Shown one piece after another: positions 1 to 62,147 of a DNA stretch of 62,147 bases. Both the position numbers and the translations under genes were made by a program. The notes under the pieces were generated by a model that was not told the DNA's origin, ran no database searches, and worked only from the letters and a program-made list of their open reading frames with translations. The DNA is taken from the NCBI GenBank assembly GCA_044892505.1, contig CM097883.1:205965854-206028000 (forward strand), read 5' to 3'. Within the stretch, counting starts at the first letter, position 1. Each line of letters starts with the position of its first letter. Origin of the DNA: Schmidtea nova (taxonomy: Eukaryota).

Positions 1-80
1 ACCTTTGATCTTTTTTTATTATTATTATCAATAATTCTCATAATGACTATAGATCAAAATTTTTTTTTATATAAACAATA

Positions 81-115
81 ACACAATATTTCGGCACAGC
101 CTTTATCAAGTGTGT
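81..115 (-). ncRNA. Minimal type-I hammerhead ribozyme motif (U3-A8 variant) in the PLE 3' tail
   Basis: Minus strand reads ACAC-TTGATAA-A-GGC-TGT-GCC-GAAA-TATT-GTGT: helix I ACAC/GUGU, core UUGAUAA...GAAA, 3-bp helix II, palindromic AUAU in place of helix III. Confidence 0.7.
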
Positions 116-212
116 ATTTCTATCGTTATATTGACTTAATCCTAAATAGTAGCCTTAATTATTTTTTTAATATTTTATAATGATTTTATTGGATGAAAAA
201 ATTTATTTTATT

Positions 213-1697
213 TTAATTTTTTTGTGCGAATTGAATGTTGATGGACGGTTTGTATTTTTTTATGAAAAAAGTCTCGGAAGCTAATCTTTGTAATGAATTT
301 TTGAATCCCTCTTGTAGGATCTGGCATTTTGTTTCTTCTATAGATGGAGTTGTTTTATGTACTTTTTCCCAGTGTTCGTAATAATTACTGGTTTTGATTT
401 TAGTATGTTCATTAAGTCGGGTGCGAAAAGTTCTATGTGTTTCTCCTATGTAAGTAGCGTCACATTTTTGACAAGAAAGTTTATATACTATATTTTTGGA
501 AAAGCAAAAGCATCGGGTTGTGGAACGACAAAGACATTTATGTTTGGAGATGTTGGAAATTGGTGGCTTTCGGAGTTGTGATTTTAACGGTGCGGAGGTT
601 ATGAACGTTGGACGGATGTGGATAGGCAAATCTGTTTGATTAAAAATGTTGGTGATTTTGTTGGCTGTAGTGTCATTTAGGAAAGGTAATCTTAGATATG
701 TTGTGTGTTTGTTATTGTTATTGTGTTTCTGGCGTTTTCTATTGTTGCGTTTATTGTGGTATGGTTCGTTAAGGAAGTGTTTCTTTACAAAGTCTTCAGG
801 GTATCCATTTTGGAGGAATCGTATTTTGAAGTTTTCTAATGTTTCTTGTATTTTGTTTGCGTCTGAACAGTTTCTTATGGCTCTTTTTCTTTCTCCTATT
901 AGTAATGCGATTTTGCGTTGAAGTGGAACGTGGCTTTTCCATGGGAGGATATGACCGCTATGTAAACCTTTAGAATATAGCTCGGTGTTTGCATTTAGTG
1001 TATCTTGGCCTTTTGTGAAACTTACCATGGTATCTAAAAACGGTATTCTACCTTCTGTGTTCGGTGTTTCAAAAGTAAATTGTATGTTGGTGTTAGTAGA
1101 ATTTGCGTGTGATAGGATTTGATTGAGAGGGATTGTGGAGACTATGAAGATGTCGTCGATGTATCGTTTCCAGAAAAGTATTTTGTCCCCAAAAAAAGAT
1201 ATGATCTTAGATTCTATAAAGTTCATGTAGAAGATGGCTAAGATGGGAGAAAGGTTATTACCCATGGCTAATCCATGAATTTGTTTGAATGGTTTTTCTT
1301 TAATTATGACAGTATCTGAATTTATTGCTAATTTTAGAAGTTCTATAAAGTCTTGTTTAGTTAAGTCTGCGAGGTCAGTATTGGCTTTATGAGTTTCAAA
1401 GAAAGAAGCTGCGATATCGAAAATGTTATTCTCTCCGTGAAGAGGAATAAATCCGTAAAGATTGGAAACGTCAAGAGATCCCCAGAAGTACTGTTGTCCT
1501 GAGTTTAACGGAAGAGACGTATTTGTAATTTCGGAGACGAATTCAGTTGTGTTTTTAAGATGAGAAGGAACCAAAGGCAAAAGTGTTTTTAGAATTTCTG
1601 AAAGAACTTTAGAAAGTGTTGTGGAAGGAGTGTCAACTGCAGATACAAGAGGTCTACCTTTTAAAGGACTTTTGTGATCTTTAGGTAACATAGTCAT
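213..1697 (-). CDS. PLE reverse transcriptase + C-terminal GIY-YIG endonuclease (5'-truncated; frame stays open upstream to ~2030)
   Basis: RT motifs SLDVSNLY, GLAMGNNLSPILA, RYIDDIF, FLD; Cys-rich linker then NIVYKLSCxxC-YIGET-R-R-NEH. The upstream in-frame ILPSDKTNR matches the PLE ADKG motif. Confidence 0.93.
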   Translation of the reverse strand: MTMLPKDHKSPLKGRPLVSAVDTPSTTLSKVLSEILKTLLPLVPSHLKNTTEFVSEITNTSLPLNSGQQYFWGSLDVSNLYGFIPLHGENNIFDIAASFFETHKANTDLADLTKQDFIELLKLAINSDTVIIKEKPFKQIHGLAMGNNLSPILAIFYMNFIESKIISFFGDKILFWKRYIDDIFIVSTIPLNQILSHANSTNTNIQFTFETPNTEGRIPFLDTMVSFTKGQDTLNANTELYSKGLHSGHILPWKSHVPLQRKIALLIGERKRAIRNCSDANKIQETLENFKIRFLQNGYPEDFVKKHFLNEPYHNKRNNRKRQKHNNNNKHTTYLRLPFLNDTTANKITNIFNQTDLPIHIRPTFITSAPLKSQLRKPPISNISKHKCLCRSTTRCFCFSKNIVYKLSCQKCDATYIGETHRTFRTRLNEHTKIKTSNYYEHWEKVHKTTPSIEETKCQILQEGFKNSLQRLASETFFIKKYKPSINIQFAQKN

Positions 1698-2302
1698 ATT
1701 ACTAGGTAAAGGCTCACTGCAGTTGCATTTTAAAAGTAAATCTTTGATTTGAAGGTTAATTTGTTTATTTGCAAGTGTTGAAAGTTTCTTATTGTATAAA
1801 ATCTGAGTCGATGCAGGTAAGATTATTTTGTTTATCGGTTCATAGTTCGAGAGATGTTCTTCAAATAGAGTATTGTATTGTTCTGTGTCAAGAGCAATTA
1901 GTCGATTTGTTTTATCTGATGGAAGAATTGTGAAGTCTTTGGAATTCTTAATTTTCTTTATGTTTGAAGTGAAAGAATTTTGTGTTGAGCAATGTTTTTC
2001 AAGAAAGATAATTTGTTCTCTGACTAAAGTTTAAGAATTAAGAATTAATTAAGAATTCCAAAGACTTCACAATTCTTCCATCAGATAAAACAAATCGACT
2101 AATTGCTCTTGACACAGAACAATACAATACTCTATTTGAAGAACATCTCTCGAACTATGAACCGATAAACAAAATAATCTTACCTGCATCGACTCAGATT
2201 TTATACAATAAGAAACTTTCAACACTTGCAAATAAACAAATTAACCTTCAAATCAAAGATTTACTTTTAAAATGCAACTGCAGTGAGCCTTTACCTAGTA
2301 AT

Positions 2303-3787
2303 ATGACTATGTTACCTAAAGATCACAAAAGTCCTTTAAAAGGTAGACCTCTTGTATCTGCAGTTGACACTCCTTCCACAACACTTTCTAAAGTTCTTTC
2401 AGAAATTCTAAAAACACTTTTGCCTTTGGTTCCTTCTCATCTTAAAAACACAACTGAATTCGTCTCCGAAATTACAAATACGTCTCTTCCGTTAAACTCA
2501 GGACAACAGTACTTCTGGGGATCTCTTGACGTTTCCAATCTTTACGGATCTATTCCTCTTCACGGAGAGAATAACATTTTCGATATCGCAGCTTCTTTCT
2601 TTGAAACTCATAAAGCCAATACTGACCTCGCAGACTTAACTAAACAAGACTTTATAGAACTTCTAAAATTAGCAATAAATTCAGATACTGTCATAATTAA
2701 AGAAAAACCATTCAAACAAATTCATGGATTAGCCATGGGTAATAACCTTTCTCCCATCTTAGCCATCTTCTACATGAACTTTATAGAATCTAAGATCATA
2801 TCTTTTTTTGGGGACAAAATACTTTTCTGGAAACGATACATCGACGACATCTTCATAGTCTCCACAATCCCTCTCAATCAAATCCTATCACACGCAAATT
2901 CTACTAACACCAACATACAATTTACTTTTGAAACACCGAACACAGAAGGTAGAATACCGTTTTTAGATACCATGGTAAGTTTCACAAAAGGCCAAGATAC
3001 ACTAAATGCAAACACCGAGCTATATTCTAAAGGTTTACATAGCGGTCATATCCTCCCATGGAAAAGCCACGTTCCACTTCAACGCAAAATCGCATTACTA
3101 ATAGGAGAAAGAAAAAGAGCCATAAGAAACTGTTCAGACGCAAACAAAATACAAGAAACATTAGAAAACTTCAAAATACGATTCCTCCAAAATGGATACC
3201 CTGAAGACTTTGTAAAGAAACACTTCCTTAACGAACCATACCACAATAAACGCAACAATAGAAAACGCCAGAAACACAATAACAATAACAAACACACAAC
3301 ATATCTAAGATTACCTTTCCTAAATGACACTACAGCCAACAAAATCACCAACATTTTTAATCAAACAGATTTGCCTATCCACATCCGTCCAACGTTCATA
3401 ACCTCCGCACCGTTAAAATCACAACTCCGAAAGCCACCAATTTCCAACATCTCCAAACATAAATGTCTTTGTCGTTCCACAACCCGATGCTTTTGCTTTT
3501 CCAAAAATATAGTATATAAACTTTCTTGTCAAAAATGTGACGCTACTTACATAGGAGAAACACATAGAACTTTTCGCACCCGACTTAATGAACATACTAA
3601 AATCAAAACCAGTAATTATTACGAACACTGGGAAAAAGTACATAAAACAACTCCATCTATAGAAGAAACAAAATGCCAGATCCTACAAGAGGGATTCAAA
3701 AATTCATTACAAAGATTAGCTTCCGAGACTTTTTTCATAAAAAAATACAAACCGTCCATCAACATTCAATTCGCACAAAAAAATTAA
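2303..3787 (+). CDS. PLE reverse transcriptase + C-terminal GIY-YIG endonuclease (second copy; frame open from ~2048)
   Basis: Identical to 213..1697 except YGSIP vs YGFIP. Confidence 0.93.
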   Translation: MTMLPKDHKSPLKGRPLVSAVDTPSTTLSKVLSEILKTLLPLVPSHLKNTTEFVSEITNTSLPLNSGQQYFWGSLDVSNLYGSIPLHGENNIFDIAASFFETHKANTDLADLTKQDFIELLKLAINSDTVIIKEKPFKQIHGLAMGNNLSPILAIFYMNFIESKIISFFGDKILFWKRYIDDIFIVSTIPLNQILSHANSTNTNIQFTFETPNTEGRIPFLDTMVSFTKGQDTLNANTELYSKGLHSGHILPWKSHVPLQRKIALLIGERKRAIRNCSDANKIQETLENFKIRFLQNGYPEDFVKKHFLNEPYHNKRNNRKRQKHNNNNKHTTYLRLPFLNDTTANKITNIFNQTDLPIHIRPTFITSAPLKSQLRKPPISNISKHKCLCRSTTRCFCFSKNIVYKLSCQKCDATYIGETHRTFRTRLNEHTKIKTSNYYEHWEKVHKTTPSIEETKCQILQEGFKNSLQRLASETFFIKKYKPSINIQFAQKN

Positions 3788-3884
3788 AATAAAATAAATT
3801 TTTTCATCCAATAAAATCATTATAAAATATTAAAAAAATAATTAAGGCTACTATTTAGGATTAAGTAAATATAACGATAGAAAT

Positions 3885-3919
3885 ACACACTTGATAAAGG
3901 CTGTGCCGAAATATTGTGT
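3885..3919 (+). ncRNA. Minimal hammerhead ribozyme motif (U3-A8 variant), right-arm PLE tail
   Basis: acacacttgataaaggctgtgccgaaatattgtgt, ~100 nt after the ORF stop. Confidence 0.7.
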
Positions 3920-3971
3920 TATTGTTTATATAAAAAAAAATTTTGATCTATAGTCATTATGAGAATTATTG

Positions 3972-4030
<59 letters not shown>

Positions 4031-4052
4031 TAATAATAATAATAATAATAAT
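3972..4052. repeat. (AAT)n microsatellite abutting the PLE right tail
   Basis: Directly visible. Confidence 0.95.
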
Positions 4053-4585
4053 ATGACTTTATAAAAATATTCAACACAAAAAAAACAAATTAAAAATATT
4101 GTCGTAGTTTTTATTGATTGCGCAATATTATTTACAATCAAAAATAAGGCCCTAAAGAGGACCATTATTTCATTCTCAATCTGTTTTCGTATGTCTTTTC
4201 GGTTTTCGGTTTTCTGAATCTGTTTTCTGAATCTGTTTTCGGTTTTCTGAATCTGTTTTCCTTTCTGTTTTATTTTCTGTTTATTTTCTGTTTATGTTTC
4301 TAAAATCTAAATATGAAAAAAAACAAAAACTGTTTTTTACAATCATAAATTGTGGCCCTAAAGAGGGCCGATTTTGCATTCTCATATCTTTTTTTCTGAT
4401 TTTCTTGATCCTTCTGAATATCTTCTTATTTTTTTTTTGATTTTCTGTTTTATTTTTTTTGATTTTCGGTTATTTTTTTTTGGTAATCTTTATTTCCGTT
4501 TATTTCTAGCCATCATTGCAAATAATTATGCTCCGGCTCTTCGTAAAAGAAATACGGATCGTCATCTTGTATCTGTTGTTGTAGC

Positions 4586-4616
<31 letters not shown>

Positions 4617-7600
4617 GATTCTGATGCTGAGGTTGCTCCGTATCTAAAATACTGTTACCCCCTCTATAATGGCCATATGCCAGGATTTTATTTTTCCCTA
4701 CCAAATTACGCTTGTCATCTCTACAGCTTAATGCCCTCTTATGATTTTTAACACTAAAAAGTTGATGATTTTTAGATGTTATCCTAAACTGGGGGACCGT
4801 ATAGATCTTATTATTTACATAGCAATCTAGATACGACTGATGAGTTAGTCCAGTATCCTTCATGCATATCCCCTTAGCCTTCATACTCTCCTCATCACCC
4901 ATTAAGCTGTAGCATTTCGGTCTAAGAAACACCCACTCTTTATACAGCATCCCTTTACTCTCGTCTTTGAACTTTCCAATGACAGAGTCAAGGTTTCTAT
5001 TGTATAAAGGATCCATAGGGTCATAATTGGAAGTGTCCAGCAAGCAATCATTAACCATAGCCGGTAAAAGAGTGTCAAGACTACTGTTTTTTACCTCAAG
5101 AAAAAAGGAGTCAGTATCCCCAGCAACGATGTTAATCTTACAGTTGAACTCGTCACGATATTTTTGTAACTCGACATACTGTAGCTGGTACATTCTTAGT
5201 TTGGATAAATCCAGTACAGTTTGACCGATGTAGCTGGGTCTATCCAAACATATTGACTCCTTTCGCAGCAAAACAGAAATCAGGTCATTATCTATTTTAT
5301 TAGTTTTACGAAACGTAGGTTTCGAGCAATAAGTGATTAATTTTTTGGCATTATTACATAGACGCAAATTAATGCGTTTTTTAAAATTTTCAACAGTCTT
5401 GCCGTAAAGACTGTTGTTTAATAATTTATAAAAATCGCGATCTAATTTATTTGTTGACGCTGATCTTAACGTCGTATTTGTGTTTATATAATTTAAAAAA
5501 ATTTTATTTTGGTTAAATTTTATAGCCCTGTGGACTTTTGTTATAATGATGCCTAATTTAACAAATAGTTGCAGAAGCCGCCAATGAAGAACATAGTTCT
5601 TCTTTGGATTATGCGTGAGCATCAGCTTCTCAACCTTGGATCCCGGTGCACACATCTTTTAAGCGGCAACTGGAAGATCATCCAGTTTGTCGTGAATTGA
5701 TGCCGGTATCTCCAAATCCACTTCTATGGTGTAGCCATAATGAAGTACATCTAGATCGACCGATGTGCACTCACAAACGATTTCATTTAATAAGTGGTCA
5801 TCAGTGACCCATTCGAAATTAGAGCAAGGTAAAGGTTGGCTTAAGGCCCATCCATACAAATTATTGATGTCAATGTAAAGCAATGCGGTATCCGGGCTTG
5901 TTTTTACATAATGTTTGTTAATGAAGGTTAGTCCGCCACGGATACCGCCCTCGAAAAAGTTGTACATCTCCATATCGGTGAGGAGCTCAATTGGAGATTC
6001 TAAGGTCATTAATGCGGAACTCCAAGATAAACTTGGAATCCCGAGGAAATTCAGAGGTTCAAGTCTATTATGATTAATAGACTTGAAACGAAATTGCTGG
6101 AAAAAATCAGCAAGTAAAAAAACGTCGAGTTTTAAATAAACCATCATGTAATCAAAAAGTGAATTACATGATGTTTCAACCCATATTCTTTGTGCCATTT
6201 CGTATTCTGCTTGTTTTACATCTTTCCAGATCGGTGGAAGAGATAAGGTTGAATGTAAAACTTCTAAGGAAGTTGCAGCATCATAGGGAAAAATGCCCTT
6301 GGCTGTAATTATAGTGCCTTGAAATTCTGATTCGGTGAGTGGTAAGGAAGTAAGAGTTTTGACAGCATTATTTCAAGACTCGCTGACGAATTGGTATGAG
6401 TCTATGAATTCTACAGTTAAAGAGTCAATCCTAGCAAAAAGACTAAGAAATTTCTCACTGGTTAAGGGAATACAACTTATATTCCATTTTCGGTATTTGG
6501 ATAAACCATATTTTAGAATATGGTGTAGATCATACCCCTTTAAATTATGAAAGATAACAGGAAGGGTATCTCTAATCTGTCTGGATTTATTACATTCTGA
6601 GCAAGTTGCTCCAAGAAAAAGACCGGTGAAACTTGTCATGATCCCTAACAGGTCTACATAAAAGCTTTTTACACAAATAACAAATTGTGCTGTTATTAAA
6701 TTCAATTTGTTGCTCATGACTTATTATCATTTTTTTATTTGAATTTTTAAAATAGTATGGTGTTACTATGTGGCGACTTATAAGTTCTATTTCATTAAGA
6801 AATTCTTCTACACAATTAAGGCCGGCAAAAGATTTATATGTTTTTTGACCAGAAAAGTTGTTAATTAATAACAAACCGGCAGAAATAGGCAAATGCTTTT
6901 GGAAATACCAGGTGTTCGGAGGTAAAATTGCCTCAAAGTCGGCATAAATAACAAAGGGAGGAGTCACTGTTTTGCGCCAATCAGTAAATTCGAGCATTTT
7001 ATTTTTTGGTAATGTGTACAAAGTTGTACCAGTTTGATTTTTATCACAAAGACCCCTATGCCTATTGAAAACTTCATCATTTCTAAACCCATTTAAACAT
7101 CTCGGACACCATTTACTACAAATCCTTACCGGGGTTATCGAGCTATTACGACAATTCAAAAATCGATTTAAATCAAAGATACCTATATAATGATAAGTTT
7201 TTCTGTTCTCAAGCAATAACAGATTTATTGGGGTACCACCTACAACTTTTGACTTGTAAATTAAGTCTATAAAAGGGTGTTTAAGAACAATATCCTCATT
7301 GTCATCAGTAATATCTAATAAGGCATTTTCATCATATGACATAACATTAATGCTATAACCAGGGTTTTGTCGCTCAAATTTACTGATATTTCCAAGTCTC
7401 ATTGGCATATCATTGGGGTCATAATTTAATTGTGAAAGATTGTAAGATGAAGGAATACAACGAGTTTCATTCGTTAAACTATCATATTTAATTATCGAAA
7501 GAAAGCTATATAAAAAACAAAAGTTGTCCTCATTCACGACATTAACTAAGCATTTCTTTTTCCGTAAAGATTTAGGAGTATCGATAGACTGACTTCCGCC

Positions 7601-8205
7601 TAATCTAGTTATTTCAGAGTATCTGGTCAAGACAAAGCTTATGTACTCTACTTTGGAGATAGTCCAGTTACTACCTTATTACCTTATTACTACCGCTATT
7701 ATTTTTTCATTTAAAAGAGCAATACCTTCTTCAATGAAAGTATCACTCCAGACCCTGGCAGAATTTGAGATAACGAACGATTGTAATTCATCGTCTTTCT
7801 CAAATTCCACCTTCAAACAGAATTGGATTTTAACGGTTTTTAATTTGTTGACATAAAAATTTAATTTTTTTAAAAGAATTGTCGGTACTGAGACCGTTTT
7901 CAAATTTAAATTTTCAACGTCCATTTTAATAATTATATGATTATTATTTAGGTCATTTATGATCTCGACGACACCATATCCTATTTGGTTAATATTATTT
8001 AAATTATTATTATTATTTAAATTTTCATCATCACTGATGACTATTAATTCATCATCAGTGAGATCTATTATTTGAATTTTAGTAGGAACTGAATCCGGTA
8101 TTTTAATATGTTTTCTTTTATTATTATTTAAATTATTTGTATTATTTGTATTATTGATATTATTTAAATTATTTGTAAGATTATTATTTGTATTATTTAG
8201 ATTAT

Positions 8206-8399
8206 CATAATTATCTTTTTTCACCTTTGATCTTTTTTTATTATTATTATCAATAATTCTCATAATGACTATAGATCAAATTTTTTTTATAAACAATAAC
8301 ACAATATTATACACACTTGATAAAGGCTGTGCCGAAATATTGTGTTATTGTTTATAAAAAAAATTTGATCTATAGTCATTATGAGAATTATTGATAATA
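8206..8399. mobile_element. 194-bp palindromic mini-PLE (inverted tail + hammerhead + tail) inserted in pPolB
   Basis: 8223..8308 matches the tail at 1..90 and 8311..8399 matches 3885..3975. Flanked by the 14-bp direct repeat attatttagattat (8192-8205, 8400-8413). Confidence 0.85.
8311..8345 (+). ncRNA. Minimal hammerhead ribozyme motif in the mini-PLE
   Basis: Identical to 3885..3919. Confidence 0.68.
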
Positions 8400-8844
8400 A
8401 TTATTTAGATTATTTGTATTATTTAGATTGTTTGTATTATTTGTATTATTTGTATTATTTAGATTATTATTTAGATTATTATTATTTATAGTATTAATTA
8501 TAGGATTAATTTGGTTGTTGTTAATAAAATTAGGAAAAATTTGCTTAAATAAAATTTTCTTGGAAGGCTGAAACTGCGAAAGATGTCTACAGTGCCTATT
8601 AAAGAAATCAAAATATGGGGAAATTTCGATAAGTTTACAGGTGTGGCATAGGAGGTGGGTAACATTATTATATGTCAACGAGTAGTATTTTTCCATAATG
8701 ACATGGCAATCATTATGGAACCTACTGTTGCAAAAATTTTTGTAGGTTGAACCTGAATTTAAATAAATATTTAAATAAATTTTCAATATACATATAACAT
8801 TATAAATACAAAAATTATATCAAAAATCAATATTTCATCATATA

Positions 8845-9162
8845 CAGTAAATTGTTGCATATATAATTCTATTTCATAAATGTTTATTATCAAAAAATGA
8901 ATAAAGTAAATTGTTTCATATATATAATTCTATTTCATAAATGTTTATTATCAAAAAAAATGAATAAAGTAAATTGTTTCATATATATAATTCTATTTCA
9001 TAAATGTTTATTATCAATAAAATGGATAAAGTAAATTGGTTCATATATATAATTCTATTTCATAAATGTTTTTTATCAATAAAATGAATAAAGTAAATTG
9101 TTTCATATATATAATTCTATTTCATAAATGTTTATTATCAATAAAATGAATAAAGTAAATTG

Positions 9163-9222
<60 letters not shown>

Positions 9223-9525
9223 CTATTTCATAAATGTTTATTATCAATAAAATGGATAAAGAAAATTGGTTCATATATATAATTCTATTTCATAAATGTT
9301 TTTTATCAATAAAATGAATAAAGTAAATTGTTTCATATATATAATTCTATTTCATAAATGTTTATTATCAATAAATGGATAAAGTAAATTGTTTCATATA
9401 TATATATATATATAATTCTATTTCATAAATGTTTTTTATCAATAAAATGAATAAAGTAAATTGGTTCATATATATAATTCTATTTCATAAATGTTTTTTA
9501 TCAATAAAATGAATAAAGTAAATTG

Positions 9526-9565
<40 letters not shown>

Positions 9566-9740
9566 CTATTTCATAAATGTTTATTATCAATAAAATGGAT
9601 AAAGTAAATTGTTTCATATATATAATTCTATTACATAAATGTTTTTTATCAAAAAAAAAAACAAAATGAATATTTCATAATATAATTCTATTACATAAAT
9701 GTTTTTTATCACAAAAAAGTAAAATGAATATTTCATAATA
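8845..9740. repeat. ~62-bp AT-rich minisatellite, ~12 copies plus 2 degenerate, with variable internal (TA)n
   Basis: Unit aaagtaaattgtttcatatatataattctatttcataaatgtttattatcaataaaatgaat. Confidence 0.93.
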
Positions 9741-9895
9741 TAAATACTTTTAATATTATACTTTTAAATCATTTTGAAATGGTTTGAAAAACAATTACAA
9801 AATGATTTAAAAATAATATATTAAAAGTATTATTTAAATTAAAAACTCATGTTAAAAAAAAATAAATTCAATAATAAATTTTAACAAATTCTTAC

Positions 9896-10423
9896 ATTTG
9901 TTCTTCCCATAAATTGGGGCATCCAGATTAGCGACAACATTCGGGACACCAACATTCGGGACGTCATTCGGGACCTCATCGTCCATATCCACATTTCTCA
10001 TAATATTCATATTATCTGAAAAATTTATAATTAAATAATATTAATAAAATAAATAAATCAAATTACAATTAAATCGTCCCATTGACGAAAATACCCCCAT
10101 CCTTGGTGATGCTTCGGCATTGTTAATGTTGTTGTTGTTGTTATTGTTGTTGTTGCTATTATTATCTAAAGTAAAGTAATAATAATAATAATAATAATAA
10201 ATATTACCTAAAAATCGGATTCCATTGTGTTCTCCAACTCGTATTCTTGGAGCAACATTGAAAGATGTCGACTGGTCATCCTGTCGCATCATAACTGTTG
10301 CGAGATTTTGCGCAATATTCATTTCTGAAAGGAAATAATAATAAAATTCAAAATAAAAATAATAAATTTACCATTTACACCTCCTGCGAAATTTCTTTTC
10401 TTTGATATTCTAATATTATTCAT
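9896..10423 (-). CDS. Spliced multi-exon ORF of the Polinton (exons 10423-10372, 10324-10208, 10165-10067, 10015-9896); possibly the 5' exons of pPolB
   Basis: Three GT-AG phase-1 introns of 47, 42 and 51 bp give a continuous frame MNNIRISKKRNFAGGVN-EMNIAQ...DAPIYGKNK, followed by another GTAAGA donor at 9895. Confidence 0.6.
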
Positions 10424-10503
10424 CTTTGATTGAGTGATAATTGATAATTGATTTGAAAATTGATTTGAAAATTTATAAGTAAAAAGTGACGAAATAATGC
10501 AAG

Positions 10504-10711
10504 TATATACTATATAAAGATGAATTTTATTAACCGACCAATCAGAATCGAGATAGGATAGGCATATACATGCACACATACTGCACACTCAATATACTTT
10601 GTTTATGTGTTTGACGTCACGATACTTGCTTTGTATCGTGACAAAGACATGATATGACATGTTTTATCATGTGCTTATCACGCACTGATCACGCACTGGT
10701 CATGTCTTTGT
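10504..10711 (-). promoter_or_regulatory. Putative Pol II promoter: TATA-like (10504-10517), CCAAT box CGATTCTGATTGGT (10537-10550), CRE TGACGTCA (10612-10619) with nested inverted repeats
   Basis: Motifs lie upstream of the ATG at 10423; the same CCAAT block recurs at 15303 and 15358. Confidence 0.5.
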
Positions 10712-10803
10712 GATTAAAATAATAATATTCAATATTAATAATAAAAATAATAATATTTTATAAAAATAATAATAAAAAAAAATAATAAAATCACATAATA
10801 CAT

Positions 10804-11205
10804 TTATTGTTTTAAATAATCTACAACAGCAGACAAGCACCCTTTATAGGCACACATACAATGGTCTTTATAGGGACATGAAATGTTTTCAGGAACATAT
10901 TCAACTTCTTTATAATTATATTTAATTAATCTTAATTTCGGGAAATACTTCTTCAAAACATGTAACTTTTCATTATCGGTAACATAGAAAATAGCTCCTT
11001 TATCTGTAATATCATCCATTATACATTTTGGGCAAAAATAATCTTGTCCTTCAAACGATTCGATACGATCAGGCCAGAAAGATAAATCACTGTATATATA
11101 ATACTGGGGTGTGAAAATATTATTGACATTCATAATACATAATTCCTTAATTGTTGTACCACCCATTTCATTATAACCATAAAAATCGATAAAATAACAA
11201 GACAT
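10804..11205 (-). CDS. Polinton accessory protein, DEDD/DnaQ-like exonuclease-fold N terminus with Cys/His-rich C terminus (likely catalytically degenerate)
   Basis: FIDFYGY...IKELCI resembles the DxxG..IKEL pattern; CPxxxH..CAxxxC tail; a homolog occurs at 28887..29087. Confidence 0.55.
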   Translation of the reverse strand: MSCYFIDFYGYNEMGGTTIKELCIMNVNNIFTPQYYIYSDLSFWPDRIESFEGQDYFCPKCIMDDITDKGAIFYVTDNEKLHVLKKYFPKLRLIKYNYKEVEYVPENISCPYKDHCMCAYKGCLSAVVDYLKQ

Positions 11206-11237
11206 TTTTTCAAATAAAATTTATTAAAATAAATTGT

Positions 11238-11616
11238 TTATAACATTGATTTCAACCATGCAAGGCAATGTTCACCACAAGTGATTGTTAAGGGATGCTG
11301 ATACCGAATTCTATTATACACAATAGGTTTACCAATAGTTTGAAGTTTTCGAACAAGTAAATTCGGATAATAATATCCAAAGGGATCAAATACATGTATT
11401 CGATCTGGTTTCACATAAACTGCAATCCAATGTTCACCGCCCAACGTAGATGTCTGAGTATTTACAATGATGGCTTGATTCATTTTCAAATAAGGTATTT
11501 TATCTAGCGGAAATACTCCAATAAATTGATTTCCCAATAGTTTTTTACCTTGATGTAATACCTGAATAGAACTAATTAAAAATAAATAATTAATCAATTA
11601 AAAAATCTTACTCCAT
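11238..11616 (-). CDS. Adenain-like cysteine protease (5-nt first exon 11616-11612, 40-bp intron 11611-11572)
   Basis: IVNT...GEHW (His), FDPFG (Asp), YQH...TCGEHC (Gln, Cys). Splicing yields MDSIQVLHQG. Confidence 0.9.
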
Positions 11617-11719
11617 GATAATAATAAGTTATAATAACTATGGTCATTTATACTATTTGAGCAGAGCTTAAACTAATAATGTTTAAGCTTTGCTTAAACC
11701 AACAATGTTTGAGCAGAGC

Positions 11720-12230
11720 TCAAACCAATATTGTTCGATTGGCCGTAATTTGTACTTCATTTTCAAAAACTCCATATATAATTACATGAACAGGTTCATC
11801 AATGGGTTTTGAAAACTTTATATCGAGTCGTAAATTTCCGTTTTGAGGGATTTGGCCTTGATTCAAATCAAAATCGGGAGCGAGCACAAATGTAAAGAAT
11901 GGATATTTAGTTTTAAATTCATCCAGACTTATACCACAATTCAAGTTTTTATCCAAATATCCTAGATTTCTGACAACACTTTGCATATATGTGGCACTAA
12001 AATTATCATTTTCAAAATCTTGAGTATAAGTTTCTCGAAAATCAGTATTTTTCGATAACGTTAATGAAGTCACATTGAAATGTTTGAATGTAGATGCAGA
12101 TTCAGCATATGATCCATTATATTGATTTTCAGTTTGAAAAGCCACAAGAATGAAATTAGGCATTCTTCTATCTCCAAATATTTGCTCCTTGTAAAATGAC
12201 GATGCCCCTTTCCGATTTACTGTAAAATGG
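11720..12230 (-). pseudogene. Major capsid protein (double jelly-roll), C-terminal remnant
   Basis: MPNFILVAF..NGSY...FKHF...GISLDEF...LAPD...GNLRLDIKF...YGVFENEVQIT..R matches the Polinton MCP C-terminal pattern; the N-terminal ~60% is missing. Confidence 0.8.
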
Positions 12231-12386
12231 AAATGGATTATACACAAATGTAAAGTCTAAGAGAGAGACTTCCCAAATCCCGTCCAAATACATTGTATTT
12301 TGGAGATTGACCATGAAATTACTTGCTGTATTATCTGGATGTATATCTGGACAACTGTTGCTAGGTAGAATCATATAAAAATTCAT
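12225..12386 (-). pseudogene. Minor capsid (penton-like) protein, N-terminal remnant
   Basis: MNFYMILPSNS..HPDNTASNF...L...LDGIWEVSL is the typical Polinton minor capsid start. Its ATG overlaps the integrase stop (ATGA). Confidence 0.75.
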
Positions 12387-13429
12387 TTTACTAGGTTTTT
12401 TGATGATATCCATGATGGTTCTTTATATCCATGCCACTTGACATAGTATTGTTTATCCTTACCCACCATTTTAGATTTCAGGATTTTTTGAATTCTAAAT
12501 ATTGTCGGTGGAGGAATAACTTGTAATTCTTGTTCGTAGAATTTCCCGCTGATTATATTGTTATCAGAGTCACAAATAGTATACATGACAGGATTCTGCA
12601 CTGTGTTGACTTTCGATATTTGATATACCTCATCACTCCAATTATTTTCAAAATTTTTAATAAATGGCGATGCACTAATTTTGCTTATTCGAACATGATC
12701 ACCAATTTTATATTTTGGTTTCTTTATTTTCACTTCACTCAAAGTATTTTCAGTATCAACTACTTCGGCCGGTTTCCTACCATTTATACCCCGATGAGCA
12801 CTATGATTATAACTATGAATCAATTGAGGTAAAACATTAATCCAGGTTTTATTGCCTTTAAAAACAAAGTATTTTTTCAATCGATCACGCAAAGTTCGAT
12901 TAAATCTCTCGACATGAGCGGCTTTGAATTGCGAGAATACTGAATAATGATTTATTCCCTTGATAACTTCCTTGACTTTACTGTTGTAAAATTCCTTTCC
13001 TAAAAAATATTAAATATGTATAAATTAAAATTAAAATTTACCCAAATCGGTTTGTAAATTAGTTGGCCGATCCTTTTTCATCATTGTTTTGATAGCAATT
13101 GCCATGTCATTAGCTGATTTTGATTTTACTCCAATTGCTCGAGCAAATCTACTGTAAACATCAATACATGTTAAAATATACTTATACCCCTTGTTAATTT
13201 TGGAATACGGAATCATTTCCATCAAGTCCATTTGCCACAAATCATTGATTCTATATGTTTTATATGCTCGAGTTGGAAACCGTTTCAACATCGGTTTGTT
13301 TAGACTGTATGCAAGTTGCCCCGATAACCAACTTTGTGTCTGTTGTTTCGACTTCTGTGCTTTTTTCCTTAGCTTTTTGACTCCACCGAAACCGGCGTCG
13401 TCTTTTGGGTTCGTCAAGATCTTCTGCAT
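12383..13429 (-). CDS. Retroviral-like DDE integrase with C-terminal chromodomain, 334 aa after removing a 42-bp intron (13041-13000); intact
   Basis: WQMDL (D), QTDLG^KEF (D; the intron splits the Gly codon), VERFNRT (E); chromodomain IQKILK..YYVKWHGY..PSW. Exons of 388+617 nt are in frame. Confidence 0.92.
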
Positions 13430-13481
13430 TACAACAAGAAGATTTAAAGTTTAAATTTAAATTAGGTAATGATTGACCCAT
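13260..13481 (-). CDS. Small ORF overlapping the integrase 5' end in another frame; MG start, CC, basic patch
   Basis: MGQSLPNL...SSCC...KRRRRFRW; its ATG is 3 nt after the stop of the upstream gene. Confidence 0.35.
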   Translation of the reverse strand: MGQSLPNLNLNFKSSCCNAEDLDEPKRRRRFRWSQKAKEKSTEVETTDTKLVIGATCIQSKQTDVETVSNSSI

Positions 13482-13484
13482 TGT

Positions 13485-14070
13485 TTATGACCTTTGTCCC
13501 AATAAACCAGCACCTCCCAATAATGATAAAGCTAGTGGTAATAATGCGGTAATAAATCCTCCTTGTTGTTTATATATTATTTTGCGCATAAGTTTTCGAT
13601 TTTTTGTTTTTACTAGCGACAACAATGGTTTCTTATGCTTGTTCAAAACACGTCGATTAGATGGACTGAGATGCATTTTACCTCTCACTACTTTAATTAA
13701 AATAGCGAGTAAATCATCGATAACGTAATTAAATAAATCATCGATAACGTAATTAATCGATAACGTAACTAGGAAACGATTGAAGAATAGCCATTCTTCT
13801 AGCGGATGGGGCTTTAAGCAATGCATTAAAAAACGGAAAACTCCGATGATGTATTTGTTTAGCATTTGATTTCAAATTAATTGGAATTTGATTTTGTTTG
13901 GGAAAATTATCCATAATTAGTTTTTTCGATGGCGTATAACTTGTTTTTGAAACTGATTTTGAAACGGATTTCTTTGTCGATTTCTTTCTTCGACCTGCTT
14001 TCTTACCTATTTTCATTGATTTTCGAGCTTTTATCAATCGTTCAAACTTTACTCGAGATTTCATTAACAT
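13485..14070 (-). pseudogene. Basic Polinton core/cement-like protein with protease-site-like QQGG^F C terminus; frameshifted by a 40-bp tandem duplication (13729-13768)
   Basis: Removing the duplicated atcgataacgtaa block joins ...FPSYVID to DLLAILIK...KQQGGFITALLPLALSLLGG. Lys/Arg-rich. Confidence 0.65.
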
Positions 14071-14090
14071 TATTATTACTGTAAATCAAT

Positions 14091-14693
14091 TTAACTTTGT
14101 TTATAAACCATATCAGTTCTAACTCTTAAATCATCACTGCATTGTTGAGTAAAGTCCAGGAAAATATATCCATGAGGAGATTTTGTAGCATCTTGAAAGG
14201 CCTCCATTAAAAAGTTACGGTTAGAAGGATAAGCTTGTCTTGCCAGAAAATCAATAACTGTTGCATCTCTAGGATTTTTAAACACAACAAGATATTGAAC
14301 ATATAAATTACGAGTTCGATGACTACCGCCCTGATGAAATAAATTCTGAGTTATAAAAATAACAGTAACACCTTTATGTCTACTGATTTTCGTGAATAAG
14401 TTATTGAAATCCTTTTCTTTATTTGCTTCTTGATACAAGTCGTCAATTATAATCACATCACCTTGTTTTAATCTAGATGACCAGTTTTTATCGAAACCTT
14501 TTATGATTGTCATTTTTATTTTACAAAACTGATATTGAGTCATTCCACTTTCGTCGTCAGCACCCCTATGCCAATAAATATTATTAAATTTTGACTTGAA
14601 TAATTTCGATTGCAATAATTTACAAACAAATAAAGTTTTTTCACTCCCGCTCGGACTAACAATTTGAAACACTGCATCATTTCTTAATTCCAT
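14091..14693 (-). CDS. Polinton A32/FtsK-HerA packaging ATPase with damaged Walker A
   Basis: SPSGSEKT (from GPSGSGKT), IIIDDL, FTKISRH..VIFITQNLF, KNPRD, HGYIFLD. Confidence 0.9.
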   Translation of the reverse strand: MELRNDAVFQIVSPSGSEKTLFVCKLLQSKLFKSKFNNIYWHRGADDESGMTQYQFCKIKMTIIKGFDKNWSSRLKQGDVIIIDDLYQEANKEKDFNNLFTKISRHKGVTVIFITQNLFHQGGSHRTRNLYVQYLVVFKNPRDATVIDFLARQAYPSNRNFLMEAFQDATKSPHGYIFLDFTQQCSDDLRVRTDMVYKQS

Positions 14694-14787
14694 ATTTAAA
14701 AATTATATTTTCTTAATATTATTGTTTATATTTGTTTTAAATACCGGTTCTCAAAGTAATTGTTTCATTTAAAAATATTTTCAGTAA

Positions 14788-15275
14788 TGATTAGAAACAT
14801 TATTTACAAGGGTAAGACAGATGAATCACACATGAAATTTCCAAATGGAAAACCACAGCAAATTGTAGATCGAAGTGGGAAATACCCAAAAATATACTTT
14901 AAAACAGGAAGATATAGAATAATGGGATGCAGGAATTTATTAGTGAAGAACAAGTTGAGTTTTACGATTTAAAAATTCAATCGATAACTGTAACTGCGGA
15001 TTTAGGATTTATTTGTAATTTGAATGAATTATCTAAATTGATACCGTGTGTTAACGAGCCAGAATTATTTCCAGCTTTGAGATATACCAAATATAATCCC
15101 ATGTGTGTAAATATATTTGTAAATATATTTGTGTGTAAATATATTTGGGAAATTAGTCATATTAGGATTAAAAAACAAAGATTATTCAACTATAGTTGAT
15201 GATATTAATAACGATATAAAATCAATTATAGAAGATAAAGCCTTTGTTGATTTCATACTAACATGTGACTCATGA
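14788..15275 (+). pseudogene. TATA-binding-protein (TBP)-like protein, two half-repeats, frameshifted (~14930 and ~15120-15147)
   Basis: Repeat 1 ends IYFKTGRYRIMGC. Repeat 2 is IQSITVTADLGFICNLNEL...NEPELFPALRY..P.CVNIF..GKLVILGLK, comparable to TBP IQNMV..D..I.LE.L...YEPELFPGL.Y....LIF.SGK.V.TGAK. Confidence 0.75.
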
Positions 15276-15302
15276 CTGCAATATCGATGCAGTAGAAATG
15301 CA

Positions 15303-15418
15303 CGATTCTGATTGGTTCTGTGTGTATTTCGAGAATAAAGACATGTTGTGCATGCTTGATTCTGATTGGTTCATTATGTATCGTTTTCTAAATCATGTGT
15401 GTTTCTTTCGTATATAAA
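15303..15418 (+). promoter_or_regulatory. CCAAT-CCAAT-TATA promoter
   Basis: GATTCTGATTGGT at 15304 and 15358, TATATAAA at 15411, ATG at 15454. Confidence 0.55.
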
Positions 15419-15453
15419 CTATGAACAAACTGACATAGTTTATATCTACAATT

Positions 15454-16049
15454 ATGTCGCAAAATACAAAGAATTTAAAAAATGGTAATAATAAAATTAA
15501 TATATTTTCAAATTTAATATATTTTATTTTTTTTTAGAAAAACGCATGTCCGTCATCTACACCAAACTGGCTGAGATGTTCCCCAACCTGATGCAGACGC
15601 TGACCTATACAGCACCAGAGCTGTTCCCGTACAAAATTCACGTTTTGACGGGAATAGATGTTAATAAAATATTAAAGTAGCACCTCGAAAATCTCAACAA
15701 TGATTTGCCTTTTATGGCCGAACATATATTATGCGCCTATCAATGCGGGCACTGTGTGGATAGGATCCATAAATTACAAGTGTGGGTTCTCCGAAATACC
15801 CTGAATCAATTCGAAACCAAGGAGATGAAGGAAATCATCGAGGAGGAGATGAAACAAGAAAGATGGTTGAACTCAACCCCCGAACCGATTGATGATTCAA
15901 TTGAGATTGAAGCACCAGCGATAGATGGACCATTGGAATCGCCACAATCACCTGATTGTGATGAATGTCACCGAAAGGTTGACGATTGTGATGATGATGA
16001 TGATAATGATGGTTGCCAATCTCTTGGTGGTGAACCATCAGATATGTAA
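15454..16049 (+). pseudogene. Two-exon Polinton ORF (53-bp intron 15485-15537), Cys-rich middle and acidic tail; one in-frame TAG at 15678
   Basis: Spliced frame MSQNTKNLKN-EKRMSVIY...ILK*HLEN...HILCAYQCGHC...DCDECH..DDDD. Confidence 0.6.
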
Positions 16050-16429
16050 ATTTTATTATTATATTTTTTGTTCAATAAAAGTTTTTGAATTTATTTTTTA
16101 GTTTTGTTTTCATTATTTGTAATAGTTTTTTTTTATGTAAATGTTTTAATTATTTTATTAAACTTTTTATTAAATAAGAAAGTGTTTTGGTTTTTAAAAA
16201 AAGTATTTTAGTTATGAAAGTTTTGATTAAATGAGAATAAGTAAGAATGTGTTTTTTTATTTTTGATAAAAATAATAATTATGAAATAAATAATTACAAA
16301 ACTTAAGAACATTAGTAACAGAAAATTCCGAGCAGAACCCTGGTAGCAGAACCTATTCTGTGATGGTTTTTATCTGCAAAAGCTCATTACTTGAACATAT
16401 CTCACACTTCATAATTTCATCATCATAAC

Positions 16430-17850
16430 ACTAAAGACGTAGAGACAACGCTTAAAGCGCTGCATGATTTAGATGATGGGAAGAAGATGTCTGATGTCGT
16501 ATACTAGTTTGGAGTCCCTCTGAGCACCCTTTCTACATGGAAAAAGAATAGATCCAGCTTGGAAGTTTCTTCCATTTCAATGAACCCAGATCGTAAAAGA
16601 AACCGAACTCAAAGTTAGAAGACGTAGAGGAGGCCTTGCTGCAATGGATTACTAGAGTTCGTGGCCAAAATGTCCCTATCTCTGGTCCTCTTATGAAAAA
16701 AAGGCGGAGCAGCTCGCTGGTATCATGGGGTTTCCGAATTTTCAGTGTAGTAATGGATAGCTAGATTGTTTCAAAGTGAGACATGAAATAACATTTAGAA
16801 ATGTTTGTAGAGAAGGCAATTCTGTGAAAGAGGAGGACATCTTATCTTGGCAAAATTCTCTTCTCCCGGAATTGCTTAACAGATACAAAGCCGAGGATAT
16901 ATTTAATGCTGACGAGGATAGTTTGTTTTTTGAACTCTTACCCGACAAAACAATGAGTTTCAAGGGCGAACCATGCTCAGAAGGTAAGAAATGAAAGCAA
17001 CGTGTCACAATCATGGTTGCTGCAACATGACTGGCTCTGAGAAACTTCCTCTTCTTGTAATCGGATGCTCAGCACAACCACGATGCTTTAAGAATATCAA
17101 GTCGCTGCCCGTTGAATATGTTTCCAATAAAAAAGCATGGATGACTGCCACATTATTCGAGGAATGGCTCAAGAAATATGACAGAAAATTTGCAAAACAA
17201 AAGAGAAACGTGGCCTTTATTGTAAATAATTGTGCAGCTCATCCTGATGTACAGGGACTTATGGTAAGCATCATTTTATAAATTCTTACATTTTATACAT
17301 TCTTACGTATAGGCTATAAAACTAATTTTCCTTCCTCCCAATACGACGAGAAAAACGCAGCGAATGGAGCAAGGCGTTATTCAAAACTTGAAAATGCACT
17401 ACCGCTCTCGAGCACTCTCTCTCTTCTTCTCACAGATCTTGAAGCTGGCAAAGAATTTCGAGTGAACCTTTTGGAAGCTTTGCACACAACGAGATATGCT
17501 TAGAATTCTGTAAGGCAGATTACCATTGAAAATTGCTTTAGGCACTGTGAATTCAAAATTACAGATGACATGCCCTCAATCACTGAAGAGAAAATTGAAG
17601 AACCGCTCAGGAAGAGCAGTACCAGGTAGACTGAATAAATAATAAAAATTCTATATTCTTAATGAGTACAGGAACATATGGGACCGACTTCAACAACTGG
17701 GGCTCGTCAAAAGCAATGACACATTGGCCAGTTACATCACTGTCGATAATGATGTAGCCACCTCTGGCATATTAACGGAAGAAGTAGCAGCAGAGGTCGT
17801 ACACAAGAAGAAAGGAGCTAATGTCATCAATGAGAGTGATTGTGAAGATA
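16430..17850 (+). mobile_element. pogo/Tigger (CENP-B-type, TIGD4/6-like) transposase, decayed, with introns
   Basis: GVPLSTLSTWKKN, LEDVEEALLQW, NVPISGPL, IFNADE, CNMTGSEKLPLLVIG, KKAWMT, VNNCAAH, FLPPNTT; GTAAG...TAG intron near 17263-17312. Confidence 0.88.
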
Positions 17851-17869
17851 TATATATATATATATATAT

Positions 17870-18750
17870 TGTGAATGTCCTATTTTATTGTTATTTCTAT
17901 ATTGTTATTCGTTTATGATGTTGTAATCGCCGTCATTGTTATGGACGGTGCCTTTGCGGTCACCGGGGACCCCCCTTTCATCGGTGAATGCTAATATGTA
18001 TTATTATTATTATTATTATTAATATTATTATTATTTAATTTAAAATTCAAATTTGGCTTGCTATAGGAAAAGCTATAGTAAGCCAAATTGAAAAATTAAA
18101 AAAAAATCGATCACATATATAAATTAATTTTATCTTCAAGAATTAAAGGAATATTTAATTAACTACCAAAAACAATAGAAAGTTTGAAACAAACAAAAAA
18201 AGAAAATCAAGAATAAAATTTCCTTACTAAGGAAATAAATCTAAAAGAATAGAACCTAAAGAAAATTTCAACAAGATAAGAATAAATCAAAGAGACGATT
18301 GAACTGAATAACCCTCTTCCAAAATTGATTTTCCAAACAAGTGATTATAGATACAGAAATATCCGAGGGATATCCGAGGATTACAGCTAGAAGTTTGCCA
18401 AAATCCCTTTCCTCCAAATACTTTAACAGATAAAAGACATTAAATCTGAGTTAGAGGATTGCCATTTCCTCCAAGTATTTCAATAAACAAGACATTTGAT
18501 ATCCCTCCAAAAGTTAAAGTAATTTTGTATAGTTAAGTTATTAAGAACTTTCTATTGTGATATTAATTTAATTTCATTATTTCGTTGTTTTATTGTTATT
18601 GCATACACTCTAGCACTACAAAGCATACACCCCGAGTGTCGGTACACAGTTAACGCCAGACTCTCTCGGGCTCTTACATTCTTCTAGAGCCACAAAACAG
18701 AAAATAACCTTAAACATACATACGTAACATAAATAGGAAAAAGAACGTAC

Positions 18751-18751
<1 letters not shown>
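17870..18751 (+). repeat. Solo LTR related to the adjacent Gypsy LTRs, inserted in (TA)n
   Basis: TGTGAATG...CA; shares the conserved hairpin blocks with 18820..19773. Confidence 0.8.
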
Positions 18752-18819
<68 letters not shown>

Positions 18820-19773
18820 TGTGAATGTCATATTTTATGGTTTAATTCATCTTACGATTATGGTTTTTCTCGTATTTTGTTGTAAGCGCCGTCATTGTTA
18901 TGGACGGCGCCTTTGTGGTCACCGGGGCCCCCCCCTTTTTCTTGTGAATGATAATATTTATTTTTATTATTATTATTATTATTATTTAAATTTGACTTTC
19001 AAATTTGGCTTGCTATAGCAAAAGATATAGTAAGCCAAATTGACAATTAAATTAACAATTAAATTAAAATCGATCAAAAAAAAATAAAGCTAATAGTTTA
19101 AAAACTGCCCAAATAATAAGAAAGCTCGAGTTGCAAATTCACCGGTTAAACAAACAAAAAAGAAAATTGTCAGATTCAAAACAATTGTTTTTTCAATTCT
19201 CCCTTTGCCAAATCTTAACAATTATCTTAAACCAAACAATTTAATACAAGAAAACGACAACAACAATCTTAAACCCATCTTGAAGAAGAACTATTGAAAA
19301 CGAAGTGCAGAAACTTCCCTTTGCCAAATCTTAACAATTATCTTAAACCCAACAATTTAATACAAGAAAACGACAACAACAATCTTAAACTCATCTTAAA
19401 GAAGCACTATTGAAAACGAGCTGCAGGAACTTCCTATTGCCAGATTTTAACAATTATCTTAAATCAAACCATTTAATACAAGTAACTTTCGTGGTTCTAA
19501 AGTTTTTCTTTTAGATACATTTTCAGTTAAATATAACTTGCATCATAGTTATTGTGTTAAGTTACTTATTTATTTGTTAGTGTTAATATTGTATCTAAAC
19601 AGTTCTTATTACGCACGCACTCACACCAAAAGGACATACGCATACACCCCGAGTGTCCTAACACAAATCGGTGACTCTCTCGGGCTCGTCAATAATTTCC
19701 TCTGGTACACAAAACTACATAATAAATAATATTTCCTTAACAAACATCGACAATCTAATTTATTTCCTTAACA
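18820..19773 (+). repeat. 5' LTR
   Basis: Direct repeat of 24525..25473; TG...CA; internal ~120-bp tandem repeats. Confidence 0.93.
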
Positions 19774-19776
19774 AAC

Positions 19777-19789
19777 TGGTGTCAGAAGT
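19777..19789 (+). other. Primer-binding site, tRNA-Leu-like
   Basis: TGGTGTCAGAAGT just after the 5' LTR. Confidence 0.75.
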
Positions 19790-19964
19790 CAACACAACAC
19801 ACACACTCGCCGTTTTTTTCAAGCGTTAACGCCTTTAGCATACCTATTATAGAGGTATAAGGATTAACGTCACTTTTAGCCGAACACAGTAGGCTATATT
19901 CTTCAGTCAAGCTCATTTTTTTCACATAAAAAAACGCCATAACAAACAACAACAATACAATTAA

Positions 19965-21157
19965 ATGGCAATGAACCCAATAAACCCAAACACTTCACAA
20001 ACACCCATGGACAACGAAAATGCACAATCCCAACACCAAAAATACAATTAATATTACAACCCCGAAAACACACACACCATAAACTTTGTAATTAACACAA
20101 AACCCAACTTACTAAACTACTTCACTGATGAAATTGGCACCCCACAAAAATGGCTAGAATTTGCCAAATTAACACTAACCCTTTCAGGTATAAAATCCAC
20201 AAAAACCTTATGCTCCAATATTATAGCCGCACTCCCCAGCAACAAACTAAATGAAAAATCCGATCAGATCGAAGACATTTTTAAGGATGACGACCCCTTT
20301 AACAAACTATGCAACATCCTGACGAACAAAAACAAAATAAACAGACGGCAAAAGCTTGAATCTTGCCTCAACAACACTCAATTAGGTGACAATAAACCCA
20401 CTGATTTTCTCAGGCAATTAAAACAAAAACTAGAATATTTGCAACCAAATATCACAAATTCGGGTTCAAATGAACTAGTGAAAGAATTTTTCATGCGACA
20501 ATGCCACCAGAAATCAGGAGGATTTCGGCAGCCAGCAACAACGCTGACGGTGAAACACTTGTCGACATAGCTGATAAAATCCACGAGGAAATTTATCCGA
20601 CTATATGCAGCACCCAAAACCACAACAAAAACAAAACCAACTACAATAACCCTCCATACAACAAAAACAACGAAACAAACGACAACATGAACAAACTATT
20701 AAACACCCTAATCGGCAAATTCGACGAAATAATCGTCGAAAACAAACAAATTAAAACAGAACTAGCCGAAATAAAAGAACGCTGTAATATACAGAATTTT
20801 ATATCAACACAATCATACGATAGTTACAACAGATACAACTACAACAGAGACCTACCATCAGACGGTCAAAACAGACAATGCTACAATCAACCCCCAGAAT
20901 GCAACAGACAAAACTACAGCCGCAATCAATCACCAAACAACAATTACAGAAACCGGTTGAACTCCCCAAATCGAAGCAACAATTACCGAAACAGAAGCCC
21001 AGAAAGAGATCCAAGAAATAATTATATAAACAAAAACCTGTACTATTTCCACAACAAATTCGGTGAAAAAGCATTTAAATGCACACAACCCTGCGAATCA
21101 ATAAAACAGAGCAGGGAAACCAATAAGGTCACCAATGATAGCACCCACATCAGGTGA
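19965..21157 (+). pseudogene. gag: gag (with a premature stop)
   Basis: LGDNKPTDFLRQL, FFMRQMPPEIR, degenerate (C)YFH.KFG..A.KC..PC knuckle. Confidence 0.8.
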
Positions 21158-24100
21158 CAAAAACAACACATTTTGGGTGCACAGCAATAGCATAGACTTT
21201 TTAATAGACACCGGCTCGGTGATTTCATTACTGCCCCATTTTATGTATAAAAGTGCCAACAAAACAGAAAAACCATTAACAGCAGCTAACGGCACAAACA
21301 TAAAAACTTTCGAGCAACAAACAATAAACTTAACCATAAATAAAAAGAACTACAACTGGACATTCACTATAGCTGAGGTCCAACAAGCGATAATAGGAGC
21401 AGACTTCCTAACAAATTACAACCTCTTAGTTGATTTTAAAAACAAGCAAATACTAGAAAATACTAACGCTACAACTCGACAACGCAACACGAGCAGCGGA
21501 CAAAGACCAAAGATAGACATCGGCGTCGTTACAACAAACATAAAAAACAAACCAAACCGGAATAAAAACATACCAGAAATCGACAAAATTCTGGAACGAT
21601 TCAAGGATTTAACGGAACCCGTCCAATTCAACGACAATTCTGAAAAAACAACCGAACACGCCATAATCACAAACGGAAATCCAGTGCACTCAAAAGTAAG
21701 ACCACTGGACCCCAAAAATATAGAAATCACAAAAAACATTTTCAGCGAACTGTTAGAAAATAACATTGTAAAACATTCCAACTCTGAATGGTCTTCAGCA
21801 TTGATGCTTAAACAAAAAGCAAATGGTGAATGGAGAGCCTGCGGCGATTACAGACTATTAAACAAAATTACAGAACCAGACAGCTACCCATTACCTATAA
21901 TTAAAGACATCATAAACAGATTAATCGGGGCAAAATAATTCTCAAAAATAGGTCTACAAAAAGCATACCACCAGACCCCAATTAGAAAAGAGGACGTCAA
22001 GAAGACAGCAATAACAACCCCAATCGGAATGTTCGAATACAACCGAATGCCTTTCGGTTTACGAAATGCGGCAGCAACATTCCAACGATTCATGGACCAA
22101 ACGATGAAAAACAACAAAAACACAATAGCTTACCTGGATGACATCCTAATATCAAGCCCAGACAAAACAACACATCTAAAATATGTAGAAACGGCGTTCG
22201 AAACACTGAACAAAGCAAAACTTAAAATAAACATACAAAAATGCGAATTCATGAGAAATGAAATAAATTTTCTGGAACACACACTAAACGACAAAGGAAC
22301 ACAGCTAATCGAAAACAAAATTAACAATATAAAAAACTACAAACTACCAACAACCACAAGAGAGTTGAGGAGATTTCTAGGAATGGTAAACTTCTACCAT
22401 TCGTACATCCCAAACTGCAGTAAATTACTAGCACCATTAAATGACATTACCACAACAAAGCGAAATGTCACAATAAACTGGACTCATCAAACAACCGAAG
22501 CATTCGAAAAAGCCAAAGAAAGTCTTTCAACGGCAACACTACTCGGATATCCTGATCCAGAAATAGAATACCAATTAACTACAGACTGCTCAGGTTTTGA
22601 AATGGGGGCAACAATTTTCCAGGAAAACAAATTCGGAAAACAACCACTAGGTTTCTTCTCTAAAAAGCTAAAGTCACACCAAACAAGATATTCGACTTTT
22701 GACAGAGAACTACTAGCAATACATGATGCAATCAACACTTTCAACATCTACTCGAAGGGCGAACTTTCAAAATATTCACCGACCACAAATCGCTAACAAA
22801 CGCAATTGAAATGAAAAACCCTTCGCCAAGACAGATCAGATAAATCAACTTCATTTCACAATTCAATTGTACAATAAATTATCTATCGGGAAAATCAAAC
22901 ATAGCAGCAGACGCCTTATCCAGAACCGAAAGTGACATAAATTCCTTATAATTCGGAGAAATGATTGATTTGGATCAAATCAAACCCAAATAAAACGAAA
23001 CAATAAGGAAACTGCCTACTAAACACAGTCTGAAACTCCAGGAACTTAACGGAGTATGGTACGATGTATCCAACGAAAGCAACAGACGAATTCTACTACC
23101 CAAAGAATTCCGCAAAAAATGCATCGAAAAGATCCACTGAATTAATCATCCGGGAAACAAAACAACTTTCGAATTTATTCACAACAATTATATATGGCCC
23201 GACATGAGGAAAGAGATAAAAAACTTTGTCAAAAGCTGCCATAATTGCCAAATAAGCAAACCGACAAAGAAAATTAAAACAGAAAAAGTAAACTTCCCAA
23301 GTAGTCAACCCTTCGAGGTGATTCACATAGACATAGTAGGACCGTTACCACCGAACAACGGGTACAACTACTTACTAACAATCATCGACAGAAAGACAAA
23401 CTGGTTTGAAATCGTCCCAATAAAAGAAATATCCGCTCAAAATATATGTAACAACATCGAACTAAATTGGATGGCTCGCTACGGACAACCCAAAATACTA
23501 ATAACAGATCAAGGGAGGCAATTTGAATCAGAACTATTCAGCGCCCTATGTAAAAAATATAAAATAAAACGGAATCGAACAACCGCTTACAACCCTCAAG
23601 CGAATGGAAAAGTCGAAAGACTGCATAGAACGCTTAAACAAAGCGAATGACAGAAATTGGTTGTCTGAACTACCGACAATATTGCTGGGACTAAGGAACA
23701 CACCAAACTCAATAGACATCGAAAGTCCAGCATACAAAGTGTTTGGCAAAGAATCAAACCTCCCAACAATTAAAAACAATACAACAGAAAACGCAAAAAC
23801 CAACAAACAACCAACCAACACAAACAACGAAAGAGTAGAAAAGAAATTAAAAGGAATCCCAAAAAAGAGAGCGAACTCTGAAATGGACGGAAAAGTAGTA
23901 CTAACGACAGACTACGTATTAATCAAAAAGCCCTTCACCAAAGGTTTCGAACCAAAATACGAAGGCCCATTCAAACTGATGGAAATTAACAAAAATGTGG
24001 CAACAATAATAAAAGACAACATCAAAACAAGAATAAATCTTAGAAGAATTAAACCATACCACAACAATCAAAACACTTCAAACAACCCCACAAAAGAAAA

Positions 24101-24248
24101 AGCCCCGACACAAACAAAAACACAAACAAAAACTCAAACAAAACATAAACACATCACATTCAACCCCAACAACTCGATAAAACTTTTCGACAAGGACACA
24201 ATAATCACACCCCTTTACAAAAAACGCTATAGCGAATGCCTTAAATAA
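21135..24248 (+). pseudogene. pol: pol (PR-RT-RNase H-IN), several stops and frameshifts
   Basis: FLIDTGS, CGDYRLLN, MPFGLRNA, YLDDIL, TTDCS, YSTFDRELLA, HIDIVGP, TDQGRQF, NGKVER, YEGPF. Confidence 0.93.
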
Positions 24249-24524
24249 AAATATACAAGCAAAACACAGGCACAACATAGTCATTTGTACAGATTTTTAT
24301 TTCTTTTGTAGATATGTAATTCATCGTGTTAAATTGTAATCAAACAAACAAAACATAACAAAAACAAAACAAAACAAAACAAAACAAACAAAACAAACAA
24401 AAAAAAAGATTTTATGTTACTGTTAGTGTGAAAAGGTAAATTGTAAGTAATTTGTAAAAGTAGTTCAAATATAAATGTTAATTTTTATTCTTTTGTTAAC
24501 CTCCGGTTTTAAAGGGGGAAGTTG

Positions 24525-25469
24525 TGTGAATGTCATATTTTATGGTTTAATTCATCTTACGATTATGGTTTTTCTCGTATGTTGTTGTAAGCGCCGTCAT
24601 TGTTATCGACGGCGCCTTTGCGGTCACCGGGTGCCCCCCTTTTTCTTGTGAATGATAATATTTATTTTTATTTTTATTATTATTATTTAAATTTGATTTT
24701 CAAATTTGGCTTGCTATAGCAAAAGATATAGTAAGCCAAATTGACAATTAAATTAACAATTAAATTAAAATCGATCAAAAAAAATAAAGCTAATAGTTTA
24801 AAAACTGCCCAAATAATAAGAAAGCTCGAATTGCAAATTCACCGGTTAAACAAACAAAAAAGAAAATTGTCAGATTCAAAACAATTGTTTTTTCAATTCT
24901 CCCTTTGCCAAATCTTAACAATTATCTTAAACCAAACAATTTAATACAAGAAAACGACAACAACAATCTTAAACCCTTCTTGAAGAAGAACTATTGAAAA
25001 CGAAGTGCAGAAACTTCCCTTTGCCAAATCTTAACAATTATCTTAAACCCAACAATTTAATACAAGAAAATGACAACAACAATCTTAAACTCATCTTAAA
25101 GAAGCACAATTGAAAACGAGCTGCAGGAACTTACTATTGCCAGATTTTAACAATTATCTTAAATCAAACAATTTAATACAAGTAACTTTTGTGGTTCTAA
25201 AGTTTTTCTTTTAGATACATTTTCAGTTAAATATAACTTGCATCATAGTTATTGTGTTAAGTTACTTATTTATTTGTTAGTGTTAATATTGTATCTAAAC
25301 AGTTCTTATTACGCACGCACTCACACCAAAAGGACATACGCATACACCCCGAGTGTCCTAACACAAATCGGTGACTCTCTCGGGCTCGTCAATAATTTCC
25401 TCTGGTACACAAAACTACATAATAAATAATATTTCCTTAACAAACATCAACAATCTAATTTATTTCCTT

Positions 25470-25473
<4 letters not shown>
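24525..25473 (+). repeat. 3' LTR
   Basis: Follows the PPT; ends AACA then (TA)n. Confidence 0.93.
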
Positions 25474-25553
<80 letters not shown>

Positions 25554-26464
25554 GTTTGTGGCATCAAATAACACATTTAATGAAAACTAAAAAAACCAAT
25601 AAATAAAAAGAAAATAAATTTAAGTCTATGCAATTCAGCAACAAAATTCATTACTCATACCTTTAAACCTACTCTTCGCAAAACCTATGAAATTGATTAC
25701 GACCTTATTTCAGTATTATTAAATAAAGATTCTTTATGTTTAGATGGATCCAGTTATATTTATAAAACCGAATTGGATTTATCTAAACTTGGTATGTACT
25801 AGCTGTAGTATGAAAATTTACAACAATATTGTAACGATTTCAATTGTGAAATTAACATCAGAACTCAGAGGTGTCAAAATTATGATCCACAAAGCCGTAC
25901 CAGAAGGAAAAAATATGAAATAATAATTCTTATTATAAGTTTAAAACAATTATTACAATTACATTTTCAATTTAGGCCAAAAGCTTACTGTATGTCAATT
26001 TTTGTATGTAATTTTTGCTTGATATAATGTACCGCTTCTCATTTTTCAAATCTTCAAAGTTTGGTATTAGACTTTGGCTAGATTTAATTTTTTATATAGA
26101 ACCTAAATGTTCTTCAGTCAATCTGGTTCGGTGCGCTGTTCTAGTCATTTTCATTTGTGAAAAAAGCTGTTCACATATATATGTGCTACCAAACATGGAT
26201 AATATGCGTATAACTGTGAGGTGTTTTCCGCTGAGAACTAAATATTTCAATGATTTATTAAAATAATTTCAAATGATAAATAATTTAAATTTAATAAGTT
26301 TTAAAATAATTGTTATAACTAATGTGTATTTATGTTTTTTATAATTTTTATAATTTGTAATTTTTATTTTTAAAGTTTGTAATTTTAAGATATAAAATAA
26401 ATAAGTAAATTTTAATAAATTATAATTTTATAAATAACTTTATACATTTTAAAATTTATAAATT

Positions 26465-27580
26465 GTTTTGAAAATATTTTGTTCAAGGCTGAAAATTTGT
26501 TTGAAAATTATATAATATTTTATAAAATAAAAACTTGGAATTATGACTTCAACTTCTCAACCTGATTTAGAAAATAATTTAGAAGATGTTCTAGCAACAT
26601 CTAATATGTCAACCTCGTCAATGGAATTCTTCATAAAGAAGCTATTTCCCAGAGATTTCCATAAGGCAGATGATGTTGAGACATTTATTAAAGAATGTGA
26701 TAAAAATTTTAAAGTAGGTCAAATGTCTACTTCAAAACAAGAGATGATGGTCGAATTACTGATCGACAAAAGTATTAGAGAAATATATACAGGAGTTGAT
26801 CCAAATATTAAATGCTATAAGGAAAGATTGCGGAAGGCATTCATTAAAAAACAACGTTGACAGAGAATTTACAATCAGCTATGTGCTATAGAAAGACGAG
26901 CGAGGAGCCAGAAAAATAGTTTACTATCATTGACGAGTTAGTTGATAAAATATTGGGACATGAGTTAAATAGAGAAAGCTTAACAGAATATCTGCTGGTA
27001 CACTATGCAGCCGAGAAGACTTTGAAGCTTGAATTGTGTTTAAATGACACAAAAGTAACAACGGAAGTGAAGAAATAAAAATCAATAAGTTACACGAATC
27101 TCATATAGTTGCAGAAGAAATCTATGTAGTGAGATAAAGAAGGTCAGAACCGAATATAGCAAGAAGGTACAGAGACGCGGTTACAAATCAAACAAGAAAT
27201 ATTATATCACCAAGATATAATAACGAGCAGGCAGACTATCGAGAAGAAAACCCGAAAAGAACTAAGAACGAATGTTAGATATGTCACAAGGTAAGACATT
27301 TGAGTAGAGATTGCATAACAAGAAAGGCAGTTACATGTTTGAAAATTTTGTTTGAAAATTTTGTTTGAAAATTATTTAGTATTTCAAAAAATAAAAACTT
27401 GAAATTATGACTTCAACTTCTCAACCTGGTTTAGAAAATAATTTAGAAGATGTTCTAGCAACTGGAGATTATCATTATCACATTCTTTAATGAATGTTTC
27501 AACATCATCTCCCTTTATAGGAATCGCTCGGAAATAGCTTCTTTATGAAGAATTCCATTGACATGGTCGACATATTACTG
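26465..27580 (+). mobile_element. Decayed Gypsy gag fragment with partial tandem duplication and inversion
   Basis: DDVETFIKEC and a degenerate CxxCxxxxHxxxxC at ~27270-27315. 26465-26600 is repeated at 27338-27460; 27480-27580 is an inverted copy of ~26603-26700. Confidence 0.7.
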
Positions 27581-28099
27581 AAAAACGATATGCAGATAAG
27601 TATCGGTAAAATTCTGGAATACCAATTTCCATATTTTTCTGTTTCAATAAGGTGTCGCATCGTAGTTCTATAAACTAAACTTAAGAATTTTACACTGTTA
27701 GCTACTTTTGTTTACATTTTTAACATAATGATTGATAAAAAAATTAAATAATGAAACTAAAATGGTGTTAGCTATTGCTAAACACAACATTACGATAAAT
27801 TAAAAAAATTGTTCGATACGCTGCTTGTTCGAAACTTTGCCATTGACCCTCAATCAAAAAATATTTGATATTTCTATTATAGCTGGTGACAGTGATTTGT
27901 GTTTCCTATAGGTAGTTTTACCTGCTATGATCAGGTATCAGCTTTTAGACACTTCAAATTATGACTGAAATTATCCCTTGTATTTTGAAATGCCATGATT
28001 TTGTCACTAACAAGTTCAAAGACGAGAATAAAGGACCTTAATACAAGAAATTAAGGCTTTAAGATATAATAATAATAATTTTAATAATCAAATAAATTT

Positions 28100-29353
28100 T
28101 ATTTTTTCTCTATTTTAGGCGACACTTTCATTGGCAGCTGATATATCGTGTCCATTGACCATTGGTGTGTCATTTTCATTGTTAACATTCATTTCAAAAA
28201 TAAAATAAAATTATCAAAATATAATAATATAAAATATACCATTTATTCCGTTTACATTTGCCGTTATAAGTCTTCAAAACTTCCATTTACATTAAATCCT
28301 AAAATTGAATAACAATAATAAAAAATAATAAAAAAATCTTACAATTCATTCTCGATCCGCTAATCTTTCCATAAGCGACATCATTAATATTATTGTTCAA
28401 GATAAAAGTTTATCGATTATTGATAATAATTTAGAAACTTTAGGTATTCGTAAAAAGTAAAAGAAATTGGTTAAACATATCTCTATATATTGGCTATAGC
28501 ATCATATTTAATCAACGAATGTAAATTGCTTAAGACTAGAAAAATTACCCTTACGCATAACATTAGTGTGTGTTTGTGTGTTTTCACAGACAATATATTC
28601 ACACACGCATAAATCTACACTAAATTAAAACACAAATTATCATGCTTTTGACTTTCAAAAACAAATAATTATTATATATTATCAACTTTTTAAATAAAAC
28701 ACAGACCAAACAACCTCTATAAGCACAGTTTGTATAATCACGATATGAACATGAAATATTAGCAAAGAAATCTTCAACCTCTTTCACATTTTAGTTGATC
28801 AGTTTTATATTTGAGAAATATCTCTTTAAAACAATAACATTATCTTAATCAGTGACATATATAATATCTTCTATTTCTTTCAAAATTCATATTGGACAAA
28901 ATCGATATTCTCCTTCATATTTTTCTAATCGATCATTTTCCCCAATTCCAGCCCAAATTGGCTTATCGTTATATATCCAATACTTTAGTAGAAAAATATT
29001 ATTTACATTCATAATACATAATTCTTTAATAACTATCCCACCTACATTCTTACTAGAGCCATAAATATCAATAAAATAACAAATCACATTTCAAGAACCA
29101 TTTATAAAACTATATTGTTCATACTTTTAACATAGAATTCAGTCATGCAAGGCAATGTTAAAAACAAGTAATCTTCAATGGATGTTGATACTAAATTTAA
29201 TTATATAAAATTGGTTTGTAAGACACCCAAATAAGGATCTTTCTGTAACGAATACACTCCAAAAAATTCATTTCCCAATAACTATTTTCCAATTTGATTA
29301 ATCTGAATAAAACTAATTTAATAATTTTTTGATAAATAAAAAACTTACTTCAT
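28100..29353 (-). mobile_element. Second, older Polinton fragment (protease - exonuclease-like - spliced small gene), same order as 11616..9896
   Basis: ICYFIDIYG..GGIVIKELCIMNVNNIF homolog; protease remnant MN^FIQINQIGK*LLGNEFFGV...HCLA with the same intron position. Confidence 0.78.
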
Positions 29354-29367
29354 GAAAATTTGATATA

Positions 29368-30396
29368 CACTGGAACCTCGATTTGCGTCGTTAATTGGGA
29401 CTTGAAAAAGATGACGCAAATCGAGTTTTTAGTATTGACGTATGTATAACTATATTTTGTTAATAAGTACTATCAGAAAACAATTCCTTGTATCAAAAAC
29501 TATTTAATTCATATGCATATAATACCAACATAAAAAAACGAACATAAAGAAAATACTATAATACATAAATTCATTAACATAAAAGAAAATAACAAATAAC
29601 ATAAAAAATCATTAAATAAAATAAAAAATCTTTTACATTGCACAAACATTATAACATAACTTATAATTTATTATTGACTATAATTTAATATTGACGAGTG
29701 ACGATTCTAATTTGATGAACCTGACGATTCTAAATCAATTAATATTTCTGTTGACTCATTTGGTTCTCGTACAGATTTAGTAAAAAAAATTGTCCAAAGT
29801 TTGTTGAACTTTTGCCGCTTCTTTTTCCAAGTAAATTTCCTTGTAGCAATTTATAGTGCTTTTTATAGATCTAGTAACTTTTGAACTTCGATCTTCGTCA
29901 GGGTCATTACATGCGAAAATATCCATTGCCTGCAAAATTAGTTGCATTGCTTTCGATATAGAACTAGCCGTTAACTGTCGTTCTTCTGGCACATCAGGTG
30001 AATCGATTTCGTCCTGTTCAACATTTAGAGAAATCAATTCTTCATTATTCAACTCTTCATCGCGTGATATTAATATCTCATTAATATAATCTTCTTCCAT
30101 GCCTTCAAAGTTAACATCTCTAGATAATACAGCAAGTTCTCTACGAAGGGTTGGTACAATATCAATTTCTGCAACTTTAGACACGCATTCTGGCCATAAT
30201 TGATGCCAAACTCAGTTCATGCATTAAAATTGGGATGTAAAAATTGAATTAAAGAATTAAATGAGACATCCTATTTATATAAAATTTAAGCGACGCAAAC
30301 CAAAATTTTAACGACGCAACTCTGAAATGACGAAAATTCAAGAATGACACAACTTCGAAAACAACGCAAATCGAAAAGACGCAAATCGAGGTTCTA

Positions 30397-30399
<3 letters not shown>
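29368..30399 (-). mobile_element. Non-autonomous pogo/Tigger element with ~22-bp TIRs, TA flanks and a transposase C-terminal remnant (29777-30230)
   Basis: cactggaacctcgatttgcgtc ... gacgcaaatcgaggttctagta; VWHQLWPEC...YKEIY..QQTLDNFF. Confidence 0.85.
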
Positions 30400-30477
<78 letters not shown>

Positions 30478-30482
<5 letters not shown>

Positions 30483-32502
30483 AGGTTCCCAAAATCTCAA
30501 CATGGTATCTTATATATATAAATAAAATAACACTGGTTAAAAGATTTTATTCAAATACAACAAATACAAATTACCTAAATATTTTATTACAGATTCACAA
30601 TGCTGTTCCTTTAATGTGTAAATATATATGTGTGTGTGTAAATGCCTTCTGAGCTCGATGTCTTATTAAAGTTTTTATTAAATATATAGGTTTATTAAAA
30701 TATAGCTGAAATTAATTAAAAATCGTATGTTGAATGTATGTATGAATGTTCTGTATGAAAATTCTGTCAAGAAAAATTACATATTTATTTGAATCTCCTA
30801 ACGTTGTTTGAATAATTGTTGTAAAAAATACAGTTTTGAAATGTTGTTAATTTAATTAATTATTTAATGATTGACGCAATTAATACCCGAAGTTCTGGAA
30901 AAGAAGATACTAACATGTTTATTAAATGAATTTTCCATAATTGCATTTATTTCGTCTTCACATTTTTGTCATTTGTAATTGCATTCCAAATTGCACTTCC
31001 TATTACCTTTGGTTTATATCTTTGGCTACAACGAATTCTACTTTTTTAATTTCAGACATTTTATCAACTTTTACATTTAATAAAGTTTTACCACAAATTT
31101 CAATCGGTCTTTCATTTGCACATCTTAATTTTAAATTACTTGTAGTCATACTCAAATTTCCAAGTTTTTTTAAAATATTATAATAAATCACACTTATTTT
31201 AGCTCCAGTATCTAGTAGACATACTAATTTTACATTATTAATCATCTCGGTAACACTGGACCTTCCTTACATTTTATCGTATACTATTATATCATTATAT
31301 TTATCAAGATTAAAAACATTTATTTCATTAGAAGTTAGAGGTGGGTCTTTAAAAAGTTCATCCATACAAAATTTATCAATGTATATATATATATATATAT
31401 TAGTATAATTTCTATAATCAAAAACACAATCACAACAGTTAACATTCAAACTATCACAATCATTCAAAGTCATACAATCCTTACTCACATCATTAATTAA
31501 TTTTAATTTATTGCTCTGATCACTTCCTCGTGTGGTGGAGCATTCCCTTTTGGGTACTCAAAGTCAGCTTCTGGATCCTCGTCATCGAATGCGGCCACTG
31601 ATTTATGGAATTTTCGTCATCTGTCTGGAAATAACTCATGGCACTGCTGTTTGAAATGTCCTGATCTTTTACAATGGGGTCATTGGATATTCGTGGCACG
31701 CCCAACATCGTAAAATTTGATTTGTTCGGGCATGATCTAGTGAATGAAATTCCCTAGTATTATAAGGCTTACTTCTATTCACAGGTTTCCATCCATTTGA
31801 AATAGTATATAGATGTTCTCTTGTAAATTCACCTTTGAATCTTGGATTATGTTGAGGTTATATTGTATATTCATTTTTGAAGCTGTGATTAGCTTCTCGT
31901 TCTCTAGTTGATCAGTTATCATAACCATATCTTGGTAAACTCTTCTTAACAGAATCAGCATATTGTTGGGTTTTATTCATTGAAATTACATCATCACGAA
32001 ATGCATTAATTTCTTTTGAAACTTGATCGTGTTTCTTTAATCTTTCTTTCATTTCATCAAATTATTTTAAATTTTGCATTTTGAGATCCTTTTTAATTTC
32101 TTTATCTTCAAGCGAATTGAATAGCAAAGATTTTTTTAGTTCTTCTTCATCAAGTTTATGCTTCAAAGTATTTTTTGCAAGTTTCTCAATTTTTGAGCAG
32201 AATTCTTCGGCTGCATCATTTCTTTGACGATAATTTAGCGCTTCGTTAAGATCATCGATAAGACTTCTGTTCATAGCAAAAGCGTTTCTTAATCTTTCTG
32301 TATAATGCAGAGTTTTATTTGTTAACTCTATTTCTTCGTTGCATTGATTCATAGAAAAGCTTTGACGAATTTGCTTCTGTACTCATGGACAATATTTGTC
32401 ATCTCCAAGAATCGTTCCGTTTCTAAAATGAAATCTTCCACGTCTGAATCCGTGTAAAAATATTTCTGGTGGTTTGATAAAATTTGCAATCGTGGTCGCC
32501 AT
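30478..32502 (-). mobile_element. Decayed Gypsy gag-protease plus LTR-end fragment
   Basis: MATTIANFIKPP gag start, CLLDTGAKISVI protease; LTR-like end ...CTCAACA (minus strand) next to (TA)n. Confidence 0.72.
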
Positions 32503-33149
32503 ATTAGCCACAGCGCTACGGGTATTAATCGAATCTATAAGAACAAATCATAATAACACGTTTATTAATTAAAAATCCAAATCTTATTAAAACAAATTGT
32601 AACGTTAATTTGTTTGAGGAGTTTCTAAACAATAATAATTAATGTATAAGTAAGGATTTCAACATACAATCAAACATGCACAGCATCATACCATTATATT
32701 TTAATACAAATTACAAAAACGCCTCACGATTCTCACGTTATATTTCATTCTATATTGAGTTTGCTTTAATTGGCCACACAAATCTATAAATTTTGTTTCG
32801 AATAAACTTGGTTCTGACATGTGACAATATTTACTACTTCGTTTTGGATAATTTGTTTCATGCTTCTCATTGGAAAATTATTCAGCACACATTTTTCAAT
32901 TTACATTGGACAAGCATGATCCGTTTTTTCTGATATATTTTAGTGAACTCAATTCTTTTTATCCAAAATACATATTTAATTGTTTTCTGTCAATGTTACT
33001 CCTTTCCTTTTTTTGAATTTGTTGTCCTCCTTTTAGTTTAAAGTTATTTATGATTTTGTTAATTTTTTTGAATTCATTTGACATTCTTGGTCTGAAACGT
33101 CTTTCATTTTTGACAAAAGCTTTGTAATTAGTTTCCTATTTTTGGTTTA

Positions 33150-34220
33150 ATATGGATAATTTGGCATTGAACGCGCGGCATGCATAAACGTCTTGAAAAT
33201 GCATCGGCATTACAATGTGTTTTCATTTATTAAATTGAAATTATATTTCCAAACTGTTAAAATAATTGATTCTCGTTAGGAAAATGTTGAGTTATAGCTT
33301 TCATTGTCTTCATCATATATCCGTACGTAATATAAATTGTTTCCCGTAATGACAACCTTTATAGTTGTTTGTGAAATAGTAGATTACTAAAAGTTCTTTG
33401 CTTGTCATGAAATAGCAGACATCTGTTTTGACATGGGATGTGATCCATATGCAATAACATTTTATTTTCCCGAGCTATCTGTTTGTAATAGAACTGCACA
33501 ATACGATTGAAGCTAGCATCTGTATTTAATATGAATGTTTTAAAAAAAATCAAGAATCTTTAATAATGGTGCATTAATCAATTTATTTTTAAGTTTCATA
33601 AATGCATTTCCATATTGGTCTGTCCAAACCAACTTTTTTCATTGCTTTCACAAAACCTTTCTAGATGTTTTGAATCTTCTGTCTAATCCATTATAAACTT
33701 TTTGATATTTTTAGTTTACTATAAGAAACTCCTAAATTGGGTCTTTTGAATTCTTTCATTGTTTTCCCTTCATTTTTGCTGATTATGTCACATATTTTAT
33801 TTCATCTTTCAAAAATTGACATTTCAATAAACTGATCTCAAATCCCGGATGTTTTATTTTCTTGAAAACGCTTTCAATATGGTTTTAGTGTTTTTTTAAT
33901 TCTTTTGAAAAAATAACAATATCGTTCAAATACACTGTAGATATTTGTCAATTAACTAGGTTCACTGATTTTTAAAAGGTTTCTGGAGCGCTTGCTATCC
34001 CAAATGGGATCTGATTAAAGCAAGAGTGTCTGTTTTTGGTAGAAAATGTTGTCTTCAGACTTGACTTTTCATTGAGCTCTACTTGATAGTGATAATTTCA
34101 TAAATTGGCTGTTGTGAAATATATTGCACTCCATATTGTATCCAATAACTCATTTGTATCCAGCACAGGAAATATTGGCCATTCTGTGACATTGTTTAAC
34201 TCTCAGAAATATTCAGACAC
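33150..34220 (-). pseudogene. Decayed Gypsy RT-RNase H fragment
   Basis: IPFGIASAPETF, VYLNDIVIF, FILNTDAS, HCNADAFSR remnants. Confidence 0.75.
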
Positions 34221-35301
34221 ACTTAAGGTGTGTTTAACGCCCATTTAAATTTTATTATTATTTATTTTTCCATTTATTTTTTTCTATTAATCTTGAGTTA
34301 AATGGGTTCGCTATCAACTTGTATTTATTAAATGTGTTTTCCTGATATTTAAATTTCCCGTGTTATTAATGTTATTTTACTAACATATTTGCCAACACAG
34401 ATTATGTCTTTTGATTCTAAAGAATTGTCAACATAAATTATTTTCAATAACATGTTCCAGATCTCATCTTTGTGGAATTCTTTTCTCCGGGGAAATTCCA
34501 TTCGTCGTACTCATACTTTATTTTAGATATATACAGGGATAAAGAAGTTTTATCCACAGTAATGATATTTCTGCGGACTTGGTCACCATCTTGATCAAAA
34601 AGGAGAAGGTTTACCTTGAAACAAATTATTGCAACACTTATTGAAAGCACCAAATAGTAATCATAAACCATGGAACATTAAAAATCCGATTATTATATAA
34701 ACAATCCAAGTATGACTGATGTTTTATATTATTACTCTTCAAAATTTCCTCCTTAGTTTTCAAGTCTTCTTTATATATTGACTAGAAATTTTAAGAAAGT
34801 AAGTGGTTCAGCGGATTTATTATTCAAAGACTTTGTTCCAAATTGCTAGAAAAAAATAATCTGCAAGTAAGGAAACAAAGGTGCTTTTAAATAATCACAT
34901 TATCAAGCAAAGCCACAAAATATCTTCCTTGATACGCACTCATATTCTGTAATTTTCTTTAAATTGATGACAAATTTTATGACGCAAAGTAATATGGGCA
35001 TATTTCTTTTAGAGGGGATAATAATAATCATAAATTCACATGAAATTTGTATAAAGGTCATTAAATATAATACCGAATTGCATTAATAAATTTCCAATTT
35101 AATAGTAAAACCACCAATTTTATTTATAATTCAACAAACGTAACTTTGGTTTTTGATATGTGTAGCTTTATGGAGGATATTTCTTTTGAGTTATTACAAT
35201 TATTACAATAATTTGTTAAAAGTGTGTAAAGGAAAATTTTTGAGCCCAGCCGAGTCACCTGTAAAAAGTCTCGGGACAGTTGGGGTAAATTCTGTGTAAT
35301 G

Positions 35302-35350
<49 letters not shown>

Positions 35351-35660
35351 ACAGAATACCAACAATTAATGACAAATAACAAAATCCTTAATCTTACAAA
35401 TTTAATTTTTAAGCAGAAATAATAACGAAAAAAACTATTACTTACAAATAATCAGATATTTGTCTCGATCAGATTAAATTATAGATATAAGTTGTTTTTT
35501 GATTTATGTTATATTTCTTTCCAATTTGATTCTTTATTTTCCTTTTAATTTAGTTACTCTTAATTCCCATCATTATCTTTCTATCGATTTAAAAAAAAAT
35601 TATTTTAATTTTTATAATTTTAATTTATTATTATTATTATACTCCTGAACAGGAATTATG

Positions 35661-35691
<31 letters not shown>

Positions 35692-37961
35692 TAATAATAA
35701 TAGAACACACACGCAAATCACGCATCCTCGAATAGAGTTAAATAACAAAAAGGGATCACTATGTGCCCAAACCGTAAAATGTAACCAAAATTGAACATTT
35801 ACAGTATGTAATTGTTACTTCACGTATCATTAATCATCCTTGCATTGTATTAAAATATATTCTTTAAAAAATATAATTTAAGAATAAATTATTAAAATTA
35901 ATTTCCAATCATAAATTATTTTTTAAAAACATGACGCGTTGTACAAAAAAATTTTAAACAATAAATTCGATAAGTTCTTTAAATCCAACAATCAATGCAC
36001 AAATTGCTCATTCCATGAATATTTTGAATGTGTTTAAGTAACTGAATGTTGCATGCCACGAATAGATATAATTATGAGGTTTTTTATCACTTGAATTTTT
36101 CATTTAAATTTTCTTTTCACTGTTTTAACTAAAATGCTTATGCAATCTTTAATTTGTTGTGTGATAATTTTTTTTATATCTATATTTAAAATAAATAAAG
36201 TAAGTTATGTTTTTTATAATTGTGAATTAATTTAAAAATTTTATTCTTAATTTATTTATTTGTTGGTAAAATGTGAGGATGACTATTATTAATTAATTTG
36301 TTTGAATCTTTCTTATTTTCCAGTTATTATTTTGTATTGTAATTGGTGGCTTGAAGAATACTGATATTCGGTCGTTTATGTTGAATATACTTATTCGGCG
36401 TTTTTCAATTAATAATAATTATAATAGAAACAATAATATAAATTATAACCAATTTCAAATGTAGATAAATAAAATTTTGTTAATAAATAAAAAATTAATA
36501 ATAGATAAAACCAAGGGATTATGCGTTTATTTGAACATGTGCATTTTGTGCATGTCAATATAGAGAAAATTGGTATCAATTAAACACCAAACTAAATAAC
36601 AAAAATTTCCCAAACAAGTTAAATAAATAAAAACTGCTTCATATCAAATCCCTCGTAAACATTTTCGAATGAATTTATTGTTGTTTTCGCTTTCGAATAT
36701 AGTTTTTCATTGTTGTTTTAATTCATCTATTGATCAATCTTAAATTCATTATCTTGAGTTAGAAAAAACGTATTGATGAAACAAAAAAAACTCAAATACA
36801 ACTACAAAAGTCGAATTTTTTCTATTAATTAAATCAATGAATTTTAAACGTGTATCACTATCTTAAAATAGGTCAAATTTGAAATAGCCTCAATTATGCA
36901 GTCTTTGTAGAAAGTAATAGAAAGTAAATTGTTATTTTTCAACAAAGAGCTTAAGAGAGCTAGCATTCCTACTAGCGTGTGAGAAATATATCAAAAAGTA
37001 GAATGGAGAAGAGTCAGTGGATTTGGTATTCTTTGAAGCGTGACACAATATCCTGTTTGTAGCAATCATAAGGCTCGCTGGCTTCCTCTGTGTCAGATCA
37101 AAGATTCTGAAAATATTCGTGTCGCTAACTGCACTCCATGTTGATGCTAATAGTGTATTGCATAAACTCTAATGTGGGAGACTGTTTTCATGGGTTAGAT
37201 TTAACTTTTGTGTTCTGACAGAGTGACGGATACGATTCAAGAACTGAAACGCTTGACTATAAAAAAAATATAAATCGATTTTTTCAGTTAATTTTTTTTT
37301 GTTTTAATCAGTTGTTACATATGGTTTTTTTTAATAGATTATACATGCTTTTATTTATTCAATTAATATCAATTAGGATTTTTAAAACAGAAATAGTTAA
37401 ATTATGAATTAAGCTTATTAATTATCAAGTGATTAATAATTAATTAGATATAAATTAATATGGCTGCCTTGACAGGTTTTGATTATATAAATTTCATTTA
37501 TTTTAGAATCCAGGATGTAAATTAATCTTTGTGTCATTTTATTTTTTTACCACCTTATTTACAATATAGTAATAACAATAATAAATAATAATAATAAAAA
37601 TAATTATTATAATGAAAAAAAGTCCTCATTCAAAAGAGAAAGAAATTTATTAAAGAAAAATAAATGCAGACAACTTCAACTTCAGCGAAGTTTCATTTTC
37701 TAAAAAGATTTTCTACGTAAAATTTAAATTTTAAAATATTCTGCTGCCGAGAAATAATTTTTAACGTATTAATAATTTTTTATTTAGAATTGACTTAATT
37801 ATTGTGATTCATAAATAGTGAAACTCTGGAAGTTTCAGACAGGTGATTCAATTGTTAGAGTCGAAATGTGACTGGTCAGCGTAGATGTAGTTCCAATCAA
37901 CTGTGCCTCCGCTGCATGTGCGAAACGCTATAAAATATATATTGGCCTGTTAAAACATGAG

Positions 37962-38090
37962 NNNNNNNNNNNNNNNNNNNNNNNNNNNNNNNNNNNNNNN
38001 NNNNNNNNNNNNNNNNNNNNNNNNNNNNNNNNNNNNNNNNNNNNNNNNNNNNNNNNNNNNNNNNNNNNNNNNNNNNNNNNNNNNNNNNNN
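37962..38090. other. Assembly gap
   Basis: Run of N. Confidence 1.
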
Positions 38091-38573
38091 ATAATAAAAG
38101 TATTTTATTGAAAAAACTTAATGAAAATTCATTAATATTTAAACTGAATTGGAACTATCACAGCATATCTATTCGATGAGTAAGCAATTGTTTGCTTATT
38201 ATTGGACCTTTTTATCACAGTAATTGGTCGGTGGAGCGACAGGCTTACCTCTAATTTTGAACAAATATTTCTTATTTCAAGCAAATATGGGACAATATCA
38301 AAAGTAAATCAAAACTTTAATAGTTAAAGTTTAAATAATGATTGAAGAAAAAAAGAAAAATAGTTTGACGCGTTTAACTGACCGTGGCCAATTAATTCTC
38401 AAAGACAAAATGATTTATTCTCTGGCACTATAAACTCGACGGATGGGTTACAAATTACAAATTAAGCAGTCTGGTTTAAATAATAATTTACACGTAACTG
38501 ATATGGCCCAGTTCAATTCGACACAACCAGATCAAAAATGTCCTTTGAAAAGCGTCCAAGTGATGAATATTCT

Positions 38574-39025
38574 GGATGCCGGAAAAAAAAGCCAACGGAA
38601 AAAAAGTCACAAATGTTAGGGGTTAGGGTTAGAGGGCCATTTACTCATGTAAATCTGCTTCATTTTTTGTATAAAAGCAAAGGTTTTCAAGATATTTTAT
38701 CATTCATTCATAATTTTTAATATTTTTAATAATAGAATAAAATAAATAAATATATTATTATAAAATTCTGGCATTATATTAAGCATAATGGAATATAAAA
38801 TTATTGAGCGTCAGAAAGGAAAAAAGAATTTATGTTTAGATGGTTAGATATATGTAACAAAGCATACCGGAAAGCAGCAGATTTTCATTTGAAATATTAT
38901 TTAACATTTTTATATACTTTTTTATGGTTTTGATTAACTTAAATATTCAATAAATGAATTTATAATTGTGACATTATCTAAATTGTTTTTGGCTTTTTTA
39001 TTCCATGGCTTTTTCACCCGGATTC
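38574..39025 (+). mobile_element. MULE/Mutator-derived MITE with FLYWCH-like start remnant and 9-bp TSD
   Basis: Imperfect TIRs ggatgccggaaaaaaaagcca / tggctttttcacccggattc; TSD gaatattct/aaatattct; MEYKIIERQKGKKNLCLDG*IY; internal gggttagggttag. Confidence 0.65.
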
Positions 39026-39300
39026 AAATATTCTTACAGTTTATTTTAAAAATCACACAAGTCTAATTAAAAAACACCAGAATTATACTTATTTTCATTT
39101 TTCATTAAATAAAATTTTATTATTGTGTTTTTCCAATTATAAACTATGATTATATATTTTTATTGTTGTTATTAAACGTTAATAAAAATTTAAAACAAAT
39201 TTCTAATTTTTGATTTTTTTTGCTTTTGACACTGAAATATTTAAATATAATATAAAGTAGAAGGAATTATTTTTGGACTTTGTAAATAAAGCTGTACAAT

Positions 39301-39470
39301 ATCATTAATATCTCTTATTTTCATCTTTGATCTGTTCCTTTCTATTTCATAAATTTTCATTTTTCATATAATTTTTTATTTATTTTATTTTAGGTAATTT
39401 AAAAAAATTTTAAAAAATATTTAAAGAAATTCACACTTGAAAAAGGCTGTGTCAAAAATTCATGTACTTT
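39301..39470. mobile_element. Old palindromic mini-PLE relic (inverted tail + degenerate hammerhead)
   Basis: cacacttgaaaaaggctgtgtcaaaaatt at 39432; 39301-39373 is an inverted tail (cagatcaaagatgaaaataa on minus). Confidence 0.55.
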
Positions 39471-41523
39471 AAAAAAAATAATATAAAAATATAAACACTT
39501 AAAATAAAACTTTAACTTATATTTTGGTCTACTTTGATGTATATTTTTATTAAATTACTAAATGATTATTCTTTAATCTTTAATGCTATGAGAAATAAAT
39601 TAATGACTGTTGTTTAAATATGTCAAATTTTTCAAATTTAGATTTTTAAAAAGTCTTACAAAACTTTCTCTCGCTTTAATTTTTAAGTTAACCAATTCAA
39701 TAAAACAAAAAAAAAATTTTAATTTATTTTTATCCTAGATATATAAAGAACGTGAATCGTATAAATATAAATGCACAGATAGATCGTTTGCGTTAGCCAT
39801 ATATTGATCTTCCAGTGCTATTGATGACCACTAGCAACGAATGCACATATCAAACAGAATAATGCCACTCTACCAGAAAAAATCTGATGAGATGCGCTCA
39901 GAAAACCGCTCTATTATTTTTGACACAATGCATTATCAGCGGTTAATGAGAATTACCACGATTTGGTCACGCAACGAAGAGGAAATTGATTTTGATTCGC
40001 CGCCTGCCAAAGTTATTGTATTTAATCTTTTTTTTATTTTATTTGAGTACTGTTGTGTTGGATATTTGCTACTTTGAACAGAATATTAACTCGATGAGAT
40101 CACAATTCTGTTTTCTCTACTTAAACGAAAATTGAAAAGTAATTCAAATCAATTTATGAAAGGTATTTCATCAAAACAAAATCAACGAAGAAATTTTATA
40201 ATACAAAAACCACAGTATTTGATAAATGATTAAATTTTAAAATAGTAGATTAAATTAATTTTTGATGTTTTTTATTCTTTTGTCTGTTTTAATCAGTGAG
40301 AAAAAACAACAACAAGGGGTATTTTTTGAGAAAAATAAAACTTCAAAAATATTTTTTTTGAATGAAAATATTTATCGTAAAATACTATTCATATGAGTAT
40401 AAAAACAATAATGCATTCTTTTATTTTATCAATTAATATTTGCTTTTATAATCAAAATATAATTAAGTTCTTTTAAGAAAAGTAAAAAAGTCGAAAGATT
40501 TCAATACGTTGTTGAATTAGAGTAAAAATATTGAAATTCAGTCGCCCATCCTAAACAGGTTAAATGTCTCCAAATGCGCTCCACAAACAATACTGGCTGT
40601 ATATAGTATTAGTATAAAGGGTTTTGGTTTTGCCACACTAGTTTTGAACAAACGAAATACAAAGTCGTTGATTATATATTGGTGTAAAGAGAATCTGGAA
40701 ATTTAGAAGTATGTTGTAGTTTTCTATTGTTAATAAATTACTCTTAATATCTGTGAATAAAATCGGGTCTTAAAAAGGAAGACATCTTGAAAAAAAGTGT
40801 TCAAAGCCTTTCAAAAAGTGTTTATACTTTTTATTTCCAGAGATAAAATTGAGTTAATCTCATTAATTGTAAAATGGAAAAGTAGCACATATTTTGTTTT
40901 TATTGTTTTTGTCAATGAAGCAATTCATAGTTTGTTGCATCACGGACACCGCCATCATTTCTAAAGGTATAATATTCTGTAAAAAGTCCTATAATTTTCT
41001 ATATAATCTTTTCATAATTCAAAGTATCGAATGAATAGTGGTGAAAATTCTTTTCAGTGGCTTCCGCATTCAACATCTTTTCTAAGGCACTTATTGTGTT
41101 CTTTTATTTTTTCCCACTATTTTGAAAAGGTTTTCTTATTTAACTTAAAAACTTCCTAATATTACCATGTGAAATTCATATATTAAATAATATAAATTAT
41201 TATAAAAAGTAATTGATTTAAAATATTTCTGTTTCTCTTCTGAAACTATAAAAACACTGTTAATTTATTAACGTAAATACATACGTTACCAAACTTCATA
41301 TATGCGTGACTGGCTGTTTCTTGGAAAGACCACCAAAACATGCATTCACTGGCTTAAATATAAATACACAATCTACGAGATCATACAAGGGTCCAAGATC
41401 TATGAACCATTTACTTTTGCACTTTAGAAAATTTTACTTAAATGCAAATTTTATATAAATATTTTTATTTTGTATTAATATAACTTTCATAATAAATCTA
41501 AATGTGTATTTTTAATAAAAATA

Positions 41524-41650
41524 AACACTTGAAAATGTTTGTCAAAAATTCATGTAACTTTTAAAAATTATTTTGATGTATAATCTTAATTATGAAAAAT
41601 TCTGAAATAGAAACGAAAAGATCAGAGGTGAAAATAAAATATGTTAATGA
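41524..41650 (+). mobile_element. Old PLE tail relic (degenerate hammerhead + tail)
   Basis: acacttgaaaatgtttgtcaaaaattcatgta...ttttgatgtataatc...aaaagatcagaggtgaaaataa. Confidence 0.5.
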
Positions 41651-43010
41651 CTGCTTTTTATACACAAATAAAATTTTTTAGAATTATTTTTATGCCCAAA
41701 CGAGTCACTTTTATTAGAAATCTCTAATAGAAAAATAGTTTGCTTGAAGAAGCCATAAATATAAAGAACAATAGCAAAAATATAAATAAATATTTTAATA
41801 CAAATAATAATCAGATAAAAAAAAAACAATTTTATTCAATGGTGAAAAAATGTAAATATAAAAAAGATAAGAACAAAAAAATGTAAACCTATAAACAGAT
41901 ATTGATATTGCTTCAGTGCCTCATAATTGTCGACAATAAGGCCTAAACACTAATTTATCAAGTACCTATTTTGACTAGATCCTAATTTGCGTTATTGGTA
42001 CTAGACAAATGTATTTAAAATTTGAAATAAAACATGAAAAGTGGACACTCATTACATTAGATATGTAAGACTTTTTCTGACTTGGTACTATGATTATAAT
42101 ATAAAGATTTTCAAGACAAAACCTTTATGAACAAAGACATTTAGCAAATATAATGAGAGAAAACTGATTTGAGACCATTTTGAAAAATATGAATAAACAA
42201 AAAAAGTTTTTAGTTCATTTTGAAAGATAAAGAGAAGCGAGTTATTACTTACAAAATGTTAAAATAATTTTTGAGTAGAAATTGATTTAAATTAAAAACA
42301 GGGTTGATCATTTCAAAACAATAACTAAATTAACACCCCTTAGTTTCTTCTTCAATCTTTTCTTTTTTATTTGTAAAGGAAAAACGAAATCCCATTAATT
42401 TTGAAGTGAGTGCAGACATTGCATATAGAAACCGCGCAAGAAGTATACTCAAATATCTGATCAAACACCAAAAAAAACAAAATAATAAAAAACACAGGAA
42501 AAAATTAATTTAAATAAAAATTAAATTTAAATTTAACAAGAGCAAGAAGTAACCACGAAAAAACAAAAAACAATAAATAAAAAAACATTACTTTAAGCAT
42601 TAGAGGAATATAAAATTCAAATTTTTTTATAATTAATTATCTTAATTTTTATAATATAAATGTGAAAAATGTAAAAGTAAATAGAAAAAATATAAATTAA
42701 AGTAGTTAAAATTTAGGTAAAATATAAAATATTGATAAAAATACAATTCATTAAAGTAATGAATAACATTTTATGTATAAATATTAACTTATTTTAGTAA
42801 AAATATTATATTTCTTTTTAAATTAAATTAAATAGAAAAAACATTCTAGAAACATTTGTTTTAGTGCATCAATTAAATCAAATGCTCTGAAAATTGTATA
42901 AATAGAGATGTCATTTCCATAAAAAATGCTCTTTTCAGAATTTGAGAAATTTTCACGAAGAATCAAGGTTTTACTTTGGCAAATTTTAAGTTAAATATAA
43001 ATTTATTATA

Positions 43011-43724
43011 CAGTAAACCCTCCAACTGCGTGGTAGATACGTTCCACAAAAACAACGCGCAAACCGAAACCGCGCACTGTGAACCCGATTTTATATGTAA
43101 TTATGGGGTTAGGTTCCAGATATTACAAAAATATTAAAAAATATAATAAAAAGTCTTTATTCAACGACTAATATACATATTTACATTTATATAAACATAA
43201 AAACTAATAAAAACAGTCTCAATTCATTGCTTTTACATAATTAATATTACTATTATAAAAATTAATAAAAATTTAACATAAATAAAAATTATAAATAATT
43301 TTTTATTACGGTTATATCTAATGCACACGAATAAGATTTTTTTGAATTTAATATGTACTAATATATTTTTAATTAAATAAACACTTGTATAAATATCTAT
43401 TAATTAAAACTATGTAATTTTACATCCTAATCCTAACCACATCACTAGAAAAATGAAACTTCCTTTATTATTTTTATATAAAAAATACAGTGCATCGAAA
43501 TACGATGAATCACTATTTTCACTACCATATGTATTCGTAGTTTTACGGGATTCACCATAAAAAATTAAATTGACATGATTTTTTTTGTTGAAATAGACAA
43601 AAACAAAAAAGAACCGCACAGCTACGAAATTTTTAGCGCGCAGATCGAAATTTTGGTATTAAAGGTTTGGCCGCGCAATTGCGAAACCGCGCAATGAAAA
43701 ACCTCGCAGTTGGAGGGTTTACTG
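43011..43724. mobile_element. pogo/Tigger-type MITE
   Basis: Perfect 20-bp TIR cagtaaaccctccaactgcg; TA on both sides. Confidence 0.9.
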
Positions 43725-43727
43725 TAT

Positions 43728-43788
<61 letters not shown>

Positions 43789-43791
<3 letters not shown>

Positions 43792-46505
43792 TCAATCCTT
43801 TTTTACGCGATAGATTGGTTTTAGAGAAAGACGCGCAGAAAAATTCACTACTCATATGTAAATTCGGTAGATTGGTGCCAAAGATAAAAGCTTTCGTGAA
43901 CATAATATATTCATTTTCGTAAGTAAACGTAAATCAGTTTTATATTTTTTTTAAATGTTTACATATACATATGTATTACATATACGCATGTATATTCATC
44001 ACTCAATCCTGTTTTACGCGATAGATTGGATCCAGCGAAAGACGTTCAAAATAAATCGCGAAAAGATTTCACTAATCATATGGAAATTGGTTAGATTGGT
44101 ACCAAACATAAAAATCTCTCGTGAATATAATATGTTCATTTTCGTAAATAAACGTAAATCAGTTTTACATTCTTTATTTTAATTGTTTACATTTACATAT
44201 GTATATTGTATATACATACCAAATTATAAAATAATATATGTACAAAAAAAAGTAAAATAAATAAAAAATAAGCTTAATTCAATTAACAAATATTGTTAAA
44301 TTCATTAGTCGCTACTATCAGTATAGGCAGCGAAATTCAACGATGTTTTTTAGGAACTGTCAAAATATTGCTTGAGCGTGATTGAGCTTATTCGTCTTCA
44401 AAAACTAGCACGTGTTTCAGAAATTCTTTATTAGCGTGATTTCGAAATTTTTTATTGTTTGATTTAGATAGAGTTTGAATTCACATCAAACTCTGTAATG
44501 CATCTTTGGTTTGATTTCCTTTCCGGTTTCAATAATTCCTTATGCAGTTCTTTGTAGCTTCTCATACAGAGTCTTACTTCATGTTGACACTTTTGTTCTC
44601 TCTTTATTCGGATCATTTGCGAGAAAATAGTTCTTCTAGCTGTGCTGCAAGTTTTAATCCATCTTTAATGGTTTCTGCTCTAAGTGATAATTCCTCTGCT
44701 ACTTCATCACTGCTGTTTGATGATTCGACATTTCAATTAAATCTTCCTTATCTAACATCTGGTCGAGAAGGATCTCGTTAAGATCTTCACGCGTCATATC
44801 TTCGAACTATTTCCCATCCACATAACGCGCTAAACTGTTGTTTGATGTTCATCTTATCTGGTAATCTGACCATAATGGTTTCCAAAATGCGTTTAACGTA
44901 GATCTTCTCAACTGTGCAATTGCTGAAGTCGCGTATGTGATGCAATCTATAATAGAAAATTGTTTCTAAGCATTATTGAATTCCAATTCATCGTCAATCT
45001 CCATTTTTTCCAGAATGCACTGGAAATTTTCTTTCAAGTAGTATAACTTAAATGTTGATATAATTCCTTGGTCCAATGGTTGTATGATTAATGTTGTATT
45101 AGAAGAGAAAAATTACCTTAACGTTGGGATGGTTTAGTACTGGATGACCAGGCGCATTATCAATAATAAATAGGACCTTGAAGATCTGCTTCTTTTCATT
45201 CAGATACCACTTCACCTCTGGCATAAAACATTTCTTGAACCAATTTTGGAATACAAATGCATTTACCCATACTTTTTTATTTGCAACCAAATGAACAGGT
45301 AATTTCATTAAATCCTTGCTTTTTATTGCTCTTAGCCTGACGTTTTTGTTTACGAGCAGAGGTTTAAGCATTCAATCTCCGGAAGCATTACTGCATAGTA
45401 AAAATGTTACACATTCCTTTGCTACTTTAAAACGCCTATAGATTTCTGAATTTTAGATACGTACCTCCGGGTTACCAGTCGTTTCCAGAAAAGCCCGATT
45501 TAATCTTCGATGAATACTTAGTCAGGTGTGTAACCACCTTCTTCTATAATTTTTGCCAGTTTTGGACGATAATCTACTGCAGCTTTCTGCAGCAATTTCT
45601 CCTTTGCTTTTCAAATTATGAAATCCATGTCGGCTTAGTAATTTAGAAAACCACGCTCCCTTGATCGAAAATTCATTTTTTTTGTTGACGAAGTTGATAG
45701 TTCTAGATGCAAAATTTGATTATAAATACAAATGGTTTTTTATTTAATAGTGGCTGTGTCAACAGGGATCCTTTTTTATTGAGATCCTCAATCCATATTG
45801 CTAAGAGATTTTCCATTTTTTCTACCTAGTATTTCTACAATGCGACGATGTTGAAGCAGTTACTTTATTACCATATATTATCAACTGCCTGAAAAAATTT
45901 ACATTCTTCTTTATTGTACGCAGTTTTGATTCACTGAGGCCAAGTTTCTGATAAACTTTAGTAGGAAAAAACTAAAAACCTTGTTCTAAGCTGTCTAAAA
46001 CTTTGACTTTTAGCTCTAGTGAAATTCCCTTGAGCTTGGTTCCTAATTTGCTTGCCATTTCGGTAACAAAAACTGTAAAAAGGAATTCTATAACTTCCAC
46101 TTAAATAATTTTAATTTTCAGAGAATTTGATTTAAAAATTGATTAAAATTAATTGAATATAATTAATTAAATAACAGAAAAGTTTTACAAATAAATTATT
46201 ATAAATTATTGTAAATTATTATAAATTATTATAAATTATTATAGACTACGATGAACTACACACTTTAACTTATCATGCTTTTGAAATTATAACATATCAT
46301 ACAGAAGCACATCCGACACCATTAAAATCTTCTAGGAAACTAAATTAGAAATATGTATGTATATATACAGCACAAAATATATTTTTCAAAATACGGGAAT
46401 TCCCCCAGTTTTGTGTAATGTTTGATGTAACATAAAATATAAAGAACTGAACTGAAATCTTTGAATTTTCGGCGAAAATAAAATCGCGTAAAAAAGGATT
46501 GAGTA
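43789..46505 (-). mobile_element. pogo/Tigger (TIGD1-like) element with decayed transposase and duplicated left end
   Basis: TIR tactcaatccttttttacgcgat at both ends; left ~200 bp is repeated at ~44000; GAWFSK, GLFWKR, CSNASGD, IIDNAPGHP, IQPLDQGII. Confidence 0.9.
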
Positions 46506-47699
46506 TATATATAAGATATTTATGAAATACTCAAAAAAGGTAAATCATTATATTTTTATTTAACAATAATTGTGTTTTTTTCTTATGATATGTTTTCTGC
46601 CTCTTTTCAGTGATGTAAGAAGCCCGTCCTTTTCATCTCGACACTATGTTTCGGATACCTTTTGGTTCAAAACCTATTTGACGACCAAATTCTTGATAAT
46701 TTTCACCCCATTCCACTACTTCAATTAATAACTTTTAAAATTTATTTTACGCTTTTCGATGTTTTTCTTCTACAGGTTCGACTGGTTAAAGCATAAAAAC
46801 TTCATTTTCTGCATTTCTAAAATTATTTTTAAAATAATATTTTAATATGATTGTAAATTTACATTTTTCTTTGATCATAAATGGTATGGTTGATTCCGAC
46901 GAAGCTTATGAAATGTCTTCATAAATCCTTTTTTTTTAAATTTTAAAACCCTTTAATTAAAGATTGTCACTTAATTTATATGTATGTGTTTTTTTATTAT
47001 AGAGATGTTGTGTGTTGTGAATGTGTGTGTTTATTTACCTAATTTATTTTTCTTCTCTTCTATAGTATAAGGGAGTAATTTATGACTGCTTATAATTTTT
47101 GTCTTTATCTGCAGTAAGAATGCATATATTTTTCTATATGTAATTTAAATTGACATTATAAATACCTTAATTTTTGTCTATCTGGCCATTAATTTATGCT
47201 CTTTGGTGTAGGACATTTAAGGCGCATCACTTTTCAAATTTCTGGAGAGATGGCATCATTTTGTGCATAGAAGGTATTTCAGTTTTGTGTTTTGCTTATC
47301 CTGATTATTTTTATTCTGCACCGGTCCAAGCCCTAGTTGTCTATTGTCTGCTATTTCATGGTAAAAATAAAGATTTGTCAAAAATATCAATGCATTCTCA
47401 ATCAACAAACAAAATGATTACATGCATCAAAATGAATTTTTATCTTTAATTTTATTCTTCTTGACCTTCCGAGTCGAAACTCGCTGTGGTATCCTAGCTT
47501 GTTGCAATGCAGCTACATCAGTGTTGGTTCACGAGTTTGGAGTTGAGTCTCCCGAACTGTCCGAATCCATACTGTCGAACGCGATATCAAAACTTAGCCT
47601 CATACTTACGTAGATGTAAGAGAATGGCCGGAGGATCATCCACAGAAACTTAATATTAAAGACTTTCTCTTTAAATTGAAACTTTGTTTTTGTTTATGT

Positions 47700-48620
47700 T
47701 CTAATTAATTCTTCGTCTAAATATCAAGAACATCCATTTATATAGTGTATGTAAATTTGAGAGACATGCATGACTACAAAATTTGTGAAATTATGTCGAC
47801 AAAGAATGGCAAAGATATTATAGAGATGTAAAAGCGAGAATTAAGCAATTACTCCAAGATTTAAAACAAATAGAACGTGTTGAAACAATTTATTGATAAG
47901 ATCTTGATCCAACAATTGACATGTTATATAAAATGTTGAAACAATACGAAATTATGTGAAGTGACGAGCAAAAATATGTGCATAAAATAGAGACAAATAA
48001 TTGTATTCCGCACGTTATTGCATAGCCAAGACATTGGATATAAAGTCAAAAAACCTTTAACAGAATAAGACCTTCTGATTAAATTAAAGCTTATAAATCA
48101 CTTTAGAAGGATAATTATTAAGGAATGTTACGAAAAATTCAGCATTATTATCTTATTATAAATTTTTTAAAATTTTAAAGAAATCAGAATAACTTAAAAT
48201 TAAACTTTTTATCATAAAATAAACGTTGCCAATAGATTTTAAATGAATAAACATCCAGAAGAACATGGAATTGAGTTAGTCCACTTTAAAAAAAAATTCC
48301 AAGAAAAAGTCGAGATCTAAAAATCAAAAGACGTAAATTATTAAAACGACACAACACAGTAATCGGTTACTTAACCAACTTAAGATATGAACATCAATAA
48401 AATGCTTTTAGTAAATTAAACAAACTTACCGATTCAGTAACCTGATCTATCTTTTTTCTTTCAAATTTTTATGGGCCGTGATCAGTAATGCACAATTTAC
48501 TGAATCACACGGATCCCGCGTATTTTGTATAAATATTCTTTAAGGCTAACTTAACCTGTTGAGCTTTCATCACAAGTTGGGTAGTAGTAGGTCCGTAGGG
48601 TCCTTCATAAACAACACCCC
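47700..48620 (+). mobile_element. Possible highly decayed RLE-type non-LTR retrotransposon 3' remnant
   Basis: RHNTVIGYL and PDL fragments only. Confidence 0.3.
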
Positions 48621-48683
48621 AGTAAATGAAATATTAGGTATGTCAACAGAACTCATAAACCTTTAAATAATCATGCTATCAAA

Positions 48684-51600
48684 AGTTATATATCTAGGTA
48701 AGACAACTTATTACACATTATATTTTAAACTAGTTTTGATAAAATGTGGTAAAAGGTGTGATTTTAAATAAATAATTAATTTTGCTGTTTGAATTTATAA
48801 TGAATTTAGAAGGAGACATAACTGGCTTACCACTCCAAGAAATCAATGCCGCCACTAGACAGCAGTCGACTAAAAGTATGTTGAAGTCATTATCATAGCA
48901 GGCTCGAGAAATATTATATTTTAACGTGAGGAAGTTCGATGGAAAAGTTGGTTGTGAGGCCGAATTATGGCTAAAAAATATTTCAGAATGGTTGATGATA
49001 GAAGACCAAAGTTAAGTCAATGCGTTTGATCTTTTACTGTCAGAGGCAGCAGCTCTATTATGGGGAGCAGCCAAAGGAGAGAAAATGACAGATAATGAAA
49101 ATGACAGAAAGAATGATTCATTGAAACGTTTACAGTAAAGAAAACTATTACGAACAAGATATTGGAACTTGCCCAATTATATCAAGAAGGCGATGAGAGA
49201 TTTCAAGTTTTTGAAATAAGAGTTAGAACGTTAGTAAAGAGCGTATTCAGCTTGGAAATGCCGGAAGAGCAAATTGTCCGGGATATAATCTCAAACAGAG
49301 CAAAAGACAATCGAGTAAAAGAGATATTTATATCAAGAAAATTAACTAGTTTTGAAGAAGCAAGAGAGATGGTGAAAAATCAAGAAAAAATTGAAATGAC
49401 TATTGGAAACAATTCTAATATGTGCGCTATACGAAGATAATCCTACGCATCTATTGCAAATAAAGGTAAATTTAACAGACTTCCGCAAAAAAGCACAATA
49501 GAGAAATCGAGATACATTCACGAAGAACGACGAGAACTAAGTTATAGATCAGCAAGACCCAAAAATAATCAATACGTACCAACAATAAAGAAGAAAAAAC
49601 GGAGAACGAACGATATTTTAAAGGACGAAATAATTTTTCAGAAACAGAAAGGAAGATTCCAACAGTATCACTGAAAGATATCGCCAGAAGAATATTTAAC
49701 GACAGTAGATCGAGAACGACACCAACACCAGAGAAATTAGCTCCTGGTCAGTGTTTCTGCTTTGGAGAAAGAGGACATCGACGTTTTGAATGTACAATGA
49801 AATATAGATGTCTCATTTGTGGTAAGGAAGATGATCGATTCAGAGACTGTTATTTACTAAATAATAGAAACAATTACAAGAAAATAGTAGCATGTCTATA
49901 TGAAGAAAATCTGACAAATAACAACAACAAAGACACCGAGGATGCCTATAGTAATTACGATGAAATGATACAAAAATCAATGGACAAAGCAAAAAAAAAG
50001 ACGAACCCGTTGCTTTCATTTAGTCAGTGGGATCGGCACAATAGAGAAGAGAAAGAATCGAAATGAAGTTAAGAAGCTGAAGATGTACGAGACGGATGAT
50101 AGAAGAAAGTGGAGTAAAATTATTTTGAATGGAACAGAAATCGATATGCTGTGGGACTCTGGAGAATCAGTATCAGTGATGAGAAAGAGCAGTTGGACAA
50201 AAATAGGAAGACCAAAGGTGGATGTAAGTAATATGTCATTATGTGGAGTGTTTTCATCTAGTTCGGAAAGACCACTAGGAGAAATGACGATAGAAGCAGA
50301 TTGGAATGGCAAGAGGAGAAAAATAAGAGTGATTGTAGTTACAGATATACAGCCGAATTTTATTGGTGGTGTAGACACGATGGAAAAATTTGGAATTTAG
50401 TTTGTAGAGATCAATAATATCGAAGTATCACTGGTGGGGAAGACATATCAGAATTCACAACGAGAAATGAAAGCGCTGGAGAGGTTGGGGAGTTGTTAAG
50501 AAGAAGATTTAGAAAGAATTATACCGAAATTCATAGAAATTATTACGGCATCAACTTTTGACTTGGGATTCACTGAAATGGTAAAACATGAGATGGATAT
50601 AAAAGGAGATCCAGTTAGAATACAGTCCAGAAGGCAACTAATGCATCTGGAACAAAACCTAGACTAGACTGGAAGCAAAAGTCATTAGGAAATGTAAATG
50701 TGCATGGAACGCACCGCTGGTGATAATCCCAAAGAAAGACACTTCAATTATAATGTGTGTGGCTACAGAGGATTGAACGCCATTACAAAAAATCCTTCGT
50801 TTCCAATGCCAGATACTCGATTTTCTTTGGAATGCTTTGTAGATTCGAAGTATTTTACTTCCATTGATCTAAGACATGCAGATTACCAGGTCTGGATGGC
50901 GGAAGAAATACAAGACGTCGCAGATTTTAGTACAAGACAAAGACAATTTTCTTCAACAGGTTACCATTTGCACTGGCAACACCCCCATCAACATTCCAGA
51001 GGATGATTCACTCAATTCTGGAAGGAATATTGTTTAAAGGAGTTGTGGTTTACCTAGACGATATATTGATTTATGGAAAAGACAGAAAAGAACATAATTT
51101 ACGGCTAGAAGAAGGATACAAATATCAGAATTGAAGATTAATCTTGGTAAATGCAATATTTTTAAAGAAGAACTAATATTTCTGGGACACTCTGTTAGTT
51201 CCAAGGGAATAAATACGAATGACAAGAAGATCAAAGAATTTAAAGATGCAAATTCCGACATGCGCTAAACAATTGAGGTCGTTCCTGGGTATGACTAACT
51301 ACTACAGGAAGTTCATAAAAGATTACGCAAAGATTGCTGAACCGTTGTACGCAGCTACTTCTGGATGCGGGAAAATGATTAATTGGTCAGAAAATTACAA
51401 TAAAAGTTTTGAATTGCTTAAAACAAAGTATGTGAAGCCCCAATCCTGGATTATCTAAGAGTAGAGGACAAATTTATTATGGACACAGATGCTAGATTTG
51501 GAGCCATCGGAGCCGTTCTGTGTCAAGAAAAAGGAGACCATACAGAGGTGGTTATTGCGTATGGATCAAGACATTTAACGGCACACGAAAAAGAGTATTG

Positions 51601-53135
51601 TGCGACAAGGAAGGAATTGCTTGCAATACACGAATATGTCTTCTATTTCAGACAATATCTATATGTGAAGGCTTTTGTAGTACGAACAGATCACAAAGCA
51701 CTAGTCTTCATGAGATGCACCAAGAAAGAAATAAGAAGATGTTATGTGCTCAATGCCAGACACAACATAAAGACACGAAAGAGGAAAAACCAGAGTGAGA
51801 CATTTTAGTATATTACAGAAGACTGAATCAATGACAAGACTATTAAGTAGACAAGAGGATGGTGTAGACTTCATACACACGTCATAGGTATTAGTGGGAA
51901 AAGAGAATGGTGGAACTCAGAACAAGAGGAAATTCCCTTTTAATTTGCTGAAGAACACAAAATTCGTAAACGGATTATTACTGCTTGAAAAAGACGGAAA
52001 GGATGTCATATTAGTACCATTAGGCTACACTAATACATTAGTCAAAGACAAACATACAGAAATATGTCATATTGGAGTGAAGAAATTAACAATTTACATG
52101 AGTGATTTATTTATTTTGGCCGAATATGCAAGGAACAATTCAAAGCTGTTTAAGATCATGTGAAATATGTTGTTAAAGGAAGATAGTACAAGAGAAAACA
52201 AAGGAACGACTGATACCGATAATAAGTTCAGATTTCTTAGAACAATGGGCTGTAGATAAAACCCACGTGAAACCTCAAGGAAGTTACAGATATTTATTAG
52301 TTATTATTGACCTTTTCAGCAAAGACCGTTAGTCTAACTGCAATGGAAAGACAAGATGAGAAATCGTTGTTCCAAGCCATATTAGAGAAGTGGATATATA
52401 GATTCGGTAAACCACGAAGTATTTTATCAGACAAAGGTAAGAATTTCGACAGCATGTTTGTGAAGACACATCTAGGAAAGTTAGGCATCGAACAACACCT
52501 GAGCTCACCATACCAACACCAATCGAATGGGTTGGTGGAAAGAAATATACGAACAGTCAGAGACTTATTAACAACCTCTATATTCAGTGGATTAGGGGAG
52601 AGAAATAAGGTAGATTTACTCCCACGTATAGAATTTTGTATCAATGCAACAACACAGAGTACAACAGGATTCTCACCATTCGAAATTGTTTTCGGGAGGA
52701 AAATTAATCTACATTCAACACTACCACAGACAAATTTGAACGCAACCGAAATACGCAAGTAGATTCTAGCAAACAGTGAAAGGGCAGCAAAACGAATGAA
52801 AGAAACAGACACGGATAGAAGGACGCATAGAACTTTTCAGATAGGGGAGAAAGTATTAGTTCGGAAAGAACCACAAAATCGGGACAAAAATGGCCTTCAG
52901 TATGACGGACCGTTCGTAATATCAAGATTTTTGTCAGAACGCCAAGTGGAGCTGATCGATGGAGATTCAAAGAACTTTCGTCGTGTCGAATGGCTGAAGA
53001 GATGGGAAGATTCTTAAAGAAAGGGGGAGTTATATAAATTGTTGATTGTTTAAATAATCAAAAGAAAGGTGTGTTTTTAAATAAATAATTAATCTTGCTG
53101 TTTGAATTTTAATGAATTTAAAAGGAGACATAACT
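48684..53135 (+). mobile_element. Decayed Ty3/Gypsy element with short LTRs (48684-48823, 53028-53135) and AGTTAT...ATAACT termini
   Basis: Shared ~70-bp LTR 3' block; PPT AAGAAAGGGGG; zinc-knuckle remnants, LWDSGE protease, VVYLDDIL, MDTDA, ELLAI, SDKGKNF, NGLVER, YDGPF. Confidence 0.9.
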
Positions 53136-54769
53136 ATATATATTCAAAAAAATGCGACCGTCATTTAACGAGCTCTAAATAAAGCCCGTAATTAATAATT
53201 TACCACTAATATTTGTTTTAATAATTATTTTACTGAGAAAATTTATATAGAAAAAATTTGTAAAAAATTTAGGTGAAAAGAAAAACACTTGAATTGGGAA
53301 ACGAGCAGTTCAAATTCATGAAGGTGAAAAATAACCAAATAAAAACCAAATGAAATTTTATAAGATTTGAATTAAAATAAAATATGTTGTCATTATGGAC
53401 TGATTAAATTAAACGAAAATTTAGTTGTCAAGGTTAATGATTTCACTTGCTATGTAATTTTCAATCGATGAAACTTGGGGAAAAAAAAGATAAAACTAAA
53501 AAAATTTTTGTGAGTCGAATAACACTGCTGGATAAACAAAATCAACCCAACTCTGTATGCTCTTCTAAACAACTCAAACCGGAAGCAATAATCCACAAAG
53601 GAAAAGATACAGTTTCTCCGGAAGCTTTGCTGCACGTAATTCTCAATCGAAGCATGAATTGCAAATAGCTTTGTGCATTTTGCGTGCTGAAATATAATTC
53701 CACACTTCTACATGAAGCACAGAGGCAGTCGACGGGAGAAAACGATTGGTGAAATATTTGTCATTTTTTTTTGTTTAAATCCTACTACTATTACTATTAT
53801 TACTTACTAATGCTACTTGCAAGTTATGTTTAGAAAATAATAACGGTTGCAGAATATTTGCTCTCAAATCAGTTGCTCTCGATCGCCAATTAGGGCAAAG
53901 ATTTGTTCAGGAAATATCACTTCCTATTTATCGTAAGCAAATAAGCCGGGATGCCTCATCAACTTATTGATAACTCGCTAGCTTCCTCTAAAACACAACT
54001 GGCCTCATAACGGAGCCTTGCTCAATTTAACTCATCATTTTAGTTGTATCAAGTAAAAAAAATTCTCAAAAAATATCATCATAATTGATTAATTATCCAA
54101 TAGATAATTTAGTCTTAATTTTTTAATTACTTGGATTTAATTCATTATTTTTTTTTATTTTAGTATCTCTTGTTTGATTTGGGAAAAATGTGGAATATTT
54201 TTAATTAATAGAATTATATTGTTTTATTTGTTTTAATATTAATAATAAATCAAAAATGTTTATATTTTTCAGTAAACATGATTTTATATTTTTTAATATA
54301 TTTTTTATTATTTTTAATATTTTTACTATCGTTTTTAATATTGGTCTGCCTATCATTGTTATAAAAATAATAAAGATTATTTTATTATCGAAAATATTTA
54401 CATAATAAAATTTTGCAGCAAAAGTTTATTTTGAGATTTATTAATTATTTTGGGTGCGGCCATAATAAAATTAAAATAAAATAAATTTTAAGTAAAATAT
54501 TTGATGGGGTTTTGAATAGTTTAAGGGATTTGGAGACAACGGAATTTGTAAAATAAATTAAATTAAAAGAAATTTATTTTTAATAATTATTAAACAATGG
54601 TTCGACAATAAATGTTTTGTCAAACCAGTTTAATTAATTTGGGATGTATTTATATTTGGAAATTTAAAACTTGTAATTTTTGGAAGAATAAATTTTAAAT
54701 TTTAAAATTTTGTTTTTGAATTTTTAAAGAACTTTTGTGATTTTCTTCGAATTTGAAATTTAATTCAAT

Positions 54770-55015
54770 ATGTCTGGTAACGCTATTGGCATAAATTTGG
54801 GTACTACCTATTCATGCGTTGGAGGGTTTCAACATGGAGAAGTGAAAAATATTTCCAACGAACAAGGAAATAGTAAAACTCCCAGTTATGCAGCATTTAC
54901 TGATACTGAGCGATTGATTGGCGATGCTGCAAAAAACCAAGTTGCAATGAACCAAAACGATACAGATTTCGACGCCAAAAGATTGACCGGCAGCAGATGT
55001 AATGCACCGTCAGTG
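54770..55015 (+). pseudogene. hsp70: HSP70 5' fragment (~80 codons, degenerate)
   Basis: [18 protein letters not shown]...[29 protein letters not shown]...FDAKRL.G; homology stops after APSV. Confidence 0.88.
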
Positions 55016-55446
55016 GAGACTATCTGGATCTTGAAAGAGTTTAAAGTCACAGGCAGATGATTGCTTACTGGAAAGCAGCGAAGCCCAACTCCTTATCAAA
55101 TGAGAATTTTGCGTCTGACTTTGTTACTGCAAAAAATATTTATTGGTATTTCATTGGTGAATTGCAGAAAGTGAAGTAAGGAAACGATGAAATTGTTGAT
55201 TGCAACAAAATTCACGATAAAAGGTCAAAGTTTGTCAAGGATTTCAGAATCTGTATCAAATGCCACAGTAGAGGTGGTATTCATCAACTTAAAGAAACTT
55301 ATTAAAATATCTTATTAAAATATCTATCAGGTGCTGCAACAAGCCCATCTTGATAGGGAATATGTGGGAAAGCTTTATCAATCGTGAGTAGACTTGTCAA
55401 TGATGTGTTTAAAAAGAAGAGATTTTAAATGCTAAACGACTATTCT

Positions 55447-55699
55447 NNNNNNNNNNNNNNNNNNNNNNNNNNNNNNNNNNNNNNNNNNNNNNNNNNNNNN
55501 NNNNNNNNNNNNNNNNNNNNNNNNNNNNNNNNNNNNNNNNNNNNNNNNNNNNNNNNNNNNNNNNNNNNNNNNNNNNNNNNNNNNNNNNNNNNNNNNNNNN
55601 NNNNNNNNNNNNNNNNNNNNNNNNNNNNNNNNNNNNNNNNNNNNNNNNNNNNNNNNNNNNNNNNNNNNNNNNNNNNNNNNNNNNNNNNNNNNNNNNNNN
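55447..55699. other. Assembly gap
   Basis: Run of N. Confidence 1.
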
Positions 55700-56104
55700 T
55701 GCAATATTTCTTTATATTTTCAATTATCAAGGTAAATATAACGATGGAAAGACTGTAACGAAAAATCGTGTATTTTAAAAAAATGTTAATATATAAATAA
55801 ATTTTATATAATTTAAATATCTTATTAAAATATTATTTGTGTTGGTTAATGGGTTATTATAAACTGTTATTTCCACGGATTATGGGAACCCACAAAACAT
55901 CATGAAAATGTCAAATATTCCTCATTTGTGTATTTATTGTTACTCCTTGGTAATCTATGTTGGCAATGTACACAGTAATGTTAGAATTCAATGAGCAGGA
56001 GAGCTTCGTTGCCAAAACAACTCTTCATTAGATTCTATCTTTCGGGTTATTACTGTCGATAATTACTCTTTACTTCAAAGGTCCTTATTAATGGAATATA
56101 TATC

Positions 56105-57079
56105 TGTTCAGTGTTAGTTTTAGTAGTTTGTTTTTTATGTTTGCGAGTGTAGTAAGAAGATTGTAGATCCCGAGAGAGTCAGACGTTAGCAATGTGCCGA
56201 CACTCGGGGTGTGTGTTGTGTCGTGCGGGTACAGAGATAATAAAACAAATAAGAAATTAAACCGATAAAATGTATTAATAATCAACTAATAATTTAAAGG
56301 CTAACAATGAAAGTCTAACTTCGAATATCGGCTGTATTCAATTCTTTATTTTGTCGACCCGCTATTAGGGCTTGGATTTGGGAGTGGATCGGGACAAATT
56401 GAGATTGAGGTACGATAGTTGTGATATTATAATTTCAAATTATCAACTTTTTACTTTCCTAGTTCCTAAGGTAATTCTGATTGAGATTATATTGGGCTTT
56501 TTATTTTCCTAATTACTATGATGATTCTGACTGAGATTATATTGTGCCGAATTGTGATTGAGGCACGACAGTTGTGATAATATAATTTCTAATTATCAAC
56601 TTTTTATTTTCCTAATTACTACGATGATTCTGACTGAAATTATATTGGGCCAAATTGAGATTGAAGCCAAAATCGGGAATTAGGGATTGTTTCTTTAATT
56701 GTTGTTTCTTTTCGGTTTCCTATGTTCTATCCTAGTCTTCAGATTTTCTGGTTCTCGTTTTTACCAATTACTAAGGTTTCTTTTAATCGTTTTAGTTTTT
56801 CTAATTGTATCCTAGCTCTTTAATAGCTTTTTAATTTGTCATCGATTTTTTTTAATTTTCTTCGTTATATCCTTAGATATTTAATTTTGAATTTGATTTT
56901 TTAAATTAATTTAATTCTTAATAATAATTATAATAATAAAAAAAATTACATACACCAACAAAAAGGGGGGTCCACGGTGACCGCAAGGGCACCGTCCATA
57001 ACAATGACGGCGCTTACAACAACGTACTCGAATATCGTTAATCATAAAATAAATTAATCAATAAAATATGTCATTCACA
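56105..57079 (-). repeat. Solo LTR of the same Gypsy LTR family (third subfamily)
   Basis: Minus strand starts TGTGAATGACATATTTT; contains gcgccgtcattgttatggacggtgc and cccgagtgtc...gactctctcggg blocks. Confidence 0.8.
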
Positions 57080-59652
57080 GTCCTCTTAAATTTATGAACT
57101 CTTAACTTTCCGTAACATCGCTTTATGATATTTAATAAGCCTATCTATTCACAAAAATATCTAAATAAAACCCAGTCTATTTCTCCTGGTTCACCTTACA
57201 ATTACATCCCCTAATTATCTTTTACCTAGAAATTCTATGTAATTTAATATGACGATGGTTAAACTACTCAACCCGAGAAAATCGTACAATTACTATTTAT
57301 ACAAAAGAAAAGAACATACTTGTAACAATCGTTTCCCTTGATTCACTAAATACAATATCGATGATGAGTGATAGAGTTGTTCACAAATTTTTAAATGTGT
57401 ATCCACAAAAGTAATTGTTAAAAGTTTTTGGCTTAAAGTTTTGTTAAAATAATGATTTCCGGAATGCTGTTTATACTATTTTTGTGTAAATCCTACGTCT
57501 TTTGCTAATTTAATTTAAATATTTATAATTTAATTTATATTTATTTATTTTAATATTTAAATTATTTATTTTCATAAATAAATTATTTATTTATTTTCAG
57601 TTAATTTAGTTTTACAATTAATTTAATTTCTAAATATTTATTTTTAATTCTAATAAATTATGTGTGTGTCCCATATGGCGTCCTTTCGCATGCAATAATT
57701 GATTAAATTAAATACACTGCAACCGCACTTGGTATCCGTCAAAAATCAGAAAAAAGCTAAAAAAAAGGTTTAATAATAAAAATTTACATAAACTACACTT
57801 ACGGGTTCATAAACTTCACAGCATAACATAAAATCTTCTTTTTAGTGTAGGTCTCACTCAGTGTTTGTAAACGACCTAATAAGATCAGATCGATAATTCT
57901 TGTTTACAAAATAAATTTAGCTACGCGAGCTGACAATACGATAAACAAGTTACGTAGTAGTGTGACTTGGGGGTCTCACTTACACATATATAAGTAACTT
58001 ACCAGGAGTAATAAAACATAATATTCAACATTCAACTCCAAACGATAGGTAAGACAATATTTGTAATACATTCTCTTTTAAGTTTTATGATTATTGCTGT
58101 TTTCTTGAGGTATGCTTAATAATTTGTTTGTTGTGACGTACGTTGCTTGCTATATTCATCTTTGTTATTATAAAATTTTTAAACTATTTTCAAAAAATGG
58201 AAAAGTCACTAGAGAAGATATGCAAATGAATCAGCCGATTCGAGGAGAAAAAAAGAACTCCTGGAGGAGAATCAAACAATGTCACTTCTACTAAACAAAT
58301 TCATTCAATGATGCTGTTATTATTAGGTAACTTGGTTTGCTCCTATAAATGAGGGTAGCTCAGGAAAAACTTGTGGAAACCAAGAAATTATTAGGAGAGG
58401 GAACTATTAAGCGAAGGGCTCTTCAAATGGTTCTTCCTGACAAGGAAGTTGAGTTGGATCGATACTGTGTGGAATACCCCGTCGAAGAGTCATACAATAT
58501 ACCGAATGAAGGCACAAGCACTGTAAAATAAATGGGTCAGGAACAAACGTCCCAGGAAAGCTCGAATATTGGGATGAATCAATAAGTCTACTACATCCAC
58601 AAGTTGATCTGGATGCCAACTAAGCAAGTGACGACAGTCCAGTCTATTGGTGTATGAAATTGTACATACAAATTTTTTAATTTTCGTTTATTGATGTTCT
58701 GTGATTATCTTTTGTTATTATTAATCATTGTATCAAATTTAATGAATGATGTTATTTGTTGAATGAATATTATTAAAACGGATTTTTGAGAATGGGCCAT
58801 AACTTGATTAAAATAGCCGATGAAGTAAGAAAAAACCAAATCTCTAATGACAATATACGATTAATTCTCTCCGATATTAATTTTGCACGTAATAAATAAC
58901 TGTCGACTAATACTTTCAAACGATATAGTCAAAACTAAAACACATCATCACTGTCTCGGGTCAAAACAAGAATCTTGAATGAACAATAGAAAATTAAATC
59001 ATTATTGTTAAAGAAAGGGATCGAACATCGAAATGAGCGCATATCTTCTATCGATAGCTCTTGAACCCAAAGAAATTACTAGGTCAAATATAGTTTTTGG
59101 TAATAGCGCTCACATTTTGCGAGTATTCCGCCCAATAATAATATTACCAAGGTTGCTTGCGATAGTAACTACTGGTTAAACAATAGTTATATTACAAAAA
59201 AAATATATGTTGCTATGGTACCCACGATATGTAATATATATTATTTTTTATATATTTAAATACAAATGTAATTATGTATATCACAAAAAAATTATTAAAA
59301 CTCCTTTAATTTTTAGGTAAATTGAGGATTATTCATATTTCGCTATGCATTTTTAGAAAAAAATATTTTTTTTAATTACTAAAGATATTTTTACTGCTAA
59401 ATTGCATAGTTCAGAAGACGAAATAAAAAAAATAAAAAAATGCAAAATAAGTAGAAAACATTAATGTAATTTAAATTTTCACACTTATTTTAAGAACTTT
59501 ACAGTTTCATTTAGTAATTTTTTAAACATTAATAATTTTGTTTAAATATTGTAATTGTTGATGTTTTATATAAAAATTTTGAATTGTGTTTTTTCTTTTA
59601 ATTTTTCATTGATGAATTGTCCTCGTAGTTTATTTATATTTACTTATGGTGA

Positions 59653-59708
59653 GCTCTGTGGAAGGCCGCGGCTCTGAGGTAAGGCCGCGGCTCTGAGGTA
59701 AGGCCGCG
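59653..59708. repeat. GC-rich 19-bp tandem repeat (~3 copies)
   Basis: aaggccgcggctctgaggt units. Confidence 0.85.
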
Positions 59709-59775
59709 AGGTTTAGCTTTTGCTAAAGTTTTTTATACTTGAAGTACGTTATTTAACCGTTTTGTAGCAGGTTAT

Positions 59776-59867
<92 letters not shown>

Positions 59868-61706
59868 GAAACGTATATTTACGCTCCTAGTTACGTAAAC
59901 GTTAAAATGATAAAAAGTTCATTCAAAAATATTTGCGGTTGATATGACTTATCTATTCTCTTGATTATACTTCTTATTAAAAATTAAATATCTCAAATAT
60001 TATAGTTTATAAAGAGGAAGAAACAAAAAATATTTTTAATTGCATTCTTCCACTATCTAAAAAGTTTTAGATCAAAATTGACCTCTCCGTTCTTCTAGTG
60101 TCGCTCCTAACGTCTCTAAAGAATGTAGAAAATAATATTAATATACCACGGATGTACATTATATTTCTGAGAAAACACGTGCTGAAAACAATCTCTATAA
60201 TTCACAACATGGAAAACAAGCAACCAATCAAAATTGCGCATGACAAATTCATTTTCAGAATAAATATTAAAACAAAAAAAAACAAATATTCTAATCGATA
60301 CGCCATATTTAATATTTTTTTATTGAAAACTTCTCATAAGTCAAACACAAATTTATTGGCCTACTAAAATTAAAATTAATGTAAACCAAAATAAAAATGG
60401 CAAATATTTAATTCGTCAATTGACTCACCGAAATAATAGATTTATAAAAAGTTTTAATTCAAAACATTATTTGTTTGAATACGAGATATTTTTTGTTGAA
60501 AACAAGTGCGATATATTTGCTTAATCCGTTGGCAATTAAAATGTCAAAATGCAAAATTATATCAACTCAAGTAGAAATGTTTTTCAGATTTGTTTGAAAA
60601 AAAATCCCTGAAAATAAAATTTTAACTGCTGCTGATATTGCTGCTGCTGTCAACGATGATGAGGCTGATGAGGACTATGACAATGAAAATAATGAAAATA
60701 ACAACAATTTTATGATTTTTTAAAACATTTATTTTAATAAACATGCTTCGAAACAAATCGTTTAGTGTGTAATTGTTTATTTAAATAAATTTCAAAAATT
60801 TTATTACTTACAATTTGTAATCGACATTGAATCTTGTACACTTTGCTTCGTGATAAACGAATAGTTTCGATTTCTGTAAATATTTACAAATCAACAAGTC
60901 TTTTTCTAGTGCATTTCATGCTAGACTTTAAAATTATTTTTTTGTCAGTAATCTAAATTTATCTTTTTGATATTGTTCTAGTCTCGGAGTTTTATTATCT
61001 ATTAAACAAATAGCTCTGTAAAATAAAAATCACATTTTATTATTGGATTCGATAAAAACACTTTACATAATTTTTTTCTCAATATCACCATTGTTGATAA
61101 TAATATATAGCGAATGGAAAAATCGTAAAAAGAAAATATAAGCATCTTAATAAAAGAGTTTGAAATTTTGCTAAGCTTTTGCAAATGAAATTGATGAATA
61201 AATTAAAACAAAAAAAAAGAAACTTTACATGTATATATGAAAAATAATTTCATCATGATCTAGAGTTTCTCTCGAGATAGATTAAAAGTCTTTAAGTGTT
61301 TTCTAAGAGTAACTTCGTAAGAAAAAAGTTATTCTTCAAACGGTCACTGATTAGACCATTATCTGATAGTTTTTGCTTGGGGTCTGAGGTTTTTCTTTTT
61401 CGCGTATTGTTTAAATTTGACGTATACATCTGTGTTCATTTGTAAGTTTGATGAGTATGAATAGATCAGGATGTATTTAATTTGCATTTTAAGGCTGTTT
61501 GATAATTCTGAATGTATGTCAATACTAAGAATATGCGTGTGCATTGGGTGTGCACTTTCTGTTTAGAACAACGCGCAATCAATAGTAACTTTTGTAGCAT
61601 TTAATAAAATCCTTATCCATTTTTTTGTTTAAATATAAAACAATATTTTTAAGTAATTTTTTTTTATAAAATTTTGATTATTTTCTGATAAATTTACAAT
61701 TTTATT

Positions 61707-61932
61707 TATATCAACAATTTCCATAAATGTATGACTAGATCAAAAACGTTTTTTTTAAAGTAATCAATATTTCAGAACATCCTTTTTCAACTTCGCTTTA
61801 TCAAATACACACTTGATAAAGACTTGGCCAAAATATTGTGTACTTTTAAAAAATAACTTTTATCTATAATCATAACATTATGGAAATTATTGATATATAT
61901 AAAAAGAGATAAAAGGGAAACGATAATTATGA
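61707..61932. mobile_element. Diverged palindromic mini-PLE with hammerhead-like motifs on both strands
   Basis: Plus: acacacttgataaagacttggccaaaatattgtgt + tail. Minus (61790-61765): ttgaaaaaggatgttctgaaatattg + inverted tail. Confidence 0.7.
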
Positions 61933-62147
61933 TTTAATTTTTATGTTTTCAATTTTATATGATATTTTTAGAAACTATTTTGAATTTATTTACATAAAAT
62001 GTAAGCTATTTATTTATTTAAAAACAGCTTCTTTTTTACATTTCTCCTAATTTCTCATTTTTATTTTCTACTATTAAAGTGGATTTGAAAAAGTAAAACA
62101 GGTTTGTGAACATCAATTCTATAGTTTTCATATGATAATTTTCAAGA

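Follow-up and report, generated by a model that had tools for sequence, protein, structure and literature searches.

Short solo and inverted pLTR copies of a Penelope-like element in Schmidtea nova

A stretch of 62,147 nucleotides from Schmidtea nova (hereafter the window) opens with a 4-kb palindromic Penelope-like element (PLE), and holds five much shorter loci related to one end of it. The question raised by these loci is whether they represent a mobile family in its own right, or by-products of their large relative. An earlier note on this DNA had described four of them as a hammerhead-bearing, mostly palindromic family, arising either as a retrozyme-like RNA element or by extreme truncation and fold-back. 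I argue here that they are probably solo and inverted pseudo-LTRs (pLTRs) of an endonuclease-bearing (EN+) Penelope family, generated independently at each insertion by priming at either of two sites, on one or both target strands, and dead on arrival.

The parent element is organized as follows:

1–2030, minus strand: long arm, with a 5'-truncated EN+ Penelope-like ORF, the 3' UTR, the pLTR and, truncated where the window begins, the first part of the tail
2031–2046, plus strand: junction filler of reiterated TTAAGAA units, templated by the start of the right arm
2047–3987, plus strand: shorter, tail-less arm, with the pLTR from 3881 and an (AAT)n microsatellite at its end

A 605-aa frame without stops (213–2030) in the long arm encodes an RT, a Cys-rich linker and, C-terminally, a GIY-YIG region, the single-ORF arrangement of PLE-type RT and C-terminal endonuclease that defines EN+ PLEs. 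A Pfam search of the protein identified RVT_1, and no match to GIY-YIG at E ≤ 1; it is 43% identical to P0007 over 588 colinear amino acids, spanning the region of P0007 that Pfam does assign to GIY-YIG. Because the Cys-rich linker precedes the endonuclease, the sequence suggests a Neptune/Nematis rather than a Poseidon affinity. The shorter arm contains an intact minimal hammerhead (U3 at 3891, predicted cut 3915/3916).

The youngest of the short loci is a mini-palindrome, flanked by a direct repeat:

8192–8205, plus strand: left copy of the direct repeat, a probable target-site duplication of 12–14 nt
8206–8308, minus strand: tail-bearing arm, starting at hammerhead A14 and devoid of a catalytic core
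8309–8399, plus strand: tail-less arm, starting 2 nt inside the common 5' boundary described below
8400–8413, plus strand: right copy of the direct repeat, 12–14 nt, equal to 8192–8205

The direct repeat sits in a 9-mer array, and its length is therefore ambiguous. The palindromic arms (8240–8308 and 8336–8404) are each 69 nt long, with 99% complementarity. Its tailed arm reads an ATG and about 20 codons, and the tail-less arm includes an intact minimal type I hammerhead at 8313–8345 (predicted cut 8341/8342), with a U3-A8 core, an extra A, a 3-bp helix II, a palindromic AUAU helix III and U17. The 39-nt tail (8206–8244) is found only on the left arm and the 27-nt ribozyme core only on the right arm, so that neither can be a simple copy of the other. 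Both arms possess an A/T run 4 nt shorter than that of either arm of the large copy. The earlier note had regarded such variants as private to this palindrome, and as a sign that it was copied intramolecularly from its own template. They are indeed common to both arms, but they recur in other contigs (see below); since they are family polymorphisms, and since each arm holds unique sequence, intramolecular copying is not implied.

A descriptor scan of the window identified three intact minimal hammerheads (109 minus, 3891 plus and 8317 plus), only the last being in a short copy. The description as hammerhead-bearing thus applies to one of five short loci, and in a transcript of that copy helix III, the cut site and the 3' strand of helix I are predicted to be locked in a 69-bp hairpin (−89.4 kcal/mol), while the opposite strand has no hammerhead core. 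G12 is lost at 39427, 41519 and 61803, and the minus arm at 61790 lacks a matching helix I. CpG-methylation decay was rejected as the cause of the G12 losses, the CpG observed/expected ratio being ∼1.0. The minimal motif does lie within the pLTR, and its predicted fold includes helices I and II, but the fold energy of the isolated ribozyme or arms is no better than that of shuffles and is given no weight here. Of four matches in an Rfam search, none was to a hammerhead family (E ≤ 1), which is what a minimal motif would lead one to expect. Exact-pattern ribozyme scans of metagenome and viral contigs gave no match, and a related-locus scan of metagenomes gave 434 pattern matches, none of them confirmed.

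The remaining four loci are more diverged:

39301–39372, minus strand: old subfamily, distal pLTR half and tail, no hammerhead
39427–39480, plus strand: old subfamily, proximal pLTR half with a dead hammerhead, starting at the common 5' boundary
41519–41651, plus strand: old subfamily, complete solo pLTR and tail, 133 nt, dead hammerhead
55732–55805 (end approximate), plus strand: additional single-arm relic, with a 15-nt deletion through the hammerhead core
61701–61793, minus strand: tail-less arm of an old palindrome, homologous to the young pLTR
61794–61802, plus strand: junction of this palindrome, with the first few nucleotides of its right arm repeated in inverted orientation
61803–61932, plus strand: tail-bearing arm, complete pLTR of 130 nt, starting exactly at the common 5' boundary

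I compared these to the young pLTR (reference 3881–3975) under two scorings, using 440 other window tiles and 200 dinucleotide shuffles as controls. The hammerhead arm at 39427, the 41519–41651 copy and both arms of 61701–61932 exceed all controls (0/440 tiles, 0/200 shuffles). For the piece at 39301 the result is marginal when compared to the young tail (6–46 of 200 shuffles reach its score), but clear when compared to the 41519 copy (57/72 identical, 0/500 shuffles). The 41519 copy and both 39-kb pieces form one subfamily, in which 39427 and 41519 have the same dead hammerhead core. The single-arm copy at 55732, absent from the earlier note, has its first nucleotide 16 nt upstream of the common 5' boundary and scores 53.5 against a null maximum of 37 (613 tiles), with a weak nhmmer match (E 0.014). 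The proposed derivation from the Penelope 3' end is thereby borne out, with the four loci of that note being real relatives of the 3' end of the PLE at 1–3987, and 55732 a fifth relic.

The palindromic architecture is less general than had been claimed, as it is found in two of the five short loci (8206 and 61701). At 61701–61932 the arms are 69/94 identical (0/500 shuffles), and an inner 9-bp palindrome (61796–61804 and 61813–61821) lies at the junction. Its right arm resembles the young family (75/89) more than it resembles the left arm, the distances of the two arms to that family differing at only p = 0.06. The pieces at 39301–39470 do point tail-out, but are non-overlapping pLTR halves with no alignment column in common, and their self-complementarity is at chance level (130/500 shuffles). 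No decayed PLE ORF was found between 39480 and 41519 by tblastn or blastn, so that this stretch is captured or unrelated DNA rather than an element remnant. I found no clean target duplication around 39301–41651, nor at the other old copies. An inverted segmental duplication of 39301 and 41651 with their flanks was also considered, and rejected as flank similarity is that of chance (109 and 409 of 500 shuffles).

All three palindromes in the window, including that of 4 kb, are tail-out and combine a tailed with a tail-less arm; the ends without a tail lie at nearly one position, and no two of the junctions are alike. PLEs are described as forming inverted 5'-truncated copies with a one-sided tail of 30–40 bp (PMC8557442), and the window copies correspond to such pLTRs in their homology to the PLE 3' repeat, their 39-nt one-sided tail and their tail-out inversion. 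Three tailed copies, from two subfamilies, retain an ATG followed by the frame M-x8/9-R-S-[KE]-[VM]-K, as would be expected if the pLTR plus tail overlaps the ORF start. The putative ORF start (MRIIDNNN...) shows no obvious match by eye in any of the N-termini of the 8 homologues compared, out of 65. In the account of Adineta PLEs, which occur with inverted and solo pLTRs, the pLTR spans the first 12–22 codons (PMC3846280).

Four public sequencing runs (X1, X2, X4 and X5) were aligned to the element; X3, which duplicates the sample of X2, and X6–X9, with small shares, were left out. The runs may stem from other individuals or species, or from the window's own sample. Neither the end of the tail nor the N-terminal part of the ORF was included in the reference, such that tandem units, or joins to that part, would show as loose ends, and figures for X5 leave out rows at repeats. 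At least 698 contigs depart from the element at positions 116–120, the 5' edge of the hammerhead, into nearly unrelated flanks (at least 457 in X1, 38 in X2, 201 in X4 and 2 in X5). Flank consensus agreement there is 0.41–0.52 (X1, X2 and X4), slightly above the 0.38–0.44 of random window flanks. This boundary lies 32–36 nt upstream of the self-cleavage site, and the hammerhead arm starts at it or within 2 nt in four of the five short window loci. From bin 139–207 to bin 70–138 the contig depth sum, which is not a copy number, rises 5.3-, 17-, 3.9- and 13-fold in the four runs. Three opposite-strand joints are present among the best 15 of 182, each in a single contig of one run, at unrelated ORF positions and unshared. 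Short reads under-sample perfect hairpins. In the four runs, 11, 1, 2 and 1 contigs show a 4-nt loss at position 59, and at position 69 the A>T change is the majority letter of each run; taken together, these two separately listed variants would, in my reading, correspond to the 8206 allele.

A splice acceptor (the AG before 3881) was considered as a cause of the boundary, given that an intron of Drosophila Penelope is described as ending at helix I. It is disfavoured: the A is replaced in ∼41% (X1) and ∼45% (X2) of the depth, the best 15 of 182 joints include none that skips from 119/120, and the loose ends have no common leader. The earlier note had proposed that shared breakpoints would imply a self-propagating unit. 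A common 5' breakpoint does exist, but it is accounted for, without such a unit, by run-off where the RNA has a fixed 5' end, and breakpoint sharing in this form is therefore not a decisive test.

In the scheme proposed here, transcription of the autonomous element would begin at one fixed point, the 5' edge of the pLTR (window 3881), where the boundary is observed. Its RT/GIY-YIG protein would nick AT-rich, ATT-containing DNA, and reverse transcription would start inside the RNA at either of two sites ∼39 nt apart, near the ORF start, leading to the two 3' end classes observed, with or without the 39-nt tail. Such a mechanism has been shown in vitro for PAc, a Poseidon element of Anolis carolinensis, with two internal RT start sites reported on either side of the tail, cutting and extension of both strands, a preference for ATT and hammerhead cleavage that is dispensable (PMC11167929). 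The window copies likewise have two 3' ends bracketing the tail, ATT-rich targets and ends off the hammerhead cut; the two-strand extension observed there in vitro is here deduced from genomic footprints. Priming in the 5' pLTR of the transcript would run off at the RNA end, yielding a 90–135-nt cDNA with a fixed boundary, i.e., a solo pLTR, and priming at the 3' pLTR would yield longer, randomly truncated copies. When both target strands are extended, the cDNAs would be joined head to head into a tail-out palindrome in which one arm has a tail and the other none, with a total size of ∼200 bp to 4 kb and a junction unique to each insertion. Two-strand priming would be required by 8206, and optional for the 4-kb and 61701 palindromes. 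The hammerhead would be carried along as part of the pLTR, set neither end, and then decay. The truncation and inversion origin envisaged earlier is thus supported in outline.

The same products could arise, again with no self-propagation, by fold-back self-priming of a single cDNA or antisense template, followed by endonucleolytic trimming of one tail. In the 4-kb and 61701 palindromes the tailed arm contains all of the other arm, the junctions show short templated repeats or an inner palindrome that fit this route equally well, and the 4-kb arms have only two internal differences in 1941 nt; PMC3846280 also reads junction palindromes as self-priming. I nevertheless consider it unlikely, as at 8206 it is the arm less extended at its 5' end that has the tail, and a target-primed cDNA that folds back would yield both arms only with an extra off-target hairpin step, and as the 61701 right arm is closer to the young family than to its partner, albeit with the limited significance given above. 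Quite improbable, in my view, is that the ∼130-nt start-to-tail unit is a SINE-like non-autonomous element, with an internal promoter and both RT start sites, transcribed anew and mobilised in trans by the PLE protein. The sharp boundary across subfamilies, the 3.9–17-fold depth excess over the adjacent bin and the dead core shared by 39427 and 41519, as if from a master copy, would suit such a unit, as would the internal promoter reported in the Drosophila Penelope pLTR (PMC2377424) and the report that pLTRs suffice in cis for trans-mobilisation in Adineta (PMC3846280). However, run-off accounts for the boundary, a common polymorphism is all that sets the young short copy apart from the ORF-bearing one, and the ORF-start reading frame is kept in old copies. 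Furthermore, the minimal anole template is reported to need 172 nt of ORF, with one RT start at 111–118 (PMC11167929), which suggests a requirement for sequence past the inserted end. If real, this unit would be a short PLE-dependent element, several-fold more numerous than its parent and mobilised without using the hammerhead, would be distinct from retrozymes, and would yield mini-palindromes whenever both target strands are primed.

Non-LTR retrozymes are likewise small, non-coding, type I hammerhead relatives of PLE pLTRs, described as head-to-tail tandems of 150–450-bp units with canonical hammerheads leading to circular RNA (PMC7229834; bioRxiv 10.64898/2026.07.22.740005), and animal retrozymes are said to leave dispersed monomers (bioRxiv 10.64898/2026.07.22.740005). 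With an intact hammerhead at 8313–8345, the short copies could then be monomers or palindromes of hammerhead-processed circular RNA with tandem masters elsewhere in the genome, but I regard this as very improbable. Same-strand tandem hammerheads are absent from the window, its copies being single or head-to-head, and these continue unpermuted past the cut site (84/85), where no pile of loose ends is seen among 21 of 1639 loose-end rows. The motif is minimal, sequestered at 8206 and not intact in the other four loci. Retrozyme membership in the window is therefore largely refuted, with tandem arrangement, cleavage-set ends and a canonical active hammerhead all lacking. I give practically no credence to a DNA-transposon MITE, although 8206 has inverted arms set between direct repeats: these arms correspond to the 3' end of an RT-encoding element, only one side bears a tail and the ends are thus asymmetric, three of five loci are not palindromes, and the junctions differ. 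Symmetric TIRs and a fixed size are lacking, as is a clean fixed target duplication at the old copies, and the PLE homology refutes this assignment. The earlier remark that a palindromic copy would be mistaken for a MITE seems fair.

Solo and inverted pLTR formation by an EN+ PLE, the reading I favour, places these copies among well-described structures. The accounts of Adineta vaga Pen2/Pen3 and D. virilis Penelope (PMC3846280, PMC8557442, PMC2377424) include head-to-head 5'-truncated inversions with a one-sided tail, a pLTR over the ORF start, variable target duplications, junction palindromes and solo pLTRs; inverted, direct and direct pLTRs around unrelated DNA resemble 39301–41651. In contrast to these, insertions in the window are wholly reduced to pLTR-only palindromes of ∼200 bp, and a subfamily-spanning 5' boundary at the hammerhead edge is seen in hundreds of contigs, a feature for which the available text of those reports gives no figure. 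The Schistosoma Cercyon hammerhead (PMC4209133) is the same minimal type I motif, with the U3-A8 variant, an extra nucleotide at 9/10.1, G10.1-C11.1, a 4-bp helix I and palindromic 15.2–16.2, and occurs mostly as single dispersed copies from truncated PLEs; opposite-strand pairs 100–700 bp apart are already known there. Helix II is 3 bp here, compared to 7–8 bp in Schistosoma, and the young family has a U at position 17. The PLE literature thus already includes inverted and solo pLTRs, tails and pairs of hammerheads on opposite strands.

The short elements therefore represent known Penelope anatomy in miniature, and annotators should mask such copies as the ends of PLEs rather than as MITEs or retrozymes. 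The unique sequences of the two 8206 arms are the footprint expected under two-strand priming, as reported for the anole element in vitro (PMC11167929). A young, high-copy family whose 5' boundary is sharp and whose 3' ends fall into two classes provides a genomic read-out of inverted-pLTR formation, a step that the cited papers, in their available text, call unresolved.

The window is eukaryotic, AT-rich (29% GC) and repeat-rich, and starts with a tail-out palindrome of 4 kb (inverted, head to head). Its arms show 2 internal differences, and both encode a 5'-truncated reverse transcriptase (RT) ORF. The RT protein has 65 relatives at E<=1e-20, and its alignment to protein P0007 (43% over 588 amino acids) spans the Pfam GIY-YIG region of the latter. 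This protein marks the 4-kb parent as an endonuclease-bearing Penelope-like element (PLE), and its Cys-rich linker ahead of the endonuclease suggests the Neptune/Nematis type, going by the description in PMC8557442. The copies in the window are:

13-1953 and 2047-3987, arms of the 4-kb tail-out palindrome
8206-8399, young short copy
39301(-) and 39427(+), old pieces
41519-41651(+), old copy
55732, relic
61701-61932, old copy

The earlier note had derived four short loci from the Penelope tail, and all four are indeed homologous to the element's final ~130 nt. Scored in two ways against 3881-3975, with window tiles and dinucleotide shuffles as controls, the 39427 arm, the 41519 copy and both 61.7-kb arms outscore 440/440 other window tiles and 200/200 shuffles. 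For the 39301 piece the match to the young tail is borderline, but that to the 41519 copy is clear (57/72, 0/500 shuffles). These loci had been described as mostly palindromic; 8206-8399 and 61701-61932 are palindromes (0/500 shuffles each). Neither 39301-39480, previously read as a palindrome over 39301-39470, nor the 41519 copy is one, their self-complementarity being reached by 130/500 and 229/500 shuffles; at 39 kb the two pieces cover separate halves of the pseudo-LTR (pLTR), without overlap, and are oriented tail-out. A fifth locus at 55732, which had gone unnoticed, is a single-arm relic, and with the non-palindromic 39-kb and 41519 loci this brings the palindromes to two of the five short loci. 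The original observation is real, partly mis-described, and largely accounted for by known Penelope biology.

The motif is a minimal type I hammerhead (U3-A8 core, an extra A before helix II, G10.1-C11.1), in which a palindromic AUAU replaces helix III and helix I has 4 bp. The available part of PMC4209133 lists these features for metazoan PLEs, attributes dispersed hammerhead motifs to truncated PLEs, describes opposite-strand pairs 100-700 bp apart, and states that minimal hammerheads are thought to require a same-strand partner for cleavage. A descriptor built from core motifs finds three intact minimal hammerheads, 109(-), 3891(+) and 8317(+), and none of these motifs has a same-strand partner in the window. 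Calling the short copies hammerhead-bearing is correct for 8317(+), the intact one among them, and not for the 39427, 41519 and 61803 arms, where G12 is lost. In the 8206 transcript a 69-bp hairpin locks the cut site and the 3' strand of helix I, and the opposite strand of this palindrome lacks the ribozyme core. The old hammerheads show covariation: helix II at 61.78 kb (61755-61790(-)) is GGA/UCU versus GGC/GCC in the young family, and the helix III palindrome at 39.4 (39427-39470) and 41.5 kb is AAUU with C17, versus AUAU.

In all three palindromes one arm carries a ~39-nt extension and the other stops at about a common upstream point. The extension is the PLE tail, described in the available portions of PMC8557442, PMC3846280 and PMC2377424 as 30-40 bp, often one-ended, and found alongside an inverted 5'-truncated copy. 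Three tailed copies keep an ATG as well as the frame M-x8/9-R-S-[KE]-[VM]-K, which would fit a pLTR plus tail that extends over the ORF start, though the N-termini of 8 of the 65 homologues give no obvious match by eye; the Adineta pLTR includes 12-22 ORF codons (PMC3846280, in part). Inverted and solo pLTRs are an architecture already described, and the window's short copies work like them and show their testable features; the literature searched, most subscription papers lying outside it, yielded no quantified fixed 5' boundary for solo pLTRs.

Variants shared by the two 8206 arms had been taken to indicate intramolecular copying. Both occur in contigs from public sequencing runs: the 4-nt loss at position 59 in 11, 1, 2 and 1 contigs of four runs, and 69 A>T as the majority letter in all four, which together, in my combination of two separately listed rows, make up the 8206 allele. 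A single donor transcript or subfamily suffices, and intramolecular copying does not follow. The left arm, which begins at A14, has the tail, whereas the 27-nt ribozyme core is on the right arm, which is tail-less; since each holds sequence missing from the other, neither is a plain copy of its partner. The three palindrome junctions have nothing in common. At 2031-2046, the junction of the 4-kb palindrome, TTAAGAA is reiterated three times, templated from the right-arm start, with a TT/AA end overlap. This looks like repeated realignment in synthesis, in which either the PLE RT added repeats much as telomerase does or polymerase theta joined the ends. The 61701 junction has a 9-bp inner palindrome. 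Owing to these respective features, both junctions fit fold-back as well as end-joining.

The PLE ORF is present in nine public runs, with at least half its words in five. I mapped contigs from four of the nine (X1, X2, X4 and X5, from two studies, among which may be the sample of the window itself or other species) onto window 1-2046, a reference without the tail end and the N-terminal part of the ORF, with rows dropped at repeats. Summed depth, which is not copy number, tapers off in the direction of the ORF 5' end, as is usual with truncation, and on entering the pLTR bin it jumps 5.3x, 17x, 3.9x and 13x. In 21 of 1639 loose-end rows, 457 (X1), 38 (X2), 201 (X4) and 2 (X5) contigs depart from the element at positions 116-120 (window 3880-3884), and no pile occurs at the cut site, 84/85. 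Past 116-120, consensus agreement is 0.41-0.52 (X1, X2, X4), near the 0.38-0.44 computed for unrelated flanks; at 81-86, where divergence is subfamily-specific, it is 0.60-0.69 and the motif is readable. The loose ends at 81-86 belong to further subfamilies, whose sequence 3' of the ribozyme differs. Four of the five short copies in the window begin at the 116-120 boundary. Opposite-strand joints number three in the 15 best-supported of 182, each single-contig, single-run and inside the ORF, and no pLTR fold-back junction is among these 15; if the remaining 167, each weaker, were all of this kind, the 698 plain ends would still outnumber them. Short reads under-sample hairpins. The family reaches 0.86-0.93 of words in runs whose labels name two different organisms and a soil metagenome, at very unequal apparent abundance; descent, horizontal transfer or labelling are candidate causes.

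The short elements are probably solo and inverted pLTRs, formed by run-off at a fixed 5' end and two-strand priming. On the simplest account the PLE RNA would have a fixed 5' end at 3881, most likely a transcription start; a TATA-like hexamer lies at -29, which is a weak cue in DNA this rich in A and T. A splice site as the source of this boundary is disfavoured, because the AG is polymorphic and no leader is common to the loose ends. RT starting within the 5' pLTR of the transcript, at one or the other of two sites, would run off after 90-135 nt, leaving a solo pLTR, while starts in the 3' pLTR would give randomly truncated copies. Palindromes of any size could arise where both target strands are extended and the products are joined head to head. 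For the anole PLE, the available text of PMC11167929 reports that the tail falls between two internal RT start sites, that both target strands are cut, with ATT preferred, and then extended, and that hammerhead cleavage is not required. Both young insertions in the window lie within ATT/AAT-rich repeats, and 8206 is flanked by a direct repeat of 12-14 nt.

Formation of the palindromes by fold-back, which two junctions would allow, is unlikely. Under either route the copies are not self-propagating, which I consider highly probable. A SINE-like unit that propagates itself, which could share the fixed boundary, is doubtful. The earlier note had also offered a retrozyme-like RNA element. Retrozymes are defined by tandem hammerhead units giving circles (PMC7229834; bioRxiv 10.64898/2026.07.22.740005, both in part), and with three of the defining features tested and absent here, this is very improbable despite the intact ribozyme at 8317(+). 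A MITE, for all the inverted arms, is barely conceivable.

The 39301(-)/39427(+)/41519(+) trio is of one subfamily, surrounds 2 kb of non-PLE DNA and ends in a tailed copy, resembling the inverted, direct, direct layout of Adineta captures (PMC3846280, in part). PLE-mediated capture of host DNA at 39301-41651 is only possible, as no clean target duplication surrounds it.

The window also has other features. The 8206 copy sits in an Asn-rich 9-mer array inside a broken Polinton/adintovirus-like element (~4100-14700; protein-primed PolB pieces, adenovirus-type protease, rve integrase, chromodomain, A32-like ATPase), and its left-arm ATG is in frame with the flanking minus-strand frame 7679-8275. 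The strand that carries the PolB frames also has, just downstream of them, a match to the Histone 3' UTR stem-loop at 4329-4374(-) (Rfam RF00032; 31.1 bits versus a gathering score of 34, E 5.8e-5). A 62-bp tandem satellite with embedded (TA)n (8843-9773) is followed by a 66-nt inverted repeat (9720-9854). A second repeat family with an internal hairpin (17861-19376, 24525-25076, 56935-57079) is inverted at 56.9 kb and partly forms direct repeats, probably LTRs (99% identical over 300 nt), around Gypsy-like ORFs (20052-24248). At 26602-27577, 63-nt inverted repeats (89%), 850 nt apart, flank a short gag-like ORF (26531-26860).

The sharp 5' boundary and the asymmetric 8206 palindrome are testable footprints of the integration mechanism.

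Follow-up and report, generated by a model that had tools for sequence, protein, structure and literature searches.

Predicted short spliceosomal-type introns in a Polinton clade, among them one that interrupts the second codon of the protease gene clade-wide

The stretch of Schmidtea nova DNA analysed here (62,147 nt; hereafter the window) very probably carries two decayed copies of a Polinton (Maverick, polintovirus), both from one AT-rich clade. The first copy has a gene for a protein-primed DNA polymerase B in five pieces (4513..8275, minus strand), three of which match Pfam DNA_pol_B_2; the pieces match at 37-55% the polymerase of L013, a near-complete relative in which the polymerase, integrase, ATPase, pentons and major capsid protein (MCP) are all intact. 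The gene is broken by a frameshift near 6590-6720 and by in-frame stops near 7679, 6373 and 5659, and no gap between its pieces resembles an intron. Next to the protease and integrase genes, described below, lie a C-terminal MCP remnant (11720..12256, minus; Pfam DJR-like, 0.0015), whose match to the L013 protein is confined to about residues 243-403, and the N-terminal remnant of a gene that we take, from its position, to be a penton gene (12200..12386, minus; 47% to L013 penton residues 13-63; no match in a Pfam search). Most of the penton-MCP block was lost from this copy through internal deletion. Further along are a basic ORF with a gene that is presumably PZ-like (13485..14085, minus), with a frameshift where 24 nt are duplicated in tandem (13710-13756), an intronless packaging ATPase gene (14091..14693, minus; Pfam Pox_A32, 7.2e-5; 72% to L013) with a degenerate Walker A motif, and a frameshifted TBP-like gene (14787..15206, plus; Pfam TBP, 1.2e-5). 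Most genes of this copy outside the protease and integrase are thus broken. The gene set is nonetheless that of a Polinton/Maverick: the polymerase, an rve DDE integrase (Pfam rve and Chromo, with matches to retroviral integrase structures), the packaging ATPase, an adenain protease, a double-jelly-roll MCP and a penton, the last two as remnants only in the window. It departs from a trait that is descriptive of the group rather than definitional, intronless core genes, in that the protease and integrase are interrupted. No terminal repeats were found around the window element, and other elements have overwritten both flanks.

Of the second copy, polymerase fragments remain (25614..28034, plus; pieces 25614-25859 and 27916-28034) with 72% DNA matches to the first-copy polymerase, convergent with a protease block in the arrangement found in L013. 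Across 547 nt the two window copies are 68% identical.

The original prediction placed six GT-AG introns in the first copy, and the ends and lengths of all six segments were confirmed. Together with the counterparts in the second copy, they bear the marks of U2-type introns (GT..AG ends, a GTAAG-like donor and a pyrimidine-rich 3' end), and at 36-53 nt and 87-94% AT they do not have the make-up of self-splicing group I or II introns, those of group I in PLVs measuring 309-376 bp (PMC12220804). GC content is 6-13% in the five window introns measured, as against 23-42% in the flanking exons. The interiors of the protease introns do not align with one another, and none of the introns is covered by a repeat family among those listed. 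For the proposal that the lineage may be adapted to mini-intron splicing by the host, the only local yardstick of intron length is the gene of a pogo-type transposase nearby, whose GT-AG intron is 49 nt long (17264..17312, plus); positions 14-91 of the DDE_1 profile are matched before the intron and positions 102-147 after it, in different frames.

Four of the six introns lie in two accessory genes and are probable, not proven. The 10423 gene, a low-complexity gene on the minus strand, has its first coding exon at 10372..10423 and three predicted GT-AG introns, each of phase 1 and between stop-free exons. Intron 1 (10371-10325, 47 nt) aligns at its ends with a 44-nt GT-AG segment of the second remnant (28342-28299, minus); intron 2 (10207-10166, 42 nt) is the least certain and could be read through, since its length is a multiple of three and it holds no in-frame stop; intron 3 (10066-10016, 51 nt) is probable, the open frame ending inside it. 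Exon 4 (9853..10015) is open in the predicted phase to its stop, with a possible further donor near 9895. In the 15454 gene, on the plus strand, a first coding exon (15454..15484) is followed by a probable 53-nt GT-AG intron of phase 1 (15485-15537) and by exon 2 (15538..16049), which has its own ATG three codons in and an in-frame stop at 15678-15680; the product is therefore not intact.

It is conceivable, if rather doubtful, that the core-gene introns are real and that some of these accessory calls (10423 introns 2 and 3 and the 15454 intron) belong instead to low-complexity sequence or to UTR, a view that is compatible with the explanation favoured below. The read-through of 10423 intron 2 and the internal ATG of 15454 exon 2 are in its favour, and homologue searches for both genes found none. 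Moreover, eight intron-like motifs occur by chance in 29 kb of window background, so that in such AT-rich DNA an accessory intron needs more than the motif. Among the four, a conserved position is found for 10423 intron 1 only, comparative support being nil for 10423 intron 3 and the 15454 intron. Against a miscall stand the sharp GC steps at the intron edges, the uniform phase and stop-free exons of the 10423 gene, the alignment of its first intron with the second copy and the comparable accessory introns of relatives.

The strongest result concerns the adenain-type protease gene (minus strand). The coding part of its first exon (11612..11616) consists of the start codon and 2 nt; a 40-nt GT-AG intron of phase 2 (11611-11572) follows, and then exon 2 (11238..11571), with a match to Pfam Peptidase_C5 (5.6e-6), invariant His, Asp, Gln and Cys residues in the alignment, and matches to adenovirus protease structures (E about 1e-3). 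The 5 coding nt and the 334-nt exon are free of stops. Five coding bases do precede the intron, as the original prediction had it, but its term micro-exon fits the coding bases only and not the whole exon. At the identical site the second copy has a 36-nt GT-AG segment (29348-29313, minus) that aligns with the first; with the same intron also found in relatives, the claim that it is older than both insertions is upheld. An alternative acceptor at 11562 was rejected as out of frame, and a fusion of MCP and protease by splicing was rejected because the MCP stop lies ahead of the protease ATG.

Comparison among relatives shows this predicted intron to be inherited, present early in the clade and retained. 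Both window copies have the arrangement ATG-NN-GTAAG…AG at one and the same place, as do 5 of the 22 metagenome loci with a protease match (L008, L010, L013, L019 and L020), in a comparison that did not take in L083-L086; these five are all the loci at 50-61% identity, and the intron is absent from the 17 at 24-46%. In the aligned copies the ATG, invariably 5 nt ahead of the donor (6/6), the GTAAG and the AG are constant and the interior and length drift (the acceptor of L008 reads AAG). The lengths, 36, 39, 39, 40, 40 and 47 nt, fall into all three frame classes, and the frame can therefore be kept only by splicing, which for every class yields the M-x-S/T start that is canonical in intronless relatives. 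In the 21 close loci (90,611 nt) the motif ATGNNGTAAG occurs five times, always at the protease start, with 3.5 occurrences expected anywhere in that sequence. Scans of IMG/VR for relatives gave 0, 2 and 1 loci, all distant, and a scan of prokaryote genomes gave three distant loci.

The same signature can be read in database proteins. Among 120 protease matches, 27 open with intron read-through and another 30 are cut or have a downstream start, so that 57/120 are without a canonical start, and the donor fingerprint lies 14-18 codons upstream in 11 of the 13 database proteases whose N-terminal read-through is long enough. The idea that ORF-only searches misjudge these genes is borne out for the protease, which ORF callers mis-start, but most other genes of the first copy are truly broken. 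In a protease tree (118 columns; rows labelled from predicted N-termini, 11 of them hand-adjusted, two short rows omitted), all 32 intron-type rows fall within one clade of 66 rows (SH-aLRT 98), and outside it are 59 canonical, two uninformative and no intron-type rows. On the other side, six canonical-start proteases lie within the intron clade, as losses or mRNA-derived contigs, which are indistinguishable here. Proteases of the wider set with long N-termini were considered for read-through, but these extensions are genuine except in P0410, which has the donor fingerprint.

We consider it very improbable that the AT-rich segment stays in the mRNA as a spacer or 5' UTR and that translation of the protease begins further downstream, at a non-AUG codon, or through re-initiation behind the capsid gene. 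The segment does lie close behind the MCP stop in relatives, and in the window and L010 exon 2 has an in-frame Met upstream of the catalytic His, so that a shorter, unspliced protease would be possible there. However, L008, L013, L019 and L020 have no ATG ahead of that His unless spliced, and neither the invariant ATG, GTAAG and AG around a variable interior nor the recovery of a canonical start in every frame class fits a spacer.

In the integrase gene (minus strand), exon 1 (13042..13429; Pfam rve, 2.6e-8) holds two catalytic Asp residues and exon 2 (12383..12999; Pfam) the catalytic Glu and a chromodomain. The 42-nt GT-AG intron between them (13041-13000, phase 1), with stops in all three frames, lies directly after the second catalytic Asp and splits D,D from E. 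The exons (388 and 617 nt) are in compatible phase and join into 334 codons with no internal stop, which agrees with the intact 334-aa protein that had been predicted. The spacing of three residues in the joined product is exact in 106/120 relatives and none has an insert, the exons rejoining the homologue without a gap; this support from relatives is at the protein level only. When random host-like inserts of 33-60 nt were placed at the site, 1259/200,000 had GT..AG ends and 22/200,000 gave a strong intron. Absence of the segments from other copies had been named as a reason to doubt them: the ends of the protease intron are conserved across relatives, whereas the integrase intron was found in 0/81 DNA loci (72 contiguous, five out of register, four cut). 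Three protein clusters (P0465, P0466/P0489 and P0488), however, end in AT-rich read-through at the very codon of the window's intron, and two C-terminal integrase halves, P0042 and P0046, lie on contigs equal in length to those of P0465 and P0466. Split integrases are not monophyletic: they take five changes on the tree and group together in 0% of bootstrap replicates. The intron is probably real and patchy in the clade. Among other integrase models, P0464 and P0480, which stop at the site or close to it, are ambiguous, in P0463 the site is joined to the C-terminus (a deletion or artefact), and the integrase part of the chimeric gene model P0001 starts near exon 2, a weak hint.

That the segments are copy-specific insertions, repair filler or introner-like, which entered a dead element after integration and resemble introns by chance, is highly unlikely and for the protease largely refuted: the first copy is decayed, the integrase intron is missing from those 81 loci, and most introners in dinoflagellate Polinton-like elements postdate integration, as described in PMC11957031, but the protease intron is common to elements 50-61% alike, including the intact L013, its interiors share no sequence as those of introners would, three other integrase clusters break at the same codon, and a strong GT-AG reading arises by chance at only the rate given above.

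Further short introns are predicted, less firmly than that of the protease, in the integrase (window sub-lineage), the TBP-like gene of L007, the phosphatase gene of L010 and the window accessory genes. In L007 and L010 they bridge frame breaks; the window TBP-like gene has no intron at the L007 site. In alignments, the ATPase, PZ, penton and MCP genes show no stop or frame break in any part covered by the 24 close loci; a few second matches lie between the two paralogous pentons or, in one case, in a distant penton. The L013 polymerase, the one compared at full length, is a single ORF of 1081 aa. In the 10 loci listed PZ starts at an ATG of its own, and on that ground both splicing of the basic ORF to PZ and a PZ micro-exon in L042 were rejected. 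The description of the core genes as intron-rich is thus too broad, only the protease intron being clade-wide; the proposal of inherited spliceosomal-type introns in a Polinton lineage, by contrast, is supported by relatives beyond the window, as far as sequence comparison goes.

We favour, with a probability of roughly 0.87 that covers the identity of the two window copies jointly, a nuclear, host-spliced Polinton clade with an early, fixed protease intron and scattered later ones. Its genes would have to be expressed in the nucleus of the host, with splicing by the spliceosome found there. A search of sequencing runs listed five that contain the stretch, from two studies and none of them RNA, which is no evidence either way on expression. 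By comparison, the intron that follows the five initial coding bases of the protease was present early and has been kept since; the introns may have been gained at AG|G-type proto-splice sites during residence in host chromosomes. The introns would then be inherited and occasionally lost, presumably because Polinton copying proceeds from DNA to DNA with no reverse-transcribed stage. The weakest step is more tentative: with the protease gene directly behind the capsid gene, an output dependent on splicing might keep the enzyme scarce or late, and the intron might conceivably have been kept on that account. It is more speculative still that a widespread, active clade gates virion maturation by the splicing state of the host (tissue, germ line, stress) through the second-codon intron, and lets recurrent intron gain at identical proto-splice sites be studied as a natural experiment.

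The adenovirus L3 protease, homologous by structure match, is likewise encoded directly behind the major capsid gene and expressed from a spliced mRNA. Adenovirus splicing joins a shared leader to an uninterrupted ORF, whereas the intron of the window clade interrupts the second codon. The vertebrate Maverick study reports the genes of intact elements to be without observed introns, in agreement with Kapitonov and Jurka 2006 (Barreat and Katzourakis, PMC8097293). As there, we find a polymerase, rve integrase, ATPase, adenain-like protease and major and minor capsid genes, with most copies decayed; here, unlike there, an otherwise intact relative needs protease splicing, and the clade has a TBP-like gene. 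Nematode Mavericks with cargo also carry intron-bearing genes beside the core module, but that report calls the core intronless and places the introns in cargo derived from the host (Widen et al., 10.1101/2022.07.12.499685); in the window they interrupt the protease and integrase. Dinoflagellate Polinton-like elements, too, have spliceosomal introns within proviruses; these are repeated, transposon-derived introners of mostly post-integration origin (PMC11957031), whereas the introns described here have AT-rich interiors unrelated to one another and, at one position, descent through a deep clade. Adintoviruses share the animal polinton-like gene set, with a TBP-like gene in one figure legend; the string 'splic' has 0 matches in the main text (Starrett et al., PMC8502044). 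A literature search found no report of a Polinton clade with an intron-bearing protease, and passages of PMC9004415, PMC6431247, 10.1101/2023.08.22.554363, PMC11296320, PMC8363768 and 10.64898/2026.10.13.758929 held nothing relevant.

If correct, the favoured account makes an exception, in apparently intact elements, to the textbook rule of intronless Polinton core genes, and would imply nuclear, host-spliced expression of this clade rather than cytoplasmic transcription by a helper virus. It also exposes an annotation blind spot, which takes in the proteases without a canonical start and split integrases that would count as dead. A small, fast-evolving clade of DNA viruses with one fixed and several recent introns would be tractable for the question of intron gain and retention.

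Two further ORFs of the first copy are shared with relatives. The next gene after the protease (10804..11205, minus) is a conserved, intronless gene of 133 aa, 35-43% to L008, L010 and L013 and 52% to the second copy; it belongs to no Pfam family and matches unnamed eukaryotic clusters, with a weak Maelstrom-type lead at 0.85. A small MG-start ORF overprinted on the 5' end of the integrase gene (13260..13481, minus) is present in L013 and L042 too.

The first Polinton of the window (about 4.5-16.1 kb), delimited by Pfam matches and by comparison with relatives, carries genes for a polymerase, an accessory protein, a conserved 133-aa protein, a protease, MCP and penton remnants, an integrase, a PZ-like protein, an ATPase, a TBP-like protein and a second accessory protein. 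It is a decayed, dead copy: the polymerase is in five pieces, the penton-MCP block is mostly deleted, the PZ and TBP genes are frameshifted and the Walker A motif of the ATPase is degenerate. The original prediction placed six GT-AG introns in this copy, in the integrase (13041-13000), the protease (11611-11572), the gene starting at 10423 (three) and the gene starting at 15454 (one), and another in the protease (29348-29313) of a second, diverged Polinton remnant (25.6-29.4 kb); the ends and lengths of all seven were confirmed. The GC content of the five introns measured is 6-13%, as against 23-42% in the exons around them. The integrase exons have compatible phase and together form 334 codons with no stop; in the protease, five coding bases precede the intron, and exon 2 is stop-free with the full catalytic set. 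At the level of sequence, the segments thus have the structure and the frame logic of introns. The calls in the accessory genes are weaker, because one intron has a length divisible by three and no stop, and because exon 2 of the 15454 gene brings an ATG of its own and the gene is interrupted by a stop. A GT-AG segment of the second copy aligns to the first intron of the 10423 gene. Next to the Polinton, an inserted pogo-type DDE_1 transposase has a 49-nt GT-AG intron (17264-17312, + strand), a local hint that the host may splice introns of about this size.

Related DNA came from a metagenome scan with an integrase profile (the best 80 of 156 loci) and from IMG/VR (two loci); a protease match was present in 22 of these 82 loci. 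All five loci with 50-61% identity (L008, L010, L013 and the near-identical L019 and L020) have, at the same codon, ATG-NN-GTAAGT followed by an AT-rich interior and AG; the intron is absent from the other 17 of the 22, those of 24-46% identity. In an alignment of six copies, the ATG, the GTAAG and the acceptor do not vary, in contrast to the interiors, and every frame class is represented among the lengths (36, 39, 39, 40, 40 and 47 nt). Five occurrences of the motif ATGNNGTAAG are present in 21 close loci (90,611 nt in all), each of them where the protease begins (3.5 occurrences expected anywhere). L013 is near-complete, and its polymerase, integrase, ATPase, two penton-like genes and MCP are each a single ORF; its unspliced protease has no ATG upstream of the catalytic His. 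The same holds for L008, L019 and L020, but such an ATG is present in L010 and in the window. Near the protease C-terminus, L019 (5651-5698) and L020 (5621-5669) have a possible second intron, at the same site in both.

Among database proteins, an AT-rich read-through ending at the acceptor opens 27 of the best 120 of 363 protease matches (11 start labels were adjusted by hand); the other 93 start downstream or are cut (30), have a canonical start (61) or are ambiguous (2). The extension is long enough to reach the donor in 13 proteins (11 from the same best 120 of 363, plus P0410 and P0490), and 11 of these 13 show it 14-18 codons upstream, translated in a different frame. In a protease tree built by a quick search (127 rows, 118 columns, N-termini excluded and two short rows left out), a single clade of 66 rows (SH-aLRT 98) contains all 32 intron-type rows, together with 28 uninformative and six canonical ones; outside it are 59 canonical and two uninformative rows, and none of intron type. 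The simplest reading is one early gain and a few losses, and some of the canonical rows may be mRNA contigs. The predicted protease intron is thus inherited across a deep clade, one member of which is an element that looks intact.

The integrase intron is distributed differently. Among the best 120 of 436 integrase relatives, 106 have the exact two-exon spacing, none of these with an insert at the intron site, and 14 are off the motif pattern, mostly fragments. The intron was found in none of 81 DNA loci (72 contiguous, five out of register, four cut). With exon 1 as query, 26 matches were obtained: 17 contiguous, four ending earlier and five breaking at the intron site. A short AT-rich read-through ends P0465, P0466 (with a cluster member, P0489) and P0488 (cluster mate of P0463). 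The contigs of two C-terminal halves, P0042 and P0046, equal those of P0465 and P0466 in length and source, which suggests that each pair (P0042/P0465 and P0046/P0466) comes from the same contig. In an exon-1 tree (65 rows; 26 short rows dropped), seven of the eight split rows and eight contiguous rows make up a group of 15 with weak support, and the split label needs five changes. From the matches that break at the site and this mixed group, the putative integrase intron is shared but patchy. Random inserts were as intron-like as the integrase segment in 22 of 200,000 trials. The end of the exon is similar to that of the intron, a likeness that would be expected if the intron had been gained at an AG|G proto-splice site. 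In the integrase P0463, the intron site is followed directly by the final residues, and its cluster mate P0488 reads into an intron there; P0463 may reflect a deletion, splicing to a distant acceptor or an artefact.

Genes of intact vertebrate Mavericks are reported to lack introns (PMC8097293), and Widen et al. describe Maverick core genes as intronless, with introns in cargo only. Dinoflagellate Polinton-like elements are described as carrying introners, mostly gained after integration (PMC11957031), and PLVs as having group I introns (PMC12220804). Our literature search, which did not extend to Repbase, the 2006-2007 founding papers or supplements, any of which could hold such a model, found no Polinton protease or integrase described as having an inherited spliceosomal intron. 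We favour, with a probability of nearly nine in ten, a Polinton clade with an inherited protease intron that is spliced by the host. The element would be transcribed in the nucleus, and its introns would have been gained at proto-splice sites and retained because replication proceeds from DNA to DNA; that the intron restricts the amount of protease made, or sets its timing, is a speculative and rather doubtful extension. The original proposal is supported in part: the departure from the intronless rule is real, clade-wide for the protease and patchy for the integrase, and is seen in the window in a dead copy.

In 24 close loci aligned to L013, no stop or frame break was found in the ATPase, PZ, penton or MCP genes where covered. 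A small gene for a TBP-like protein belongs to the regular set of the clade (Pfam TBP 5e-18 in L013) and is found at 14787-15206 (+) of the window, L007 243-729, L012 338-784, L013 2420-2869 and L042 5-316; in L007 a 40-nt intron bridges a frame change, and the gene is contiguous in L013 and the window. L007 has two further accessory introns, and an ORF (1665-2171) with a RING-like Cys pattern at its end, read by eye, counted as host-like cargo, as are a ubiquitin-conjugating enzyme (L013 222-719, - strand) and a dual-specificity phosphatase split by a 46-nt intron (L010 663-1263). The start of the L010 contig (1-380) is presumably a bacterial mraY fragment, and the contig is probably a chimeric assembly. 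An ATAAACA motif, which may be a late promoter, stands ahead of several genes. A small ORF with an MG start and an SSCC/SNCC motif is overprinted on the integrase 5' end (window 13260-13481, - strand; L013 4536-4736; L042 about 1912-2200), and its product is possibly lipid-anchored.

The window DNA is AT-rich, eukaryotic and full of transposons, its host being probably an animal, and no terminal repeats were found for its Polinton. The polymerase of the first copy is co-oriented with the core block and that of L013 and of the second remnant is opposed to it, so the first copy may be rearranged. In that copy, the polymerase is separated from the 10423 gene by an array of AT-rich units of ~62 nt with TA runs (8842-9750). 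Assembly gaps lie near 37961 and 55440. The neighbours, with class names read from Pfam matches, are gypsy-type and pogo-type elements, an apparently pseudogenic N-terminal Hsp70 fragment (54764-55060, + strand; Pfam 4e-24) and two Penelope-type RT ORFs that form a perfect inverted pair of 1941 nt (13-3987), its arms 93 nt apart; parts of the end of this pair are found again, in hairpin form, at 8240-8404.

Follow-up and report, generated by a model that had tools for sequence, protein, structure and literature searches.

A Polinton-borne TBP-fold protein and a TATAAAC box before virion genes in Schmidtea nova: a candidate early-to-late switch

The closest described counterparts of the locus considered here are the TBP-like proteins of Nucleocytoviricota, many of which also encode an RNA polymerase, and the vTBPs of beta- and gammaherpesviruses (KSHV ORF24, EBV BcRF1 and CMV UL87). 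Herpesviruses are nuclear and use the host's RNA polymerase II (hereafter Pol II), and the accessible text of PMC12529657 describes KSHV ORF24 as engaging TATTWAA late promoters with a DNA face that is polar. This protein is large, comprises several domains and acts in a complex of six factors; it makes direct contact with Pol II and is without the glutamates that contact TFIIB. In TBPs more widely, a basic cluster on helix 2 of the N-terminal lobe binds TFIIA, TAF1, Brf1/2 and Mot1, and two glutamates of the C-terminal lobe bind TFIIB; most viral TBPs lose these glutamates and bring their own TFIIB (PMC7221094, accessible portion). The same portion reports that most Nucleocytoviricota with TBP-like proteins encode their own TFIIB and that the first stirrup glutamate is present in just ~40% of these proteins. 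TBP touches the 3' half of the box through its N-proximal domain, and its specificity is altered by changes at I194, V203 and L205 (PMC1636458, accessible portion).

For Polintons, a 'TBP' label appears once: Starrett et al. 2021 (PMC8502044) use it in the legend to Fig. 5, for a map that shows MELD viruses and elements related to them, and the accessible text of that paper holds no description of a TBP family or of its structure, promoter or function. The accessible text of Jeong et al. (PMC10748475) makes no mention of TATA, promoter or transcription factor, and Polintons are unmentioned in the accessible text and four searchable supplements of Ravarani et al. Within the literature covered, outside which lie subscription journals and Repbase reports, this legend label was the only published trace of the TBP-like family or its box, and nothing was found in print on how Polinton genes are switched on.

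The Polinton system resembles that of the herpesviruses in its presumed nuclear use of host Pol II, in the polar DNA face of its TBP-like protein, and in having a one-base TATA variant before structural genes with host-type promoters on putative early genes (PMC12529657, accessible text). It differs in that its box departs from TATA at position 7, the herpesvirus late motif departing at position 4, and in that its protein, unlike ORF24, has 155 aa and retains the glutamates; this length is too short to hold an extra domain such as the herpesvirus Pol II-binding domain. The structural match to the herpesvirus proteins is weak (BcRF1, E 0.026), and by analogy they are a functional parallel and not members of the same family. 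With the TBPs of Nucleocytoviricota (matches in BFVD, E 1e-6 to 1e-3) the protein shares a viral TBP fold and the loss of the N-lobe regulatory signature (PMC7221094, accessible portion), whereas its first stirrup glutamate is widely kept (E91 in 110 of 123 family members, with D in 6 more; the second, E93, in 121 of 123). In the element itself, the core genes of Polintons, Mavericks and adintoviruses are all present, as are their terminal repeats and the target duplication of 6 bp.

The TBP-like gene and its Polinton in Schmidtea nova

The window, a stretch of 62,147 nucleotides of S. nova contig CM097883.1, contains a Polinton copy (Table 1) that, compared with complete natural copies, has lost its terminal repeats and ~1.95 kb of its capsid genes and has broken frames. 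Its TBP-like gene begins with an ATG at 14787, one base upstream of the start at 14788 given in the earlier note, and its stop codon ends at 15275. The four TBP motifs quoted in that note are all in the sequence, distributed over three frames, and the two frameshifts it described were located near 14932 and at ~15115-15150, the second being a local tandem duplication, and the duplicated stretch was present in 0 of 209 other loci. Unbroken natural copies encode a 155-aa ORF, as had been estimated, and this protein has no host-type N-terminal extension, also as claimed. In the window the gene does sit head-to-head with the ATPase (ATG at 14693, minus strand), across a spacer of 93 nt where ~95 bp had been given. 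This copy of the gene, and the Polinton that carries it, are dead.

Table 1. Features of the Polinton copy in window coordinates.
Position	Strand	Feature	Basis
3957..16188	.	Decayed Polinton copy, part alignable to complete natural copy; no terminal inverted repeats left	Comparison with natural copy
4513..8819	-	Polinton-copy part	
11236..11242	-	TATAAAC box before conserved 133-aa gene (10804-11205)	Sequence
11238..11597	-	Adenovirus-type C5 protease	Pfam
11720..12413	-	Minor and major capsid gene remnants, fused across ~1.95-kb deletion at 12216-12219	
12383..13429	-	RVE integrase, chromodomain at C-terminus; interrupted at 13041-13000 by 42-nt GT-AG intron-like stretch	Pfam
12451..12457	-	GATAAAC box before minor capsid gene, within integrase coding sequence	
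13483..13489	-	CATAAAC box before small MG-start ORF (13260-13481) and integrase	
13485..14070	-	Basic protein, hydrophobic C-terminal peptide; split here, ~170-aa single ORF where unbroken	
14091..14693	-	A32-like packaging ATPase, P-loop altered in window copy	Pfam
14099..14105	-	TATAAAC box before basic protein gene, within ATPase 3' end	Sequence
14694..14786	.	Spacer, 93 nt, two back-to-back candidate core promoters	Sequence; spacing also 93 nt in most of 60 sampled copies
14724..14730	-	TATAAAC box, candidate late promoter, ~36 nt before ATPase start	Sequence
14736..14769	+	TTTAAATA and, 31 nt apart from it, initiator-like TCATT; together putative early, host-type promoter of TBP-like gene	Sequence
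14787..15275	+	TBP-like gene, broken in window copy; 155 aa in unbroken natural copies	Sequence, frames, Pfam, model
15548..16049	+	Acidic accessory gene, downstream of TBP-like gene, without family	

Pfam matches around the TBP-like gene comprised pPolB, the RVE integrase with chromodomain, the A32 ATPase and the C5 protease; the double jelly-roll major capsid match came from a fragment in the window copy and fell below cut-off (E 0.0015), and the full Polinton ORF set was mapped in natural copies. The capsid deletion takes out the core gene and two boxes. The intron-like stretch of the integrase (minus strand) lies inside the catalytic core and is the same in the metagenome locus L092, and several accessory genes of this Polinton family seemingly begin after splice acceptors; both features would fit nuclear Pol II transcription.

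Several further genes of the element were recorded. The small MG-start ORF (minus strand) is conserved, overlaps the integrase start and stands directly behind a box in 5/5 windows, and its MG start suggests possible myristoylation. The 133-aa gene (minus strand) is cysteine-rich, occurs in 20 loci and had no Pfam match; lineages differ in what precedes it, some having a box and L191 a host-type promoter. In the window and in L031, L033 and L037, the accessory genes that follow the TBP-like gene have in common a YxAPE(L/M) motif and long acidic tails, and no family or structure match was obtained for them; a reading of the YxAPE motif as a kinase mimic found no PDB support and was rejected. 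An AT-rich tandem array of ~62-bp units lies upstream of the polymerase gene (8843-9780), and similar arrays occupy the same place in other copies.

The flanks of the copy contain other mobile elements. At the left break lies a perfect inverted repeat of 1,941 nt, its arms 93 nt apart, that holds a 581-aa reverse transcriptase ORF (13-3987), Penelope-like by its C-terminal region, and at the right break the remnant of a DDE (Tigger/pogo-like) transposase (16533-17500). Farther on are an LTR retrotransposon whose long terminal repeats hardly differ (19077-25430) and fragments of a second, more diverged Polinton (25584-26027 and 28689-29359), comprising a polymerase-like piece and a region of the 133-aa gene and protease with ~67-72% DNA identity.

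The family is abundant in this genome. A 20-base word from the TBP-like gene had exact matches at 3,337 places, which, as exact matches only, is a lower bound on the number of gene copies, and a control word had 0. Seven copies read end to end were each ~18 kb long; terminal repeats of 1.24-1.39 kb, starting AGTAGG and accompanied by 6-bp target duplications, were read directly in five of the seven, and the other two also have terminal repeats, with the top alignment stopping short of the element ends. Among 60 copies taken in position order from the first 100 listed places, 57 had the TBP-like gene at full length, and in 44 of these 57 it was intact. An ATPase match accompanied it in 59 of the 60, always on the opposite strand and mostly 93 nt away, and the TBP-like gene adjoined the ATPase in 10/10 loci chosen through the ATPase.

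Comparison of the sampled copies revealed purifying selection on the TBP-like gene. Variants common to at least three copies gave w=0.13 (N=26, S=54), the same measure being 0.03-0.28 for core genes (integrase 0.09, major capsid 0.07, minor capsid 0.28), and for private variants w was 0.68, the behaviour expected of copies that decay once inserted. Pairwise dN/dS to four distant copies was 0.19-0.23, and more distant subfamilies in the same genome have a protein identity of 64-68% or less. These results support the TBP-like gene as a stable, selected part of the Polinton.

Fold and residue pattern of the protein

The unbroken ORF matched the Pfam TBP family (PF00352; E 4.7e-14, 52.4 bits against a cut-off of 22.9), the match being confined to residues 62-126, the C-terminal lobe. 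An AlphaFold2 model of the 155-aa protein built from 44 relatives (pLDDT 92) could be aligned along both lobes with TBPs of known structure (Foldseek E 5e-9; VIA Z 12.1, rmsd 2.6, 140 aligned), its residues 1-143 corresponding to yeast TBP 66-240, and the two-lobed saddle with antiparallel sheet bears out the TBP fold proposed from the sequence. The proposed two-repeat pattern stands in that both lobes match TBPs, but the repeats are unequal: the first consists of strands (2-10, 25-28, 35-38, 42-48) with no helix, and the second is complete.

Like cellular and archaeal TBPs, the protein has a two-lobe saddle, a complete C-terminal lobe, the stirrup YEPELFP with both glutamates (yeast E186 and E188; numbering anchored on PDB ranges and then checked), and equivalents of F116, F190, F207, P191 and N69, the last in 101/107 family members. 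Unlike them, it is ~30 residues shorter, has no N-terminal extension, belongs to a separate clade, and in the model is without N-lobe helices 1 and 2. Its putative DNA face also differs: V71 is replaced by N (80/108 members, with V or I in longer members), V122 by R (R44, 116/118), T124 by M (M46, 120/121), N159 by S/T (121/122), V161 by T/S (120/122), I194 by R (88/123) and L205 by N (N109, 122/122), and C107 pairs with yeast V203 by strand register, where gap placement is ambiguous. The column of yeast F99 is an invariant proline, and the other three of the four intercalating phenylalanines are retained (F38 117/117, F95 122/123, F111 122/122, these counts and those above being over ~120 members). 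The protein matches neither the canonical N69/N159 pair nor the hydrophobic DNA face.

The segment of helix 2, 31 residues long in 6/6 cellular TBPs, has 16 residues here and at most 24 in 80/121 members, and contains 2 K/R against 6-8 in cellular TBPs. As far as the model goes, the N-lobe helices that elsewhere bind TFIIA, TAF1, Mot1 and Brf are missing, and the alignment indicates that the C-terminal stirrup glutamates that bind TFIIB in other TBPs are retained. Without one of the phenylalanines and the two N-lobe helices, the protein might bend DNA weakly or not at all. Longer members of the family retain the R/M/N face, which suggests, on an unrooted tree, that the change of the DNA face probably preceded the loss of the helices.

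Distribution of the family and of the ATAAAC box

The search for relatives returned 45 proteins at E 1.7e-15 or better, ranked above ordinary TBPs, and 60 representatives (50% identity) with E below 1e-30. Among 60 metagenome loci with TBP-like relatives, many of them short, a core Polinton gene was present in 24, and a core gene or one of two recurring neighbours in 44. Fifteen of these loci had both the TBP-like and the ATPase gene: in 12 the two lie on the same strand with the TBP-like gene upstream, in 2 they diverge and in 1 the TBP-like gene stands at the end of the block. The linkage to the ATPase seen in the earlier note holds in this genome; the head-to-head placement is lineage-specific and fails as a general rule. 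Scans of IMG/VR with TBP-like, major capsid and ATPase alignments gave no relatives, and a search of the ESM Atlas with the TBP-like protein gave just TBP clusters, with too few taxon records to indicate host range; a cluster look-up of the family returned automatic TBP names only.

The host genome has four or five TBP-family loci, of which one is canonical and two are divergent. Quick trees of 75 rows (a subset of 145 aligned, leaving out fragments and about half of the unnamed rows, and with no named archaeal or giant-virus TBP) and of 31 rows placed the TBP-like family across a 99-support branch from host and other cellular TBPs. A constraint uniting the genome's two Polinton proteins with the four host paralogues was rejected (p-AU 4e-73). 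On sequence evidence, the family is a widespread Polinton-borne TBP lineage, separate from host TBPs.

A frequent neighbour of the TBP-like gene, in 20 metagenome loci and absent from the window copy, encodes an OB domain (L092:3719-4132, plus strand). Its model is nearest to the single-stranded DNA-binding proteins (SSBs) T7 gp2.5, Enc34 and ASFV CP312R, at a modest level (Z 7.5, rmsd 2.6, 98 aligned), it has a host-type TATA in this genome's Polinton family, and the ESM Atlas returned nothing for it.

Upstream regions were compared as de-duplicated windows of 130 nt from the 60 metagenome loci and two copies from this genome; these windows come from related elements and are not independent. 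Visual reading of these regions first suggested an ATAAAC motif, and in the seven gene classes named by function it occurred on the sense strand in 51/57 windows, compared with a mean of 6.5 and a maximum of 14 in shuffles. By class the counts were ATPase 12/12, basic protein 8/9, integrase 7/9 (one of the windows without it being an internal fragment after an intron), minor capsid 7/8, core 6/6, major capsid 8/8 and protease 3/5, this genome's family being among the 2/5 without a box. The full heptamer TATAAAC was present in 40/57 windows against 1.8 expected; the base before the hexamer was T in 51 cases, C in 10, G in 5 and A in 3, and the base after it was A in 56/68. The box lies at -31 to -36 in 11/12 ATPase genes, and in capsid, core and protease genes at 19-121 nt from the first ATG, with no fixed distance. 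In some related elements it also precedes an LRR gene or a RING-finger gene (L056, L052, L059, L066, L069; L070:1710-2171).

Other genes have a different promoter pattern. ATAAAC preceded TBP-like genes in 4/41 windows, polymerase genes in 0/4, c12 genes in 2/4 and all other genes in 8/82, against 7.0 expected. A TATA followed at 20-26 nt by an initiator-like TCAY was found in 23/82 other-gene windows (1.3 expected) and in 14/41 windows of TBP-like genes (0.6 expected). In this genome's family, TTTAAATA and TCATT are both conserved among divergent copies and form a candidate early promoter of the TBP-like gene. Two promoter classes follow gene type, with a box before virion and packaging genes and none before the polymerase, the predicted ssDNA-binding protein and the TBP-like gene.

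The ATAAAC signal is positional. Over the whole window the hexamer is not enriched (98 against 90 expected), and inside coding sequence Ile-Asn is spelt ATAAAC at 30/41 occurrences within the last 130 nt of block genes, compared with 23/225 elsewhere. Promoter-position sites are retained in 93-100% of the 60 copies (58/60 for the ATPase box), against a median of 74% for any hexamer, which is weak support because two antisense sites in coding sequence are equally conserved. The late promoter that the earlier note had proposed for an ATPase-integrase-capsid-protease block survives in part: a candidate TATAAAC box precedes the gene of the ATPase, that of the basic protein and the integrase, capsid and core genes, but as a separate signal before most block genes and not as a single promoter in the 93-nt spacer.

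For a held-out test, an ATPase scan supplied four further Polinton-like contigs (L191-L194), filed under bacterial metagenome-assembled genomes and almost certainly mis-binned eukaryotic-virus DNA. L191 encodes a member of the TBP-like family and has the box before 7/7 block genes and one gene of no known kind, and before 0/3 of the TBP-like, orf159 and polymerase genes. L192, a distant Polinton, encodes a TBP of 185 aa in which both lobes are complete and the DNA face is canonical, and the box precedes 1/7 of its block genes, which show TATAAAAG or TATAAGA-type words instead; in the related L193, which ends before any TBP gene, the count is 0/5. The resulting 1/12 is a thin negative control, consisting of two related fragments of which the L193 portion is without a TBP gene. 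L194, a 3-kb fragment with a broken ATPase near this lineage, has no ATAAAC upstream and counts against the pairing of box and TBP.

The L192 TBP gene (11565-12122, minus strand) lies outside the mini-TBP family, and Polintons may have gained a TBP more than once. It is flanked by genes (10818-11576 and 12171-12715, plus strand) with N-termini that look PC4-like by eye; neither had a Pfam PC4 match.

A candidate early-to-late switch and its alternatives

The TBP-like gene is a real, selected and widespread Polinton gene with a matching candidate promoter. The reading we consider likely is that its product acts as a one-gene early-to-late switch on TATAAAC late genes, by way of host TFIIB and Pol II. 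The gene would be expressed early from a host-type promoter through host TFIID, as the TATA-initiator pattern before it suggests. The mini-TBP would then bind the TATAAAC box, since remodelling has affected the lobe responsible for reading the box in its 3' half (V71 to N, V122 to R, T124 to M, F99 to P) and it is in this half, with C at position 7, that the box departs from the host consensus. It would recruit host TFIIB and Pol II to packaging, integrase and capsid genes, TFIIB use being suggested by the retention of both stirrup glutamates together with the lack of a TFIIB found in the element: a profile of 10 animal TFIIBs run over 5,161 six-frame segments, which a very divergent TFIIB could escape, gave nothing below E 0.5, the acidic downstream family compared with TFIIB at a probability of 0.2, and the 18-kb element yielded no TFIIB and no RNA polymerase. 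With N-lobe helix 2 gone, the protein may escape control by TFIIA, TAF1, Mot1 and Brf. Genes with the box would be switched on late, a timing suggested by gene class only.

The specificity of this protein is probably relative, and host TBP would not be blind to the box, because TATAAACG gave 27% activity in plant protoplasts (PMC10005294, accessible portion); a structure of wild-type TBP on the C(-25) variant exists (PDB 1qn3). The same activity favours the strongest alternative, in which host TBP or a paralogue reads TATAAAC as a weak TATA and the viral protein is a decoy or repressor that ties up TFIIB and dampens host or early transcription. The TFIIB stirrup is the best-conserved part of the viral protein and divergent TBP-family loci are present in this genome, as such a role would allow. 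We nevertheless regard it as unlikely: the DNA-face residues are fixed at new polar identities over ~120 proteins with no decay, the box is kept across elements from many environments and is missing where the element's TBP has a canonical face, and ATAAAA, ATAAAG and ATAAAT, towards which a box read by the host should drift, are not enriched in the 57 block-gene windows.

Slightly less probable still is that the protein does read TATAAAC, merely to amplify the element's own transcription, for instance for transposition in germ or stem cells, with no order of early and late. That the integrase is among the genes with a box and that the family has spread through thousands of insertions would suit an amplifier; the promoter classes, however, follow the usual viral split that sets virion and packaging genes apart, and in 37/41 windows the TBP-like gene lacks the box that positive feedback would require.

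An origin of ATAAAC(A) unrelated to the TBP-like protein, as a Forkhead-type host site or a variant poly(A) signal of the upstream gene, is very improbable. ATAAACA is compatible with the Forkhead core, TATAAA, CATAAA and GATAAA are known poly(A) signal variants, and many boxes lie close to upstream stop codons. Against this, in the 57 block-gene windows GTAAACA occurs once (1.3 expected), ATAAAC in reverse orientation twice and AATAAA 14 times (17.6 expected); the box is present before the ATPase even where no gene reads into it (this genome's family, L046 and L083), and is missing at the ends of polymerase (0/6) and c12 (0/6) genes. The remaining alternative, a one-off host TBP pseudogene captured by the element, had only the frameshifted window copy in its favour and is refuted by the intact copies and purifying selection, by relatives in Polinton loci across metagenomes and by the rejection of a host-paralogue clade.

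With the switch as the preferred reading, a broader proposition is one towards which we lean only a little: that a large clade of animal Polintons has a one-gene orthogonal system, in which a re-engineered mini-TBP reads a private TATAAAC, borrows host TFIIB and Pol II and, its docking helix lost, eludes TFIID, TFIIA and Mot1, giving a staged early-late programme shaped by co-evolution of protein and promoter. If true, this would be the smallest viral TBP system among those known to us, and a natural altered-specificity TBP that tests which TBP surfaces are dispensable and how TATA specificity is rewired. It would lend itself to a simple assay with one 155-aa protein and one 7-bp box, in which the viral protein would discriminate among TATAAACA, TATAAAAG and CATAAACA by the C at position 7.

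It has long been an open question whether Polintons are genuine viruses that pass through an infection cycle. A dedicated factor paired with its own box ahead of virion genes would, if the reading is true, be direct evidence of a staged programme in these elements. Given its thousands of copies in a single genome, the protein might also act on host promoters that happen to carry TATAAAC.
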